Part shown: piece by piece, positions 1-31,322 of the stretch
Layout of the letters: each line of letters opens with the position of its first letter
How positions within the stretch are numbered: position 1 is the first letter of the stretch
IMG/VR virus record: IMGVR_UViG_647533158_000003
Strand: one strand, 5' to 3'
Length of the DNA: 31,322 nucleotides
Origin: a virus
Lineage: Duplodnaviria; Heunggongvirae; Uroviricota; Caudoviricetes
Notes under the pieces: generated by a model
Told to the model about the DNA's origin: nothing
Database searches by the model: none
Seen by the model: only the letters and a program-made list of their open reading frames with translations
Position numbers and translations under genes: made by a program

Positions 1-129
1 CTATTTATCGGAAGGTTTATCTTGCTGCGGTTTGTTGTTGACCATATCGCACAACATAGAGAGCAGCATTAACCGTACTTTAAAGGGAGAATGACTAAAC
101 ACGCGCATACACCTCTTGAACTCATTCAT
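1..129 (-). CDS. mntS: Small manganese-responsive protein MntS (host gene, complete, 42 aa)
   Basis: Reverse-complement translation of 1..129 reads MNEFKRCMRVFSHSPFKVRLMLLSMLCDMVNNKPQQDKPSDK followed by a stop (TAG, complement of 1..3). Matches E. coli MntS as recalled from memory; not on the supplied ORF track because it is under 60 aa. Confidence 0.8.
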   Translation of the reverse strand: MNEFKRCMRVFSHSPFKVRLMLLSMLCDMVNNKPQQDKPSDK

Positions 130-187
130 AAGACCTCCTGACTTGCTAATCCCGTCGATCCTTGAGGGATGATTGCATTACATACAG

Positions 188-205
188 ATATAGCACAGGC
201 TATAT
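188..205. promoter_or_regulatory. Candidate MntR operator in the mntS promoter (inverted repeat ATATAGC-acag-GCTATAT)
   Basis: Perfect 7-bp inverted repeat with a 4-bp spacer, about 60-75 bp upstream of the mntS start. It resembles the ATAGC-N4-GCTAT MntR box I recall from the mntH promoter. Confidence 0.5.
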
Positions 206-296
206 TATAAAGCATCAACTATCTACGAAAAACAACAACTTACAGTGTTATCAATAAGTTGCGTTAGTTAATATCTGTGAGTATTCGGCAGTATTT

Positions 297-1337
297 CTAA
301 GCTGCCGCGACATTTTTGCGACATTTTAAGGGGTTAAGTCGCACGGCATCTTCAAGGTGGCTTGGGGCGAAATGGGCATAACGCATTGTCATAGTGATGT
401 CAGCGTGGCCGAGAATTTTTTGCAGAACCAGAATGTTTCCGCCGTTCATCATAAAGTGGCTGGCAAATGTATGGCGCAGTACATGGGTAAGCTGGCCGGA
501 GGGGAGTTCAATGCCTGCACGTTCCAGAGCAGAGCGGAAAGCGTTGTAGCAGGGCTTGGGGAACAGAGCGCCTTTTGTTTCAGGTAATTCGGACAGAAGT
601 TCATCATCAAGGGGAATTGTTCTGTTGCGCTTCCCTTTGGTTTTGACGAACGTGACTTTACCCCCGGTGATCTGGGAGCTTTTCAGCGTTGCCGCTTCAT
701 TCCACCTTGCGCCGGTAGCAAGGCAGATTTTGACAACTAATTCTAGGTACTTAACTTTACTTCGTTTGCATTCCAGTAAAAGCCGATCAATTTCTTCGGT
801 AGTGAGGAAAGCCATTTCGGTTTCATCAGTACGATACTGTCTGACGTTTTCTAGTGGGTTGGGTGCTGACCATTCACCAATCCGTTTCAGCTCGTTGAAC
901 ATAGCCAGGAAGTAAGCATGTTCAAGGTTCATAGTTTTCGGGGAAACCTTAGATACTCTGTTGGTACGGGCATAATGCCCATCCAGCCTTTTAGCGCGGT
1001 AGGCTGTGAACAACTGGGCATTAAATTCTGTGGCCAGCGGGAATCCCATGCATTCCGCCGCCCAGGTCATAGCATTTTTACGCTTTTCGCCATTGCTCAA
1101 AGCTACGCCGTGGCGTTCATACCACATTGTTATCAGATCTATTAAAGTTCGCTTGTCCTTCCCTTCACCCAGCCACGGAGCTGCGTCTACTTTCTGAAGC
1201 GTATGGTTTTCGAATGCCAGGGCTTCCCCTTTCGTGGCAAATTTTTTACGTATACGCTTCCCGTTCTTGCCATTACTGCGGTTGACGGTGTAGAAGTCGG
1301 CGATCCATTCGCCTGTAGGAAGTTTACGAACGCTCAT
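297..1337 (-). CDS. int: Phage integrase, tyrosine recombinase (P2/186 Int family)
   Basis: 346-aa ORF. C-terminal region ...LTHVLRHTFASHFMMNGGNILVLQKILGHADITMTMRYAHF... carries the R..H..R..Y catalytic signature of tyrosine recombinases. Located at the prophage end, immediately downstream of the repressor gene. Confidence 0.93.
   Translation of the reverse strand: MSVRKLPTGEWIADFYTVNRSNGKNGKRIRKKFATKGEALAFENHTLQKVDAAPWLGEGKDKRTLIDLITMWYERHGVALSNGEKRKNAMTWAAECMGFPLATEFNAQLFTAYRAKRLDGHYARTNRVSKVSPKTMNLEHAYFLAMFNELKRIGEWSAPNPLENVRQYRTDETEMAFLTTEEIDRLLLECKRSKVKYLELVVKICLATGARWNEAATLKSSQITGGKVTFVKTKGKRNRTIPLDDELLSELPETKGALFPKPCYNAFRSALERAGIELPSGQLTHVLRHTFASHFMMNGGNILVLQKILGHADITMTMRYAHFAPSHLEDAVRLNPLKCRKNVAAA
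309..323. repeat. Putative attL core (GACATTTTTGCGACA), overlapping the last codons of int
   Basis: Exact 15-mer repeated at 30647..30661. An att core overlapping the 3' end of int is a common P2-like arrangement. A chance 15-mer match between the two short flanks is unlikely. Confidence 0.4.
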
Positions 1338-1338
1338 T

Positions 1339-1962
1339 TTATTTTATCGTCAGAACAACGCGGCCTATGATTTTTATGTCGTCAATTCCGCAATCAAATG
1401 CCATACCAACACCGCTAACTCTGACTTTTCGTACCGGAATCCGTGTAAGAGTGCGGACGCTTGTTTTTCCTTCAACTTCAACCAACCAATCATCGTCATA
1501 AACTTCAGAATAAGACTGGTCAACAATGTACTGAACAAGGCCATCCAGAACACAAATCGGTTGTTGCGGTAAGGGCTTACCAGGCAGGAAGATGACTTTA
1601 TCAAGCATAAGTGTGCCAGCGTCATAGAGTTGGCCATCAACAATCTTGCTGCGCGGTATTTTGAGTATGTCTAATTCATCATCATTAAATTTACGTCCCT
1701 GTCCTGTCGCCAGCCACTCCAGATTAGCGCCTGTTTCGGCTACACATTTCACGACAATGTCTGCCGGGAAAACTCCACGCTTGTAGCGTGAAGAAAGAGA
1801 ACTGGCTGCCATGTCCAGATGTTCCGCGAGCTGTAACTTCTGCGTAAATCCGTAAGCCTCGATCACCCTGTCAAGAATCGGTGTGCTATCTACGTTTAGG
1901 TCGATTTTAAATGTGCTCATAGCGAATCCATAAGTCTCGGTTCGAGAAATTGAAATTGACAC
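1339..1962 (-). CDS. cI: CI-type immunity repressor (phage 186 CI-like); true start possibly at the internal Met (1339..1920)
   Basis: The N-terminal region YGFTQKLQLAEHLDMAASSLSSRYKRGVFPADIVVKCVAETGANLEWLATGQG resembles the Phage_CI_repr HTH domain. Its stop is 1 nt from the int start (cI-int operon as in 186/P2). The upstream start overlaps the operator-like inverted repeat, so the internal Met start (MSTFK) is more plausible. Confidence 0.85.
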   Translation of the reverse strand: MSISISRTETYGFAMSTFKIDLNVDSTPILDRVIEAYGFTQKLQLAEHLDMAASSLSSRYKRGVFPADIVVKCVAETGANLEWLATGQGRKFNDDELDILKIPRSKIVDGQLYDAGTLMLDKVIFLPGKPLPQQPICVLDGLVQYIVDQSYSEVYDDDWLVEVEGKTSVRTLTRIPVRKVRVSGVGMAFDCGIDDIKIIGRVVLTIK

Positions 1963-1970
1963 TTCTCGAA
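1941..1970. promoter_or_regulatory. Lysis-lysogeny switch region: inverted repeat TTCGAGAA-N14-TTCTCGAA, with TTGACA at 1956..1961
   Basis: Perfect 8-bp inverted repeat between the repressor gene and the rightward early genes; a consensus -35 hexamer is embedded. Operator and promoter assignment is inferred from position only. Confidence 0.4.
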
Positions 1971-2055
1971 ACGCGAATTAATCTGGCTCCATATTTCGAA
2001 TGTTGCCTTATATAACCCTGTATTGCCGTACAGGTTAACTTGTGGAGTTTGCCTC

Positions 2056-2277
2056 ATGCGTCCGAACATTACAATCATCATCCCAGAGCCATACCTGCCT
2101 TTAGACGAGTATTGCCGCCGTACTGGTACCAACAAAGAAACCGCCAGGAACCTGATCGAATACGGGAAATTACCTATTAAGCCGAAGGGTAAGCAGAAGA
2201 AAGGCCTGGTCGAAGTCAACATGGCCGCGCTCACTATTCAGGCGTTAAGCGAATGTGACATTTCGCTTAACGCGTAA
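2056..2277 (+). CDS. Apl/Cox-like small DNA-binding regulator (excisionase / early-switch protein)
   Basis: Small basic ORF, first gene of the rightward early operon, in the position of P2 cox / 186 apl. I take the ATG at 2056 (MRPNITIII...) rather than the track start at 2023, which lies in the promoter region. Confidence 0.65.
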   Translation: MRPNITIIIPEPYLPLDEYCRRTGTNKETARNLIEYGKLPIKPKGKQKKGLVEVNMAALTIQALSECDISLNA

Positions 2278-2307
2278 TCCATCCTACGGATTAGGGAGAG
2301 GCAAACA

Positions 2308-2811
2308 ATGTTTGATTACCAGACCTCTAAACATGCGCACTTTGATGCGGCTTGCCGAGCATTTGCAATTGAGCACAATCTTGAAGATGTGGCCGCTGCC
2401 GTTGGTATGAGGCCGCAGATCCTGCGTAATAAACTGAACCCAGCGCAACCGCACCGCCTGACCTGTGATGAACTTTTGGCTATCACGGATTACACCGAAG
2501 ATGCGCGTTTACTGGATGGGATGCTGGGGCAGATTAACTGCCTTCCATCCGTACCGGTGAACAATGCAACAGAAGGCAACATGCAACTGTGTGCACTGAG
2601 CGCCACAGCCAGTGTGGGCGCGATTGCTGGGGAAGCCGTATCAGCTGGCCATATGACCGCCGCCCGCCGTACTCAAATTCTGGATCGCGCCCGAGATGCA
2701 ATCCGTAGCTTATCCGTGCTGGCTTATACCGTTGAAAGCCGTATTCACTCTGCGCCGGTTTTGGCCGCTGCGGTGGATCTGGTCACAACCAACGCCACCG
2801 GCCTGATGTGA
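2308..2811 (+). CDS. cII: CII-like lysogeny-establishment regulator (phage 186 CII family)
   Basis: 167 aa. N-terminus MFDYQTSKHAHFDAACRAFA...LRNKLNPAQPH closely resembles my recollection of 186 CII. Preceded by RBS GGGAGAGG. Confidence 0.8.
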   Translation: MFDYQTSKHAHFDAACRAFAIEHNLEDVAAAVGMRPQILRNKLNPAQPHRLTCDELLAITDYTEDARLLDGMLGQINCLPSVPVNNATEGNMQLCALSATASVGAIAGEAVSAGHMTAARRTQILDRARDAIRSLSVLAYTVESRIHSAPVLAAAVDLVTTNATGLM

Positions 2812-2820
2812 GGGAGAACC

Positions 2821-2994
2821 ATGAAAGCGTTTGTCACTTACCTGAAAAACGAATCACCGGCCATGCAATTGCCCAGTGGTTCAACGGGCTGGATTGAACT
2901 GCCGAACGGTCAGCGCTGGAACCCTGGCCACATGTACAAATTCAATGGCCAGCAGCCGCGTCGCCCGTGGTGGCGTCGTCTGATGGGGCTATAG
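2821..2994 (+). CDS. Small hypothetical early protein (57 aa), in the position of 186 fil
   Basis: ATG at 2821, preceded by GAGGGAG, with an open frame to TAG at 2992..2994 (MKAFVTYLKNESPAMQLPSGSTGWIELPNGQRWNPGHMYKFNGQQPRRPWWRRLMGL). Not on the track because it is under 60 aa. Function not recognised. Confidence 0.4.
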   Translation: MKAFVTYLKNESPAMQLPSGSTGWIELPNGQRWNPGHMYKFNGQQPRRPWWRRLMGL

Positions 2995-3003
2995 GGGGGC
3001 GCT

Positions 3004-3432
3004 ATGGCGATTAGCCAGGAACAGCAAAAGCGCGGGCTGGAGCATTTAAAACAGATCCGCCGCAAATACTTCAGCGAAAGCAGCGAGGCCGCTGAATGGT
3101 GGGACAACTTGACACCGGAGTGGCGCGGCGTAGTACTTCATGCTGCTGCGGTTACTTCTGGTACCGGGGCATTTAAAGCCCATTTAAGCAAGTGCTGCTG
3201 GCGTGAGCTTTATGAACGCTTGGGCTATCGGGACATGATTCAACTGCGCCAGGGCATTTCACGGGCGCGGTTAACGTTTGAAGGTTTCGGCAGTTTACGT
3301 GACAGCGATTTTTCGAAACGTACCGCGAACCGCCCAATCAAGAAGGTTCATCCAATTTATAGCAGCAGCGGGGTGCAGATGGTGATTGCACCTCATATTG
3401 TCCAGAAGTTACAGCAACAGGGGAATCACTGA
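3004..3432 (+). CDS. Hypothetical early-region protein
   Basis: 142-aa ORF, tightly packed in the early operon between cII and gene A. No family recognised. Confidence 0.6.
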   Translation: MAISQEQQKRGLEHLKQIRRKYFSESSEAAEWWDNLTPEWRGVVLHAAAVTSGTGAFKAHLSKCCWRELYERLGYRDMIQLRQGISRARLTFEGFGSLRDSDFSKRTANRPIKKVHPIYSSSGVQMVIAPHIVQKLQQQGNH

Positions 3433-3833
3433 TGTCCATTATTTCGGTTGAAGGTAAATCACTAGGGGCAGAGCTGGCTGTGTGGGGCGTCCCGCATAAC
3501 TACGCATTAGCGTTTGCAGAGAAAAGCACCAGTAAAAATGGGCGTATCGCTTTGCATCCGTTCTTCTTCAACGACACTGAACACATGACAAATCCGCGTC
3601 ACTGGCTGGCGATCAATGCTGCTTTCTGGTGCTGCGTATATCGCGAAGCGAAAAGCAAAGAAGCCCAGATAGAAGCGCTGGCGGGGATTCGTGCAATTTT
3701 CTATACAGCCGGGGCGTTGGGAGTTGGCGAGATAAAAGCGCTGATCCAGGAGTGGTGGCGGATAACCTATGAGCTGCACCTGATTCCGGCACCGAACTAC
3801 TCAGCCGCCACAGTACAACCCACTTTTCACTAA
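3432..3833 (+). CDS. Hypothetical early-region protein
   Basis: 133-aa ORF whose start overlaps the upstream stop (translational coupling). No family recognised. Confidence 0.6.
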   Translation: MSIISVEGKSLGAELAVWGVPHNYALAFAEKSTSKNGRIALHPFFFNDTEHMTNPRHWLAINAAFWCCVYREAKSKEAQIEALAGIRAIFYTAGALGVGEIKALIQEWWRITYELHLIPAPNYSAATVQPTFH

Positions 3834-3900
3834 TTAACTGCCTGAATTTTTTGTCCACGATTCAAGTGGCCGGGGATTCTTTTGCCTTGAGGAAACCAAA

Positions 3901-4134
3901 ATGCACATGACACGTCAGGATTTACCCGCAACAAAATCAGGCACCGACCTGCTGGCCATGCTCACCAAAGCCACGCAGGAAGGTAAAGCCGCAACTGCTG
4001 ATCTGTGTTCCACCCGTCTGGATAAGCTGGCTACTCATGCAGCCAATGAAGGTTTAAGCGCAGCGGAAATCGTTGAGTTAATCCGCGAAGAAGCCGCAGC
4101 TATTTGCAGTAAAGGCGGTGCCGTATGGCAGTGA
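3901..4134 (+). CDS. Hypothetical small early protein
   Basis: 77-aa ORF directly upstream of replication gene A. No family recognised. Confidence 0.45.
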   Translation: MHMTRQDLPATKSGTDLLAMLTKATQEGKAATADLCSTRLDKLATHAANEGLSAAEIVELIREEAAAICSKGGAVWQ

Positions 4135-4158
4135 TAACTCGGTAAAAGTGGGTTAACC

Positions 4159-6183
4159 GTGATTGATATGCTGGAACCTAGCCAACACCACGCCGTCAAT
4201 GCCTGGCGGCGTGAAACCTTTGCGCCTGGCAGCCCGTCAGATGCGACGATCACAGAACGCCGCCTGTGGGCTGTTAACCCAGAGGATTACGAATGGCGTT
4301 CCCAGTACCTGCATGAGATACCCGACTGGTTAGCCGGGTATTTTGGCAATCGTTACGAAAGACTGTTTGCTGGTCGTGACGGGCGTTGCCGTGCCAATAC
4401 ATTCCTGCGCCAGACTATCGGTGGGAGTGTATTGCCACGTCTGCGTAAGGTGGCCGCACGTTACACGCTGGCCGCTGATGCACTTGATCTTCCCTTTGGT
4501 AAGTCGCTGGAGCGACTGCCGTCACTTGACCGTCCCGACCTTAAAAAACTGGCTGGACAGATTTCTGGCTGGATCTCCCAGTCATTGTATGACTTCACCG
4601 ATCAGTTTGTTGGCAGCACCGAAGATGCCGCAGAGTTGCGCCGCCGTACGCTGGAGTCTTACCGCCATCTGTGCGCCTGTTCCCTGATGCTAAATAACCA
4701 GCCGCCTTATTGGGCTGAACATGAAGCCAATGGCGGCCAGCTGGAAACACGCAAGGCTGAATCCGGGATTCTTCGCATGATGGCGCTGGAATGGTGGGTG
4801 CTGCGTCTGAAGCGTGCGCGTGATGTGCAGCGTGAACATATGGCTATAGCCGTGGGGCAGGTTCAGAAAGCCGCCACTGCGTATGTATCCCGCAAAACCC
4901 TGGGTGAATGGGTTGACCAGAAAAAGCGGAATCTGGAGTTCTTTAAAAAGTTTGATCTGCTGAATGATGAGGGGCTGCGCATTTCACTGGACAGTATGGT
5001 GCATCGCAGCGTTGCAAATCCGGCGATCCGTCGCTGTGAGCTAATGGTAAGAATGAGAGGATTTGAAGATATGGCCAATGAAGAAGGGCTGGCCGGTGAG
5101 TTTTACACCATCACCGCGCCATCACGCTTTCATGCGGTACACAGTAAAGGTGGTTTTGTTTCGCAATGGGATGGATGTACACCGCAGGATACCCAGCGTT
5201 ATTTATGTGGTGTATGGGCGAAAGCCCGCGCAGCGATCTCCCGTGCCGGTATTCATGTTTTTGGTTTTCGCGTGGTTGAGCCTCACCATGACGGGACACC
5301 GCATTGGCATATGTTGCTGTTTATGCGCCCGCACGATGTGGACACCGTGCGCGATATCCTTTGCTATCACGCCAGAATTACCGACTCTGAAGAACTGAAA
5401 ACAGAAAAGGCGCTTAAGGCACGTTTTCATGTTGAGGCTATCGATCCCGCCAAAGGTTCGGCAACGGGTTACATCGCCAAGTACATTTCCAAAAACATTG
5501 ATGGATTTGCACTGGATGGTGAACAGGACGACGAAACCGGGGAGAACATGCGCGATATGGCCAAATCCGTTTCTGCCTGGGCTTCACGCTGGCGTATCCG
5601 CCAGTTTCAACAGATTGGCGGTGCGCCGGTGACTGTCTGGCGTGAGCTGCGCCGGTTGCGTGATCAGGTGCTGACCGATCGCAAAATGGATGCAGTGCTG
5701 GCCGCTGCTGATGTTGGAGACTGGGCAGCGTATACCCAGGCGCAGGGTGGCGCACTGGTTGCCCGTCGTGATCTGGTTGTTCGTCTGGCCTATGAAATCA
5801 CAGAACAGGGTAACGAGTACGCGGAGGACGTGCAGCGCGTTCAGGGTGTCTATTCTCCCTTAGTTCCAGATTCAGAGGTTTGTACACGTCTGGTGAAGTG
5901 GCAGAAGGTGGCGAAGTTGGCCGAAGCGTCAGCGGAGGCTGGTTTTTCTGGCGGCAGCGCCGCCCCTTGGAGTTCTGTCAATAACTGTACGGAGGGTGGA
6001 ACCCGCAGACGGTTAAAACTGGAATTGCGCAGCCGGGGTTTTGATGGTTCTGACGAAGAAATAGCCATTCTCATGCGGGGTAGTGGTTTGAGATTTGGCC
6101 AGGTGGCATTGATTTACCGTAATGGCCGGTTGCAAGAGACACGAAGCGAGCCAATGCACGAGCTGTGGCCGGGGTGGTTGTAG
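4159..6183 (+). CDS. A: Replication initiation endonuclease, P2 gpA / 186 A family (rolling-circle initiator)
   Basis: 674 aa. Contains the HUH-like motif PHWHMLLF and the tyrosine motif GYIAKYISKN typical of P2 gpA-family initiators. Start is GTG at 4159 or ATG at 4165. Confidence 0.93.
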   Translation: MIDMLEPSQHHAVNAWRRETFAPGSPSDATITERRLWAVNPEDYEWRSQYLHEIPDWLAGYFGNRYERLFAGRDGRCRANTFLRQTIGGSVLPRLRKVAARYTLAADALDLPFGKSLERLPSLDRPDLKKLAGQISGWISQSLYDFTDQFVGSTEDAAELRRRTLESYRHLCACSLMLNNQPPYWAEHEANGGQLETRKAESGILRMMALEWWVLRLKRARDVQREHMAIAVGQVQKAATAYVSRKTLGEWVDQKKRNLEFFKKFDLLNDEGLRISLDSMVHRSVANPAIRRCELMVRMRGFEDMANEEGLAGEFYTITAPSRFHAVHSKGGFVSQWDGCTPQDTQRYLCGVWAKARAAISRAGIHVFGFRVVEPHHDGTPHWHMLLFMRPHDVDTVRDILCYHARITDSEELKTEKALKARFHVEAIDPAKGSATGYIAKYISKNIDGFALDGEQDDETGENMRDMAKSVSAWASRWRIRQFQQIGGAPVTVWRELRRLRDQVLTDRKMDAVLAAADVGDWAAYTQAQGGALVARRDLVVRLAYEITEQGNEYAEDVQRVQGVYSPLVPDSEVCTRLVKWQKVAKLAEASAEAGFSGGSAAPWSSVNNCTEGGTRRRLKLELRSRGFDGSDEEIAILMRGSGLRFGQVALIYRNGRLQETRSEPMHELWPGWL

Positions 6184-6302
6184 CGGTATAAATCTGTGTA
6201 ACACATTCATTTGTCAGTAGATGGTAGGAAAATAGATTTCACAATTTGTGCTTTACGGTGTACTGTATGCATATACAGTTATATATTGTTTGTGGGGGCT
6301 AA

Positions 6303-6485
6303 ATGGATCTTTTGGAAGCGTCGGCACAGCTGGAGCGTATTGAGTTATTGGCCAAAATTGCCCATGTGTACGAAAGTGACCAGCGCGAGAAAACAATCGC
6401 TTTGGCCTGGATTGGTGAGATTGCAGGAGAAATGCGACACGATCTTAGAAAAGATTTAAAAAAACAAGGTCAGGGGCCTTTCTAG
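6303..6485 (+). CDS. Small hypothetical protein (60 aa) downstream of gene A
   Basis: ATG preceded by GGGGG. Could be the last early-operon ORF. Weak support. Confidence 0.35.
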   Translation: MDLLEASAQLERIELLAKIAHVYESDQREKTIALAWIGEIAGEMRHDLRKDLKKQGQGPF

Positions 6486-6606
6486 TATCTGATGGGGAAT
6501 GTTAACTCATTGACAATACTATAATCTCAGTTGTAAGGTACCGAATGTTATAGTGTTTAAGATGATTAATAGCTTGTTGACTATAAATTTATCTATATCT
6601 CTTAAA

Positions 6607-6650
6607 CCCTCACTTTATTTTGATAAGAGTGAGGGGGGATATGATTTTTT
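6607..6650. terminator. Candidate bidirectional terminator hairpin (CCCTCACT ... AGTGAGGG) with a downstream T-run
   Basis: 8-bp perfect stem at 6607..6614 and 6628..6635, followed by ATTTTTT at 6644..6650. It sits between convergent genes 6303..6485 (plus) and 6657..7694 (minus). Confidence 0.4.
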
Positions 6651-6656
6651 ACGTTC

Positions 6657-7694
6657 TTAAACTTCTACTTCATTTTTAGAGTATATTTCCCCATCTTCTT
6701 TACGTATGCAATCACCAATGATGACTTTAAAATCTAATGATTTAATCGTATCAATAACATGATTGAGATAAATGCTATCAATTGTAGCAGGGCATAAACT
6801 TTTTAACTCATGGCCAAGTGGTGTTAGAATTAAAACCCTTAGTTTAAGTTCTTTCTTTGGATCGTCATGTTTAATCTGCATTACTTTATCATTATATATA
6901 TGATAATAAAAATAGGTTTCTTTACTAAGAGACTTGAAAGTTGAAGCTAATCCCATTGACTCAACTCCAGCAATGATGCCCAATGATTGCATCTCAGATA
7001 AAAAATTATAGTTTAGCTCATTATCTAAGTATTCGTTGCTGAAGTTCGAACCAACTTTCTCCCCCTTGATAATCCTATCAAGAAAGAGAAAAGAGAACAG
7101 TTTTTGTATTTTATTTGCTTCTTTTTGTGTCAGATTTTTGATGAAATCAACAGTTCTTAATGAATACGAACCTGGGCTTTTTAATTCACCTGCAAGTATT
7201 CTTCCCCATAAATCCTGTAACTTCTCTGAACTACTTGTTGCAGCACTATCTCTCCACCTTAGCAACCAATCATTTTCTATATTTTCGGCAGTAGGCTCAG
7301 ACTGATCAATTGAAAGTATTTCTTCGGCAACAAATAATGACTTGGCGATATTTATTTCTTTCTGGACTTCATTTGCAATAAGTTGAGTGCTTACTGCATT
7401 TTTTAAATTATCGAAATTTATGTAAGGCTCCATTGAACCTGAATTATCATACTCTTGTTTACTTTCTAATGAAATCAGTTTGGGGTTGTTTAGATCATTT
7501 AACGAAACGATTGCTTTTCCACTTTTTATGTTCTCAACATCCATCTCTGTTTGAGCCAAAACTAACATTTTTTTCCTTTCCATTTCTAAACTGGCAACTC
7601 CCTCCCTACGCATTTGCCAGGGCTTACATAAAGCGCCAATACCTTTTTCTGCTGTGGTTTCCCACAGTTTAGTTACAAGCTTTGAACCAAACAT
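6657..7694 (-). CDS. Orphan AT-rich accessory protein (345 aa) in the P2 A-to-Q accessory hotspot; candidate anti-phage defense or superinfection-exclusion gene of unknown family
   Basis: Clean 345-aa ORF with an ATG start and an AGGAG RBS. Composition is visibly much more AT-rich than the flanking phage genes. It occupies the slot where P2 carries old/tin. No catalytic motif recognised by eye. Confidence 0.75.
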   Translation of the reverse strand: MFGSKLVTKLWETTAEKGIGALCKPWQMRREGVASLEMERKKMLVLAQTEMDVENIKSGKAIVSLNDLNNPKLISLESKQEYDNSGSMEPYINFDNLKNAVSTQLIANEVQKEINIAKSLFVAEEILSIDQSEPTAENIENDWLLRWRDSAATSSSEKLQDLWGRILAGELKSPGSYSLRTVDFIKNLTQKEANKIQKLFSFLFLDRIIKGEKVGSNFSNEYLDNELNYNFLSEMQSLGIIAGVESMGLASTFKSLSKETYFYYHIYNDKVMQIKHDDPKKELKLRVLILTPLGHELKSLCPATIDSIYLNHVIDTIKSLDFKVIIGDCIRKEDGEIYSKNEVEV

Positions 7695-7697
7695 TCT

Positions 7698-7709
7698 AGG
7701 AGATCTCCT
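7698..7709. promoter_or_regulatory. Perfect 12-bp palindrome AGGAGATCTCCT overlapping the RBS of the 345-aa gene
   Basis: The sequence is its own reverse complement and contains the Shine-Dalgarno AGGAG of the gene starting at 7694. Possible operator or RBS-sequestering hairpin. Confidence 0.3.
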
Positions 7710-7844
7710 GCACCAATTTTAGGTAATAATATAATGCAAAAAATATAACGCACTGATTTTATAATGGAAAGATATCAGAGATCACTGGCATGAGTCTAGA
7801 CAGAGCAATTTGGGCATAAATGATGACTCAAACGGGAGATATTC

Positions 7845-8114
7845 TCACGCTACAGTTGTGGCTTTCAGTAAATCCAGTGCCATCTGTTTTTGAGACGGTG
7901 ACATGTTGTTAAGTAGGGCTTGAACAATCACATCACCCGTTTTCGCACTGGGGCTGAGAGTGTGGGAGAACGTCAGATTCATCACAAACGTATGGCCACA
8001 CTCAACATCTGAACAGGCGCAGTAAATATCCGCAATCTGCCGGTGCTTCCGGTTTGTTTTACGAATAACAGCCTTTGAGCCGCATTCCGGGCATTCGATT
8101 TTCAGAACTCGCAT
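7845..8114 (-). CDS. ogr: Ogr/Delta-family zinc-finger late-gene transcription activator
   Basis: CPECGSKAVIRKTNRKHRQIADIYCACSDVECGHTF matches the C-x2-C ... C-x4-C Ogr/Delta zinc-finger pattern (compare P2 Ogr CPLC...YHQCQNVNCSATF as recalled). I take the start at the internal Met MRVLKIECPECG; the track ORF extends to 8168. Confidence 0.75.
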   Translation of the reverse strand: MRVLKIECPECGSKAVIRKTNRKHRQIADIYCACSDVECGHTFVMNLTFSHTLSPSAKTGDVIVQALLNNMSPSQKQMALDLLKATTVA

Positions 8115-8164
8115 ATTCCATGCTCCAGCTGTTAAATGATGCCTGGATTTTAGCCTTTTTCGCC

Positions 8165-9226
8165 TCATGCCGCATCCTTATCCGTTGATTCTGTGTAACT
8201 TAAATCAAAGTTAAGGCGCAGTCTTTCCGGTATTTCGGGATCGTTGTTAACAGCGGTCATAAACCTGCGCTGAATGGGCGCTATCTCGCTTTTCTTGTAA
8301 ATCCTTTCCGCCTTTTCAACATCCCCCAGACCGGCAGTGTTCTGCGGGACAATTCCTGCCAGTCCTGCCGGAAAGCGGTGCGCGTTGAGAATGTCCTGCG
8401 CACTGATGTTTTTGATGTTGGCAAATTCATCTTTTGCGGAGATATCCCCCATTTCAATGAACTTGATCGCATCCCCATCCCCGCCAGGAATGTTCACCAG
8501 AATAGTGGAGAAGTTACCGATACCTTTGCTGTCACGCAGTTGCTGTTCAATCTCTTCTTCCATTTCATCCGTCATACTGGGATCACGCGTGTAGAGAATG
8601 CCGCCAGTATGAGCGCCGTTGTGGTAGTAGCGGCGGCGAAAAATTACGGCTTCGCTGTTAAGCAATGCCGAGTGTACGCCGCCGATATAGTCGGGCAGTC
8701 CGTAAATATGCTGTTGCGGGTCGTACATCTTGATAAAAATGATATCTTCCTGTGGCCATACCTGCGGTTCGCCGTCCTGCAATACCACATAATCGCCGGG
8801 CTGGTCTGTGGCGTTGTCCCTGACTTTACGGCGGCGAATATACAAGCCGGGTAAAGGTTCCAGGGCAATCACATCCCCCCATCCGTTGCGGATTTTGCCA
8901 ATCGCAATATCCCCGAAGGTTGTATAGTCAAACGCTGCGGCTTCCAGCTGGTCGTAAGTCAGGCCACCGCCCAGATAATCAGACACAATCATATTTTTCC
9001 GGGCGTGGATGATGCCGCCATGCTGACCATTCAGATTGATGAGCTGTGCCAGTGCCAGCCGGTCAATCGGCTGGGTAAAGTGATCGGCGGCATTGTCGTA
9101 CCAGATGTCGCGGTAATCCGTACCGGTGGTCAGCACGGGTTCCGGTTTGCCGAATGTAATGATGCTCATTTTTTTGGACTTATCGCCGCGCGGGTTGCGC
9201 TTAACGAAGCGGTTTTTTTTACTCAT
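8165..9226 (-). CDS. Q: Portal protein (P2 gpQ family)
   Basis: 353-aa ORF immediately downstream of, and overlapping, the terminase gene on the same strand. Size and sequence are consistent with P2 gpQ portal. Confidence 0.9.
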   Translation of the reverse strand: MSKKNRFVKRNPRGDKSKKMSIITFGKPEPVLTTGTDYRDIWYDNAADHFTQPIDRLALAQLINLNGQHGGIIHARKNMIVSDYLGGGLTYDQLEAAAFDYTTFGDIAIGKIRNGWGDVIALEPLPGLYIRRRKVRDNATDQPGDYVVLQDGEPQVWPQEDIIFIKMYDPQQHIYGLPDYIGGVHSALLNSEAVIFRRRYYHNGAHTGGILYTRDPSMTDEMEEEIEQQLRDSKGIGNFSTILVNIPGGDGDAIKFIEMGDISAKDEFANIKNISAQDILNAHRFPAGLAGIVPQNTAGLGDVEKAERIYKKSEIAPIQRRFMTAVNNDPEIPERLRLNFDLSYTESTDKDAA

Positions 9227-10998
9227 GCAGCCTCTTTCCTTACACCCCAGCGGGATTTCGGTTTGTTTTCGTAGTTGAGTGGTTCGTTATGCAGGGCGTG
9301 GGTAATTGCCCAGAACGCCTCCGCGTGGCCAGTGTCCTGGCTGCGGTCAGCGACAAATGTCATGGCGTTACCGCTTTGCGTGGTGGTGCGGCGTACAGCC
9401 ATAAAGCTGGCCGGGATCTCTTTCAGGTTCTTGTCCCATTCAATACGCTGACTTTCCACCACGTCCGCCGCTTTCAGTACCAGCTGATTTTTCGTGTTCA
9501 TGTCGTAACGAATGGCGACGGCCACGCGCATGGCAAAATGCTGGATGTTGTCAAAAACACCCTGGCCAATACCGGTAACGTCCACTCCCAAATAGGTGAA
9601 GTTGTATTTTTTAAACAGGAGTTCGATCTGCCTGGCCTGATAGCGGAAGTTCATGCCCTTCCAGTTAATAACCTTCAGAACGCGGAATTTCTCTGCGGCA
9701 TACATCGGCGGGGCAATAATCACAAAACACGACAAATCGCCGCTGCGTGCCGGGTCAAAGCCTCCCCATACTGGCCTGTCACCAAATGGCCGCGCAGCGT
9801 CCGGGTTGTGATCCTGCCAGGTGTCCACTTCCACGCCACAGGCTTCCAGATCTGAAAAACTGAATACGGAATCCTTGCTGTCCACGAACACGCACATATA
9901 GAGCATGTTGAAGGTGGCCGTGTTGTAGCGGTTGCGCAGCTTCTCGATGTTGGCCAGGTTGAAGCCACCTGCAATGGCATCTTCCATCGTGATGACATAG
10001 CGCCACTGCCCATCCGGGCAAAGCCGTCCGCCGTTGCGCATTTCATCAAAGGAGGGGAACTGGGCGGCCGCGCGTTTTTTGCTGCCCTGTTTCCATTCCT
10101 CACCCGTCCAGAACGGGTAAGCCTGGTGCGTTTTGGCCGATGGCGTTGAAAAGTAGGTGGTACGCCATTTGTCATGGGTGGCCATTGCGCTGGCCACTTC
10201 GTTAAGCCTGGCGAAGTTAGGCACCCAGAAATATTCGTCACAGTACAGGTGACCACTGTAAGACTGTGCCGTGTTTTTGTTGGTTGAGAGAAAACGCAGT
10301 TCAGCGCCGTTGCTGAGGCGGATCGGGTTGCCGGTCAGCGTGATGCCAAAATACTGTTCTGCAATGTTGACGATGTAAGACCGGAAGTATTCCGCCTGGA
10401 CTTTGGAGGCAGACAGGAAGATTTGCGGATCGCCTGTCATGACCGCGTTTTCAAAGGCTTCAAATGCAAAGTACCAGGTAGCACCGATCTGGCGGCTTTT
10501 AAGGATGTTCCTGACCTGCTGGCCGATGTTTCTGCGCAGGTGTTTCTGGTATTCAAAAAGATGTTCTTCCGCCCAGATGTCAAAATCCGCCTGGGTCAGA
10601 GAGGAAATATCGTTTTTCCTGTTTTTGCGTTTGGGGCGCGGTTCATCGCTGTTGCTATCCCGCGCAGCTGCCTGACCGTTACTCTGGCCGCTGGCCATTT
10701 TTTCTTTATGCTTATTGCTTTGAGCACGCAGCTTTGTGGCATGGGCAATCAGCATGTCCATTTCTTTCAGGTCGAGATCGGTTTTATTATCGCGGCTGGC
10801 CAGCAACTGGTAGCGGCGTTCAATTGCCTCCTCTGTACTTTCAAAGCTGAGTAAATCCGCCCAGCTGTATTTTTCAGCCCAGTAGTAAACGATCCGCGCA
10901 TTCGGCAGATTTAATTCTGATGCAATTTCTTTTGGCGTATAGCGGCGCAAATAAAGTGCGCGGACAACGCCTTTTAGTTCTTCTGAGTATTTAGCCAT
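9223..10998 (-). CDS. P: Terminase large (ATPase) subunit (P2 gpP family)
   Basis: 591-aa ORF divergent from the scaffold gene; the divergent P/O arrangement is a P2 hallmark. Confidence 0.92.
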   Translation of the reverse strand: MAKYSEELKGVVRALYLRRYTPKEIASELNLPNARIVYYWAEKYSWADLLSFESTEEAIERRYQLLASRDNKTDLDLKEMDMLIAHATKLRAQSNKHKEKMASGQSNGQAAARDSNSDEPRPKRKNRKNDISSLTQADFDIWAEEHLFEYQKHLRRNIGQQVRNILKSRQIGATWYFAFEAFENAVMTGDPQIFLSASKVQAEYFRSYIVNIAEQYFGITLTGNPIRLSNGAELRFLSTNKNTAQSYSGHLYCDEYFWVPNFARLNEVASAMATHDKWRTTYFSTPSAKTHQAYPFWTGEEWKQGSKKRAAAQFPSFDEMRNGGRLCPDGQWRYVITMEDAIAGGFNLANIEKLRNRYNTATFNMLYMCVFVDSKDSVFSFSDLEACGVEVDTWQDHNPDAARPFGDRPVWGGFDPARSGDLSCFVIIAPPMYAAEKFRVLKVINWKGMNFRYQARQIELLFKKYNFTYLGVDVTGIGQGVFDNIQHFAMRVAVAIRYDMNTKNQLVLKAADVVESQRIEWDKNLKEIPASFMAVRRTTTQSGNAMTFVADRSQDTGHAEAFWAITHALHNEPLNYENKPKSRWGVRKEAA

Positions 10999-11052
10999 GC
11001 GGATAATTATGCCGTGGCTGTTATGAAAAAACGGCGGTGTTAATTCGCGTCT

Positions 11053-11077
11053 GTTCGGTAATAGGTGATAACCGAAC
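11053..11077. promoter_or_regulatory. Inverted repeat GTTCGGT-N11-ACCGAAC in the divergent P/O late-promoter region
   Basis: 7-bp perfect inverted repeat in the 161-bp gap between divergent genes P and O, where P2 carries activator-dependent late promoters. Candidate late-activator binding site. Confidence 0.35.
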
Positions 11078-11159
11078 TGTTCAGAATAAAGCGTGATGCG
11101 GTGGTGGTTTTATTTGGCAATAATTGATTTGCAGCGTCGGTGAATAAATCAGGGGGGAT

Positions 11160-11963
11160 ATGTCGCATTTAAAAACTGACTGGCTGTGTGTTGCTACCGA
11201 AGGGGATACCGTTGACGGCAGGGATATTAAACGTCAGTGGATTATCGATATGGGGGAAACCTATGACTATAACCACTATGTCGCTCTAATCTGGCCAGAA
11301 CACGAGGATGATTGCGGTAATTTTGGGGAGGTACTGGAAGCCACCTGGCATGATGGTGAGGACGGACTAGCGCGGCTTTACGTCAGCCTTTGCCCGAATA
11401 TGCGTCTGATATTCGCCAACCATGAAGATCAGCTCCTGTTCTTCTCAATTGAACCGGAAGAAAACTGGCGCGGTAGTGGGCGTACATACCTCAAGGGGCT
11501 GGCAGTAACAGATACTCCCGCCAGTGTTGGCACCACACGGCTGCGCTTTAGTAGTCGGCGCAAAAAATTATCTAAGCAGGGATATTACAGTTGCGTGATT
11601 TCCCGTGACGGAAAAATTAAACAGGACATACGAATGAAGAACTGGCAAAAATTGTTTGGTATTAAACCGAAGTTTGAAGATGAAACACCGCCTGATGATA
11701 CTGCGCAGGGTGATGATAAGTTACAGGCGCTGGCCAATGCAGTAAACGAACTGGAAGGCCGTGTGGCCAAAATTGAAAATCAGCTCAATGATGTTCAGGG
11801 TGATGTGGATACCATTGCGGAAGTGGTCGATACCGAAGAATTTGCGGCTATTCGTGATAATGCAAAAGATATCGTTAAACGTTTTAACGATCTGGGTAAT
11901 AAATCCACCCGTACACCGGGGCGTAAGATTTCAGAAAAAGCGGGTAAATTTAATTTCCTGTAA
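11160..11963 (+). CDS. O: Capsid scaffolding protein (P2 gpO family)
   Basis: 267 aa. N-terminus ...VATEGDTVDGRDIKRQWIIDMGETYD parallels P2 gpO ...GVEGDTCDGRVISAQDIQEMAETFD as recalled. Confidence 0.88.
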   Translation: MSHLKTDWLCVATEGDTVDGRDIKRQWIIDMGETYDYNHYVALIWPEHEDDCGNFGEVLEATWHDGEDGLARLYVSLCPNMRLIFANHEDQLLFFSIEPEENWRGSGRTYLKGLAVTDTPASVGTTRLRFSSRRKKLSKQGYYSCVISRDGKIKQDIRMKNWQKLFGIKPKFEDETPPDDTAQGDDKLQALANAVNELEGRVAKIENQLNDVQGDVDTIAEVVDTEEFAAIRDNAKDIVKRFNDLGNKSTRTPGRKISEKAGKFNFL

Positions 11964-12024
11964 TACATTCTGACGTTAATTAGTACAAAACATTTTTATT
12001 ATCGCTTAATCGCGAGGGAGTTTT

Positions 12025-13047
12025 ATGCACCTTAATAATCGTGCACGGGATTTACTGGATAAATATTCAAGTGGTATGGCGCAGCAGTTTGGTGCACGTG
12101 ATACCAGTCGTTATTTCTCCCTGAATGACCCGCAGGAAAATGCGCTGCGTCTGGCGCTGCTGGAGTCTGTGGAGTTCCTGAACATGATCACCTGTCTGGA
12201 TGTGGACCAGTTGAGTGGCCAGGTAATTTCTGTCGGTTCCTCCGTGCTGCATACCGGCCGCAGTGAAAATGGCCGCTTTGTTCGTCAGGTTGGCGTGGAC
12301 GGCAATGACTACTCACTGGTTGAAACAGACAGCTGCGCCGCACTGCGCTGGGATCTGCTTTCGGTCTGGGCCAATGCCGGTAAGGACGAAAACGAGTTTT
12401 ACAACCTGGTCCAGGCGTTTACCACACAGGCGTTTGCGCTGGATATGCTGCGTATTGGTTTTAACGGTAAGAGCCGTGCAAAAACAACGAATCCAACGGA
12501 TAACCCGAACGGTGAAGATGTAAACATCGGCTGGCATGAGCGTATGAAAACGCTGCTGGGTGGTAATCAGATTATGACCGATCCGGTGGTACTGGATGCG
12601 GCTGGGGATTACACGTCACTGGATGCAATGGCATCCGATCTGATTAACGCCAAAATTCCGGCACAGTTCCGCAATGACCCGCGTCTGGTCGTGATGGTGG
12701 GTGCCGATCTGGTGGCGGCTGAACAGTACCGACTGTACCAGGCCGCAGACCGCCCGACTGAGAAAATCGCAGCGCAGATGCTGGGCAGTACCATTGCTGG
12801 CCGTCCGGCAGTTATCCCGCCATTTATGCCGGGTAAACGCATGGTGGTGACGCCGCTTTCTAACCTGCATATCTACACCCAGCGCAACACCCGTATGCGT
12901 AAAGCTGAATTTGTTGAAGACCGTAAGCAGTTCGAAAACAAATACCTGCGCAACGAAGGTTATGCGGTGGAGGTACCGGAGTTGTACGCGGCCATTGATG
13001 AATCCGCAGTAACGATCGGCAAGGTTGCCGAACCCGCAGAGGGCTGA
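12025..13047 (+). CDS. N: Major capsid protein (P2 gpN family)
   Basis: 340-aa ORF following the scaffold gene, with RBS GAGGGAG. Size and position match P2 gpN. Confidence 0.92.
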   Translation: MHLNNRARDLLDKYSSGMAQQFGARDTSRYFSLNDPQENALRLALLESVEFLNMITCLDVDQLSGQVISVGSSVLHTGRSENGRFVRQVGVDGNDYSLVETDSCAALRWDLLSVWANAGKDENEFYNLVQAFTTQAFALDMLRIGFNGKSRAKTTNPTDNPNGEDVNIGWHERMKTLLGGNQIMTDPVVLDAAGDYTSLDAMASDLINAKIPAQFRNDPRLVVMVGADLVAAEQYRLYQAADRPTEKIAAQMLGSTIAGRPAVIPPFMPGKRMVVTPLSNLHIYTQRNTRMRKAEFVEDRKQFENKYLRNEGYAVEVPELYAAIDESAVTIGKVAEPAEG

Positions 13048-13050
13048 TAA

Positions 13051-13752
13051 ATGGCACTTTCTCCCGCGCAGCGCCACAGCCAGCGCATTGCGATGGAACA
13101 AAAGCTGAAGCACAGCCAGGCGCTGGGCACCACGGAAAGCATGCACCTGCTGGTCAGGGCGCTGGAAAAAGACGTGGAACACGCCCGCACTCTGCTGACC
13201 ATCGCGGATCGTATTGAGTTTAAACGGGATGTGTTACTGCCGCGCTGGGTGCCGACTGTGGAAGCGTATCTGGAAAGTAATCAGGTGTATGCAAACCCTG
13301 TTTTTGCCTGGTGCGTTATCTGGCTGTTTGACGTGGGCGATCTGGATAAGGCGCTGGACTGGGCTGACATTGCAATCAGCCAGCAGCAGGCAACGCCGGA
13401 TCGGTTGCGCAGCAATTTCCCCACGTTTGTGGCCGATACGATGCTGGCGTGGGCGCAGGAAACGGCGGGGCGTGGGGAAAGCATTGAGCCGTACTTCTCC
13501 CGCACGTTTGAGCGGGTGGCGGATACCTGGCGGCTGCACGAACAGGTCACGGCCAAATGGTTCAAGTTTGCCGGGCTGGAACTGTTGCGCAGCGAGGATG
13601 GCCAGAAAACAGCGGCGGGCGTGGATGATATTGAAACGCTGGAGAAAGCCGATCAACTGCTGGCCATTGCAGAAAAACACTATTTAAAAATCGGCGTCAG
13701 AACCGCACGGCAGACCATTGCCGCCCGAATCCGAAAACTGACGCAGGAGTAA
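13051..13752 (+). CDS. M: Terminase small / endonuclease subunit (P2 gpM family)
   Basis: 233 aa. N-terminus MALSPAQRHSQRIA parallels the start of P2 gpM as recalled. Immediately follows the capsid gene. Confidence 0.88.
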   Translation: MALSPAQRHSQRIAMEQKLKHSQALGTTESMHLLVRALEKDVEHARTLLTIADRIEFKRDVLLPRWVPTVEAYLESNQVYANPVFAWCVIWLFDVGDLDKALDWADIAISQQQATPDRLRSNFPTFVADTMLAWAQETAGRGESIEPYFSRTFERVADTWRLHEQVTAKWFKFAGLELLRSEDGQKTAAGVDDIETLEKADQLLAIAEKHYLKIGVRTARQTIAARIRKLTQE

Positions 13753-13848
13753 AGACTACCGACAGCCAGGCGGACGCGGTGGAGGGCAGAACACCTTGTG
13801 TGTCACTGCGCCGTGGAAACCGGTCAGTCCGCCTTTTTCGGAGGAATC

Positions 13849-14301
13849 ATGTTTAGCGGAAAACCGCTGGATTATCAGGATGAGCCGCTGACGAATAACG
13901 GGTTCTGGCCAGATCTGAACCTGAAGGACTTTCAGGCGCAGCGGTCACTGCCGCCAGATATTGACGCGGACACCATTAGTCAGGCGCTGCTGGCCGCTGT
14001 CGCGGAGGTGAATGCCGAACTGGAAAACGTGGAGGCCATCTGGAAAGCAAAAGGCCACACGCTGGCAGCAGATGTTCCGGGCGTAAAGATGGGCGGACTT
14101 AACAGCCTGTGCGCCCAGTACATGAAAGCAGTATTTGCCAAGGCAAAAGCGGATTTACTGGGCGAGTTCGCCACTATCGGGCGACGTGAAGCTCATCCGG
14201 GGCAGGAGAGCCAGGAAACCCGCGCCGGGTTACTGGCTGAGGCTTCAGTGGTGATCCGCCGCATGAAGGGGCTTAAACGGGCAACGGTGAAAAAAGTATG
14301 A
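13849..14301 (+). CDS. L: Head completion / stabilization protein (P2 gpL family)
   Basis: Motif PLTNNGFWPD parallels P2 gpL PLLNSGFWPD. I take the start at the ATG at 13849 (GGAGG RBS) rather than the track start at 13798. Confidence 0.8.
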   Translation: MFSGKPLDYQDEPLTNNGFWPDLNLKDFQAQRSLPPDIDADTISQALLAAVAEVNAELENVEAIWKAKGHTLAADVPGVKMGGLNSLCAQYMKAVFAKAKADLLGEFATIGRREAHPGQESQETRAGLLAEASVVIRRMKGLKRATVKKV

Positions 14302-14804
14302 GCCAGACGCAGCTTGAGAGCCTGACCGCATTTTTTCGGCAGAACGTGCCGCCACGTGCCATGCAGTCATTTGACAGTGTTATGGATGAGATGGAGTGCA
14401 TCCCCGCAGCGAAGGACTACGGGCTGGATCAGTATCGCCAGGCGGTTATCCGGTACGACGCTGTTCTGAGCTGGGAGCGTTTCCCGTATCGCCTCTGCCC
14501 GCCGCAACTGCTGATGTCTTTAATGCTGGCGTGGCTGGATGAGGCGGACAGGGAGCTGCTGGAGGACATCGGGATCACTGAGGCCGATCCGCAATGGGAT
14601 GTGACGGTGGAAAGTGAAGAAACGGCCACCGTTGTTCTGACTGTGCCGATGGCGGAAGAACTGGTGGTGAAGAAGGACATTAACGGGGCTATACCGTGGC
14701 GCGGTGAACGCTGGTCGCTGGTTGATCCTGAAATCTGGACGGCATTGACCGCCACGGTATATGGCGTGGATGAAACCGGGGCGCCGGTAGGCGGGAACGA
14801 ATGA
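14298..14804 (+). CDS. Putative tail completion protein (P2 gpR-like)
   Basis: 168-aa ORF, translationally coupled (ATGA overlap) to the flanking genes and positioned after L as R is in P2. Weak similarity by eye. Confidence 0.5.
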   Translation: MSQTQLESLTAFFRQNVPPRAMQSFDSVMDEMECIPAAKDYGLDQYRQAVIRYDAVLSWERFPYRLCPPQLLMSLMLAWLDEADRELLEDIGITEADPQWDVTVESEETATVVLTVPMAEELVVKKDINGAIPWRGERWSLVDPEIWTALTATVYGVDETGAPVGGNE

Positions 14805-15508
14805 TTGCCGGTGGCGAGCTGAATAAAAAGCAGCTGGCAGAACTGCGCAAGGCACTGGCGGGCATGGAATTGCCACCCAGAAAGCGGCAACGGCTTATCT
14901 GGCGTCTGGCCAAATATGGCGTGATTGCCGCAGTAAAACGGCATGTTCGTAATCAGGAATCACCGGACGGCCAGAAATGGCCGGGACGTAAAACGAAGCG
15001 CAAAGGGAAGATGCTGCGCAACCTGCCCAAATTGCTGCACATCCGCGAAATGCCGGAAATTCAGGCGGTGCGGATCTACTTACAGGGCGGCGGCTACCGG
15101 AACGGAGAAAAGCCGGTACCTGCCGGAACGGTCGGATATGCGCAACAAAACGGGATGCGTGTAAACGTCAGTCGCGGTAGTCAGCCACGGAAGTCTGAAG
15201 CAGGGAAGATGGCCACGCCAGCCCAGGCTAAAAAGCTACGGGCGCTGGGGTACCGGGTGCGCAGTGGCAAGCGCTGGAAAAAGCCCACGCTGGGCGAATT
15301 AACCCAGACGATGCCATACGCCCAGGCAGGGTTACTGATTCGAAAACTCAGCGGTAAAGCAGTGAAAACCAGCTGGACAGTGGATCTTCCTGCCCGTGTG
15401 TTCTTGGGCATGAGTGACGATGAATTTGATAAAGCGCTGGCGCGTCAGCTTCAGGCCATTGGCTTTGGCTGGGATGTTAAGGCGCAGGATATTAAGGGGA
15501 AAACATGA
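14801..15508 (+). CDS. Putative virion morphogenesis / tail completion protein (gpS-like)
   Basis: 235-aa basic ORF coupled to the neighbouring genes. Position and composition are consistent with a gpS-type protein. Family assignment is tentative. Confidence 0.45.
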   Translation: MIAGGELNKKQLAELRKALAGMELPPRKRQRLIWRLAKYGVIAAVKRHVRNQESPDGQKWPGRKTKRKGKMLRNLPKLLHIREMPEIQAVRIYLQGGGYRNGEKPVPAGTVGYAQQNGMRVNVSRGSQPRKSEAGKMATPAQAKKLRALGYRVRSGKRWKKPTLGELTQTMPYAQAGLLIRKLSGKAVKTSWTVDLPARVFLGMSDDEFDKALARQLQAIGFGWDVKAQDIKGKT

Positions 15509-16632
15509 CCTGGCCAAATGTGACCGTGAACCAGGTAAACCAGCTGCTGGGTGAAACCAGTGAAGTGGAACGCACGCTGCTGTTTATCGGTACGGGTACC
15601 AAAAATGTGGGGAAGACGCTGGCGGTAAATGCCCAGAGTGATTTTGACGCGCTACTGGGGGAAGGTGACAGCCAGCTGAAAAGTGATGTTCTGGCGGCGC
15701 AGGCAAATGCTGGCCAGAACTGGTGGGGATTCATTCATGTGCTGGCCGCTGATGCTGAAGATGATGCCTGGGTAAAAGCGGTTCTGGCCGCGCAGGTGGT
15801 GTGTTCGGTGGAAGGCGTGGTGCTGTCCAGTGATGTGACGGCAAAAGCCCAGGTCAATCAGGCGGTGACGCTGCGATCTCAGTTGATTGCTAAATACGGC
15901 CGCTGGGTGTGGTTCATTCTGGCTGTTCAGGGGATGCAGGAGGAGGAAGCCCAGGCGGATTATCTGGTGCGCCTGTCCACACTTCAGGAAGGGATTGCGG
16001 AAAAAGCGGTGCAGCTGGTTCCGCGTCTGTGGGGAAATGAACCGGGTGTTCTGGCGGGGCGTCTGTGTACCCGATCCGTGACCATTGCAGACAGTCCGGC
16101 GCGGGTGAAAACCGGTGCTCTGATAAGTCTGGGCAGTGATGAAATGCCGGTTGATGGTACCGGGGAAGTGCTGGCGCTTGCCACGCTTCAGACACTGGAG
16201 GCACAGCGTTTCAGCGTGCCGATGTGGTACCCGGACTATGACGGCTTTTACTGGGCTGACGGGCGCACGCTGGATGTTGAAGGCGGTGATTACCAGTCGA
16301 TTGAAACATTGCGTGTCGCGGATAAAGCCGCACGTCGTGTGCGTCTGCTGGCCATCAGCAAAATCGCGGATCGCTCACTGAACAGCACACCGGGCAGTAT
16401 TGCGGCACACCAGACCCTGTTTGCCCGTCCGCTGCGTGAAATGTCCACGGCGGCCAGCATTAACGGGGTGTCATTTCCGGGGGAAGTGAAACCGCCGCAG
16501 GATGGTGATGTGACCATTGTCTGGAAAAACAAAAAGACGGTGGATATTTACCTTGTGGTACGCACCTGGGAAGTGCCGCTGCAAATCACCATCAGTCTGT
16601 TACTGGATGCCAGCCTGGAGGCCGCAGCATGA
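15505..16632 (+). CDS. Putative tail sheath protein
   Basis: 375-aa ORF immediately followed by a 151-aa ORF, then chaperone and tape measure: the canonical sheath-tube-chaperone-tape-measure order of contractile tails. Sequence is not P2 FI-like by eye. Confidence 0.6.
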   Translation: MTWPNVTVNQVNQLLGETSEVERTLLFIGTGTKNVGKTLAVNAQSDFDALLGEGDSQLKSDVLAAQANAGQNWWGFIHVLAADAEDDAWVKAVLAAQVVCSVEGVVLSSDVTAKAQVNQAVTLRSQLIAKYGRWVWFILAVQGMQEEEAQADYLVRLSTLQEGIAEKAVQLVPRLWGNEPGVLAGRLCTRSVTIADSPARVKTGALISLGSDEMPVDGTGEVLALATLQTLEAQRFSVPMWYPDYDGFYWADGRTLDVEGGDYQSIETLRVADKAARRVRLLAISKIADRSLNSTPGSIAAHQTLFARPLREMSTAASINGVSFPGEVKPPQDGDVTIVWKNKKTVDIYLVVRTWEVPLQITISLLLDASLEAAA

Positions 16633-17084
16633 GTAAACGTATTTCGGGGATGTCGTTTGATACCTACGTTGACGGCGATCTGATCCACATTGAGAAAATT
16701 ACGCTCGATATCACGGACAACAGCGCCGCCGCCCAGACGCGCGGTGTACCGGATGGCCACGTTGATGGTGATGTGGCCGCAGAGGGGGAAATTGAGGTCA
16801 GTTCAAAGGTACTCAGTGTACTGACCGCAAAAGCCCGCGCGGCAGGTTCGTGGCGCGGTATTCCACCTGTGGACTTCCTTTTCTATGCCAAAGCCGGGAA
16901 TGAGGAAGTGAAGGTGGAGACGTTCGGCAACAAATTGCAGGTCAGCAATTTGCTGGATATCGATCCAAAGGGCGGCGGTGTGGCCACGCATAAAATTAAA
17001 TATTTCGTGACCAGTCCCAAGTTCGTGAACATCAACGGTGTGCCGTATCTGGAAGCGGAAGCCACAGAAAACCTGATCGGATAA
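16629..17084 (+). CDS. Putative tail tube protein
   Basis: 151-aa ORF coupled to the sheath gene. Assignment is from position and size. Confidence 0.6.
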   Translation: MSKRISGMSFDTYVDGDLIHIEKITLDITDNSAAAQTRGVPDGHVDGDVAAEGEIEVSSKVLSVLTAKARAAGSWRGIPPVDFLFYAKAGNEEVKVETFGNKLQVSNLLDIDPKGGGVATHKIKYFVTSPKFVNINGVPYLEAEATENLIG

Positions 17085-17094
17085 GGAAGCCGGA

Positions 17095-17397
17095 ATGCAG
17101 GAACATGAAAAGAGCCTCTATTCACTACTGATCATCGGTGCGCTGATTGCCATTGGTAATGTGCTTACCAGTAACGACCCCATCACACCGCGACTGTTCG
17201 CCGGTCGTGTGATTCTGGGGAGTTTCGTTTCAGTGGTGGCCGGGGCGGTACTGATTCAGATCCCGGACGCCAGCCCGCTGGCGATTCAGGGACTGGGGGC
17301 GGCGCTGGGCATTGCCGGTTATCAGGCCGTGGAAATGTGGCTGCGCAGACGTGCAGCAGGTAAGAAAAATGGGAGCGTGACAAATGACCCTGAGTGA
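17095..17397 (+). CDS. Holin (predicted, about 3 TM segments, charged C-terminus)
   Basis: 100 aa with hydrophobic stretches LLIIGALIAIGNVL, VILGSFVSVVAGAVLI and LAIQGLGAALGIAGY, and a basic tail RRRAAGKK. Immediately upstream of, and overlapping, the endolysin gene. Confidence 0.7.
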   Translation: MQEHEKSLYSLLIIGALIAIGNVLTSNDPITPRLFAGRVILGSFVSVVAGAVLIQIPDASPLAIQGLGAALGIAGYQAVEMWLRRRAAGKKNGSVTNDPE

Positions 17398-17725
17398 AAA
17401 ACAACAGTTGTTTACCGTCATGGTGGCAAACCTGATCCACTGGGCAGATGAACACGGCTACCGGCTGACGTTTGGTGAAGCCTCCCGCACACCGGAACAG
17501 GCGGCGCTGAACGCGAAGAAAGGCAGCGGTATTGCCAACAGTCTGCACACCTCGCGTCTGGCTGTGGATTTTAATCTGTTTGTGAATGGCGAATATAAAA
17601 CCCGCACGGAAGATTATCTGCCGCTGGGTGAATACTGGGAATCTCTGGGCGGCAGCTGGGGTGGGCGCTTCAAATCCCGACCGGATGGCAATCATTTCAG
17701 CCTGGAACATAACGGGGTGCGCTGA
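17384..17725 (+). CDS. Endolysin, peptidase M15 family (L-Ala-D-Glu / D-Ala-D-Ala peptidase type)
   Basis: 113 aa with H-x6-D ... H-x-x-E-H zinc-peptidase motifs (SLHTSRLAVD and DGNHFSLEH). GGGAG RBS. Sits between holin and spanins. Confidence 0.8.
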   Translation: MTLSEKQQLFTVMVANLIHWADEHGYRLTFGEASRTPEQAALNAKKGSGIANSLHTSRLAVDFNLFVNGEYKTRTEDYLPLGEYWESLGGSWGGRFKSRPDGNHFSLEHNGVR

Positions 17726-18057
17726 TGGATCGCGTGGTCGTGGGGTGGTTGATTACGGTTGCTCTGGCATTTGTGACCGGCTGGAAGGTGGCCGGTTGGC
17801 AGCGTGACAGTATTGATCTGGTTATCAGCAAATCTGCTACCGCGACCGGGGAAAAGCTGGCGGTTGTGTCCAGTGAATCCGGGCGGAGACTGGAAGACAA
17901 ACTGGAGGCTTTGAAAAATGCGCCACCGCGCGAGATCCGCACGGAAGTGCTTAAGCCGGTATTTACCAATGTGTGTCTGTCTGACGAGTTTGTCAGCATG
18001 TACAACAGCGCCGTCGCCGGTACCGAACGTGCGTTATCAGGAAAACCTGAAAACTAA
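17725..18057 (+). CDS. Inner-membrane spanin (Rz-like i-spanin)
   Basis: 110 aa with N-terminal TM helix VVVGWLITVALAFVTGW followed by a charged periplasmic domain. Start overlaps the endolysin stop (TGATG). Confidence 0.65.
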   Translation: MDRVVVGWLITVALAFVTGWKVAGWQRDSIDLVISKSATATGEKLAVVSSESGRRLEDKLEALKNAPPREIRTEVLKPVFTNVCLSDEFVSMYNSAVAGTERALSGKPEN

Positions 18058-18217
18058 ATGCACCGCGCAGCTGCCACGCCTGAAAGGTATAACGGGGAAA
18101 GATGCTGCGGAACTGCTGACGCTTTATCTTGAACTATATGGCCAGTGTGCCGCGCGTCATAATCAGTTAGTGGATGAAATTAACTTAAGAGAAAATATTA
18201 TTTATGGAAAAAATTAA
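17918..18217 (+). CDS. Outer-membrane lipoprotein spanin (Rz1-like o-spanin), overlapped architecture
   Basis: Starts in the +1 frame inside the i-spanin gene and extends past it (as P2 lysB/lysC do). Lipobox LSAC followed by a Pro-rich segment TTAPSPVP. GGAGG RBS at 17904..17908. Confidence 0.55.
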   Translation: MRHRARSARKCLSRYLPMCVCLTSLSACTTAPSPVPNVRYQENLKTKCTAQLPRLKGITGKDAAELLTLYLELYGQCAARHNQLVDEINLRENIIYGKN

Positions 18218-18461
18218 ACTTTGCGTTTGTGGTGTGGATATTGTTTTTGAACCAAACCAGACGGCGTACAATAAATTTATTAATGAAATGGCAATGGATA
18301 ATAAAGTTGCCCCTGCGCATAACTATCTGACACGTATTGTGACGGCAGAAAGTAAAGACGCACTGGCGGAAGTATTAAAACGTCCGGGGGCTGCGCTTCA
18401 GTTAGTGAGTAAGGTCAATGATATTTACGCGCCCGAACTGGAAATCGAAGTAAAAAACTGA
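18204..18461 (+). CDS. Tail assembly chaperone (P2 gpE-like / lambda G-like), zero-frame product
   Basis: 85-aa acidic ORF directly upstream of the tape measure gene. Ends at TGA 18459..18461, just after the slippery heptamer A_AAA_AAC. Confidence 0.7.
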   Translation: MEKIKLCVCGVDIVFEPNQTAYNKFINEMAMDNKVAPAHNYLTRIVTAESKDALAEVLKRPGAALQLVSKVNDIYAPELEIEVKN

Positions 18462-18652
18462 CAAAGCGAGTCCATGATATTGAACGAAATGGGCTCGAAC
18501 AGTATTTAATTCTCCGCCGTCATTATTTACCTCATGGTCAGGACTCTGTTGACGATATTGCCGCCGCCATATGGCTGGATAACCGTCACTGGGAATATAC
18601 GGGAATAGCCGTGGCCAATGGTGTGGCTAAAGCATTTAAAGGCACTGAATGA
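18204..18652 (+). CDS. Tail assembly chaperone frameshift-extended product (E+E' / GT-like) via programmed -1 frameshift at A_AAA_AAC (18452..18458)
   Basis: The -1 frame is open from 18458 to TGA 18650..18652 (LTKRVHDIERNGLEQYLILRRHYLPHGQDSVDDIAAAIWLDNRHWEYTGIAVANGVAKAFKGTE) and ends overlapping the tape measure ATG at 18649. The slippery heptamer sits at the end of the zero-frame ORF. Confidence 0.55.
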
Positions 18653-20616
18653 AACAGTTAGATTTTACATTAAGCCTGATTGATAAATTGTCGCGCCCGT
18701 TAAAACAGGCGCAGGGCAGCGTCACAGGCTTTGCGGAAAAATCAAAAGAAGCCTTTATGCAAATTGGCGGCGGTGTGCTGGCGCTGGCAGGTACGGGAAT
18801 GGCCATCAAAGGGGCGTTATCACCGGCCATTGAAATGTATGACGCGCTGAATGATGCGGCAGCAAAAGGGATTGATGATTCTGCGCTTAAAGCAGTTCGG
18901 CGTGATGCTCTGCGTTTGAGTACAACCTACGGCGCCAGCGCGGTGGAGTTTGTCCAGTCCACGGAAAGTATTAACGCCGCCATCGCGGGACTGACCGGGA
19001 ATGAGCTGCCGAAAGTGACAAAGGTCGCCAATACGCTCGCTTTTGCGCTTAAGTCCACGGCAGCAGACACGGCAGAGTTTATGGGGCAGATGTTCGGTAA
19101 CTTTTCCGCCGATGCCGCCCGGCTGGGCAAGGTGGAGTTTGCCGAACAGCTGGCCGGAAAAATGGTGTACATGCGTAAAACCTTTGGCGCGGAAATGGCC
19201 GCTATCAAGGATTTGATGGAAGGCGCGCGCGGTGTGGGGACGAACTACGGTGTGGGGCTGGATGAACAGCTGGCCGTGCTGGGACAGCTGAACCGCACAC
19301 TGGGATCGGAAGCCAGCAGCGCGTATGAAGGCTTTATGACCGGCGCAATTGAGGGGGCTAAAAAGCTGGGGCTGTCCTTCACGGACTCTACCGGCAAAAT
19401 GCTGTCCATGCCTGAAATGCTGATCAAGTTGCAGGGCAAATACGGTAAAAGCCTGGAAGGGAATCTGAAAGCCCAGGCGGAACTGGATGAGGCATTTGGT
19501 GACAGTTCGGCGGTGGTGAAACACCTGTATGGCAACGTGGCACTTCTTCAGCGGAACATCACGGAGCTGGGCGGGGCAGATGGCCTGAAACGTACCCAGG
19601 AAATGGCACAAAAAATGGTGAAGCCGTGGGATCGGTTTGTCCAGATCCTGAAAGCCATTCAGACGGTGATTGGGCTGACACTGATGCCGGTGTTGTACCC
19701 GATGTTGAATCGCCTGGCAGATATGGGGCAGACCTTTGCACGCTGGATGCAGTTGTTTCCCAACATTGCCCGCGTTATCGGTTATGCGTCTGTGGCCTTG
19801 CTGGGGTTTGCTGCTGTGGGTGCGGTGGCCAATATCGTGATGGGGGCTTCCCGGTTCATCATGATTGGGTTACGTGGGGTCTGGGCTGCGCTGACGGCTG
19901 TCACGAAGGTGTACACCGCCACGGTATGGCTGGCGCAGACTGCCGTCACAGCCTGGAATGTGACACTCAAATTTCTGCGCGGGGCTTTGCTGGCGGTGCG
20001 TATGGCCGCAGTGATGGCCGGGATTGGCATCAATCTGATGAGTTGGCCGATCCTGCTTGTGATTGGTGCGGTGGCCTTACTTGCTGCGGGTTGCTGGCTG
20101 CTGGTGAAACACTGGGACACGGTGAAAAATGCCGTGATGGAAACAGAGGCGTTTCAGGTCTGCGCCAGAGTCGTGGAATGGCTGGCCGGGGTATTTGCCT
20201 CCGCCTGGGAATTTATCAGTGCGGGCTGGAATGCCTTTATTTCTCTGCTGACCGGGTTTTCTCCGTCTCAGGCATTAAGCGGAATGGCCACCGGCATTGT
20301 CTCCCTGTTTGATAATGTCTGGCAGTCCATAAAAAGCGGTTTCCTGACGTCATGGAACTGGATTGTCGAAAAACTTAATAAAATCCCCGGCGTGGATATC
20401 TCACTGGCAAATGAATCTGCGCCGCCGCTCACCGGTAATGTACTTTCAACGGGAGGGGAATTAAAAGGGATTGATAAGGGCGGCATTAATAAAGCAATCA
20501 GCAGTAATTCTAAATCGGTGACAGATAACAGCCGTAAAATTGGTGAAGTGCATTTCCATACAAAAGAGGCGCTTTCACCGGGTCAGCTAATGGAATGGCA
20601 GGAGCTAAATGCGTGA
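18649..20616 (+). CDS. Tail tape measure protein
   Basis: 655 aa, Ala/Gly-rich with a hydrophobic C-terminal half. Follows the chaperone with frameshift extension. Confidence 0.9.
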   Translation: MKQLDFTLSLIDKLSRPLKQAQGSVTGFAEKSKEAFMQIGGGVLALAGTGMAIKGALSPAIEMYDALNDAAAKGIDDSALKAVRRDALRLSTTYGASAVEFVQSTESINAAIAGLTGNELPKVTKVANTLAFALKSTAADTAEFMGQMFGNFSADAARLGKVEFAEQLAGKMVYMRKTFGAEMAAIKDLMEGARGVGTNYGVGLDEQLAVLGQLNRTLGSEASSAYEGFMTGAIEGAKKLGLSFTDSTGKMLSMPEMLIKLQGKYGKSLEGNLKAQAELDEAFGDSSAVVKHLYGNVALLQRNITELGGADGLKRTQEMAQKMVKPWDRFVQILKAIQTVIGLTLMPVLYPMLNRLADMGQTFARWMQLFPNIARVIGYASVALLGFAAVGAVANIVMGASRFIMIGLRGVWAALTAVTKVYTATVWLAQTAVTAWNVTLKFLRGALLAVRMAAVMAGIGINLMSWPILLVIGAVALLAAGCWLLVKHWDTVKNAVMETEAFQVCARVVEWLAGVFASAWEFISAGWNAFISLLTGFSPSQALSGMATGIVSLFDNVWQSIKSGFLTSWNWIVEKLNKIPGVDISLANESAPPLTGNVLSTGGELKGIDKGGINKAISSNSKSVTDNSRKIGEVHFHTKEALSPGQLMEWQELNA

Positions 20617-20942
20617 GTGAGATTCTTTATATTGATTTGCTGATCATGGACGGGGATTTTGTTCTTAATACAGGTAATGAACCTGAATTATGTAATAACC
20701 GCAGAAGTATCGGGCAGGACATTATTCACGCCATTATTGAAAGTGGTCTGGCAACGGAATTAATTGCTGAACGCAGTCCGACAATGCGGGCGGATATTTT
20801 CACCCGCATGGAATTACTGATTGAAGAAGACGATCGTATTGTGCCGGGTACGGTGGATATCAGTGAAGAAAGCCAGAAACGGTTATGGATTACGGCCAGC
20901 ACATACGACTTCGGCGGGATTTCAACGCAGGTGGATTTATGA
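20613..20942 (+). CDS. Putative baseplate protein (gpW / gp25-like position); start GTG 20613 or ATG 20595
   Basis: About 110-aa ORF coupled to the tape measure stop (GTGA overlap) and to the downstream J-like gene (ATGA overlap). Assignment is by position upstream of the J/I/H/G block. Confidence 0.45.
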   Translation: MSEILYIDLLIMDGDFVLNTGNEPELCNNRRSIGQDIIHAIIESGLATELIAERSPTMRADIFTRMELLIEEDDRIVPGTVDISEESQKRLWITASTYDFGGISTQVDL

Positions 20943-22123
20943 CGGAAAAACCCCAGGTCGATTTTGAAGAGGTGGTGAAAGCCAGCGGAATGCCGGTGAC
21001 GGAATCCGAGGTGCGCGAACGCTTTAATGCGATTGCGGACGATGAGGGCATCATCACCAACACATCCCGCATGTCACCTTTCTGGCGGCTGATTACGGCC
21101 ATTGTGACTGCACCGGTCATGTGGCTGAAGGATGTTCTGGTGTCCACCGTGCTGGCCAATATGTTTGTGGCGACGGCCAGCGGTAGCATGTTGCGATTGC
21201 TGGCCTGGGCGGTGAACGTCACGGCAAAACCTGCCAGCGCCGCAGAAGGGGTGATCCGGTTTGTTAAGGAAGATGCCAGAGCGGTGGTGACGGTGAAAGC
21301 CGGAACGGTTATCCAGACCGAACGCATTAACGGGACGGTGTACGAACTGGCCACGACGGGCGATGTGGTGATCCCGTCAGGAACCGCCAGTGCATTGCTG
21401 CCGGTGAAAGCGACAGGAACAGGGGGCGCGTACAACCTTGCGCCAGGGTATTACCGCATTCTGCCCGTGGCCGTTGACGGTATCAGCCATGTGGCCAGTG
21501 AGGAAGACTGGCTGACCGTTCCGGGAGCTGATGAAGAAAGTGATGACGAACTGCGCGAACGATGCCGCAATCAGTTCAATCTGGTGGGGAATTACCACAC
21601 CGACGCCGTGTACCGTTCGATGATTGCCAGTGTTGCGGGACTGAGTATTGATCGGATTTTCTTTGAGCACGAAGCGCCGAGGGGACCAGGTACCGCGAAC
21701 GCTTATCTGTTACTGGACAGTGGGGTGACTTCCGCACCGTTTGTGGATGCTGTGAATGACTACATCAACTCACAGGGGCATCACGGCCACGGCGACGATA
21801 TGCAGTGCTATGCCATGCAGGAAACCCTTCACGATTTAGTAGTCACCGCCTGGGTCAAAAATCTGGCAAACCTCAGTGATGATGAGAAGAAAGGGCTGAA
21901 GGACGGGATAGAAAACCTGATCCGCTGTGCCTTTCGTGAAAATGCTGACTTTGACGTCAGAAAAACATGGCCGTACTCGCGTTTCTCGTTCTCCCAACTG
22001 GGGAGGGAAATACACAAAGCCTTTGCACTGACGGAATCGCTGACTTTTTCACTGGGCGACATCACCAGTGAACTGAGCGTGCCGCGCCTGAAATCACTTG
22101 TGGTGAACATTGAAAATGAATGA
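20939..22123 (+). CDS. Baseplate J-like protein
   Basis: About 395 aa from the ATG at 20939 (the track ORF begins further upstream). Lies upstream of the gpI-like and tail fibre genes, as in the P2 W-J-I-H-G order. Confidence 0.65.
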   Translation: MTEKPQVDFEEVVKASGMPVTESEVRERFNAIADDEGIITNTSRMSPFWRLITAIVTAPVMWLKDVLVSTVLANMFVATASGSMLRLLAWAVNVTAKPASAAEGVIRFVKEDARAVVTVKAGTVIQTERINGTVYELATTGDVVIPSGTASALLPVKATGTGGAYNLAPGYYRILPVAVDGISHVASEEDWLTVPGADEESDDELRERCRNQFNLVGNYHTDAVYRSMIASVAGLSIDRIFFEHEAPRGPGTANAYLLLDSGVTSAPFVDAVNDYINSQGHHGHGDDMQCYAMQETLHDLVVTAWVKNLANLSDDEKKGLKDGIENLIRCAFRENADFDVRKTWPYSRFSFSQLGREIHKAFALTESLTFSLGDITSELSVPRLKSLVVNIENE

Positions 22124-22703
22124 GTTCATGAAAAAGCTGGCGGGGATGGTGCTTCCTTCCTGGATGAATAAAGGCGAACCGGGGAAGTTGCTGAAAACAG
22201 CGCAACGGTTCTGGGCTGAGGTTTACGGCTGGATTAACTGGCCGCTGAATCAGTTTGATCCGCTGACGTGTACACCGGCGTTACTGAATTTGCTGGCCTA
22301 TGACCGGGACATAACCCGCTTTGACGGGGAACCCCTCGGGCTGTTCCGTAAGCGCGTGGCGTATGCATTCATTAATGCGCGGGATGCCGGTTCGGTGGAG
22401 GGATTTATCAACATCTTTGAACGGCTGGGCATCGGGTATGTGGAGTTACTGGAGCGCCAGCCAGACATTGACTGGGATGTAATTCTGGTTCGTGTCACGG
22501 ACAGTCAGATAGCGGACAACACGCAGCTGCTGATCCAGATAATCCGTCAGTACGGGCGAACATGCAGGCGTTATCAGTTTGAAGTCATTACCTCTGAAAA
22601 GCTGACTATCCGGGCAGGGTGGGATCAGGGGGAATACGTGGTTTATCCGGCAACGTTAAGCGGGACGGAAACCCACAGCGCAACATTCAGCGCAGGTTTG
22701 TAA
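22110..22703 (+). CDS. Baseplate/tail protein I (P2 gpI-like)
   Basis: 197 aa. Segment [21 protein letters not shown] parallels P2 gpI NPDTCPANLLPWLAWAFSVD as recalled. Confidence 0.65.
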
Positions 22704-22713
22704 GGAGTTTTAT

Positions 22714-24288
22714 ATGTCACAGACAACTATCACGCTGGCGTTTGAGCAATGGAAAGCGAAACAGGCCGCGACAGGTGAGGCGGTTTTACTGGACGAGTTT
22801 GTGTTTGCCAGTGTGCCAGGACTGAACCCTGATACCCCCGTTGACCGGAATGAAAAACTGCCACCGGCTGCGCAGATTGTTCACCGGCAGCCCGTTACCC
22901 GCACCGGCGTGGTGAATGAAAACGGGGTGGTGTATTCCGCTGTACTGGGGGCAGACGTGGGGGATTTCAGTTTTAACTGGATCGGTCTGCTGAATAAGGC
23001 CAGCGGAACGCTGGCGATGATTGTTCATGCACCGGCGCAGCAAAAGCTGAAAACGAAAGAAGGCCAGCAGGGTAACGTCCTCACCCGTTCATTCCTGATG
23101 GAGTACAACGGCGCCCAGACCGAAACCGGGATTAATACACCGGCTGAGACGTGGCAGATCGATTTCACTGCGCGTATGGCCGGAATGGATGAACGCCAGC
23201 GTCTGGAAAACGTGGACATTTACGGCGCGGCGGCGTTTTTCGGTGATGGTTGGCTGGTCAGTAAAACCGGTAATCAGTTTTTCGTGACCAAAGGCACCGG
23301 CTACGTGGCGGGGTTACGTGCGCCACTGGATGCAAACAAGAATATTACCGTGACCGCCAAACCGGTAAAGGTCTGGCTGGATGTGTGCTGGACGGGGGCG
23401 TTGACCAGTGTCTGGAATGTTCAGAGCAAGATTACCGTAGCGGAAAGCCTGGCTGATTATGTGCAGAACGGCGTACAGCATTACGTGTTTGCAGTGGCCA
23501 GCATTGATGTGAATGGAAATATCGCCGATTTGCGGCCAAAAGGGACGCTGAATGAGCAACAGGCAAGCAACGATTATCTGCGCAAAGATGCCAGTCTTGC
23601 TGATGTAAAAGACAAACCGAAAGCGCGAAAAAACCTTGCACTAGGTGAGCTGGCGACACTCGACAGAAATGATGTGTTGCCGGTGGGGATACCGGTACCC
23701 TGGCCAACGGATACGCCGCCAGCCGGATGGACATTGATGCAAGGCCAGGCTTTTGATAAAGCGGCCTATCCATTGCTCGCGGGTGCGTATCCTTCCGGGG
23801 TCATACCTGATATGCGGGGCTGGACAATTAAGGGGAAACCGGTCAGCGGTCGTGCAGTGCTTTCACAGGAACTGGATGGCATCAAGTCACATACTCACAG
23901 CGCGAGTGCATCAAATACGGACTTAGGCACTAAATCAAGCAGTGCCTTTGATTACGGTACTAAAACAGCCAGCACATTTGACTATGGCACTAAAACCACG
24001 AACAACACCGGAGCGCATACGCACGGTATTTCTGTTGGTAACACAGGCGCAGGTAATGGCGTTTCAGCGGGCTATAACTCAGGGCTGGGCAATGGAACGA
24101 CGGGGAGTGCAGGGGCGCACGCCCATACGGTCGGTATTGGCGCTCATAACCACACCGTCGGAATTGGTGCTCACAGTCACACGGTGGCAATTGGTGCTCA
24201 TGGGCACGCCATTACTGTGAACGCTGCCGGTAACGCAGAAAACACCGTTAAAAACATCGCTTATAACTACATTGTGAGGCTTGCCTGA
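22714..24288 (+). CDS. Tail fibre protein with C-terminal His-x-His repeats
   Basis: 524 aa. C-terminus has repeats AHTHGISVG / [36 protein letters not shown]. Followed immediately by a tail fibre assembly gene. Confidence 0.85.
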
Positions 24289-24875
24289 TGACTTTCAAAA
24301 TGACCGACCAGGATCGGATTATCACTGTTTACAACCTGCTGGAGAGCACCCGGGAATTTATTGGCAAAGGTGATGCGTTCATTCCTGCTTTCACCGGCTT
24401 ACCCGCCAATTGCACCACGATAGAACCCCCGAAAGCAAAAGCCGGGTTTACTGCCGTTTTTGATGCTGAGAATCAGGAATGGATTCACAGTGAAGACCAT
24501 CGCGGTGAGGTGGTTTTTAGCACCGAAACGGGGCTTGAAGTTGCGATCACGGAACCTGGTGCGTATCCGGACGGAACGACCACTATTGCCCCGGAAAATC
24601 CCTGGCAGAAATGGGACGGTGGCGCATGGGTTGATGATGAAGATGCGGCGCGTGAAGCGCTGGTTAAGGAAGCGGAAACGCATAAGAAAACCCTGCTTAA
24701 TCTGGCAAACGGGGCTATTGCGACATTACAGGATGCCGTTGATCTTGATATGGCGACGGACGACGAAAAACAGAGCCTGGTTGAGTTCAAAAAATTCCGT
24801 GTGCTGCTGAGTCGTATTAACCCGGAAGATGCACCAGACATTGTCTGGCCGGAGGTACCGGGTAATGTGGCGTGA
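24288..24875 (+). CDS. Tail fibre assembly chaperone (Tfa / P2 gpG family)
   Basis: 195 aa. Start overlaps the fibre stop. Conserved C-terminal region ...KQSLVEFKKFRVLLSRINPEDAPDIVWPEVP is typical of Tfa proteins. Confidence 0.85.
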   Translation: MTFKMTDQDRIITVYNLLESTREFIGKGDAFIPAFTGLPANCTTIEPPKAKAGFTAVFDAENQEWIHSEDHRGEVVFSTETGLEVAITEPGAYPDGTTTIAPENPWQKWDGGAWVDDEDAAREALVKEAETHKKTLLNLANGAIATLQDAVDLDMATDDEKQSLVEFKKFRVLLSRINPEDAPDIVWPEVPGNVA

Positions 24876-25590
24876 TGCTCGTCTGGCCTTCACGGATTCG
24901 CTGGCCGCGTTAAGTTGTTCCATTGTTCCCGCGCATCCGTGGATCCACGGACTGGGGCAGCAAACGGAAAACGGGGCATATCTCAGTCCGGTGAATGCCG
25001 TCAGATATCTGGCGGAAAGACTGGCCGGATCGGGTGGTCATGCTGACGTGGTTATCATGATGGTCACTGGCCAGACGCAGGAAAATTTCATGTCCGGGCT
25101 TAACAGCCTGGTGGATGTGTTCCCCGCACCGGCATTCACTCAGGTAAAGCGGCTGGCACAGTCCGCAGCGGAACTGGCCATTACAAAAATGCAGATACCT
25201 GCAAAAGCCGGGATGGTTTTACCTGCGGCCATACCGTTGTCTGTTCCAACCAGCAGGGCGGCATTATCCGCAGTGGCCATCAGCCAGGCGCAGGCAGCGG
25301 CCAGTGCCGGTTTTGATTTAAACGGGATAAAACAGCAACTGGATGAGTTCACGCAGCTGCGCGACAAACTGATTAATGATGTGGCCAGCGGGTTAAGTGA
25401 CTTGCAGGGGAAAAGCGCCAGGGCATGGGTATTCACGGCCAGCGGTGATATCGGCACAACCCTGCGGGAGCTGGTCAAAGATATACCGCAGCAGTCTGCC
25501 GTTTATACGGCAGCCATGATGCTGGTTGGCGATAATCTGGATGGAATAAAGGGAATGATTCATGACTTCGATCCCAACGCTGGCGCTTAA
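24865..25590 (+). CDS. Hypothetical tail-associated protein
   Basis: About 241 aa from the ATG at 24865 (MWRDARLAF...), overlapping the Tfa stop. Ala-rich. No family recognised. Confidence 0.5.
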   Translation: MWRDARLAFTDSLAALSCSIVPAHPWIHGLGQQTENGAYLSPVNAVRYLAERLAGSGGHADVVIMMVTGQTQENFMSGLNSLVDVFPAPAFTQVKRLAQSAAELAITKMQIPAKAGMVLPAAIPLSVPTSRAALSAVAISQAQAAASAGFDLNGIKQQLDEFTQLRDKLINDVASGLSDLQGKSARAWVFTASGDIGTTLRELVKDIPQQSAVYTAAMMLVGDNLDGIKGMIHDFDPNAGA

Positions 25591-26107
25591 TGGTGAAGCC
25601 ATACCGCTGAAGAATATGCGTGTGACGGTCTCGCAGCAGTTTCAGGATAAAGACCAGTCCGGGCAGACCAGCGCCACGACCAAATCAGAGCAGGGCGCAA
25701 AGGGAAAAGAGCTGCGTATCAGTGGCGAAATACCATTTAAAAAACCGGAGATCCTGAAGCGTATTTTTGAGCTGGCCAGCGCCACCGATACCGGAGGCAA
25801 TCGCCAGAAATACCGTGTTGCCCACGAGGTGGCCAGAGCCGTTAATTTTCGTGAGGCAACGTTCAGCGGAACGCTGGATGCCCCACAGCAGGACGGGAAA
25901 ATGGCCTGGTTGGTGACATTCACGCTGGCAGAACATATCAGCGTGCAGGAAAAGCGGGAGGCCAGGGCAACCGGCAAAACGACAGCGAAAAAACAGACGG
26001 CGGGCAGCACAGGGCAATCCGGTGGGCAGTCTGCCGGAGAAGATGAAGAAAAACTGACGTGGTTTGAAAAGAAAGTGCTGAAACCCGTCAATGATGTGTT
26101 GGGTTAA
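25562..26107 (+). CDS. Hypothetical tail-associated protein
   Basis: 181-aa ORF coupled to the flanking genes, with Lys/Gln/Gly-rich low-complexity segments. No family recognised. Confidence 0.5.
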   Translation: MTSIPTLALNGEAIPLKNMRVTVSQQFQDKDQSGQTSATTKSEQGAKGKELRISGEIPFKKPEILKRIFELASATDTGGNRQKYRVAHEVARAVNFREATFSGTLDAPQQDGKMAWLVTFTLAEHISVQEKREARATGKTTAKKQTAGSTGQSGGQSAGEDEEKLTWFEKKVLKPVNDVLG

Positions 26108-27810
26108 TGATGAAACCAGTAAAACGCCTTTACCTTTCAACGGATGAAGTTCACCTAGCCGATGCCAGCCTGGTGCTGGAGCTGAACAGTTGCGGCCGGG
26201 GATTTATCACGGCACAGACAACCACGGATTACACTGGAAAACTGGTGCGGCTGGATGTGGGGTACAGCGATCTGCTTTTGCGCTGGTTTACCGGCTATGT
26301 GGAACGCTCACAACCCGCAGAAAATGGCTTTCAGCGTCTGTTTGTGCGCGAACTGGTCGGCGTATTTGAAAGAATATGGCCATGTTCATTTCAGCACCCT
26401 ACCTTGCGGAAGGTGGCCAGTTGGCTGGAGGAAAACAGCGGGATCACCATCAGCGTACCTGATGCCCCATACAGTGACACGCCGATCCCACATTTCACCC
26501 ATAACGGTACCGGGTACCAGCTGCTGAATAATCTGGGCAGGGCATTCAGTATCCCGGATTACATTTGGTATCAGATGCCGGATGGTTCGCTGTACGCTGG
26601 CGGCGCAGAAAAGGCGCTGTTTGCCGGTCGTCCGGTCGATATTCCGGCAGAGTTCAGCCAGGGTGCTGCTGGCGGTAATTCCATGACATTGCCGGTTATC
26701 CAGAGTTTGCGACCGGGTGCGGAACTGAACGGGGAGCGTGTGACCAAAGTCCATCTGACCAATGACACGATGGCTGTCACATGGACACCCAGGAACCGCG
26801 CCACGGGTAAGCCATTGCAGAAAACACCGGCACAACGCCAGGTTGAAAGTCATTACCCGGAACTGGCCTCCGGGCTTCATTTGCCGAAAATGGCCAGAGT
26901 GGTATCACACAGCGAGGCGGTCACCAGCGGTAATTTTGCCGATCCGTTCCGGCCAAGGTATGCCGTTGACGTGCAGCTGCTTGATGCAGACGGGAACCCG
27001 GACAATCAGACTCCGGTTTATACCGCAGTACCGCTGCCGGTACCGATGGCCGGCCATGACTCCGGTATGTTCCAGTTTCCGCCAGAAGGGACGCTGGTTG
27101 AAGTCGCGTTTACCGCAGGTCGACCGGATAAGCCGTTTATCAGGCAGACGTTGCCGGATGGTACCAGCCTGCCGGATGTTAAACCCGGTGAGCAGCTGCA
27201 ACAGCAGCGGGCTGAAGTGTCGCAGCGAGTTACCCAGGCTGGTGACTGGGTGCGGCAGACCGATCAGACCATCAGTGAAACATCGATGGCGCGGACGGTG
27301 AAAGCAGATACAGAACAGCGCGAGCTAGTCAGCCGTGAAACCACGGTTAAAGCCACGGATAAAACTACTGTGGTGGGTACCGCTACCCTGATGGCCGGAG
27401 CCATTCAGCAGGTCAGTGCCGGGGATTTTAGCCAGGCCGTGAAAGGCAACAGGCTGGCCAGCATTGAAGGGAATGACGAAACCGATATAACCGGGAAACA
27501 GTCCACGAAAGTGGCCGGTGCTGTGACCGTTGACGTGGGGGAAAGCCTGACAGAAAAGATTGCCGCGCTGCGCAAATCCGTGGCCGCTGGCGGTCAGCAG
27601 GTTATGGGGGCAACTGTGCATATTGGCAGTGAGAGTACCAACGCCCTGACCATGATGCTGGACACCATTGATTTGCTGGCAGAACTGGCGCGGCAGTGCG
27701 CGAGCCATTCACACCCCAGTGTCGGTACGCCAACCAATGCCGGAGCGTTCACCCAGACAGCGACAAAGGCCGGACAGACCCGGAGCAAGTACCAGAGCAT
27801 CATTGCCTGA
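26107..27810 (+). CDS. Putative baseplate hub / central spike protein (gpD-like N-terminal region with a gpV/gp5-like OB-fold segment)
   Basis: 567 aa. The segment RYAVDVQLLDADGNPDNQTPVYTAVPLPVPMAGHDSGMFQFPPEGTLVEVAFTAGRPDKPFI resembles the OB-fold signature of gpV/VgrG spike proteins. Last gene before the late terminator. Confidence 0.55.
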   Translation: MMKPVKRLYLSTDEVHLADASLVLELNSCGRGFITAQTTTDYTGKLVRLDVGYSDLLLRWFTGYVERSQPAENGFQRLFVRELVGVFERIWPCSFQHPTLRKVASWLEENSGITISVPDAPYSDTPIPHFTHNGTGYQLLNNLGRAFSIPDYIWYQMPDGSLYAGGAEKALFAGRPVDIPAEFSQGAAGGNSMTLPVIQSLRPGAELNGERVTKVHLTNDTMAVTWTPRNRATGKPLQKTPAQRQVESHYPELASGLHLPKMARVVSHSEAVTSGNFADPFRPRYAVDVQLLDADGNPDNQTPVYTAVPLPVPMAGHDSGMFQFPPEGTLVEVAFTAGRPDKPFIRQTLPDGTSLPDVKPGEQLQQQRAEVSQRVTQAGDWVRQTDQTISETSMARTVKADTEQRELVSRETTVKATDKTTVVGTATLMAGAIQQVSAGDFSQAVKGNRLASIEGNDETDITGKQSTKVAGAVTVDVGESLTEKIAALRKSVAAGGQQVMGATVHIGSESTNALTMMLDTIDLLAELARQCASHSHPSVGTPTNAGAFTQTATKAGQTRSKYQSIIA

Positions 27811-27820
27811 CCATCCCATC

Positions 27821-27847
27821 AGCCCGCATCTAAAGCGGGCTTTTTTG
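27821..27847 (+). terminator. Rho-independent terminator ending the late/tail operon
   Basis: Stem AGCCCGC (27821..27827), loop ATCTAAA, stem GCGGGCT (27835..27841), followed by TTTTT. Lies 11 nt after the hub gene stop. Confidence 0.7.
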
Positions 27848-28399
27848 TACCCCTCGCCTGACGCCCTGCGGCGCAATCTGAGCGCCAAAATCCACACACT
27901 GACACCACGTAACACCTAAAAAGGATCTGTGCCGTCACGTTGCGCTGACGTAGCCACACGCAGACAAAATAAATCTTTCGCAGACAAAAACGGCACTACA
28001 CCGCACCCGCCTGCGGTTTTTGGATCGTGAAAATTTTTCAGTTTTATTTTTCTTCAAACCAGATCTCCAGACCGCACCAGCATTGATGGCTTTGCAGAAA
28101 ACCAAAACTGAAATGATTGAAAATAATTTCACTGTTTTTCAGTAAATAGGATTTATTATTCTATTATATTTTACCGTAACTATCAGATATATAATGATAA
28201 AATTAACTTTGGTTATAATGAAAAGATTGGCAAAAGGGATGTAGTAGTAGACTAAGTTATAGAAATTGTATGATTTTCTTCAAGTTACGATCTGTTGAAA
28301 ACATTATTGGGTTGAAAAAAGTGAAATAGTTATTATGATTTAGTATTCGTGTTTTGATAGTCATTAGATAAGCTTAGAATTGTTATAATATAACATTCA

Positions 28400-28993
28400 A
28401 TGGATAAAATTATGAGCATACTTACTCAATATGGAAAAGAAATTTTTGCTTTTATCGTTCCTGTCTTCACCTTAATTATAAATAAATATTTTAAAAATAG
28501 TGCCAAGATTAGCTACGGGGAATTGCATCAATTTACTTATCTGATTAACCAACCTTTAACGAATCAAGAAGGTGAAGTGGTGAAATCGTCGCAAACCGTA
28601 CATACGCAATCATATGTTTTTAAGAATGAAGGTAGAGAAGCAGCAACGAATATGGAGGTTATTTTTAACTATGCACCGATGTATCTTAATATTTGGCCAT
28701 CGCGCCTCTATACGGTAAAAAATGATTCAGAACAAAGGCATATTATGGTATTTGATTATTTAGCACCGAAAGAGGTTATACGGTGTGAAGTGATAGCTAT
28801 CAATACACAGGTGCCAATGCTTTTATCTGTAAGGTGCAAAGAAGGTCTTGCTCAGAACATAGTGCTATCGCCACAAAAAGTTTTCCATCCTGCTTTTATA
28901 AACTGTGTTCGTTTCTTGATATTCCTGGGGTCGGTAAGTCTGGTATACATTCTTGTAGTTTTACTTCAGTGGTTACTCTTAAAAACAGGTTAG
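28400..28993 (+). CDS. Hypothetical two-TM membrane protein (197 aa), AT-rich cargo gene
   Basis: Predicted TM helices near the N-terminus (IFAFIVPVFTLIINKYF) and C-terminus (FLIFLGSVSLVYILVVLLQWLLL). Composition is strongly AT-rich. An extended -10 element TGTTATAAT lies at 28381..28389. Confidence 0.55.
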   Translation: MDKIMSILTQYGKEIFAFIVPVFTLIINKYFKNSAKISYGELHQFTYLINQPLTNQEGEVVKSSQTVHTQSYVFKNEGREAATNMEVIFNYAPMYLNIWPSRLYTVKNDSEQRHIMVFDYLAPKEVIRCEVIAINTQVPMLLSVRCKEGLAQNIVLSPQKVFHPAFINCVRFLIFLGSVSLVYILVVLLQWLLLKTG

Positions 28994-29070
28994 AAAGTTA
29001 CCTGTGCAAAAACGCTTTTAGCTTGTGTGATGTTATTGTAAATATTTTCGTGAAATTAACCATTTAAAGA

Positions 29071-29092
29071 AAGCCACTATTTTGAGTGGCTT
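29071..29092. terminator. Candidate bidirectional terminator hairpin between convergent cargo genes
   Basis: 8-bp stem AAGCCACT (29071..29078) and AGTGGCTT (29085..29092) with loop ATTTTG. Lies between the 3' ends of 28400..28993 (plus) and 29133..30557 (minus). Confidence 0.35.
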
Positions 29093-29132
29093 CATTAGGT
29101 TTCTTTAATGGTAGAATTGCGAGTAATGTTTA

Positions 29133-30557
29133 TTAACTCACTAAGTTCACATAGCTGATTGCTATACGTAAAAAACTGTCGAGTGTATCGACGCTTTCTT
29201 TTATTTCTTTGTTGACACTAATCAGTTTTTCCAATCGTTCATCACTAAAATGACTTGTTATATGAATTAAATCTTCTAATATCGAGACTAAATCATTAAC
29301 AATACTAAGCTCTTTTGAAATTTCATTTTTAATAAAGTAATATTCTTCATTACCGAGTTTATCAATTAATTTATGCTGTAACTTATCCCACTTATCCAAT
29401 AGTCCATATGTTTCTGATGTTATTTTTTTCGTATTTACCAGAATAGTAGAACCTTCACTCACTTCTTTAGCATAAAGTCTATTGTGCTTTAACCAGCGAA
29501 TATTTTCATTTCTTTGTTTCAAGATGCTTTTATTTATCTTTTCGAGTTCAACATGTTTGTTCCATTTTTTTATAATATCATTTATCTTATTGTCTGTAAT
29601 TTCATACTCATTAAGAACGTTGCTGTTAAATGATAATTCTTCTACTTCTTTTAGGGAAGACTCACTAATTTCAATATCTTTAAGGTGGTTTTTTGCCTCA
29701 TGTAGAAAAGTTAATTGGTTAATTAATTGGAAGTTTTGGATGTTGGCTTCGTTGCATATTTCTGTTTTTAAAGACTCAAGAGCACCGTGTGTTTTTCCAG
29801 CGTGTGCAAACCACCAATCCTCTTTGTTATCATCACAAATAAAAATTACATTTTTTATTTTCTCTGATTTGGCTTTTTCAATGATTTCTCTCCATAAATA
29901 CAAATCACCGAATTTGTCCTGAAATTCAATGTTTGTGAAGAATGATTTACTTTTCTTTGGCGCGTCTTTGAATCCTGGTGGTATCTTATTTTCATATCTT
30001 TTTTCACCAAGTGCATTTATTTTATCTATTTGTTCCTGAGTAGGGACTTCACCAACTCTATTAGAGGTAATTATGTCGATCCTGTCACGAATAATGTCAT
30101 GCTTCGATATTTTCTTTTTGTTTTCAATTCTTGGAGTTATCTTTTTATTAATATACTCCTCAATTGGTTTTTTAATTTTACTTTGCAGATCAGAAAGTTC
30201 TTTGTTTAAAGCGCTATAAAGATGTTTTTTTACACTACCAGAAGATAATATTTCTTTCGTATAAATGCTTTCTAATTCATCTTTAATTTTATCTAGGCTT
30301 TTAATACTATCTTCAATTACAGAACGTCTGTTTCTCTGATATTCAAATCCAACTTGGAATGGTATCCAAGTTCTGGGAGCAATAGCATCCATTACTTTAA
30401 GTATATCTTCGCGGGTATGATCTTCACATCTATATAAGTTAAGAAGGCAATTTGTATCAAAAACAAAAAGAGTGGAATCATCCAACCATATATTTGCTAC
30501 TGATTCAGTAGGAGTACTATAGAAACCTAAAAAGGTTGATTTCAAGGGGACCTCCAA
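29133..30557 (-). CDS. PIN-like domain protein (474 aa), candidate nuclease-type defense or abortive-infection effector; start probably TTG (30555..30557, or 30543..30545 after a GGAGG RBS)
   Basis: N-terminal strand motif LFVFDTNCLLNLY is a typical PIN beta-1 signature with the first catalytic Asp; a later acidic cluster VIFICDDNKEDWW follows. The C-terminal half is long, Lys/Glu-rich and helical. The gene is AT-rich and sits in the cargo island. Confidence 0.7.
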   Translation of the reverse strand: MEVPLKSTFLGFYSTPTESVANIWLDDSTLFVFDTNCLLNLYRCEDHTREDILKVMDAIAPRTWIPFQVGFEYQRNRRSVIEDSIKSLDKIKDELESIYTKEILSSGSVKKHLYSALNKELSDLQSKIKKPIEEYINKKITPRIENKKKISKHDIIRDRIDIITSNRVGEVPTQEQIDKINALGEKRYENKIPPGFKDAPKKSKSFFTNIEFQDKFGDLYLWREIIEKAKSEKIKNVIFICDDNKEDWWFAHAGKTHGALESLKTEICNEANIQNFQLINQLTFLHEAKNHLKDIEISESSLKEVEELSFNSNVLNEYEITDNKINDIIKKWNKHVELEKINKSILKQRNENIRWLKHNRLYAKEVSEGSTILVNTKKITSETYGLLDKWDKLQHKLIDKLGNEEYYFIKNEISKELSIVNDLVSILEDLIHITSHFSDERLEKLISVNKEIKESVDTLDSFLRIAISYVNLVS

Positions 30558-30646
30558 TGTTTTTAACTACTTCATAACTAGCATATTTTATTCAAGTGAT
30601 CCGGTGTTCGCAACTCCTTTGGATAATGGTGTCTAAATATTAATGA

Positions 30647-30661
30647 GACATTTTTGCGACA
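30647..30661. repeat. Putative attR core (GACATTTTTGCGACA)
   Basis: Exact copy of 309..323, lying between the last cargo gene and the mntR upstream region. Confidence 0.4.
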
Positions 30662-30737
30662 CTTTTTTGTTTATTTTTATATTGCACTGTTAATTGCATG
30701 TTTTTTAAGGGATAAATTTTTTAATAATTAAAAACAA

Positions 30738-30754
30738 AGCTATATTATATAGCT
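30738..30754. promoter_or_regulatory. 17-bp perfect palindrome AGCTATAT-T-ATATAGCT upstream of mntR
   Basis: It is its own reverse complement around a central T, about 100 bp upstream of the mntR start. It shares the ATATAGC half-site with the MntR-box-like repeat at 188..205, but in everted orientation. Confidence 0.35.
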
Positions 30755-30854
30755 ATTGCTAAAACGTTAATTTTTTGTACCTTCGCAACTCTGGTTTACA
30801 ATGTGCGCACGAAATGAGAACGCTATGTATGCGTCACCATAATGAGGAAGCACA

Positions 30855-31322
30855 ATGAGTCGTCGCGCAGGTACGCCAACAGCAAAAAAAGTGACGCAGT
30901 TAGTGAACGTGGAAGAGCACGTTGAAGGGTTCCGCCAGGTCAGAGAGGCGCATCGGCGCGAGCTTATTGATGATTACGTTGAGCTGATTTCTGACTTGAT
31001 CAGGGAAGTGGGGGAAGCTCGTCAGGTGGACATGGCTGCTCGTCTGGGAGTTTCGCAACCGACGGTGGCTAAAATGCTTAAGCGGCTGGCAACCATGGGG
31101 CTGATTGAAATGATCCCCTGGCGTGGCGTGTTTTTAACGGCAGAAGGAGAGAAGCTGGCGCAGGAAAGCCGCGAGCGACATCAGATAGTCGAAAATTTCT
31201 TGTTGGTGTTGGGCGTCAGTCCGGAAATCGCCCGTCGCGACGCGGAAGGCATGGAGCACCATGTTAGTGAAGAGACGCTCGACGCTTTTCGTTTGTTTAC
31301 CCAGAAACACGGTGCCAAATGA
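30855..31322 (+). CDS. mntR: Manganese-responsive transcriptional regulator MntR (DtxR family), host gene
   Basis: 155-aa ORF. The sequence [86 protein letters not shown]... matches E. coli MntR as recalled. Has a GAGGAAG RBS and a DtxR-type HTH. Confidence 0.88.

Follow-up and report, generated by a model that had tools for sequence, protein, structure and literature searches.

Where does the prophage between the host genes mntS and mntR end, and what is the 15-bp direct repeat found near both of its ends? We addressed these questions in a stretch of 31,322 nucleotides, referred to here as the window. An earlier note on this DNA had described a P2/186-like prophage at this position and had read the repeat, GACATTTTTGCGACA, as the sequence flanking it. 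The host genes were found as claimed, with the mntS CDS at 1-129 on the minus strand (annotated at the equivalent position in the loci L001 and L002, with homology in 5,422 genomes) and the mntR CDS at 30855-31322 on the plus strand (right-flank homology and annotation), and the DNA between them is prophage. Exact copies of the 15-mer were confirmed at 309-323 and 30647-30661. The left copy overlaps the 3' end of the int coding sequence (297-1337, minus strand), and the pair is beyond chance, as the note had argued, with 0.12 matches expected even when 2 mismatches are allowed.

The window was then aligned with the empty site, which was the check that the note had proposed. Host homology, examined over 5,422 E. 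coli genomes, ended at window position 213 and resumed at 30739, outside both copies of the repeat. The junctions lay at 209/210 and 30738/30739, and the prophage measures about 30.5 kb (30.54 kb), with inserted DNA extending about 100 bp beyond the left copy and 78 bp beyond the right one. Both outcomes that the note had named as refuting its reading were obtained, since the junctions lie elsewhere and the unoccupied site lacks the 15-mer. A three-way alignment read CACAG-GCTATATTATA-AAGC at attL, CACAG-GCTATATTATA-TAGC at the empty attB, and ACAAA-GCTATATTATA-TAGC at attR. The 11-bp identity GCTATATTATA occupies 199-209 in attL, as found from the attL/empty site/attR alignment, six E. coli loci, and a circular attP, and 30739-30749 in attR, as found from the alignment and the loci of relatives. 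The junctions were identical in 6 independent E. coli prophages. The circular attP came from a 29,624-bp IMG/VR contig whose Int is 98% identical; this contig is circular because its ends overlap by 41 bp. Its order is word pair, 60 bp, GCTATATTATA, AAGCATC..., IHF consensus, word pair, int. Junctions, core, and contiguous attP were thus observed directly, and GCTATATTATA is the short identity shared by attB and the attP of this 29.6-kb relative and doubled at attL and attR. The crossover lies inside the 11-bp GCTATATTATA, probably within TATATTATA, and natural variants also suggest strand exchange within TATATTATA; the exact cleavage positions in the core are predicted ones. After excision, the attP junction would read ACAAA-GCTATATTATA-AAGCATC and the restored attB junction would read CACAG-GCTATATTATA-TAGCTATT. 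Two other readings were rejected: a target-site duplication made by a transposase, since the element encodes a tyrosine integrase and its attP exists in a circular form, and an arrangement of tandem elements in which the 15-mer is an inner att site, which the attP of the circular relative excludes.

The element is a temperate Peduoviridae prophage with an ESSI-2/Quadragintavirus-like body and a 186-like int-cI-cox-cII lysogeny module. It was placed in the Peduoviridae/ESSI-2 lineage by its P2-type portal, terminase, scaffold, and capsid, by Ogr/Delta (7845-8168), by an A-type replication endonuclease (4168-6183), and by nucleotide similarity. The phage body (2308-27810) comprises cII, fil, portal, terminase, scaffold, P2-type capsid, and lysis genes together with sheath/tube, tape measure, baseplate, and tail fibre genes. 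The label P2/186-like held at the family level. The lysogeny module is 186-like, and the closest phages are ESSI-2-like (Quadragintavirus). ESSI2_ev015, ev129, and ev040 (Quadragintavirus) and Cronobacter phage ESSI-2 matched about 80% of window positions 210-25000 at about 86% nucleotide identity; the usual line between species is 95%, which makes the prophage a different species from ev015. The match spanned roughly window positions 2,200-24,000 and included the replication, head, lysis, and tail genes in sheath-tube-tape measure-baseplate order. The int/cI/att region was unmatched in these phages (coverage began at query 1991 to 2099), and their right-end cargo differs from that of the prophage. 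In the window, this cargo occupies an AT-rich variable segment (28000-30640), where GC content falls from about 55% to about 30%, and it encodes a 193-aa hypothetical protein (28412-28993, plus strand) and a PIN_8-domain protein (29133-30545, minus strand; PF18476); in relatives it is swapped for unrelated genes. A further cargo gene encodes a DUF2806 protein (6657-7694). PADLOC returned no match for three cargo proteins. With P2 the prophage shares the P2-type capsid, portal, terminase, and Ogr genes, whereas its repressor is a 186/lambda-type CI (1339-1920, minus strand; PF07022 and PF16452, and L002 annotation) in place of the C of P2, and the tail gene order also differs. The virion module is ESSI-2-like, unlike that of 186.

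The integrase is a tyrosine recombinase of 346 aa (PF24624, PF00589, phrog_1). Its N-terminal region of about 58 aa is followed by the core-binding Int_N domain (PF24624, residues 61-168) and the catalytic domain (PF00589, residues 177-325). No Pfam model matched the first 58 or so residues, where we assume an arm-binding fold. The homologous integrases of phage 186 (Eganvirus) and its kin share 55-67% identity with it, depending on the domain, and the protein is closer to the 186 group than to P2. In 186 as in the prophage, int and cI are adjacent on one strand and cox/apl and cII lie on the other. The recombination directionality factor is a 73-aa early protein (2056-2277, plus strand), a Cox/Apl-like excisionase and repressor. 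It was identified by its PHROG profile (phrog_575, E = 1.5e-27), and BLASTP found no similarity between it and 186 Apl. A match to the IHF consensus, TATCAATAAGTTG, lies in the P' arm (249-261, plus strand), where IHF is predicted to bind. It is one of 2 matches in the window compared with 1.55 expected, a count that is not significant by itself. The perfect WATCAANNNNTTR at this position is kept in the attL of all relatives, and 186 has an IHF footprint at the equivalent position. No IHF consensus was found in the P arm.

The 15-mer is the overlap of two tandem 11-bp words and is not the crossover site. The left copy lies within the words GCGACATTTTT/GCGACATTTTA of the P' arm (307-328, plus strand), which overlap the C-terminal codons of int, and the right copy lies within the words GAGACATTTTT/GCGACACTTTT of the P arm (30645-30666, plus strand), which are conserved in relatives. 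The words are of the GCGACATTTTT type, with a consensus of about G[C/A]GACAYTTTT, and each phage arm carries one pair, separated from the core by 72 bp on the left (P arm) and by 97 bp on the right (P' arm). Within the window, the tandem pattern was found on the two arms only, compared with 0.01 expected. When the P arms of 6 loci that are otherwise unrelated and carry different cargo were compared, the tandem words were the only conserved block. This block was matched in at most 2 of 20,000 shuffles, with p-values that are optimistic because the pattern was composed after those arms had been seen. Relatives that target tRNA-Ile2 also carry the same word on both arms, with the right copy at a fixed -114. 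These results indicate that both attP arms carry candidate arm-type sites that are unlike the core and are predicted to bind Int.

The 186 GenBank record supports this assignment: on each arm it lists tandem 11-bp units, YAYCGCCAYTY, as predicted arm-type sites of Int, along with IHF footprints and Apl sites. Predicted tandem 11-bp arm-type sites on both attP arms and an excisionase are features of 186 and the prophage alike, and the IHF sites of 186 have a candidate counterpart in the prophage. The words of the prophage do not fit the 186 consensus exactly, since G(C/A)GACAYTTTT is a one-base variant of its CGCCAYT centre; CGACAYT here and CGCCAYT in 186, where the sites are annotated as predicted, are essentially one base apart. 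The P' pair is 97 bp from the core, and the right-arm pair of 186 is 97 bp from the predicted crossover. There are also differences, as 186 has 3+2 arm sites whereas the prophage has 2+2, and an extra ORF separates int from attP in 186 whereas the P' pair overlaps the int stop region here.

Among relatives, we observed directly that the word variants (TGTCGC, TGGCG, TGGCAGC) change together with an N-terminal strand of Int (WIADFY, WICELY, W[L/Q]AQ[F/V]F), located in the roughly 58 residues ahead of Int_N. Domain-by-domain identities of the integrases (78.5%, 73.8%, and 71.7%) gave no sharp distinction between divergence in arm binding and divergence in core binding; the co-variation of word and strand is the only informative signal. 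Taken from sequence comparison, the tandem words are most likely arm-type sites bound by the N-terminal domain of the integrase. It is unlikely that another phage protein, a Cox-like excisionase or CI, binds the words instead of Int. The 186 excisionase Apl also binds direct repeats in attP according to the annotation of its record, and Cox-like proteins recognise short repeated boxes, but the Apl sites of 186 are confined to one arm, where they fall between the core and the arm sites for Int. In the prophage, the words occur on both arms, at the positions and in the 11-bp tandem arrangement of the Int arm-type sites of 186, and both their one-base distance from the 186 consensus and their co-variation with the Int N-terminus argue for Int.

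The left word pair lies within int codons, and its conservation could be partly at the protein level. It is very unlikely, however, that the repeat lacks a function in DNA, with the left copy kept as code for the Int C-terminus and the right copy arisen by chance or by gene conversion. The overlap with int would fit such an origin for the left copy, but the right copy is non-coding, is the one block conserved among the six P arms, and keeps its fixed position in the tRNA-type relatives. Furthermore, Int varies most in its C-terminal tail, with identities of 85%, 65%, 31%, and 17% over four groups, and yet the tandem word was always present there in all four. The empty-site comparison refutes the reading in which the 15-mer is itself the att core with prophage ends at 309-323 and 30647-30661, as its exact repetition near both ends had suggested, because it is missing from the unoccupied E. 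coli site even at up to 3 mismatches, host homology stops well beyond both copies, its right-arm copy differs among prophages with identical junctions, and the circular relative retains both word pairs astride a contiguous GCTATATTATA, which makes recombination within the 15-mer impossible.

We therefore favour, with a probability of about 85%, a model in which a 30.54-kb Peduoviridae prophage was inserted by its integrase at the mntS promoter via GCTATATTATA, with the tandem words as Int arm sites. Int would recombine phage attP with bacterial attB inside the 11-bp core and duplicate it at attL and attR, while its N-terminal domain would hold the arm words. The IHF bend (249-261), the Cox-like excisionase (2056-2277), and the arm words would then build an intasome, as in lambda, P2, and 186. 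This mechanism is within that of known heterobivalent tyrosine integrases, and the element has an ordinary phage integration system. In P2, a heterobivalent Int acts with IHF and Cox on an attP whose two arms carry arm-type direct repeats, and integration takes place at non-tRNA sites such as locI with short or imperfect identity.

The target of the integrase differs from that of 186. The 186 core is 36 bp in common with the 3' end of tRNA-Ile2 (ileY), whereas the core found here measures 11 bp, involves no tRNA, and lies between mntS and mntR in the mntS promoter. Integrases that were at least 83% identical targeted the mntS promoter, and relatives with 71-78% identity kept the same arm word and targeted tRNA-Ile2, like 186. 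In the latter, CTCATAATCGC...GGGGCCACCA is the exact sequence of the common region of 186, and their target was assigned by identity to this annotated 186/ileY region. ARAGORN called no tRNA at the int-side loci of these relatives, as expected because only the 3' 45 nt of the tRNA are present. A scan of species representatives added one mntS-type locus only (L171), which is cut at the core. The integrase family may have moved from the tRNA anticodon loop to the promoter through a shared YATAAT segment, with the arm sites kept.

The attB core lies in the mntS promoter and bridges two MntR-box-like palindromes. The first, ATAGCACAGGCTAT (190-203), is an exact ATAGC-N4-GCTAT and a probable MntR box, and it remains intact beside mntS in attL; the same palindrome was found just upstream of K-12 mntH. 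The second, ATAGCTATTGCTAA (30749-30762; L001 1709-1722), has 1 mismatch and stays on the mntR side. Neither the empty nor the occupied site gave a minus-strand mntS promoter in a consensus scan, and the position of the core relative to -10/-35 was taken from the sequence and the reported transcript length of 205 nt. Waters and colleagues reportedly mapped the mntS/RybA start and the MntR sites in 2011. The site was interrupted in exactly 30 of the 5,422 E. coli genomes, and this int was found beside mntS in 30, so that this integrase accounts for every occupied site. Occupancy is thus about 0.6% of complete E. coli genomes, with other enterobacteria in addition.

These results correct a plausible-looking but mistaken att-site call, as arm-type sites of an integrase can appear as a perfect direct repeat close to both prophage ends without being the crossover core. 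They also define attP, attB, attL, and attR for a coliphage integration site. The intergenic region is not known as a described P2 attachment site, and the literature that we searched on mntS with prophages and on attB of ESSI-2/Quadragintavirus contained no description, which does not by itself prove novelty. Along the natural series formed by these 186-family integrases, the arm word is retained and the core target changes from tRNA-Ile2 to a promoter, and this series is useful for studying or engineering specificity. A junction of the prophage also falls inside the operator region of a gene under manganese control, which is testable. It is a doubtful but conceivable extension that Mn-bound MntR on attB could gate integration or excision, or that the prophage, which shifts the second MntR box and everything upstream 30 kb away, alters manganese-dependent control of mntS, with the retargeted integrase also serving as a natural example. 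If true, either effect would be a case of lysogenic conversion acting on manganese homeostasis.

The prophage lies between the host genes mntS (1-129, minus strand, left window edge) and mntR (30855-31322, plus strand, right edge), as an earlier note had described. The exact 15-mer GACATTTTTGCGACA is present at 309-323, within the final codons of the 346-aa integrase (Int) gene (297-1337, minus strand), and at 30647-30661. These sequence facts were right, and no third copy was found in the window at up to two mismatches (0.12 expected). The note had taken the 15-mer for the attachment core, which proved wrong. The 15-mer is absent, even at three mismatches, from a K-12-like empty site (L001) with an mntS-mntR spacing of 185 bp, and comparison with this site puts the junctions elsewhere; both findings had been named beforehand in the note as evidence against its claim. 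A search with the left 330 bp matched 5,422 E. coli genomes, the match ending at about position 213 in all but 30, and a search with the right end matched the same genomes from 30739 onward. In a three-way alignment, attL read ...CACAG GCTATATTATA AAGCATCAAC..., attB ...CACAG GCTATATTATA TAGCTATTGC..., and attR ...AACAAA GCTATATTATA TAGCTATTGC.... It follows that the sequence duplicated at the junctions is the 11-mer GCTATATTATA (199-209 and 30739-30749), with an integrated unit of 30,540 bp.

Both junctions were identical in six further E. coli prophages carrying this integrase, which formed three divergence groups (~99, 92, and 86% nucleotide identity) and included two deleted remnants. The empty site was interrupted in exactly 30 of the 5,422 genomes, and this int was found beside mntS in 30; within this genome collection, the site is used by this integrase family only. 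One 29,624-bp contig from IMG/VR, whose Int is 98% identical, had a 41-bp terminal overlap and was therefore assembled as a circle. The order across its join was GCGACATTTTTGCGACA, 60 bp, GCTATATTATA, AAGCATCAAC..., TATCAATAAGTTA..., GCGACAATTTTGCGACATTTTAG, and int. In this contig attP is thus contiguous: the 11-bp core stands between two pairs of tandem 11-bp words, an arrangement that excludes recombination within the 15-mer. The base at position 12 was A in every attL and attP and T in every attR and attB. In two relatives, L003 and L097, the attR core was GTTATATTATA and the attL core GCTATATTATA. Together these observations suggest strand exchange within TATATTATA, although a later mutation may have produced the variant. 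As a separate observation, the deleted remnants, in two E. coli strains (L003, 13-kb insert; L007, 9-kb insert), lie at this site and retain both att junctions, and the annotated remains of L003 are a truncated replication endonuclease adjoining a truncated tail protein gene.

Each copy of the 15-mer straddles two tandem words of 11 bp, GCGACATTTTT followed by GCGACATTTTA at 307-328 and GAGACATTTTT followed by GCGACACTTTT at 30645-30666. Nowhere else in the window does this tandem pattern occur (0.01 expected). Because their cargo genes differ, the P arms (the phage side left of the core) of the six E. coli prophages are wholly different in sequence, and the word pair, which starts 76-100 bp from the core in each, is their sole significantly similar block. 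Shuffling reproduced the pattern at most twice in 20,000 trials per P arm, values that are optimistic since the pattern was chosen after the arms had been seen. Among 80 related IMG/VR integrases, a tandem pair of 11-bp period always stood at the int 3' end, and the word varied. The word was TGTCGC-N5-TGTCGC for Ints at least 71% identical (N-terminal strand WIADFY), TGGCGR-N5-TGGCG for the 186 group (WICELY), and TGGCAGC-N4-TGGCAGC for another group (W(L/Q)AQ(F/V)F). Arm word and N-terminal strand therefore change together among the three groups. A hairpin with a 7-bp stem (CGGCAG...CTGCCG) at 286-307 encloses the int stop codon and adjoins the first arm word; a scan marked it as a terminator-like element of the plus strand, and the stem is not kept in tRNA-type relatives.

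The GenBank record of phage 186 gives predicted Int arm-type sequences (consensus YAYCGCCAYTY), with three on the left side of attP and two on the right. The record also marks IHF footprints flanking the core, right-arm Apl excisionase sites, a stretch of 36 bp common to the phage and the ileY 3' end, and a crossover predicted at 7 bp in length. On either arm of 186, these arm sites are arranged in the sequence as tandem units of 11 bp. The two on the right begin 97 bp past the predicted crossover, the same spacing as found here from the core, and the arm word here, CGACAYT, is one base apart from the CGCCAYT of 186. The Int carries Int_N core-binding and catalytic domains with ~58 residues ahead of them. 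Between the core and the P' words (right of the core), a perfect IHF consensus (249-261) is kept in relatives. The first early gene (2056-2277) encodes a 73-aa product that matched a Cox-like excisionase/repressor PHROG; BLASTP detected no similarity to Apl of 186, and Pfam gave no match. These sequences are most simply read as those of a standard heterobivalent intasome, and the 15-mer would be part of arm-type sites predicted to bind Int. Such a role for the repeat, other than att core, is well precedented, and the mechanism is that of known lambda/P2/186-type integrases.

The term P2/186-like in the earlier note holds at the family level. The portal, terminase, scaffold, capsid, and Ogr/Delta genes are of P2 type, the replication endonuclease is A-type, and a 186-like lysogeny module comprises int, CI, Cox-like, CII, and Fil. 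The body (~2.2-24 kb) shares ~86% identity with three Escherichia phages (Peduoviridae, Quadragintavirus), ESSI2_ev015, ev129, and ev040, and ~78% with Cronobacter phage ESSI-2. Beside attR, a cargo block at 28000-30640 (~30% GC vs ~55%) encodes a 193-aa protein of no family (28412-28993, plus strand) and a 470-aa PIN_8-domain protein (29133-30545, minus strand); its proteins had no PADLOC match. In relatives, the genes in this slot encode an AIPR-family protein, a hypothetical protein of 411 aa, a serine acetyltransferase, or a trio of PIN, STAS-like, and ATPase proteins. The slot resembles a hotspot for defence genes or morons. Two other slots vary: a DUF2806 protein gene between the replication gene and ogr (6657-7694, minus strand) is missing in L004 and L006, and a 594-aa P-loop NTPase between int and cI in L005 (32483-34267) and L006 (2645-4429) is missing here.

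On the host side, attB GCTATATTATATAGC is a 15-bp palindrome. The inverted repeat ATAGC-N4-GCTAT occurs twice in the mntS-mntR spacer of L001, at 1690-1703 (exact) and 1709-1722 (one mismatch), and an exact copy lies just upstream of mntH (AAACATAGCCTTTGCTATGTTT). The palindrome observation also covers L170 3126-3147. Since MntR:Mn represses both mntS and mntH (PMC4361602, PMC9806134), the palindromes common to both genes are probably MntR boxes. The core, at L001 1699-1709, bridges the two putative boxes, and integration leaves box 1 (window 190-203) with mntS and box 2 (30749-30762) with mntR. RybA/mntS transcripts share a common 5' end, the shortest being 205 nt. From this length and a hairpin directly past the mntS stop codon, mntS transcription would start near window 180-185, and the core would lie ~15-30 bp upstream of this start, in the promoter. 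A simple scan for promoters gave no minus-strand candidate for mntS, whether the site was empty or occupied.

We also compared the targets of related integrases. All Ints at least 83% identical were joined to the mntS promoter, also where host mntS has diverged (L011-L013), and one further locus, L147, had an attR with the core variant GCTATATTGTATAGC. Ints 71-78% identical had the same arm word on both arms and the core CTCATAATCGCTTGGTCGCTGGTTCAAGTCCAGCAGGGGCCACCA, which is identical to the 186/ileY common region. This tRNA-Ile2 core was found with all three arm words in species-representative genomes. These results indicate that the mntS target is a derived specificity in an otherwise tRNA-Ile2-using family. 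Up to the core itself, the two types have homologous P' arms, and the cores share (C/T)ATAAT only (anticodon loop CTCATAAT vs TTTATAAT). Another tandem word, GGGACAAAAAGGGGACA or its reverse complement, adjoins the same tRNA-Ile2 target in L017 (~4238-4254), L021, L101 (9429), and L146 (9030), including loci already with a TGTCGC-type prophage, where it lies just past the tRNA. The same tRNA-Ile2 may thus serve a second integrase subgroup or be occupied in tandem. No description of an mntS-mntR attachment site was found in the searched literature. New here are this attachment site and a documented switch of core target inside one integrase lineage.

Follow-up and report, generated by a model that had tools for sequence, protein, structure and literature searches.

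A 57-codon ORF directly downstream of cII in an Escherichia coli P2/186-like prophage is a member of the known Fil family

In phage 186, fil (NP_052282.1; Pfam family PF10893, formerly DUF2724) lies directly 3' of cII in the early operon, whose promoter is pR; in the database record the two genes are 7 nt apart (cII, 23435-23944; fil, 23952-24179), and fil carries the note 'overexpression blocks cell division'. No study of the target or mechanism of Fil was found in the literature searched, in which fil was used only as a reporter fusion point: the early promoter pR of 186 was reported by a fil'-lacZ translational fusion (as described by Murchland et al. 2020, PMC7708051), and since this fusion works as a reporter, the start of 186 fil is translated from the pR transcript. 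Among other phages, lambda Kil depends on ZipA for its action on FtsZ (PMC3961180), Qin DicB works by way of MinC (PMC4967827), and T7 Gp0.4 binds FtsZ (PMC13423816). Like Fil these are small early or host-takeover inhibitors of cytokinesis; the likeness is in function only, no sequence similarity to Fil being detected (PF10893 was the only Pfam family found).

The window analysed here (31,322 nt, the whole stretch of DNA) is an E. coli chromosomal segment with a P2/186-like (Peduoviridae) prophage, and the gene layout at its left end is the lysis-lysogeny switch and early operon arrangement of phage 186 (Table 1). Phage 186 sits at a tRNA gene, whereas this prophage appears to have integrated between mntS and mntR. 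The gene upstream of the 57-codon ORF is cII, which shares its strand and operon. A reading of the sequence by itself, below called the sequence-only reading, had pointed to this ORF as unlisted, well supplied with an RBS, filling the space that separates cII from the following early gene, and placed as fil is in 186. The start and stop codons, the RBS and the flanking genes were all found as described, and fil is directly 3' of cII in both phages, the intervening gap measuring 9 nt here. The word 'unlisted' holds for the ORF lister, whose default minimum of 60 aa excludes a product of 57 aa, but not for RefSeq and phage records, in which the gene is already annotated.

Table 1 Features of the window discussed in the text, with positions counted from its first nucleotide.
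Feature	Position	Strand	Remarks
mntS	1-129	-	42-aa ORF; called MntS in a 99.9% identical E. coli record
Integrase	297-1337	-	
CI repressor	1339-1962	-	
apl/cox-like gene	2056-2277	+	phrog_575
cII (186-type, CP76 family)	2308-2811	+	PF06892, E 1.3e-46; stop TGA 2809-2811
Shine-Dalgarno-like GAGGGAG	2810-2816	+	Overlaps the cII stop; 4 nt to the ATG
fil-family ORF	2821-2994	+	57 codons + TAG stop; ATG 2821, TAG 2992-2994
Conserved N-terminal module, aa 1-38	2821-2934	+	MKAFVTYLKxESPxxQL...GWIELPNGQRWNP; only part homologous to 186 Fil
Basic, tryptophan-rich C-terminal tail, aa 45-57	2953-2991	+	QPRRPWWRRLMGL; candidate amphipathic membrane-targeting helix
Run of six G	2994-2999	+	Likely RBS of the next early gene
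ATG of the next early gene	3004-3006	+	
ORF of 142 aa	3004-3432	+	Function not known; phrog_33841
ORF of 133 aa	3432-3833	+	Function not known; phrog_3935
DUF2732 gene	3901-4134		
gpA replicase	4159-6183		
Iron-dependent-repressor family gene	30855-31322	+	Presumably mntR

A listing of the same 8 kb returned many spurious ORFs of 50-120 aa, and because dozens of similar ones are present, length alone is no evidence for a gene. These neighbours, together with the shortness of the protein and a structure model of low confidence, are what would speak for a chance ORF, the DNA that separates cII from the next gene being then a non-coding spacer. Conservation of the frame in relatives, named by the sequence-only reading both as the check and, if lacking, as the refutation, was tested and confirmed. 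Of the 27 related loci compared, 20 come from other Enterobacterales and four are diverged E. coli prophages, the others being phage records; dN/dS was estimated by the Nei-Gojobori method on codon alignments of the window gene with each relative. Synonymous and nonsynonymous differences numbered 24 and 1 for L027 (dN/dS 0.005), 22 and 3 for L025 (0.02), 7 and 1 for L002, and 27 and 13 for L006 (0.04); over all pairs with an estimable dS the ratio ranged from 0.005 to 0.43, every one being below 0.45. Strong purifying selection on the predicted product is demonstrated by these substitutions. In all 14 relatives in which reading frames were checked, only the plus frame of the ORF is open across the whole 174 nt, the remaining five frames being interrupted inconsistently, and the DNA alignment shows the RBS (as TGAGGGA) kept in every close relative. 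It is this conservation of substitution pattern, frame and RBS, together with a Pfam match over the curated cut-off (below), that raises the ORF above chance. A chance ORF, refuted by the substitution pattern and the open frame in relatives and at odds also with the existence of 650 homologues, is extremely improbable; on the comparative sequence data, this is a real protein-coding gene.

Conservation might also stem from an overlapping element, namely an antisense ORF of 65 aa (2910-3107), an RNA or a regulatory site, and the 3' end of fil does overlap the translation-initiation region of the next gene. Against this, the substitutions cluster at synonymous sites of the plus frame, the antisense frames are among those broken in relatives, and no Rfam match, promoter or terminator lies within the ORF, so that we regard such an origin of the conservation as scarcely credible. 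The scans concerned covered positions 1900-4300: no promoter-like site was found, and neither a terminator-like site nor an Rfam match (E <= 1) was found in or adjoining the ORF, which fits an internal cistron.

The product was assigned to the Fil family by several searches. Residues 1-37 match PF10893 (Phage_186_Fil) at profile positions 1-34 of 56 with 38.5 bits (gathering cut-off 25 bits; E 9.5e-10), and a Pfam scan at E <= 0.1 matched nothing else; among PHROGs, phrog_7623 was matched with E 1.6e-29 and phrog_816, 'cell division inhibitor', with E 5e-8. BLASTP against 186 Fil gave 36% identity over 33 aa (E 2e-6), and hhalign of subfamily profiles (68 relatives against nine 186-type Fils) gave a probability of 99.0% and E 5e-18 over 33 columns (residues 3-38). 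Homology of the N-terminal ~38 residues to Fil of phage 186 is thus shown by profile and pairwise comparison. Similarity over the full length was not found, since the C-terminal halves fail to align; it appears not to define the Fil family, whose tail classes vary within the family. No NCBIfam model matched either this protein or 186 Fil, so that the RefSeq name must derive from another type of evidence, and PADLOC at E <= 0.01 gave no defence-protein match for the product.

All 76 matches of a sequence search carry PF10893, as do all 120 matches listed from a profile search that returned 650 proteins at E <= 1e-3; frequent NCBI names are 'phage filamentation protein Fil family protein' and 'DUF2724 domain-containing protein'. 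The Fil family is small: an HMM search of 1.84 billion cluster representatives yielded no more than 45 (E <= 1e-3), of which a few are long and probably unrelated multi-stretch proteins, and the ~650 sequences fall into only 45 clusters at 50% identity, those with a named source being nearly all from Enterobacterales. WP_000643378.1 (RefSeq, 'phage filamentation protein Fil family protein') is 100% identical to the window protein and is found at the same place in E. coli mip270_05; YP_009877600.1 of Escherichia phage ESSI2_ev015 (Quadragintavirus) is 98% identical. Both share the gene neighbourhood of the window gene and represent the same allele, with no substantive difference. This DNA is present in 32 of 5,426 complete E. 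coli genomes, and in all but one of the 30 listed a Fil annotation lies under the match, the match in the exception (H41) spanning only the first 21% of the query. The gene accordingly belongs to a known family, the Fil proteins of P2/186-like phages, and is annotated in public genomes already; the assignment is correct but ordinary.

Of 26 loci sampled across some 15 genera of Enterobacterales, 24 retain the gene order cI-apl-cII-fil. Two Brenneria loci (L020 and L021) have ~315 nt between cII and fil, where an extra gene has probably been inserted. A diverged fil (36-37% identity) is present in Pectobacterium (L022) and in a further Brenneria locus (L023), and neither cI, apl nor cII of the 186 type could be recognised within 2.5 kb of it; the link of Fil to the 186-type switch is therefore not strict. 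Downstream the two phages differ, 186 fil overlapping dhr, whereas the window prophage is without dhr and has the unrelated 142- and 133-aa ORFs in its place. These two ORFs (together 3004-3833) are conserved and accompany this fil subtype in most enteric relatives. In Yersinia phage vB_YenM_324 the gene at the first of these positions is called 'replication protein GpB'; its identity to the 142-aa ORF is just 29%.

The window protein and 186 Fil have in common the homologous N-terminal module, a small size and a basic, hydrophobic C-terminal tail. Residues F4, S12, G23, W24, E26 and G30 are invariant in the family; beyond residue 38 the sequence is variable and always basic, with a median net tail charge of +6 (+5 in the window). 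Three tail classes were distinguished: class 1, that of the window, RRPWW(R/F)RLMGL; class 2, VLRFLSTKxRRLVG, in longer proteins of 75 aa; and class 3, the 186 type. Class 1 is the most widespread, occurring as RRPWWFRLMGLRG in Yersinia, Ewingella, Rahnella and Brenneria. 186 Fil, with 75 aa, has a longer and more hydrophobic tail (GFLIIRIVHFVIKGVKHVTR), whereas the 57-aa window protein ends in RRPWWRRLMGL, and the two tails are unalignable. AlphaFold2, with an alignment of 68 sequences, predicted a short helix (3-9), a GWIELPNGQRW hairpin (25-33) and a short C-terminal helix (51-54), all at low confidence (pLDDT 65.8, pTM 0.25). Foldseek against the PDB with this low-confidence model gave only matches with E > 5, and the best match of a PDB profile search (E 0.66) was at chance level; such a lack of fold and sequence relatives among solved structures is typical of a peptide that would fold on its target.

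Shifts of frame immediately upstream of the next gene's start set the 57-, 64- and 75-aa alleles apart. Those of 64 and 75 aa end in ...GRYG(H/D)*, which in the window corresponds to DNA 2997-3014, and GRYGH/D is conserved because it is the RBS and ATG of the next gene read in another frame, a by-product of the overlap. The 57-aa allele was also considered as a damaged or truncated form of the longer ones, and this was rejected, GRYGH/D being the RBS and start of the next gene and the proteins of distant genera ending in ...LMGLRG. Some database homologues are fusions or frameshift products: P0045 has the Fil N-terminus joined to the middle of the protein of the 133-aa ORF, which implies a deletion; P0071 continues into the 142-aa ORF; P0075 departs from the family after residue 28. 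From the frame-changed alleles (including L026:2014-2241) and the fusions, the 3' end of fil can be described as an indel-prone junction.

As to function, the reading preferred here, with a probability of roughly 0.8, is that of a fil-family gene of a P2/186-like prophage, situated in the rightward early operon after cII and encoding a peptide that would block cell division. On infection or induction the early lytic promoter would drive the ORF together with apl and cII, and its translation would probably be coupled to that of cII; the peptide of 57 residues would, by extension of the note on 186 fil, block division of the host, and the cell would filament while the phage replicates. The filamentation phenotype itself comes from that database note and from overexpression. 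If the activity resides in the tail, the function could differ from that of 186 Fil, similarity stopping at about residue 38.

The otherwise unalignable tails share a motif, hydrophobic-hydrophobic-(K/R)-R-L-hydrophobic-G, seen as WWRRLMGL in the window, as ILRRLFGR in P0152, and further as ALRRLF and AIKRLL; the tail of FtsA resembles it likewise. The membrane-targeting sequence of E. coli MinD is KGFLKRLFGG (PMC5471200), and the likeness of its FLKRLFGG to WWRRLMGL and ILRRLFGR is that of a short motif at the extreme C-terminus, not homology. Of 134 tails, 68 contain a hydrophobic-x-R-L-hydrophobic motif (3.4 expected from shuffled sequences), an enrichment inflated by the relatedness of the sequences. 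The hydrophobic moment of the window tail (0.61; MinD, 0.45; FtsA, 0.81) is not above that of shuffled, composition-matched tails (z = 0.2), and the C-terminal helix predicted by AlphaFold2 is of low confidence. By analogy with MinD, the motif suggests that the Fil tail may tether the peptide to the membrane. Tentatively, Fil-family peptides could then be modular, membrane-tethered division inhibitors. The N-terminal module (short helix and GWIELPNGQRW hairpin) would bind a division protein facing the cytoplasm, the candidate target being most likely at the FtsZ/FtsA/ZipA proto-ring stage, and an interchangeable basic, hydrophobic C-terminal tail, mimicking those of MinD and FtsA, would deliver the module to the inner membrane and hold it there. 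We regard this bipartite proposal as possible rather than probable.

Lambda CIII is a small peptide with a basic, hydrophobic tail. A real Fil-family gene might have a native role other than a division block, the sole recorded phenotype stemming from overexpression. In one version the peptide would act like lambda CIII, shielding CII from FtsH and RseP and thereby tuning the choice between lysis and lysogeny, filamentation being a side effect of overexpression; in another it would have some other role in host takeover or exclusion. For the first version speak the tight linkage to cII in 24 of the 26 loci, the overlap of the fil RBS with the cII stop, the small size and basic, hydrophobic tail that the peptide has in common with CIII, and the degradation of 186 CII by the membrane proteases FtsH and RseP (PMC7708051); but the 186 switch is described as having 'no CIII-like factor' (Murchland et al., PMC7708051), the product matched PF10893 only and is not a member of Lambda_CIII in the Pfam scan at E <= 0.1, and in L022 and L023 fil is present although no cII could be recognised. 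Stabilisation of CII in the manner of CIII is thus a weaker rival to the bipartite division-inhibitor proposal, and a native role of either kind is rather unlikely beside the division block, which remains the reading we prefer.

The value for annotation is slight, the gene being already called in RefSeq and phage records and missed here through the 60-aa filter, although short early genes of P2/186-like prophages do drop below such length filters. The remaining interest lies in Fil as a conserved host-takeover peptide whose mechanism is apparently undescribed, and in the MinD-like C-terminal motif, which offers a cheap, testable hypothesis for its action. If true, the modular-tether reading would give a mechanism to a gene of phage 186 for which no target is described in the literature searched.

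Some further ORFs of the prophage were recorded. Just 3' of gpA is an ORF of 60 aa (6303-6485, plus strand), a hypothetical protein (WP_000364822.1) in a near-identical RefSeq record; it is without a Pfam match and, like fil, has a size at or near the 60-aa cut-off. An ORF of 345 aa (6657-7694, minus strand; DUF2806, E 1.5e-25) lies between gpA and an Ogr-like zinc-finger gene (7845-8168) with the portal gene, and occupies the gpA-gpQ interval, a variable hotspot in which anti-phage systems ride in P2-like phages (PMC9122126); PADLOC gave no match for it, and it might represent a defence candidate not yet characterised. Towards the right end of the prophage (28400-30557), just before the mntR-like host gene, are an ORF of 197 aa without a Pfam match (28400-28993, plus strand) and an ORF of 473 aa with a PIN_8 domain (29133-30557, minus strand; E 3.2e-59). 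Neither was matched in PADLOC; the two may form a cargo or defence module.

Follow-up and report, generated by a model that had tools for sequence, protein, structure and literature searches.

A gene of the DUF2806 family fills the interval between the replication endonuclease gene (gpA) and the portal gene (gpQ) of a P2/186-like prophage, where it is very probably carried as anti-phage cargo. The analyzed stretch of DNA, referred to below as the window (31,322 nucleotides), holds this prophage complete, at ~30.6 kb, with the chromosomal genes mntS (1–129) and mntR (from 30855) at its flanks. On balance, our analysis favors a soluble, single-protein defence of the abortive-infection type that belongs to the DUF2806 superfamily and resides as exchangeable hotspot cargo between gpA and gpQ of the mntS/mntR-integrated prophage. 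Judged from sequence comparisons, a defence role is very likely, as supported by the family of the protein, the slot it occupies, an Abi-type gene as the alternative occupant of that slot, and relatives on mobile elements. The features of the locus and the layout of the protein are listed in Table 1.

Table 1. Features of the gpA–gpQ interval (nucleotide positions in the window) and layout of the encoded long-form protein (residue numbers).
Feature	Position	Strand	Basis or remark
Replication endonuclease gpA, left border of the hotspot	4159..6183	plus	PF05840 Phage_GPA
orf60, small backbone ORF, hypothetical, 60 aa, WP_000364822.1	6303..6485	plus	downstream of gene A
Cargo module, ~1.42 kb	~6437..7857		blastn boundaries against L003, L004, L005 and L002; junction alignments
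Stem-loop (~6607–6636) and T6 run (6645–6650)	6607..6650	between the convergent orf60 and DUF2806 gene	fold z-score, sequence
DUF2806-family gene, 345 aa, RefSeq WP_000468061.1	6657..7694	minus	ORF call, Pfam, alignment, AF2 model
Shine-Dalgarno AGGAG	7705..7709	minus	10 nt upstream of the ATG, within palindrome AGGAGATCTCCT
Candidate sigma-70 promoter	7742..7770	minus	TTTCCA, 17 nt spacer, TATATT; 9/12 matches
Ogr/Delta-like zinc-finger gene (7845–8168) and portal gpQ (8165–9226), right border of the hotspot	7845..9226	minus	gene order
Long form: N-terminal motif; variable linker; long helix	residues 1–57; 58–93; 94–128		alignment and AF2
Long form: most conserved helical core; variable α/β C-terminal domain	residues 141–200; 249–345		alignment and AF2

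The protein belongs to the DUF2806 family

The first-pass annotation of this DNA, made from the sequence alone, had called the gene an orphan and had tentatively mentioned DUF2806-like proteins. The family was right and the label wrong, because the protein is one of many annotated members and has its own RefSeq record. Pfam DUF2806 (PF10987) is matched with 90.6 bits, above the gathering cutoff of 24.5 (E = 1.8e-25), and residues 109–313 align to profile positions 11–220 of 221. All 61 aligned relatives match the same family. Relatives comprise 5,781 cluster representatives at E ≤ 1e-3, with 295 at E ≤ 1e-30; the best-matching ones are full-length proteins of ~335–350 aa, and the hosts range over Enterobacterales, Aeromonas, Vibrio, Shewanella, Xanthomonas, Stutzerimonas and even Synechococcus.

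Two neighboring families were compared with the protein. Against Abi_alpha (PF14337, threshold 29 bits) the window protein gave no match at E ≤ 1. A 70%-identical homologue (P0003) reaches this family with 29.4 versus 29 bits, residues 150–301 aligning to profile positions 38–196, another homologue scores 25.7 bits, and p58 of phage phi3LM21 scores 26.8 bits. Such cross-matches on close relatives point to a homologous superfamily, not to family membership. NCBIfam TIGR03899 is hit with 74.4 bits over residues 108–201 only, below its cutoff of 155.65 bits, and true members of that family score 245–249 bits. A protein designated ‘Abi_alpha’ in system 141 of the supplementary table of Rousset et al. 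proved unrelated: the current Pfam makes no such call on it, and hhalign against the family alignment gave a probability of 0.1.

A PADLOC check, which the first-pass annotation had suggested as a route to a defence call, returned 0 families at E ≤ 1 in PADLOC-DB v2.0.0 (2023), a release that predates the DUF2806 system Belisama. Homologues P0003, P0103 and P0317 likewise had no match in that database, and the window protein had none in PHROGs. The window protein is a further example of a large named family, not a new kind of defence.

The 345-aa ORF is a real, AT-rich gene under purifying selection

The ORF is a real gene. It starts with ATG and is preceded by the AGGAG ribosome-binding site noted at first reading; given the local base composition, 345 stop-free codons would arise by chance with p ~1e-13. 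Compared with a 96%-identical copy, dN/dS is 0.076, indicating strong purifying selection. Among the homologues that reside in the same slot, at 50–70% amino acid identity, pN is 0.17–0.30 where pS is saturated, and intact ORFs of 342–345 aa are retained.

The base composition of the gene had been described as far more AT-rich than the phage backbone, and it is: GC is 0.336 overall and 0.31–0.33 in 500-bp windows, compared with ~0.51–0.58 in the neighboring replication and head genes and ~0.54 in the backbone. The recent horizontal acquisition that this had suggested does not follow from the composition. The slot-resident homologues are all AT-rich (GC 0.32–0.37), including those that have diverged to 50–70% identity, so low GC is a lasting property of the cargo rather than a sign of recent arrival.

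Upstream of the gene, the AGGAG is enclosed by a 12-bp palindrome, AGGAGATCTCCT, at 7698–7709; in an upstream alignment of homologous modules, this palindrome is kept solely in the 96%-identical copy. The consensus matches of the candidate sigma-70 promoter are no more numerous than expected from shuffled sequence. In the upstream region that contains it, the blocks CAGTGATCT and TTATAAAATCAGTGCG are conserved across homologous modules of 63–100% identity.

Downstream, the hairpin had been taken as the terminator of the gene, and this assignment stands in part. The stem is stable (−13.9 kcal/mol, z = −3.65; 0 of 200 shuffles fold equally well) and starts 18 bases beyond the stop codon of the DUF2806 gene. 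However, the strand of this gene carries a mere UUU after the stem and the T6 run serves the opposite strand, so we read the hairpin as a probable shared or bidirectional terminator that serves orf60 as well as the DUF2806 gene, the latter with a weak U-tract. A consensus terminator scan made no call at this hairpin.

The gene is exchangeable cargo of the gpA–gpQ slot

The gpA–gpQ interval of P2-like phages has been defined as a defence hotspot from 1,650 arrangements in 18,150 loci, and arrangements containing DUF2806 are already present in the supplementary table of hotspot loci, outside the tests of that study (Rousset et al, 2022, PMC9122126). Gene order in the window places the DUF2806 gene between replication gene A and the ogr/portal genes, as first described, with ogr, portal and terminase all on the strand opposite to gene A. 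Its position between gene A and portal Q and the variable content of this interval identify the gene as P2 gpA–gpQ hotspot cargo.

Comparison of the A-to-Q locus across related prophages revealed how the slot varies. Among four sister prophages examined, three have an empty slot and the fourth holds a 243-aa putAbiC (PF16872)/AbiP-like protein. In the window, the ~1.42-kb module replaces ~59 bp of the empty-site sister prophages, including a different hairpin, CCCCCAGGAAGGGGG, and the DUF2806 gene is its sole ORF, in keeping with the single-gene candidate proposed from the first reading. We found no partner ORF and no antitoxin ORF or RNA in the module, and no Rfam family accompanying the gene. 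The module junction has replaced the last ~16 codons of orf60, an equivalent of which (~65–72 aa) is present in most sister prophages examined; orf60 itself has zero matches in Pfam. A search for flanking direct or inverted repeats, or for an attC-like element bounding the module, found none.

The gene is carried by 2 of 5,426 complete E. coli genomes, both of them isolates named mip270, while 25 other E. coli genomes, from which the four sister prophages above were taken, match a 1.6-kb query at its ogr end only. At least 161 contigs, from E. coli, Salmonella and Citrobacter, encode the identical protein, and at every place among the matches listed it sits in the same slot of the same prophage lineage. 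In related prophages, and likewise in a decayed remnant in Rahnella, this slot is filled by homologues of 50–70% identity. Across the IMG/VR loci that have a relative, DUF2806 lies between gpA and portal in 12 of 73; among these 12 are distant P2-like phages, whose gpA is only 36–47% identical and whose DUF2806 gene is 26–46% identical. In one locus (L032), the DUF2806 gene lies on the other side of orf60, a placement that implies independent insertion. The gene is exchangeable accessory cargo of the P2 gpA–gpQ slot, as the first-pass annotation had proposed.

With P2 old and tin and other gpA–gpQ cargo (PMC9122126), the window gene shares the slot, its variable occupancy and, in the role proposed here, the form of a short system directed against competing phages. 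P2 Old, an ATPase-TOPRIM nuclease, and Tin differ in having no sequence or domain relation to the window protein. The prophage itself also differs from P2, since an ogr-like gene follows its portal gene and the P2 cos 19-mer is absent from the window.

The long form combines a conserved core with a variable C-terminal domain

The AF2 model, based on 61 relatives, has a pLDDT of 82.7 and a pTM of 0.73. The predicted fold consists of a short N-terminal helix, two helices of ~35 residues (23–57 and 94–128) with a variable, low-confidence tip between them, a helical core (141–238) and an α/β C-terminal domain (250–344). The N-terminal motif and, even more so, the core at 141–200 are the best-conserved parts; in the core, residues W143, W147, W163, L167, E170, P174 and R180 are invariant. 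Among the slot homologues, the core is 70–90% identical, and identity drops to 33–68% in the middle and C-terminal parts.

No transmembrane segment was detected, the highest 19-residue Kyte-Doolittle window scoring 1.12, and on this ground we rejected the possibility of a membrane protein; the ‘membrane-fusion protein’ labels attached to some homologues probably reflect the long helices. A pattern search of the protein confirmed the first impression that it has neither a Walker A nor a nuclease motif: Walker A/B, PD-(D/E)xK, HEPN, GIY-YIG and HD patterns are absent. A loose H..N..H regular-expression match at residues 265–276 was dismissed because it falls in a poorly conserved region (majority frequency 0.34–0.42 in blocks 261–280) that is predicted to form a β-strand.

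Structural comparison gave one match. A profile search of PDB sequences returned nothing meaningful, and a Foldseek search of the model, another check suggested at the outset, had no PDB match at E < 0.1; the structure searches did not bring up PDB entry 3H35, to which the AbiAlpha paper refers. In a viral structure library, one 229-aa protein was matched (E = 8.7e-11, TM 0.74), indicating a shared fold. This protein is probably the short form of DUF2806 encoded by Sinorhizobium phage phi3LM21, which has 229 aa and is without the whole N-terminal region (~1–105).

Relation to Belisama and AbiAlpha and proposed role

The gene had initially been presented as undescribed, a description overtaken by two published systems. 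Darracq et al (2024) tested 88 integron cassettes of V. cholerae N16961 and named 16 new anti-phage systems (bioRxiv 10.1101/2024.07.02.601686). One of these, Belisama, is described there as a DUF2806-domain protein whose homology to Abi-alpha is detectable. As reported in the same preprint (10.1101/2024.07.02.601686), it blocks phages, causes strong and unrecoverable culture lysis at an MOI of 10, is toxic at full induction or overexpression, and has homologues in 70 genera; the authors' criterion for a homologue is a blastp match to the V. cholerae N16961 protein with E < 1e-5 and at least 50% coverage. The second system, AbiAlpha, is encoded by ef2833 of E. faecalis V583 prophage 6 (272 aa, PF14337, formerly DUF4393) and brings about premature lysis of cells infected by a Picovirinae phage; its authors noted the similarity to PF10987 in 2019 (PMC6356687). 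In late 2025 its mode of action was still reported as unknown. Among the prophage proteins of S. aureus lysogens, a member of the AbiAlpha family ranks first in abundance.

The window protein resembles Belisama in carrying Pfam DUF2806 and in being a single-gene system. Both also belong to groups located on mobile elements across many Pseudomonadota, and the relatives of the window protein include Vibrio superintegron cassettes. Belisama differs as a promoterless integron cassette, whereas the window gene travels on a prophage and has an upstream region of its own. Belisama is now among the systems reported by DefenseFinder, with a call on a Desulfovibrio prophage and another, of a 272-aa protein, in Oceanimonas; the validated type may therefore be a short form without residues ~56–103, which would leave it without the ~50-residue helical-hairpin extension of the window protein.

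AbiAlpha, for its part, is likewise a prophage-borne single protein of a similar size class with no known catalytic domain. Homology to DUF2806 is noted in both the Belisama and the AbiAlpha papers, and the two families are joined by the Pfam cross-matches on close relatives. In contrast to the window protein, AbiAlpha belongs to Gram-positive hosts and has PF14337, to which the window protein has no match, and its lysis phenotype cannot simply be assumed for the window protein.

In the role that we favor, the gene would be transcribed in the lysogen from its own promoter within the conserved upstream region, and the protein would stay inactive until a heterologous phage infects. The pattern of conservation suggests that the fast-diverging middle and C-terminal winged-helix-like region would recognize a phage component. 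The core (141–200) and the N-terminal motif could then lead to premature lysis or death before progeny are formed, and this early death would protect sister lysogens and the prophage; both of these steps are modeled on the phenotypes of Belisama and AbiAlpha.

A more far-reaching version, which we regard as tentative and rather unlikely, is that the long form (338–345 aa) constitutes a mechanistically distinct branch with a new, non-enzymatic way of killing or lysing infected cells. Its marks would be the N-terminal motif, the ~50-residue helical hairpin and the fast-evolving winged-helix-like C-terminal region, combined with the absence of transmembrane and enzyme motifs, and an example might be triggered oligomerization with the envelope or the lysis machinery as its target. 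As a native gene of E. coli and Salmonella, this copy would then allow the action of the superfamily to be tested directly.

An abortive-infection-type defence in this slot would open no new category of system. If active, the gene would provide a natural E. coli and Salmonella member for a superfamily, DUF2806/Belisama plus AbiAlpha, that is distributed over prophages, plasmids and integrons. The empty-site comparison and the diverged alleles in the same slot would make it a practical model in which to look for the trigger and the effector step. Activity would likewise be relevant to the DUF2806 short form on IncX4 plasmids, described below, which the mcr-1 cassette commonly breaks.

Relatives on other elements and alternative roles

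The IncX4 short form (WP_000052343.1, 283 aa) is a backbone gene of conjugative plasmids, with 313 records. It shares the N-terminal motif, core and C-terminal domain with the window protein, to which it is 30% identical over residues 98–317, and differs in being without residues ~56–103; the core and C-terminal domain are also kept by the phi3LM21 short form. In circulating IncX4 mcr-1 plasmids, the copy is often disrupted by the mcr-1-pap2 cassette. A backbone gene of conjugative plasmids would suit a role in competition between elements that is not abortive, in which the protein blocks the establishment of a phage, a P4-like satellite or a plasmid through winged-helix-like nucleic-acid binding and the cell survives. 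Systems of the P2 hotspot are, moreover, able to act against close relatives (PMC9122126). We nevertheless consider such a role unlikely, as both characterized relatives, Belisama and AbiAlpha, give death or lysis, and winged-helix folds often serve as sensors in abortive systems too.

The TIGR03899 branch shares the DUF2806 core motif (DW..W, LW..ILAGE, PGS.S.R) with the window protein, but in Colwelliaceae it is syntenic beside fadB and a GGDEF-EAL gene and vertically inherited rather than mobile cargo. This branch establishes that the DUF2806 superfamily is not uniformly mobile or purely defensive. By extension, the window gene could be a non-defence moron or regulator with another cellular role, as in the TIGR03899 branch, that has settled in a permissive insertion site. 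The hotspot does house non-defence cargo, namely partition systems and a cytolethal distending toxin (PMC9122126), and the protein has no match in PADLOC v2. This alternative ranks next and is unlikely as well: the window protein stays below the TIGR03899 cutoff (74.4 versus 155.65 bits), its close and distant relatives are overwhelmingly found on prophages, integron cassettes and plasmids, and the other gene found in the slot is of the Abi type. In a separate scan of contigs for one narrow pattern, mostly Colwellia TIGR03899 paralogues were returned.

Toxicity offers another angle, given that Belisama is toxic at high induction and that a type I toxin gene, dqlB, lies ~1.8 kb from the short form on the same IncX4 plasmid. 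The gene could on this account be an addiction-like or toxin-like stabilizer that kills cells losing or mis-regulating the prophage or plasmid, with any anti-phage effect being secondary. This seems quite improbable for a single-gene module in which no partner antitoxin ORF or RNA was found, for a family whose IncX4 copy is disrupted by mcr-1-pap2 and therefore appears dispensable there, and for a slot in which empty-site prophages are common. It is very improbable that the gene currently has no function and persists as a silent or decaying passenger: the promoter evidence is weak and H-NS typically targets AT-rich DNA, but the low dN/dS against the 96%-identical copy, the intact ORFs kept at 50–70% identity with saturated synonymous sites, and the identical protein on contigs from three genera all speak against it.

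Apart from the plasmid and phage short forms, Vibrio superintegrons hold full-length relatives of 338 aa and 37–39% identity as cassettes, one of them in V. cholerae. With the window protein, the Vibrio homologue P0103 and the IncX4 short form as queries, protein searches recovered the rare V. cholerae proteins P0301 and P0317 and no cluster of the pandemic lineage. Another V. cholerae relative is located at the end of a filamentous prophage.

Settings of DUF2806 genes within and beyond the P2 hotspot

In L032 (5560-7035), a P2-like phage from IMG/VR, a 57%-identical DUF2806 gene lies between orf60 and gpA instead of between orf60 and ogr. This placement on the gpA side of orf60 indicates an independent insertion point inside the hotspot. 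The P2-hotspot table of Rousset (PMC9122126, supplementary file 6) includes the arrangement "RVT_1 + hypothetical + DUF2806". The same file labels the system 141 protein "Abi_alpha". Current Pfam returns no Abi_alpha match for this protein, and its comparison with DUF2806 revealed no profile similarity. In a decayed P2-like remnant of Rahnella (L016), a 266-aa ORF (4435-5235) accompanies a 51%-identical DUF2806 gene between ogr/portal and gpA fragments, and neither Pfam nor PADLOC yielded a match for this ORF.

DUF2806 genes were also found on other classes of elements. In Vibrio cholerae (L023 / L024, 5419-7017), a 338-aa DUF2806 gene and a weak GIY-YIG-like gene immediately follow Zot/Rep_trans in an integrated filamentous prophage, suggesting that inoviruses too carry DUF2806 cargo. 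A 283-aa short form, detected in 313 plasmid records, is a backbone gene of conjugative IncX4 plasmids (e.g., pSH146_32, L025, 2821-3672), where it adjoins a DUF2726 gene; an integron array of V. cholerae (L158, 4269-6017) also has DUF2726 and DUF2806 genes side by side. Many IncX4 plasmids that bear mcr-1 have the short-form gene interrupted by the mcr-1-pap2 cassette (PMC8221240). Colwellia and its relatives (L120-L156) carry the TIGR03899 branch of DUF2806 (245-249 bits), in conserved synteny across Colwelliaceae, where fadB and a gene for a GGDEF-EAL phosphodiesterase are its neighbours. This branch appears to be a vertically inherited paralogue, probably with a non-defence role.

Sequence upstream of the DUF2806 gene

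Alignment of the regions upstream of homologous DUF2806 modules (A5) revealed two blocks, CAGTGATCT and TTATAAAATCAGTGCG, shared by modules of 63-100% identity. The two blocks are imperfect inverted repeats of each other and flank the candidate -35/-10 (window 7735-7800, minus strand); they may represent an operator or promoter element travelling with the gene. A perfect 12-bp palindrome, AGGAGATCTCCT (window 7698-7709), overlaps the Shine-Dalgarno sequence; it is probably incidental, since its conservation is limited to the copy with 96% identity and does not extend to the homologues at 53-70%.

Other variable or possible cargo sites of the prophage lineage

A further AT-rich block (window 28000-30800, GC 0.28-0.37) occupies the prophage end adjoining chromosomal mntR. 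The block appears to be a second cargo site and a possible defence candidate; PADLOC v2 matched neither its PIN_8 protein nor its 197-aa ORF.

Features of the mntR-proximal block and of the cI-int interval
Feature	Location	Strand	Family match
PIN_8 protein, 474 aa	window 29133..30557	minus	PF18476, 201 bits
ORF, 197 aa	window 28400..28993		none
WYL-domain protein	L010, between CI repressor and integrase		
bPH_3/SHOCT protein	L012, between CI repressor and integrase		

The interval between the DUF2732 gene and gpA is a further variable site of the lineage: sister prophages carry there a DNA adenine methylase gene followed by a small ORF, both absent from the window prophage (4134-4168). The cI-int interval varies among the sister prophages with an identical DUF2806 gene (L006-L012), some of which also carry a KAP NTPase gene just past int.

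What the first reader, a model, noticed from the sequence alone, without database searches (positions are those of the whole stretch)
18204..18652. Programmed -1 ribosomal frameshift in the tail assembly chaperone at A_AAA_AAC
The heptamer A AAA AAC (18452..18458) lies at the very end of the 85-aa chaperone ORF. The -1 frame is open for 65 further codons and stops at 18650..18652, overlapping the tape measure start codon. This is the conserved G/GT (P2 E/E') arrangement, but P2 itself uses a T-rich slippery site, so the heptamer here is a different solution.
Basis: partly seen in the sequence, partly recalled or inferred. Interest (0 to 1): 0.5.

Follow-up and report, generated by a model that had tools for sequence, protein, structure and literature searches.

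The report
Tail chaperone frameshift at A_AAA_AAC
This E. coli prophage almost certainly makes its short and long tail-assembly chaperones by a programmed backward ribosome slip on AAAAAAC, which is a known phage strategy, but genome pipelines annotate the slipped-frame part as a separate protein of unknown function.

Summary
The 85-aa ORF 18204..18461 (Pfam Phage_TAC_10) ends in GTA AAA AAC TGA. The heptamer A_AAA_AAC (18452-18458) is in the correct frame. The -1 frame then runs 64 more codons to TGA 18650-18652, which overlaps the tape-measure ATG (18649). The fusion would be 149 aa.

Across 152 related loci the heptamer is AAAAAAC in 148 and AAAAAAA in 2. It abuts the 0-frame stop in all of these. 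Its three synonymous third positions are invariant in 118 distinct sequences.

Codon periodicity switches from frame 0 to frame -1 at the heptamer. The -1 part matches Pfam DUF6890. It has no conserved start codon and is never found fused in frame.

An 8-9 bp hairpin lies 8 nt downstream (18467-18497). Compensatory changes support it within the enterobacterial clade only.

The arrangement matches lambda G/GT and P2 E/E+E', but the proteins belong to different sequence families. The heptamer is the one used by IS1 and is inefficient in E. coli.

Haemophilus phage HP1 has the same signal. One relative, Pseudoalteromonas phage ACA1, already annotates the frameshift.

Verdict: real, and a new member of a known kind. 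Its main value is as an annotation correction.

The parts
18204..18461 (+). Tail assembly chaperone ORF (G-like, 85 aa), including its UGA stop
   Evidence: ORF confirmed. Pfam PF10963 Phage_TAC_10 at E 1.6e-36. AlphaFold2 model has pLDDT 91.9, and its best PDB match is 3fgx_A at TM 0.74, which PMC9603447 lists as a tail assembly chaperone. RefSeq calls the identical ORF 'putative phage tail assembly chaperone'.
18419..18421 (+). Last stop codon (TGA) in the -1 frame upstream of the shift site; it bounds the 37-nt overlap 18422-18458
   Evidence: In most relatives this boundary lies only 10 nt before the 0-frame stop, as the TGA in ATTGAAG.
18452..18458 (+). Slippery heptamer A_AAA_AAC (P-site AAA Lys84, A-site AAC Asn85)
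   Evidence: Present in 148 of 152 loci, and AAAAAAA in 2 more. Invariant at its synonymous positions. Also present in Haemophilus phage HP1 orf26 at 42% protein identity.
18459..18461 (+). 0-frame stop UGA directly 3' of the heptamer; a possible 'shifty stop' stimulator
   Evidence: Adjacent to the heptamer in 150 of 152 loci (over all 152 loci the stop codons are TGA 84, TAA 61, TAG 7) and in HP1. A stimulatory role is inferred, not shown.
18467..18497 (+). Stem-loop 8 nt downstream of the heptamer: arms 18467-18475 and 18489-18497, with a 13-nt loop
   Evidence: Predicted dG is -13.4 kcal/mol, z = -3.56 against shuffles. In 45 distinct sequences the 8-bp core is paired in 359 of 360 cells. 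Four pairs show compensatory double changes, and 0 of 500 shuffles reach the observed values. The A-U/G-C pair switched at least 3 times on a neighbour-joining tree, and all 14 one-sided changes give G-U. The hairpin is specific to this clade.
18458..18652 (+). -1 frame extension (T-like domain, 64 codons plus TGA), read only after the shift
   Evidence: Pfam PF21830 DUF6890 at E 3.5e-24, and phrog_7050. Codon-position entropy fits frame -1 at 0.46/0.33/1.14. No ATG, GTG or TTG occurs before 18611. All database homologues are 26-81-aa fragments with varying starts, and none is fused in frame.
18649..20616 (+). Tape measure protein gene; its ATG overlaps the stop of the -1 extension (ATGA)
   Evidence: Pfam PhageMin_Tail at E 1.2e-22. 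RefSeq calls it 'phage tail tape measure protein'.

Best explanation
This is a programmed -1 ribosomal frameshift in the tail assembly chaperone gene of an HP1/ESSI-2-like P2-family (Peduoviridae) prophage of E. coli.

Most ribosomes read 18204..18458 and terminate at UGA 18459, making the 85-aa chaperone. A small fraction slips back one base on A_AAA_AAC. In that slip tRNA-Lys moves from AAA to AAA and tRNA-Asn moves from AAC to AAA. This could happen in the P/A sites, or in the E/P sites with the stop codon waiting in the A site. These ribosomes then read CUG ACA AAG ... for 64 more codons and stop at UGA 18650-52 on top of the tape-measure start. The product is a 149-aa fusion whose C-terminal part is what databases call DUF6890.

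By analogy with lambda gpG/gpGT, the abundant short form and the rare long form both bind the tape measure protein. The added domain would recruit the tail tube protein.

The adjacent stop codon and the hairpin 8 nt downstream probably raise the otherwise very low slip rate of this heptamer.

Shown here: the sequence anatomy, its conservation, the frame switch of purifying selection, the lack of an independent start, and hairpin covariation. Inferred: that the fusion is made, its abundance, the roles of the stop codon and hairpin, and the protein functions.
For: - Anatomy.
- Chaperone identity: PF10963 at E 1.6e-36. The predicted fold matches the tail assembly chaperone structure 3fgx and annotated chaperones in BFVD. 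The gene lies immediately 5' of the tape measure gene.
- Heptamer conservation: 148 AAAAAAC plus 2 AAAAAAA in 152 loci, from Escherichia to Xenorhabdus, Aeromonas and Aliivibrio at 52% protein identity. Also HP1 at 42%.
- Nucleotide-level selection: the A of the xTA codon, the AAA codon and the AAC codon are invariant although each is synonymous. The final C is synonymous in both frames (AAC/AAT Asn; CUG/UUG Leu).
- The frame overlap is only 10 nt in most relatives.
- Entropy by codon position switches from frame 0 (0.50/0.35/1.20) to frame -1 (0.46/0.33/1.14) at the site.
- The extension matches DUF6890 and is 61-64 codons in 150 of 152 loci, while the +1 frame closes within 1-28 codons.
- No canonical start exists in the extension. 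RefSeq resorts to ATA or CUG starts.
- 70 profile hits in 1.84 billion representatives are all short fragments starting at variable profile positions, apart from one 1582-aa repetitive protein that is an evident false hit.
- Hairpin covariation.
- A_AAA_AAC is a proven -1 site in IS1 and is the reported g-t shift site in archaeal virus HCTV-2 (PMC4066793 and PMC5009743).
- Pseudoalteromonas phage ACA1, in the same Pfam family, is deposited with a projected frameshift at GTA AAA AAA.
Against: - No protein, ribosome-profiling or reporter data exist for this gene, so the product is predicted only.
- A_AAA_AAC is one of the poorest A-rich heptamers in E. coli: 0.16% without a stimulator, 0.19% with the IS911 stimulators and 0.74% with the strong IS3 pseudoknot (supplement of PMC4066793). 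That is well below lambda's reported 30:1 G:GT ratio.
- The hairpin is not unusually stable for its genome. It falls at about the 13th percentile of local 45-nt windows.
- The hairpin is absent or different in other clades that keep the same heptamer.
- No convincing upstream Shine-Dalgarno-like element is present.
Confidence: 0.85

Rival explanations
1. Transcriptional slippage. RNA polymerase occasionally adds one extra A in the A6 run (18452-18457), so a minority of mRNAs encode the fusion in a single frame. The ribosome itself does not shift.
For: The site is a homopolymeric A run. Two relatives have A7 (L137, L141) and some distant ones have A7 as well. The protein outcome would be a nearly identical fusion, VKKL instead of VKNL at the junction. 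Slippage on A-rich runs is a known alternative route to frame change (PMC5009743).
Against: - The run is held at exactly six A's, bounded by an invariant T and a near-invariant C. From my own knowledge, bacterial RNA polymerase slips appreciably only on longer runs of about 8-9.
- The final C is conserved although C to T is synonymous in both frames. That fits a codon-anticodon constraint, not a polymerase one.
- The covarying hairpin lies 8 nt downstream, the geometry of a ribosomal stimulator.
- A second A6 run at codons 2-4 of the same gene is not conserved.
Confidence: 0.07
2. Two separate genes. The DUF6890 reading frame is translated on its own, for example by re-initiation after termination at UGA 18459 using a non-canonical start such as CUG 18458. 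This is how RefSeq currently annotates it.
For: RefSeq and UniProt list hundreds of stand-alone 'DUF6890 family proteins'. Some are 64 aa and begin at the CUG that overlaps the stop, for example P0122, seen on 829 contigs. The C-UGA overlap resembles the AUGA coupling motif.
Against: - There is no ATG, GTG or TTG in this frame before 18611.
- The codon at the would-be start is CUG, CUA or AUA in different relatives, so it is not conserved as an initiator.
- Annotated starts vary from profile position 2 to 36, which is the signature of gene-caller fragments.
- This model does not explain invariance of the heptamer's synonymous positions.
Confidence: 0.04
3. No recoding. The -1 open frame is a non-functional remnant or a chance open frame, and only the 85-aa protein is made.
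For: AAAAAAC is not rare in the window, at 14 copies against 9.7 expected. The heptamer is intrinsically inefficient in E. coli.
Against: - The -1 frame shows the same strength of purifying selection as the chaperone itself.
- It matches a Pfam family.
- It keeps its length (61-64 codons) and its end at the tape-measure start in 150 of 152 loci across several bacterial families.
Confidence: 0.02

Closest known systems
Phage lambda gpG/gpGT, the conserved tail assembly chaperone frameshift (Levin 1993 and Xu, Hendrix & Duda 2004, as cited in PMC5009743)
   Same: Two overlapping ORFs lie just upstream of the tape measure gene. A -1 shift near the end of the first ORF gives a rare long form that shares its N-terminus with an abundant short form. 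The G-domain has a tail assembly chaperone fold.
   Different: The heptamer differs: lambda uses G_GGA_AAG (my own knowledge). There is no detectable sequence similarity. Here the heptamer is the last two sense codons and abuts the stop. Here the virus is a contractile-tailed P2-family phage, and the lysis cassette sits between the tube gene and the chaperone gene.
Phage P2 E / E+E' (Christie 2002; described in PMC3091744)
   Same: Same virus family (Peduoviridae) and same gene position in front of the tape measure gene T. Product sizes are similar (91 and 142 aa against 85 and 149 aa). The extension ends overlapping the tape-measure start.
   Different: P2 slips on T_TTT_TTG, 18 nt before the E stop, and no downstream hairpin is reported. 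P2 E+E' belongs to PF10109 plus PF06528, whereas this protein belongs to PF10963 plus PF21830. BLASTP between the two fusions gives E = 0.12.
Haemophilus phage HP1 orf26 and Pseudoalteromonas phage ACA1 gp36/gp36a (same Pfam family, PF10963)
   Same: These are true homologues. HP1 orf26 ends GTA AAA AAC TAA and has a 60-codon -1 extension containing the same LR.HYLP...AIWL motif. ACA1 is deposited with a joined CDS noted as a 'projected programmed frameshift analogous to that in phage P2'.
   Different: ACA1 uses A_AAA_AAA, and its 0-frame stop is 7 codons further on. HP1 and 57 of the 60 phage records holding this gene do not annotate the frameshift. The hairpin in this window is not shared by these distant relatives.
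IS1 insA-insB' transposase frameshift at A_AAA_AAC
   Same: The heptamer is identical. It is a proven low-level -1 frameshift in E. coli that sets a low ratio of fusion to short product (PMC4066793).
   Different: The gene and its biology are unrelated. IS1 has no established stimulator, and its stop codon is not adjacent to the heptamer (my own knowledge).
E. coli dnaX gamma/tau frameshift signal
   Same: An A-rich heptamer of the form A_AAA_AAN followed by a downstream stem-loop stimulator at a short spacing.
   Different: dnaX uses the highly efficient A_AAA_AAG plus an upstream Shine-Dalgarno-like stimulator, and it gives a shorter product at about 50% (my own knowledge and PMC5009743). 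Here the heptamer is inefficient, no clear SD-like element was found, and the shifted product is longer.

Membership tests
G/GT-type tail assembly chaperone with programmed -1 frameshift | Two overlapping ORFs located between the major tail (tube) gene and the tape measure gene | tested here: met
   The tube gene is 16629..17084 (PF10772). The chaperone is 18204..18461, the extension runs to 18652, and the tape measure gene is 18649..20616. A lysis cassette intervenes between tube and chaperone, as in HP1.
G/GT-type tail assembly chaperone with programmed -1 frameshift | The second ORF is in the -1 frame, has no start codon of its own, and shows protein-coding conservation | tested here: met
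   No ATG, GTG or TTG occurs before 18611. The entropy periodicity switches to frame -1. The extension matches DUF6890 at E 3.5e-24.
G/GT-type tail assembly chaperone with programmed -1 frameshift | A conserved slippery X_XXY_YYZ heptamer in the overlap, in the 0 frame | tested here: met
   A_AAA_AAC at 18452-58. Heptamer of the form A_AAA_AAN in 150 of 152 loci. The overlap is only 10 nt in most loci.
G/GT-type tail assembly chaperone with programmed -1 frameshift | The first ORF has the tail assembly chaperone fold | tested here: met
   AlphaFold2 model with pLDDT 91.9. Foldseek to PDB gives 3fgx_A at TM 0.74 and probability 1.00. The top BFVD hits are annotated tail assembly chaperones at TM 0.63-0.68, but their E-values are only about 0.02. 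3fgx is listed as a chaperone in PMC9603447.
G/GT-type tail assembly chaperone with programmed -1 frameshift | Both the short and the frameshifted long product are made and required for tail assembly | not testable with these tools
   This needs western blot or mass spectrometry, plus genetics.
P2 gpE / gpE+E' protein families (PF10109 Phage_TAC_7 + PF06528 Phage_P2_GpE) | Sequence membership of the chaperone and of the extension | tested here: not met
   The window fusion hits PF10963 and PF21830 only. P2 E+E' hits PF10109 and PF06528. The pairwise BLASTP E-value is 0.12.
P2 gpE / gpE+E' protein families (PF10109 Phage_TAC_7 + PF06528 Phage_P2_GpE) | T_TTT_TTG slippery site | tested here: not met
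   The heptamer here is A_AAA_AAC. P2 has GGTTTTTTG.
Pfam PF10963 Phage_TAC_10 (HP1 orf26-like chaperones) | Score above the Pfam gathering threshold over the full model | tested here: met
   124.7 bits against a cut-off of 25.7, covering model positions 1-82 of 82.
Pfam PF21830 DUF6890 | Score above the Pfam gathering threshold | tested here: met
   84.7 bits against a cut-off of 23.6, covering model positions 1-44 of 44, on the -1 frame translation. The evidence here indicates that this family is the frameshift-encoded C-terminal domain and not a free-standing protein.
dnaX/IS911-type tripartite -1 signal (upstream SD-like element + heptamer + downstream structure) | Downstream stem-loop 5-9 nt from the heptamer, supported by covariation | tested here: met
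   The spacer is 8 nt. The 8-bp core shows 4 compensatory pairs and is paired in 359 of 360 cells. This holds only in the enterobacterial clade plus Pragia.
dnaX/IS911-type tripartite -1 signal (upstream SD-like element + heptamer + downstream structure) | Shine-Dalgarno-like element about 10-14 nt upstream of the heptamer | tested here: inconclusive
   Only UGGA (18439-18442) is present, ending 9 nt upstream of the heptamer. GGAG occurs in a minority of relatives. The G at the third position of the Leu codon is invariant in the same-geometry set but not in L115 or L149.
Rfam frameshift elements | Match to any curated RNA family at gathering score | tested here: not met
   No Rfam family matches anywhere in the window.

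The most novel reading that the evidence does not exclude
The near-invariant combination of a poor heptamer (A_AAA_AAC) and a stop codon placed directly after it may be a distinct termination-coupled -1 signal, a 'shifty stop'. In this reading the slip happens with tRNA-Asn in the P site while the A site waits for a release factor. Release-factor availability, together with the clade-specific hairpin, would then set the short-to-long chaperone ratio, rather than the heptamer alone. The ratio could vary with host physiology, and could differ between relatives that use UGA (RF2), UAG (RF1) or UAA.
Probability: 0.2. Interest if true: 0.5.

Novelty: new member of a known kind. Interest (0 to 1): 0.3.

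Why it matters
This is chiefly an annotation and curation point.

Throughout the HP1/ESSI-2-like branch of the P2 family, the long chaperone form is missing from the records. This branch includes prophages of Escherichia, Salmonella, Enterobacter, Cronobacter, Xenorhabdus, Haemophilus, Aeromonas and Vibrio.

The C-terminal domain is instead filed as a free-standing 'DUF6890 family protein', with forced ATA or CUG starts or truncated N-termini. Linking PF21830 to PF10963 through a -1 frameshift would give that DUF a function. It would also correct hundreds of gene models.

There is a mechanistic point too. This is a deeply conserved natural use, in enterobacteria, of a heptamer that gives under 1% shifting in E. 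coli reporters. It always lies next to a stop codon, and in one clade it has a covarying hairpin. That makes it a convenient natural system for asking how a weak slippery site is tuned.

Tried and rejected
- Sequence search of the fusion against PDB chains found nothing at E up to 10.
- NCBIfam has no model for either part.
- Rfam has no match in the window.
- The fold search of the T-domain model (two helices, pLDDT 79) against BFVD gave only noise at E of 1.2 or worse, so nothing can be said about its structural relatives.
- A joint alignment of the fusion with G-only and T-only homologues mis-aligned the T sequences. It was abandoned in favour of separate alignments, so the full fusion was not modelled.
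- Energy alone does not single out the hairpin. It sits at about the 13th percentile of local 45-nt windows, so the case for it rests on covariation.
- A family-wide conserved downstream structure was sought and not found. Xenorhabdus/Photorhabdus, Brenneria/Pectobacterium, Providencia and Morganella/Aeromonas groups show no consistent helix. Ewingella/Rahnella have a different GC hairpin.
- A possible pseudoknot pairs loop AUUGAA with UUUAAU 7 nt 3' of the stem. It is all A-U or G-U and both sides are invariant, so it cannot be tested by covariation.
- An upstream SD-like stimulator was looked for, and only a weak UGGA was found.
- The primary papers on P2 E/E' (Christie 2002) and on the conserved frameshift (Xu 2004) are not in the library. 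Statements about them come from papers that cite them.
- No paper mentions PF10963, DUF2765 or DUF6890. No paper combines HP1 with orf26 and frameshift, or HP1 with Haemophilus, phage P2, frameshift and tail assembly.
Full report
**Observation**

ORF 18204..18461 encodes 85 aa and ends GTA AAA AAC TGA. AAAAAAC at 18452-18458 is therefore an in-frame X_XXY_YYZ heptamer made of the last base of Val83, Lys84 and Asn85.

The -1 frame is closed by TGA at 18419-21. It is open from 18422 to TGA 18650-52, and that stop overlaps the ATG (18649) of a 655-aa tape-measure gene as ATGA. After Asn85 the -1 frame supplies 64 codons, so the fusion is 149 aa.

The heptamer is the only slippery motif in the 37-nt overlap. 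AAAAAAC by itself is not unusual in the window, at 14 copies against 9.7 expected. The case rests on context and conservation.

**What the genes are**

The 85-aa protein is a full-length member of Pfam PF10963, Phage_TAC_10 (E 1.6e-36). Its AlphaFold2 model (pLDDT 91.9) is closest in the PDB to 3fgx_A (TM 0.74). PMC9603447, citing Pell et al. 2013, lists 3fgx with HK97 gp13 and YqbN as a tail assembly chaperone. The best viral matches are annotated tail assembly chaperones.

The -1 translation matches Pfam PF21830, DUF6890, over the whole model (E 3.5e-24), and also phrog_7050. It is predicted to be two long helices, and no informative fold matches were found.

The window is a complete HP1/P2-like prophage. 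It carries an integrase, GpA replication protein, portal, terminase, P2-type capsid, sheath, HP1-Orf24-type tube, tape measure and tail fibre. It is 99.9% identical to a prophage of E. coli mip270_05. It is about 84% identical to the Peduoviridae genus Quadragintavirus and less to Evevirus and Seongnamvirus (ESSI-2).

**Conservation of the signal**

I collected 151 related loci: 80 viral contigs, 65 genomes and 6 phage records.
- The heptamer is AAAAAAC in 148 of the 152 sequences, counting the window, and AAAAAAA in 2.
- One locus is a broken gene (L150), and one has ATA AAG GAA TAG (L148), which may use A_AAG.
- In all 150 the heptamer is followed directly by the 0-frame stop. Over all 152 loci the stop codons are TGA 84, TAA 61 and TAG 7.
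- The -1 extension is 61-64 codons in those 150. It ends at or within a few bases of the tape-measure start. The +1 frame closes after 1-28 codons.

In most relatives ATT GAA replaces the window's ATC GAA and creates a -1 frame TGA. The two frames then overlap by only 10 nt, AGTAAAAAAC, so the shift cannot occur anywhere else.

The same ending occurs in more distant homologues:
- Haemophilus phage HP1 orf26 ends GTA AAA AAC TAA, at 42% identity.
- Vibrio phage 1.202.O ends GTA AAA AAA TAG.
- Pseudoalteromonas phage ACA1 has GTA AAA AAA with the stop 7 codons later.

**Evidence that the -1 frame is translated and depends on the shift**

In 118 distinct sequences of identical geometry I measured mean column entropy by codon position. 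It is 0.50/0.35/1.20 bits in frame 0 through the chaperone body. It is 0.46/0.33/1.14 bits in frame -1 through the extension. Purifying selection on protein therefore changes frame at the heptamer, with undiminished strength.

Inside the heptamer the three synonymous positions are essentially invariant: the A of the GTA/ATA/CTA codon, the A of AAA and the C of AAC. The C is synonymous in both frames. This is selection on the nucleotide sequence itself.

The extension has no ATG, GTG or TTG until GTG 18611, 13 codons from its end. RefSeq annotates a 27-aa 'DUF6890 family protein' with an ATA start in the identical E. coli sequence. Elsewhere it annotates 64-aa versions that begin at the CUG straddling the stop codon, for example P0122 on 829 contigs.

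A profile search of 1.84 billion representative proteins found 70 hits. One is a 1582-aa repetitive protein that is an evident false hit. The other 69 are 26-81-aa fragments that begin at profile positions 2 to 36. None is fused in frame to a chaperone domain. None of the 120 best homologues of the fusion is longer than 99 aa. The domain therefore appears to exist only behind this frameshift site.

**Downstream structure**

Eight nucleotides after the heptamer, CGAGUCCAU (18467-75) pairs with AUGGGCUCG (18489-97) around a 13-nt loop. The predicted dG is -13.4 kcal/mol, with z = -3.56 against shuffles.

In 45 distinct sequences of the enterobacterial clade plus Pragia, the 8-bp core is paired in 359 of 360 cells. 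Four pairs carry compensatory double changes, and 0 of 500 shuffles reach the observed covariation. Sliding the partner strand collapses the pairing.

One pair alternates A-U and G-C (25 against 20 sequences) with no mismatches. It switched at least three times on a neighbour-joining tree. On one side this is a His/Gln to Arg replacement, and on the other a synonymous Asn AAU/AAC change, which is hard to explain at the protein level. All 14 inferred one-sided changes create G-U. Pragia has CUAACCCG/CGGGUUAG in the same register.

There are caveats. The hairpin is only at about the 13th percentile of stability among local windows. Other clades that keep the heptamer have a different hairpin (Ewingella/Rahnella: GGCGCG-GGUU-CGCGCC) or no consistent structure. 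I regard it as a probable, clade-specific stimulator.

No Rfam family matches. No clear upstream SD-like element is present, and a possible A-U-rich pseudoknot cannot be tested.

**Mechanism**

The best explanation is tandem -1 slippage on A_AAA_AAC. It would give an abundant 85-aa chaperone and a rare 149-aa fusion, with functions as established for lambda gpG/gpGT. There both forms bind the tape measure protein, the T domain binds the tube protein, and the G:GT ratio is about 30:1 (PMC5009743).

A_AAA_AAC is a proven -1 site in IS1 and is reported for the g-t gene of archaeal virus HCTV-2. In E. coli reporters it gives only 0.16% without a stimulator, 0.19% with the IS911 stimulators and 0.74% with the IS3 pseudoknot. 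A_AAA_AAG gives 0.29%, 4.3% and 39% in the same three contexts (supplement of PMC4066793).

Either very little fusion is needed, or the conserved adjacent stop codon raises the rate together with the hairpin. The stop could act as a 'shifty stop' in the sense of Weiss et al. 1987, which is cited in PMC5009743. That step is inference.

**Rivals**

- Transcriptional slippage on the A6 run is not excluded. It is disfavoured by the fixed run length, the conserved C and the downstream hairpin.
- Independent translation of DUF6890 is disfavoured by the lack of any conserved start.
- A non-functional open frame is excluded by the coding signal.

**Comparison with known systems**

Functionally and positionally this is the G/GT arrangement, equivalent to P2 E/E+E'. 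It is not a sequence member of the P2 families. P2 E+E' is PF10109 plus PF06528, slips on TTTTTTG 18 nt before its stop, and has no reported hairpin.

It is a member of PF10963, the HP1 orf26 family. In that family one deposited genome, ACA1, already notes a 'projected programmed frameshift analogous to that in phage P2'. Only 3 of the 60 phage records holding this gene show two chaperone features.

**Verdict**

The finding is real and correctly interpreted, and it is an ordinary instance of a well-known phage recoding event. Three details are new:
- The signal is conserved across the whole HP1-like branch.
- The stop codon is invariably adjacent to the heptamer, and one clade has a covarying hairpin.
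- Pfam DUF6890 can be identified as the frameshift-encoded domain, which is currently mis-annotated as a separate gene.

Noticed in passing
window 18569..18652 (+), and database proteins P0121-P0157: RefSeq annotates the -1 frame as a stand-alone 'DUF6890 family protein'. In the identical E. coli prophage it is 27 aa with an ATA start. Elsewhere it is 64 aa starting at the CUG that overlaps the chaperone stop. This looks like a systematic mis-annotation of a frameshift-encoded domain.
   Followed up: yes
window 17095..18217 (+): A complete lysis cassette sits between the tail tube gene and the chaperone gene, as in phage HP1. It comprises a holin (17095..17397), an M15 endolysin (17384..17725), an i-spanin (17725..18057) and an overlapping o-spanin-like ORF (18029..18217). 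The o-spanin-like ORF overlaps the chaperone start by 14 nt.
   Followed up: partly
window 29133..30557 (-): A 474-aa protein with a PIN_8 domain (PF18476, E 3e-59) lies near the right end of the prophage, on the opposite strand to the tail genes. It has no PADLOC match. It may be a cargo or defence gene.
   Followed up: partly
window 22714..24288 (+), C-terminal ~80 residues: The tail fibre protein ends in histidine-rich repeats ([35 protein letters not shown]). From my own knowledge, these HxH repeats are reminiscent of the metal-binding repeats in some phage fibre tips. This comes from the translation.
   Followed up: no
window 18480..18485 with 18505..18510 (+): The hairpin-loop hexamer AUUGAA could pair with UUUAAU 7 nt 3' of the stem, forming a weak H-type pseudoknot. 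The pairing is present in most of the 44 clade sequences. It is all A-U or G-U and both sides are invariant, so covariation cannot test it.
   Followed up: partly
window 18208..18213 (+): A second A6 run lies at codons 2-4 of the chaperone gene (ATG GAA AAA ATT). It is not in heptamer register. It is not conserved, since ev015 and ev040 have GAA CAA ATT. This contrasts with the invariant 3' heptamer.
   Followed up: yes
locus L148 (Providencia sp. MAG) 1729..1752; locus L150 (Enterobacter sp. EA-1): These are the two exceptions among the 152 loci. L148 ends ATA AAG GAA TAG with a normal 63-codon -1 extension and may shift on the tetramer A_AAG. In L150 the chaperone gene is interrupted, so it is a likely pseudogene.
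   Followed up: no

Follow-up and report, generated by a model that had tools for sequence, protein, structure and literature searches.

Which function should be assigned to two identical and closely spaced 11-bp sequences located in the non-coding DNA that follows the late operon of a tailed phage? The question is raised by the IMG/VR virus record IMGVR_UViG_647533158_000003, a stretch of 31,322 nucleotides which was analysed at its full length and is referred to hereafter as the window. In an earlier inspection of the letters of the window (the sequence-only reading), two exact copies of CGCAGACAAAA, spaced 20 bp apart in a GC-rich stretch between the late terminator and an AT-rich island, had been considered as possible protein-binding sites or as the remnant of a displaced phage element. 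A motif search performed over the whole window recovered both copies with the same sequence and coordinates (27959-27969 and 27979-27989), and no further copy was found elsewhere in the window, even allowing one mismatch. The two 11-mers are direct repeats with a start-to-start distance of 20 bp, and because a 9-bp spacer, TAAATCTTT, separates them, the word "tandem" had been used loosely, the copies not being arranged head to tail. The setting had been accurately described, with a hairpin (27821-27841) followed by a T-run detected by the terminator scan, and a GC-rich non-coding stretch, devoid of any plausible ORF, in which the GC content passes from 0.57 to 0.28 after position 28000.

From the window alone, the repeat pair is weakly significant. 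For CGCAGACAAAA, 0.89 chance matches are expected in the window and at least two matches occurred in 20 of 100 shuffles; regions in which an exact 11-mer is repeated within 40 bp number two in the window, versus 0.28 repeat pairs expected per Markov shuffle. The other close exact repeat, AATTGGTGCTCA, occurs 27 bp apart (24162-24200) inside the tail-fibre gene 22714-24288. The real support for the pair comes from the comparison of sequences across related phages.

The prophage and its cargo

The window starts with mntS (1-129, minus strand), matched to K-12, and ends with mntR (30855 onwards). The alignment of both window ends with the uninterrupted K-12 mntS-mntR spacer identified an 11-bp att core, GCTATATTATA, occurring as attL (199-209) and attR (30739-30749), which bounds an insert located in this intergenic spacer. 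The insert consists of a Peduoviridae prophage related to the Cronobacter phage ESSI-2 and to the Escherichia 'ESSI2_ev' phages, which encodes an integrase, the gpA replication protein, a portal protein, a gpP-like large terminase and a gpM-family small terminase, and carries HP1-orf34/orf35-like genes at the end of its tail operon (Table 1). Among 5,426 complete E. coli genomes, 479 contain matches to ESSI-2/Quadragintavirus-like sequences. In the reconstructed attP, the att core is framed, at a distance of ~95 bp, by repeats of the GCGACATTTTT type (window 305-326 and 30645-30661); one of them, GCGACATTTTTGCGACATTTTA, lies inside the int gene at its 3' end and the other, GAGACATTTTTGCGACAC, close to attR, and both are likely to be integrase arm-type sites. 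The attP of ESSI-2 holds the 3' end of ssrA and GTGGACA repeats, unlike the mntS-mntR prophage. An att repeat was also sought close to the non-coding block that contains the 11-mers; the true core is that given above.

Because the K-12 alignment places the bounds of the insert beyond them, the AT-rich genes located past the repeats belong to the cargo of the prophage and not to the host DNA. Among the relatives, the cargo slots vary on both sides of the block containing the repeats (for instance in L002, L003, L051 and L080), and the cargo encountered elsewhere comprises a serine acetyltransferase, an Abi protein and small ORFs. Defence-gene hotspots or variable cargo similarly adjoin cos in P2 and P4 (PMC9122126). 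A PADLOC search with the cargo proteins of the window yielded no match. A second AT-rich island (6500-7700, GC ~0.31), which encodes a DUF2806 protein (6657-7694, minus strand), separates the gpA replication gene from the portal gene. The old/tin hotspot of P2 occupies this position, though cos is located elsewhere in the present phage.

Table 1. Main features of the prophage and of the probable cos region, in window coordinates (offsets counted from the start of the core)
Feature	Coordinates	Strand	Remarks
Large terminase subunit, gpP-like ATPase/nuclease	9223..10998	-	Pfam Terminase_6N, Terminase_6C, Terminase_5
Small terminase subunit, P2 gpM family	13051..13752	+	Pfam PF05944, E 3e-38; PHROG 74 'terminase small subunit'
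HP1-orf35-like baseplate gene	26107-27810		Upstream of terminator; PHROG 2258 'baseplate protein'; HP1_ORF34 domain in neighbour
Late (tail) operon intrinsic terminator	27821..27848	+	7 pairs, 6 G-C, then TTTTTT (terminator scan)
Probable cos left arm	27918..27995	.	Conserved module boundary, GC-rich dyad box, two repeat units
Distal repeat, unit 1, CGCAGACAAAA	27959..27969	+	GACAAAA core starts 33 bp before the putative cosN core; more variable unit
Proximal repeat, unit 2, CGCAGACAAAA	27979..27989	+	Ends 6 bp before the inferred top-strand nick
Putative cosN core, CTACACCGCACCCGCCTGC	27996..28014	.	19-mer exact in 221 loci
Probable cos right arm	28015..28152	.	T-run, GATC 28023-28026, TTTCAG, GC box, distal cluster
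Right-arm proximal motif, TTTCAG	28036-28041	.	+40
Right-arm GC-rich hairpin-like box	~28066-28097	.	Alignable box also in P2, 186, P4
Right-arm distal cluster	CTGAAA 28108-28113, TTGAAA 28117-28122, TTTCAC 28127-28132, TTTCAG 28137-28142		~10-bp spacing
AT-rich cargo between cos and attR	28160..30738	both	Inside the prophage by K-12 empty-site comparison
Cargo ORF, 197 aa	28400-28993	+	
Cargo PIN_8-domain protein	29133-30557	-	Pfam PIN_8

A probable cohesive-end site around the repeats

A non-coding block of ~235 bp (27918-28152), whose left arm contains the two 11-mers, very probably represents the cohesive-end (cos) site of this ESSI-2/HP1-like prophage of the Peduoviridae, an identity that the sequence-only reading had not recognised. 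Five virion-derived genome records of homologous phages end or break within 27996-28010. The linear ESSI-2 record exhibits a 3' end reading ...GGCACTACACCGCACCCGC and starts, on the same strand, with CTACACCGCACCCGCCTGC; the resulting 15-nt terminal duplication, CTACACCGCACCCGC, is that expected from filled-in 5' cohesive ends. The virion assemblies of the phages ev129 (NC_049394), ev015 (NC_049395), ev040 (NC_049393) and ev239 (NC_049392) break in the same 15 nt, with a read-through of the Nextera adapter. Their left pieces stop at ...GGCGCTAC (ev129, ev015) or ...CTACAC(C) (ev040), and their right pieces begin with GCACCCGCC (ev015, ev040, ev239) or CGCCTGCGG (ev129). These ESSI2_ev genomes belong to plaque-forming phages, the virions of which were isolated from viromes (PMC6969025), and a loss of Nextera (transposase-library) coverage towards the termini is typical of phages with cos ends, HP1 among them (PMC4893331). 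Based on these database records, the 5' cohesive end would consist of 15 nt (27996-28010), the nicks being uncertain by a few bases. The ends of the IMG/VR contigs are uninformative in this respect, since trimming at gene boundaries has affected many of the proviral contigs.

Some side observations concern the records themselves. The Nextera adapter/index CTGTCTCTTATACACATCT... was left at the ends of the RefSeq records and, in ev040, inside the record at cos, and the ev239 record displays a chimeric join after CTACACCGCACC. A cos annotation is absent from the inspected ESSI-2/Quadragintavirus-like records, and no description of the cos site of the ESSI-2 group was found in the literature. GATC (Dam) sites occur around the core at 27924-27927, 28023-28026 and 28062-28065; the GGATC located at ~+26 is kept in most lineages, GTGTT being found instead in one type of relatives (the gpM cluster 2 described below). 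A 65-aa ORF on the minus strand (27935-28132) was rejected as coding, owing to its basic, low-complexity composition and to frame-breaking 1-nt indels in the alignments.

The closest parallel in position is offered by the Haemophilus phage HP1 (Hpunavirus, Peduoviridae), in which orf34 and orf35 are followed by 192 bp, cos, 250 bp, attP and int. In the present prophage, the orf34/orf35 homologues are followed by 185 bp, the core, the cargo, att and int, so that the core is positioned like the HP1 cos, except that HP1 contains no cargo between cos and attP. The tail-side arm of HP1 possesses three CACGGAAA direct repeats at -15, -45 and -109, the last of which ends 6 nt from the terminus, versus two repeats, at -13 and -33, in the present phage. 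The right arms are also alike: HP1 displays TTTCAG at +37 and TTTCA-type motifs at +128, +138 and +148, with a ~10-bp period, and the distal cluster of the ESSI-2-like phages occurs at offsets +112, +121, +131 and +141. TTTCAG is replaced by TTGCA in one ESSI-2-like lineage. The core sequence of HP1 differs, however, and its annotated cohesive end measures 9 nt, compared with the ~15 nt proposed here.

The phages P2 and 186 and the satellite P4 depend on the same terminase families, with a gpM of the PF05944 family and a gpP-like large subunit, and their right arm likewise comprises a proximal motif, a GC hairpin box (GCTGGCGCGG.CT) and three motifs at ~+115 to +137. In addition, the stretch +60..+79 of the P2 cos matches the window at 27929-27948 in 18 of 20 positions, at nearly the same offset from the end. 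Several differences nevertheless distinguish these sites from the present one. The cos of P2 and 186 adjoins the portal gene and is not located after the tail genes, their cohesive end of 19 nt, GGCGAGGCGGGGAAAGCAC, is longer than the ~15 nt proposed here, and no P2-type cosN was found anywhere in the window with up to three mismatches. Moreover, the arm motif of P2, 186 and P4 reads TGCAT instead of TTTCAG, and they exhibit no clear counterpart of the two units beside the nick.

In phage lambda, cos is organized as cosQ - cosN - cosB, with R sites and IHF I sites. The outline would be similar, with a nicking site flanked by short repeated binding or bending elements which, as established for lambda, give specificity to the terminase, but homology is absent at the level of both sequence and proteins. 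The R sites of lambda occur on the side where packaging starts. The units described here belong to the arm in which P2 and P4 differ.

Repeat units and terminase modules among related phages

A first set of relatives comprised 23 loci from Enterobacter, Raoultella, Kluyvera, Serratia, Pectobacterium, Hafnia, Cedecea, Salmonella and other genera. They were retrieved via the last tail gene and therefore the sampling was not biased by the repeats. A ~210-235-bp block homologous to 27918-28152 occurs in all the complete loci. Further IMG/VR scans led to 221 loci in which the exact 19-mer core and both arms are present, and the direct-repeat pair was recognized at equivalent positions in 137 distinct homologous left arms. 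Unit 2, at -13 from the core, fits NAC-N-R-A-A in all but two of these (135/137), and the upstream distance to the best second copy is 20 bp in 84 arms, 17 bp in 26, 16 bp in 8 and 21 bp in 6, the lineage with GACGGAA units being characterized by a spacing of 17 bp and not 20. The commonest forms of unit 2 are GACAAAAA, GACGGAAA, GACCAAAA, GACGAAAA and CACGGAAA. The core shared by both units is short, (G/C)AC-N-R-AA, and even among close relatives only ~7 of the 11 bases (GACAAAA) are kept, a restriction that the sequence-only reading had not noticed. The full identity over 11 bases is restricted to the lineage of the window, unit 1 of the closest relatives reading CGCTGACAAAA, TGCTGACAAAAG or ACCGACAAAAT. 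The sequence-only reading had proposed to abandon the motif if it proved not to be conserved or enriched in related genomes; the pair is conserved among them, at fixed positions.

Besides being conserved in position, the two units vary in concert. The pairs encountered in the different lineages include two GACAAAA, two GACGAAA, two GACGGAA, two CACGAAA and two CACGGAA units, as well as GGCCAAAA associated with GACCAAAA. The 9-mer of unit 2 matches the 27 nt upstream of it in its own genome at 6.94 of 9 positions, versus 6.17 for other genomes and 5.28 for a control region of the same genome, and none of 2000 permutations, in a test that ignores relatedness, reached 6.94. The rare pair types come from separate deep lineages. 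ESSI-2 possesses the same unit 2 as the window, despite a different att and a different Int.

The type of unit is also associated with the type of terminase. The gpM sequences fall into three clusters, 49-55% identical between clusters. Cluster 0, to which the gpM of the window belongs (40 loci), is found with a unit 2 of the GACAAAA type in 31 loci, GACCAAAA in 8 and GACGAAAA in one, and with TTTCAG in the right arm. Cluster 1 (20 loci) is invariably associated with GACGGAAA and with TTGCA in the right arm, and cluster 2 (9 loci) with GACGAAAA in all loci and with TTTCAG. Altogether, the gpM cluster predicts the type of unit in 68 of 69 loci, and both cos arms switch together with the head genes. 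For this very reason, the association with gpM is confounded by linkage and the repeats cannot be singled out from the arms in which they reside. Mixed GACAAAA/GACGAAA pairs occur under a gpM of cluster 0 in four loci (L068, L164, L023 and L010).

The tail genes of the cluster-2 phages are 88-93% identical to those of the window up to ~100 bp from the repeats, although their gpM is 51-54% and their capsid protein ~70% identical, and they possess the other type of cos arm. Among phages which share tail genes and differ in the head module, the similarity breaks at ~27880-27918. It follows from this breakpoint and from these identities that the cos arms and the repeats are exchanged together with the genes for the head and the terminase, at a distance of ~14 kb, and not with the adjacent tail gene. 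Mosaicism of modules was similarly observed in nine loci (L051, L053, L058, L059, L061, L063, L072, L074 and L117), with tail genes 77-93% identical to those of the window, gpM, capsid and gpL 51-72% identical, and a single breakpoint, located ~100 bp before the core is reached from the tail genes.

Some twenty loci with the exact core lack an orf35 homologue, some of them with too little upstream sequence to judge. They include IMG/VR contigs devoid of tail genes (L229, L228, L205, L174, L204, L270, L261, L183 and L248), and the gene content, as examined in L229, suggests that these core-sharing elements are satellites. L229 encodes a P4-type integrase, an Ogr/Delta zinc-finger protein beside cos, a Toprim/DUF927 primase and a P2-family major capsid protein, with AT-rich genes between int and cos. 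The satellite-like elements keep the 19-nt core, the entire right arm and unit 2, and contain an A-rich patch or a divergent copy at the position of unit 1. Several of them copy their own unit 2 at this position, e.g., ATCAC...AAAA in L248 and GCAGA in L174, both present twice. In this respect, they parallel P4, which shares cos with its helper P2: a 55-bp cos core is common to P2 and P4 according to Ziermann & Calendar 1990, as cited in later papers (PMC5694545, PMC9594776), and the P2-P4 homology reaches ~7 bp into the arm equivalent to the left arm. These features suggest that unit 2 may be close to essential and unit 1 accessory. Since P2 and P4 share the other arm and the satellite-like elements conserve only unit 2 well, unit 1 may even be dispensable.

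Proposed role of the repeat units

Taken together, these comparisons favour protein-binding sites, the first of the two functions envisaged at the outset. The two copies probably make up a conserved pair of direct repeats in the cos left arm, one being its distal and the other its proximal unit, and would serve as contact or positioning subsites for the terminase. Owing to their location directly beside the packaging cut site, they would most likely dock or position the packaging enzyme. The second function, a remnant of a displaced element, was discarded because the block is an integral and conserved module of the cos site of an apparently intact prophage. The protein that would bind the units, and the effect of its binding, are what we infer from these observations; the small terminase subunit, gpM, is tentatively put forward as the reader, an assignment with slightly less than an even chance of being correct.

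According to the proposed mechanism, the terminase, composed of the large subunit gpP and the small subunit gpM, would recognise the replicated phage DNA at 27918-28152. The invariant core would serve as the nicking site of the gpP-like nuclease, staggered nicks within 27996-28010 producing the ~15-nt cohesive ends. Loading of the terminase would mainly take place, as in P2, P4 and HP1, on the arrayed and periodic TTTCAG motifs of the right arm, and the units of the left arm would provide extra contacts on the tail-gene side, most likely read by the small subunit. In this way, the units may position, orient or activate nicking at the invariant core, and their A-tracts might add a phased bend.

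A purely structural role, or the binding of a host factor, represents the most serious rival and is nonetheless unlikely. Unit 2 would then be the outer part of an extended cosN used by the nuclease, and unit 1 an A-tract bend or an IHF/HU site, analogous to the I sites of lambda cos and not a sequence-specific terminase site. The 3' A-run of each unit is indeed present in every variant, the A-rich patch alone is kept at unit 1 in satellite-like elements, and a spacing of 20 bp amounts to approximately two helical turns. It is difficult to reconcile with such a role that the non-A part of unit 1 (GAC, CAC, CAGAC) follows unit 2 within genomes, including several satellite-like elements, and that, in the GACGGAA lineage, the A-run is limited to AA or AAA and the spacing amounts to 17 bp. 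Moreover, the IHF consensus WATCAANNNNTTR was not visible by eye in the left arm.

It is improbable that the pair has no function as such, unit 1 being a neutral local duplicate of the cosN-proximal sequence and the 11-base identity a recent accident. The lineage-specific character of this identity, the divergence of unit 1 in the closest relatives and the weak significance of the repeat within the window agree with such an origin, but neutral copies would be expected to decay and not to follow the changes of unit 2. Furthermore, a second unit can be recognised at a fixed distance throughout the Enterobacterales, and the Haemophilus phage HP1 possesses repeats of this type as well.

Even less probable is a small RNA or a bidirectional terminator that would insulate the late operon from the cargo. 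For 27990-28017, the terminator scan does predict a terminator-like hairpin on each strand, with the A-run of unit 2 as the T-tail of the minus-strand one. In the plus-strand stem, however, the 5' half is invariant and the 3' half changes without compensation (TGCGG, TGCGC, TGCAC, TGCAA, TGCCA), and the pairing is therefore not maintained. An Rfam scan of 27600-28600, with E-values up to 10, returned chance-level leader and snoRNA matches, none of them near the gathering score, and a sigma-70 promoter scan detected nothing across the repeats. A hand-built -35/-10 promoter (TGACGT / TAAATC) was rejected as weak and not kept in the GACGAAA lineage.

The weakest reading, which we hold to be very improbable indeed, identifies the units as integrase arm-type sites or as the remnant of an attachment site or displaced element: GACA-containing short direct repeats presumably recall the arm sites of P2-type Int, and attP lies a few hundred to ~700 bases beyond cos in HP1 and ESSI-2, but the att core is located 2.75 kb from the units, as against the ~150 bp adopted as a criterion for such sites, the core is flanked on both sides by a different repeat (GCGACATTTTT), and ESSI-2, which shares unit 2, integrates at the 3' end of ssrA with another att and another Int.

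The reading of the units as terminase contact subsites also permits a bolder proposal, more doubtful than the contact itself and rather unlikely, according to which the left-arm repeats would constitute a second, lineage-specific determinant of specificity, co-evolving with the small terminase and deciding which helper and satellite are paired for packaging. If true, the units would represent a cosQ-like or I2-like element undescribed for Peduoviridae, acting among P4-like, capsid-gene-carrying satellites that share the invariant 19-nt cosN.

In our best description, the unit pair belongs to a cos site of the known P2/HP1 type that had so far lacked an annotation. The value of the finding resides in this annotation and in the experimental access that it gives to terminase recognition; no new principle is involved. 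From a practical point of view, it may be used for the correct linearisation of genome records, for the design of cosmids and transducing particles, and for the recognition of satellites by their shared cos core. With regard to the biology of these phages, it places the cos of a widespread and little-studied group of prophages on the map, the location of cos explains the variable AT-rich cargo found on both sides of the block, and the two units of 7-11 bp offer a defined target for recognition by gpM/gpP on the arm which is not common to P2 and P4.
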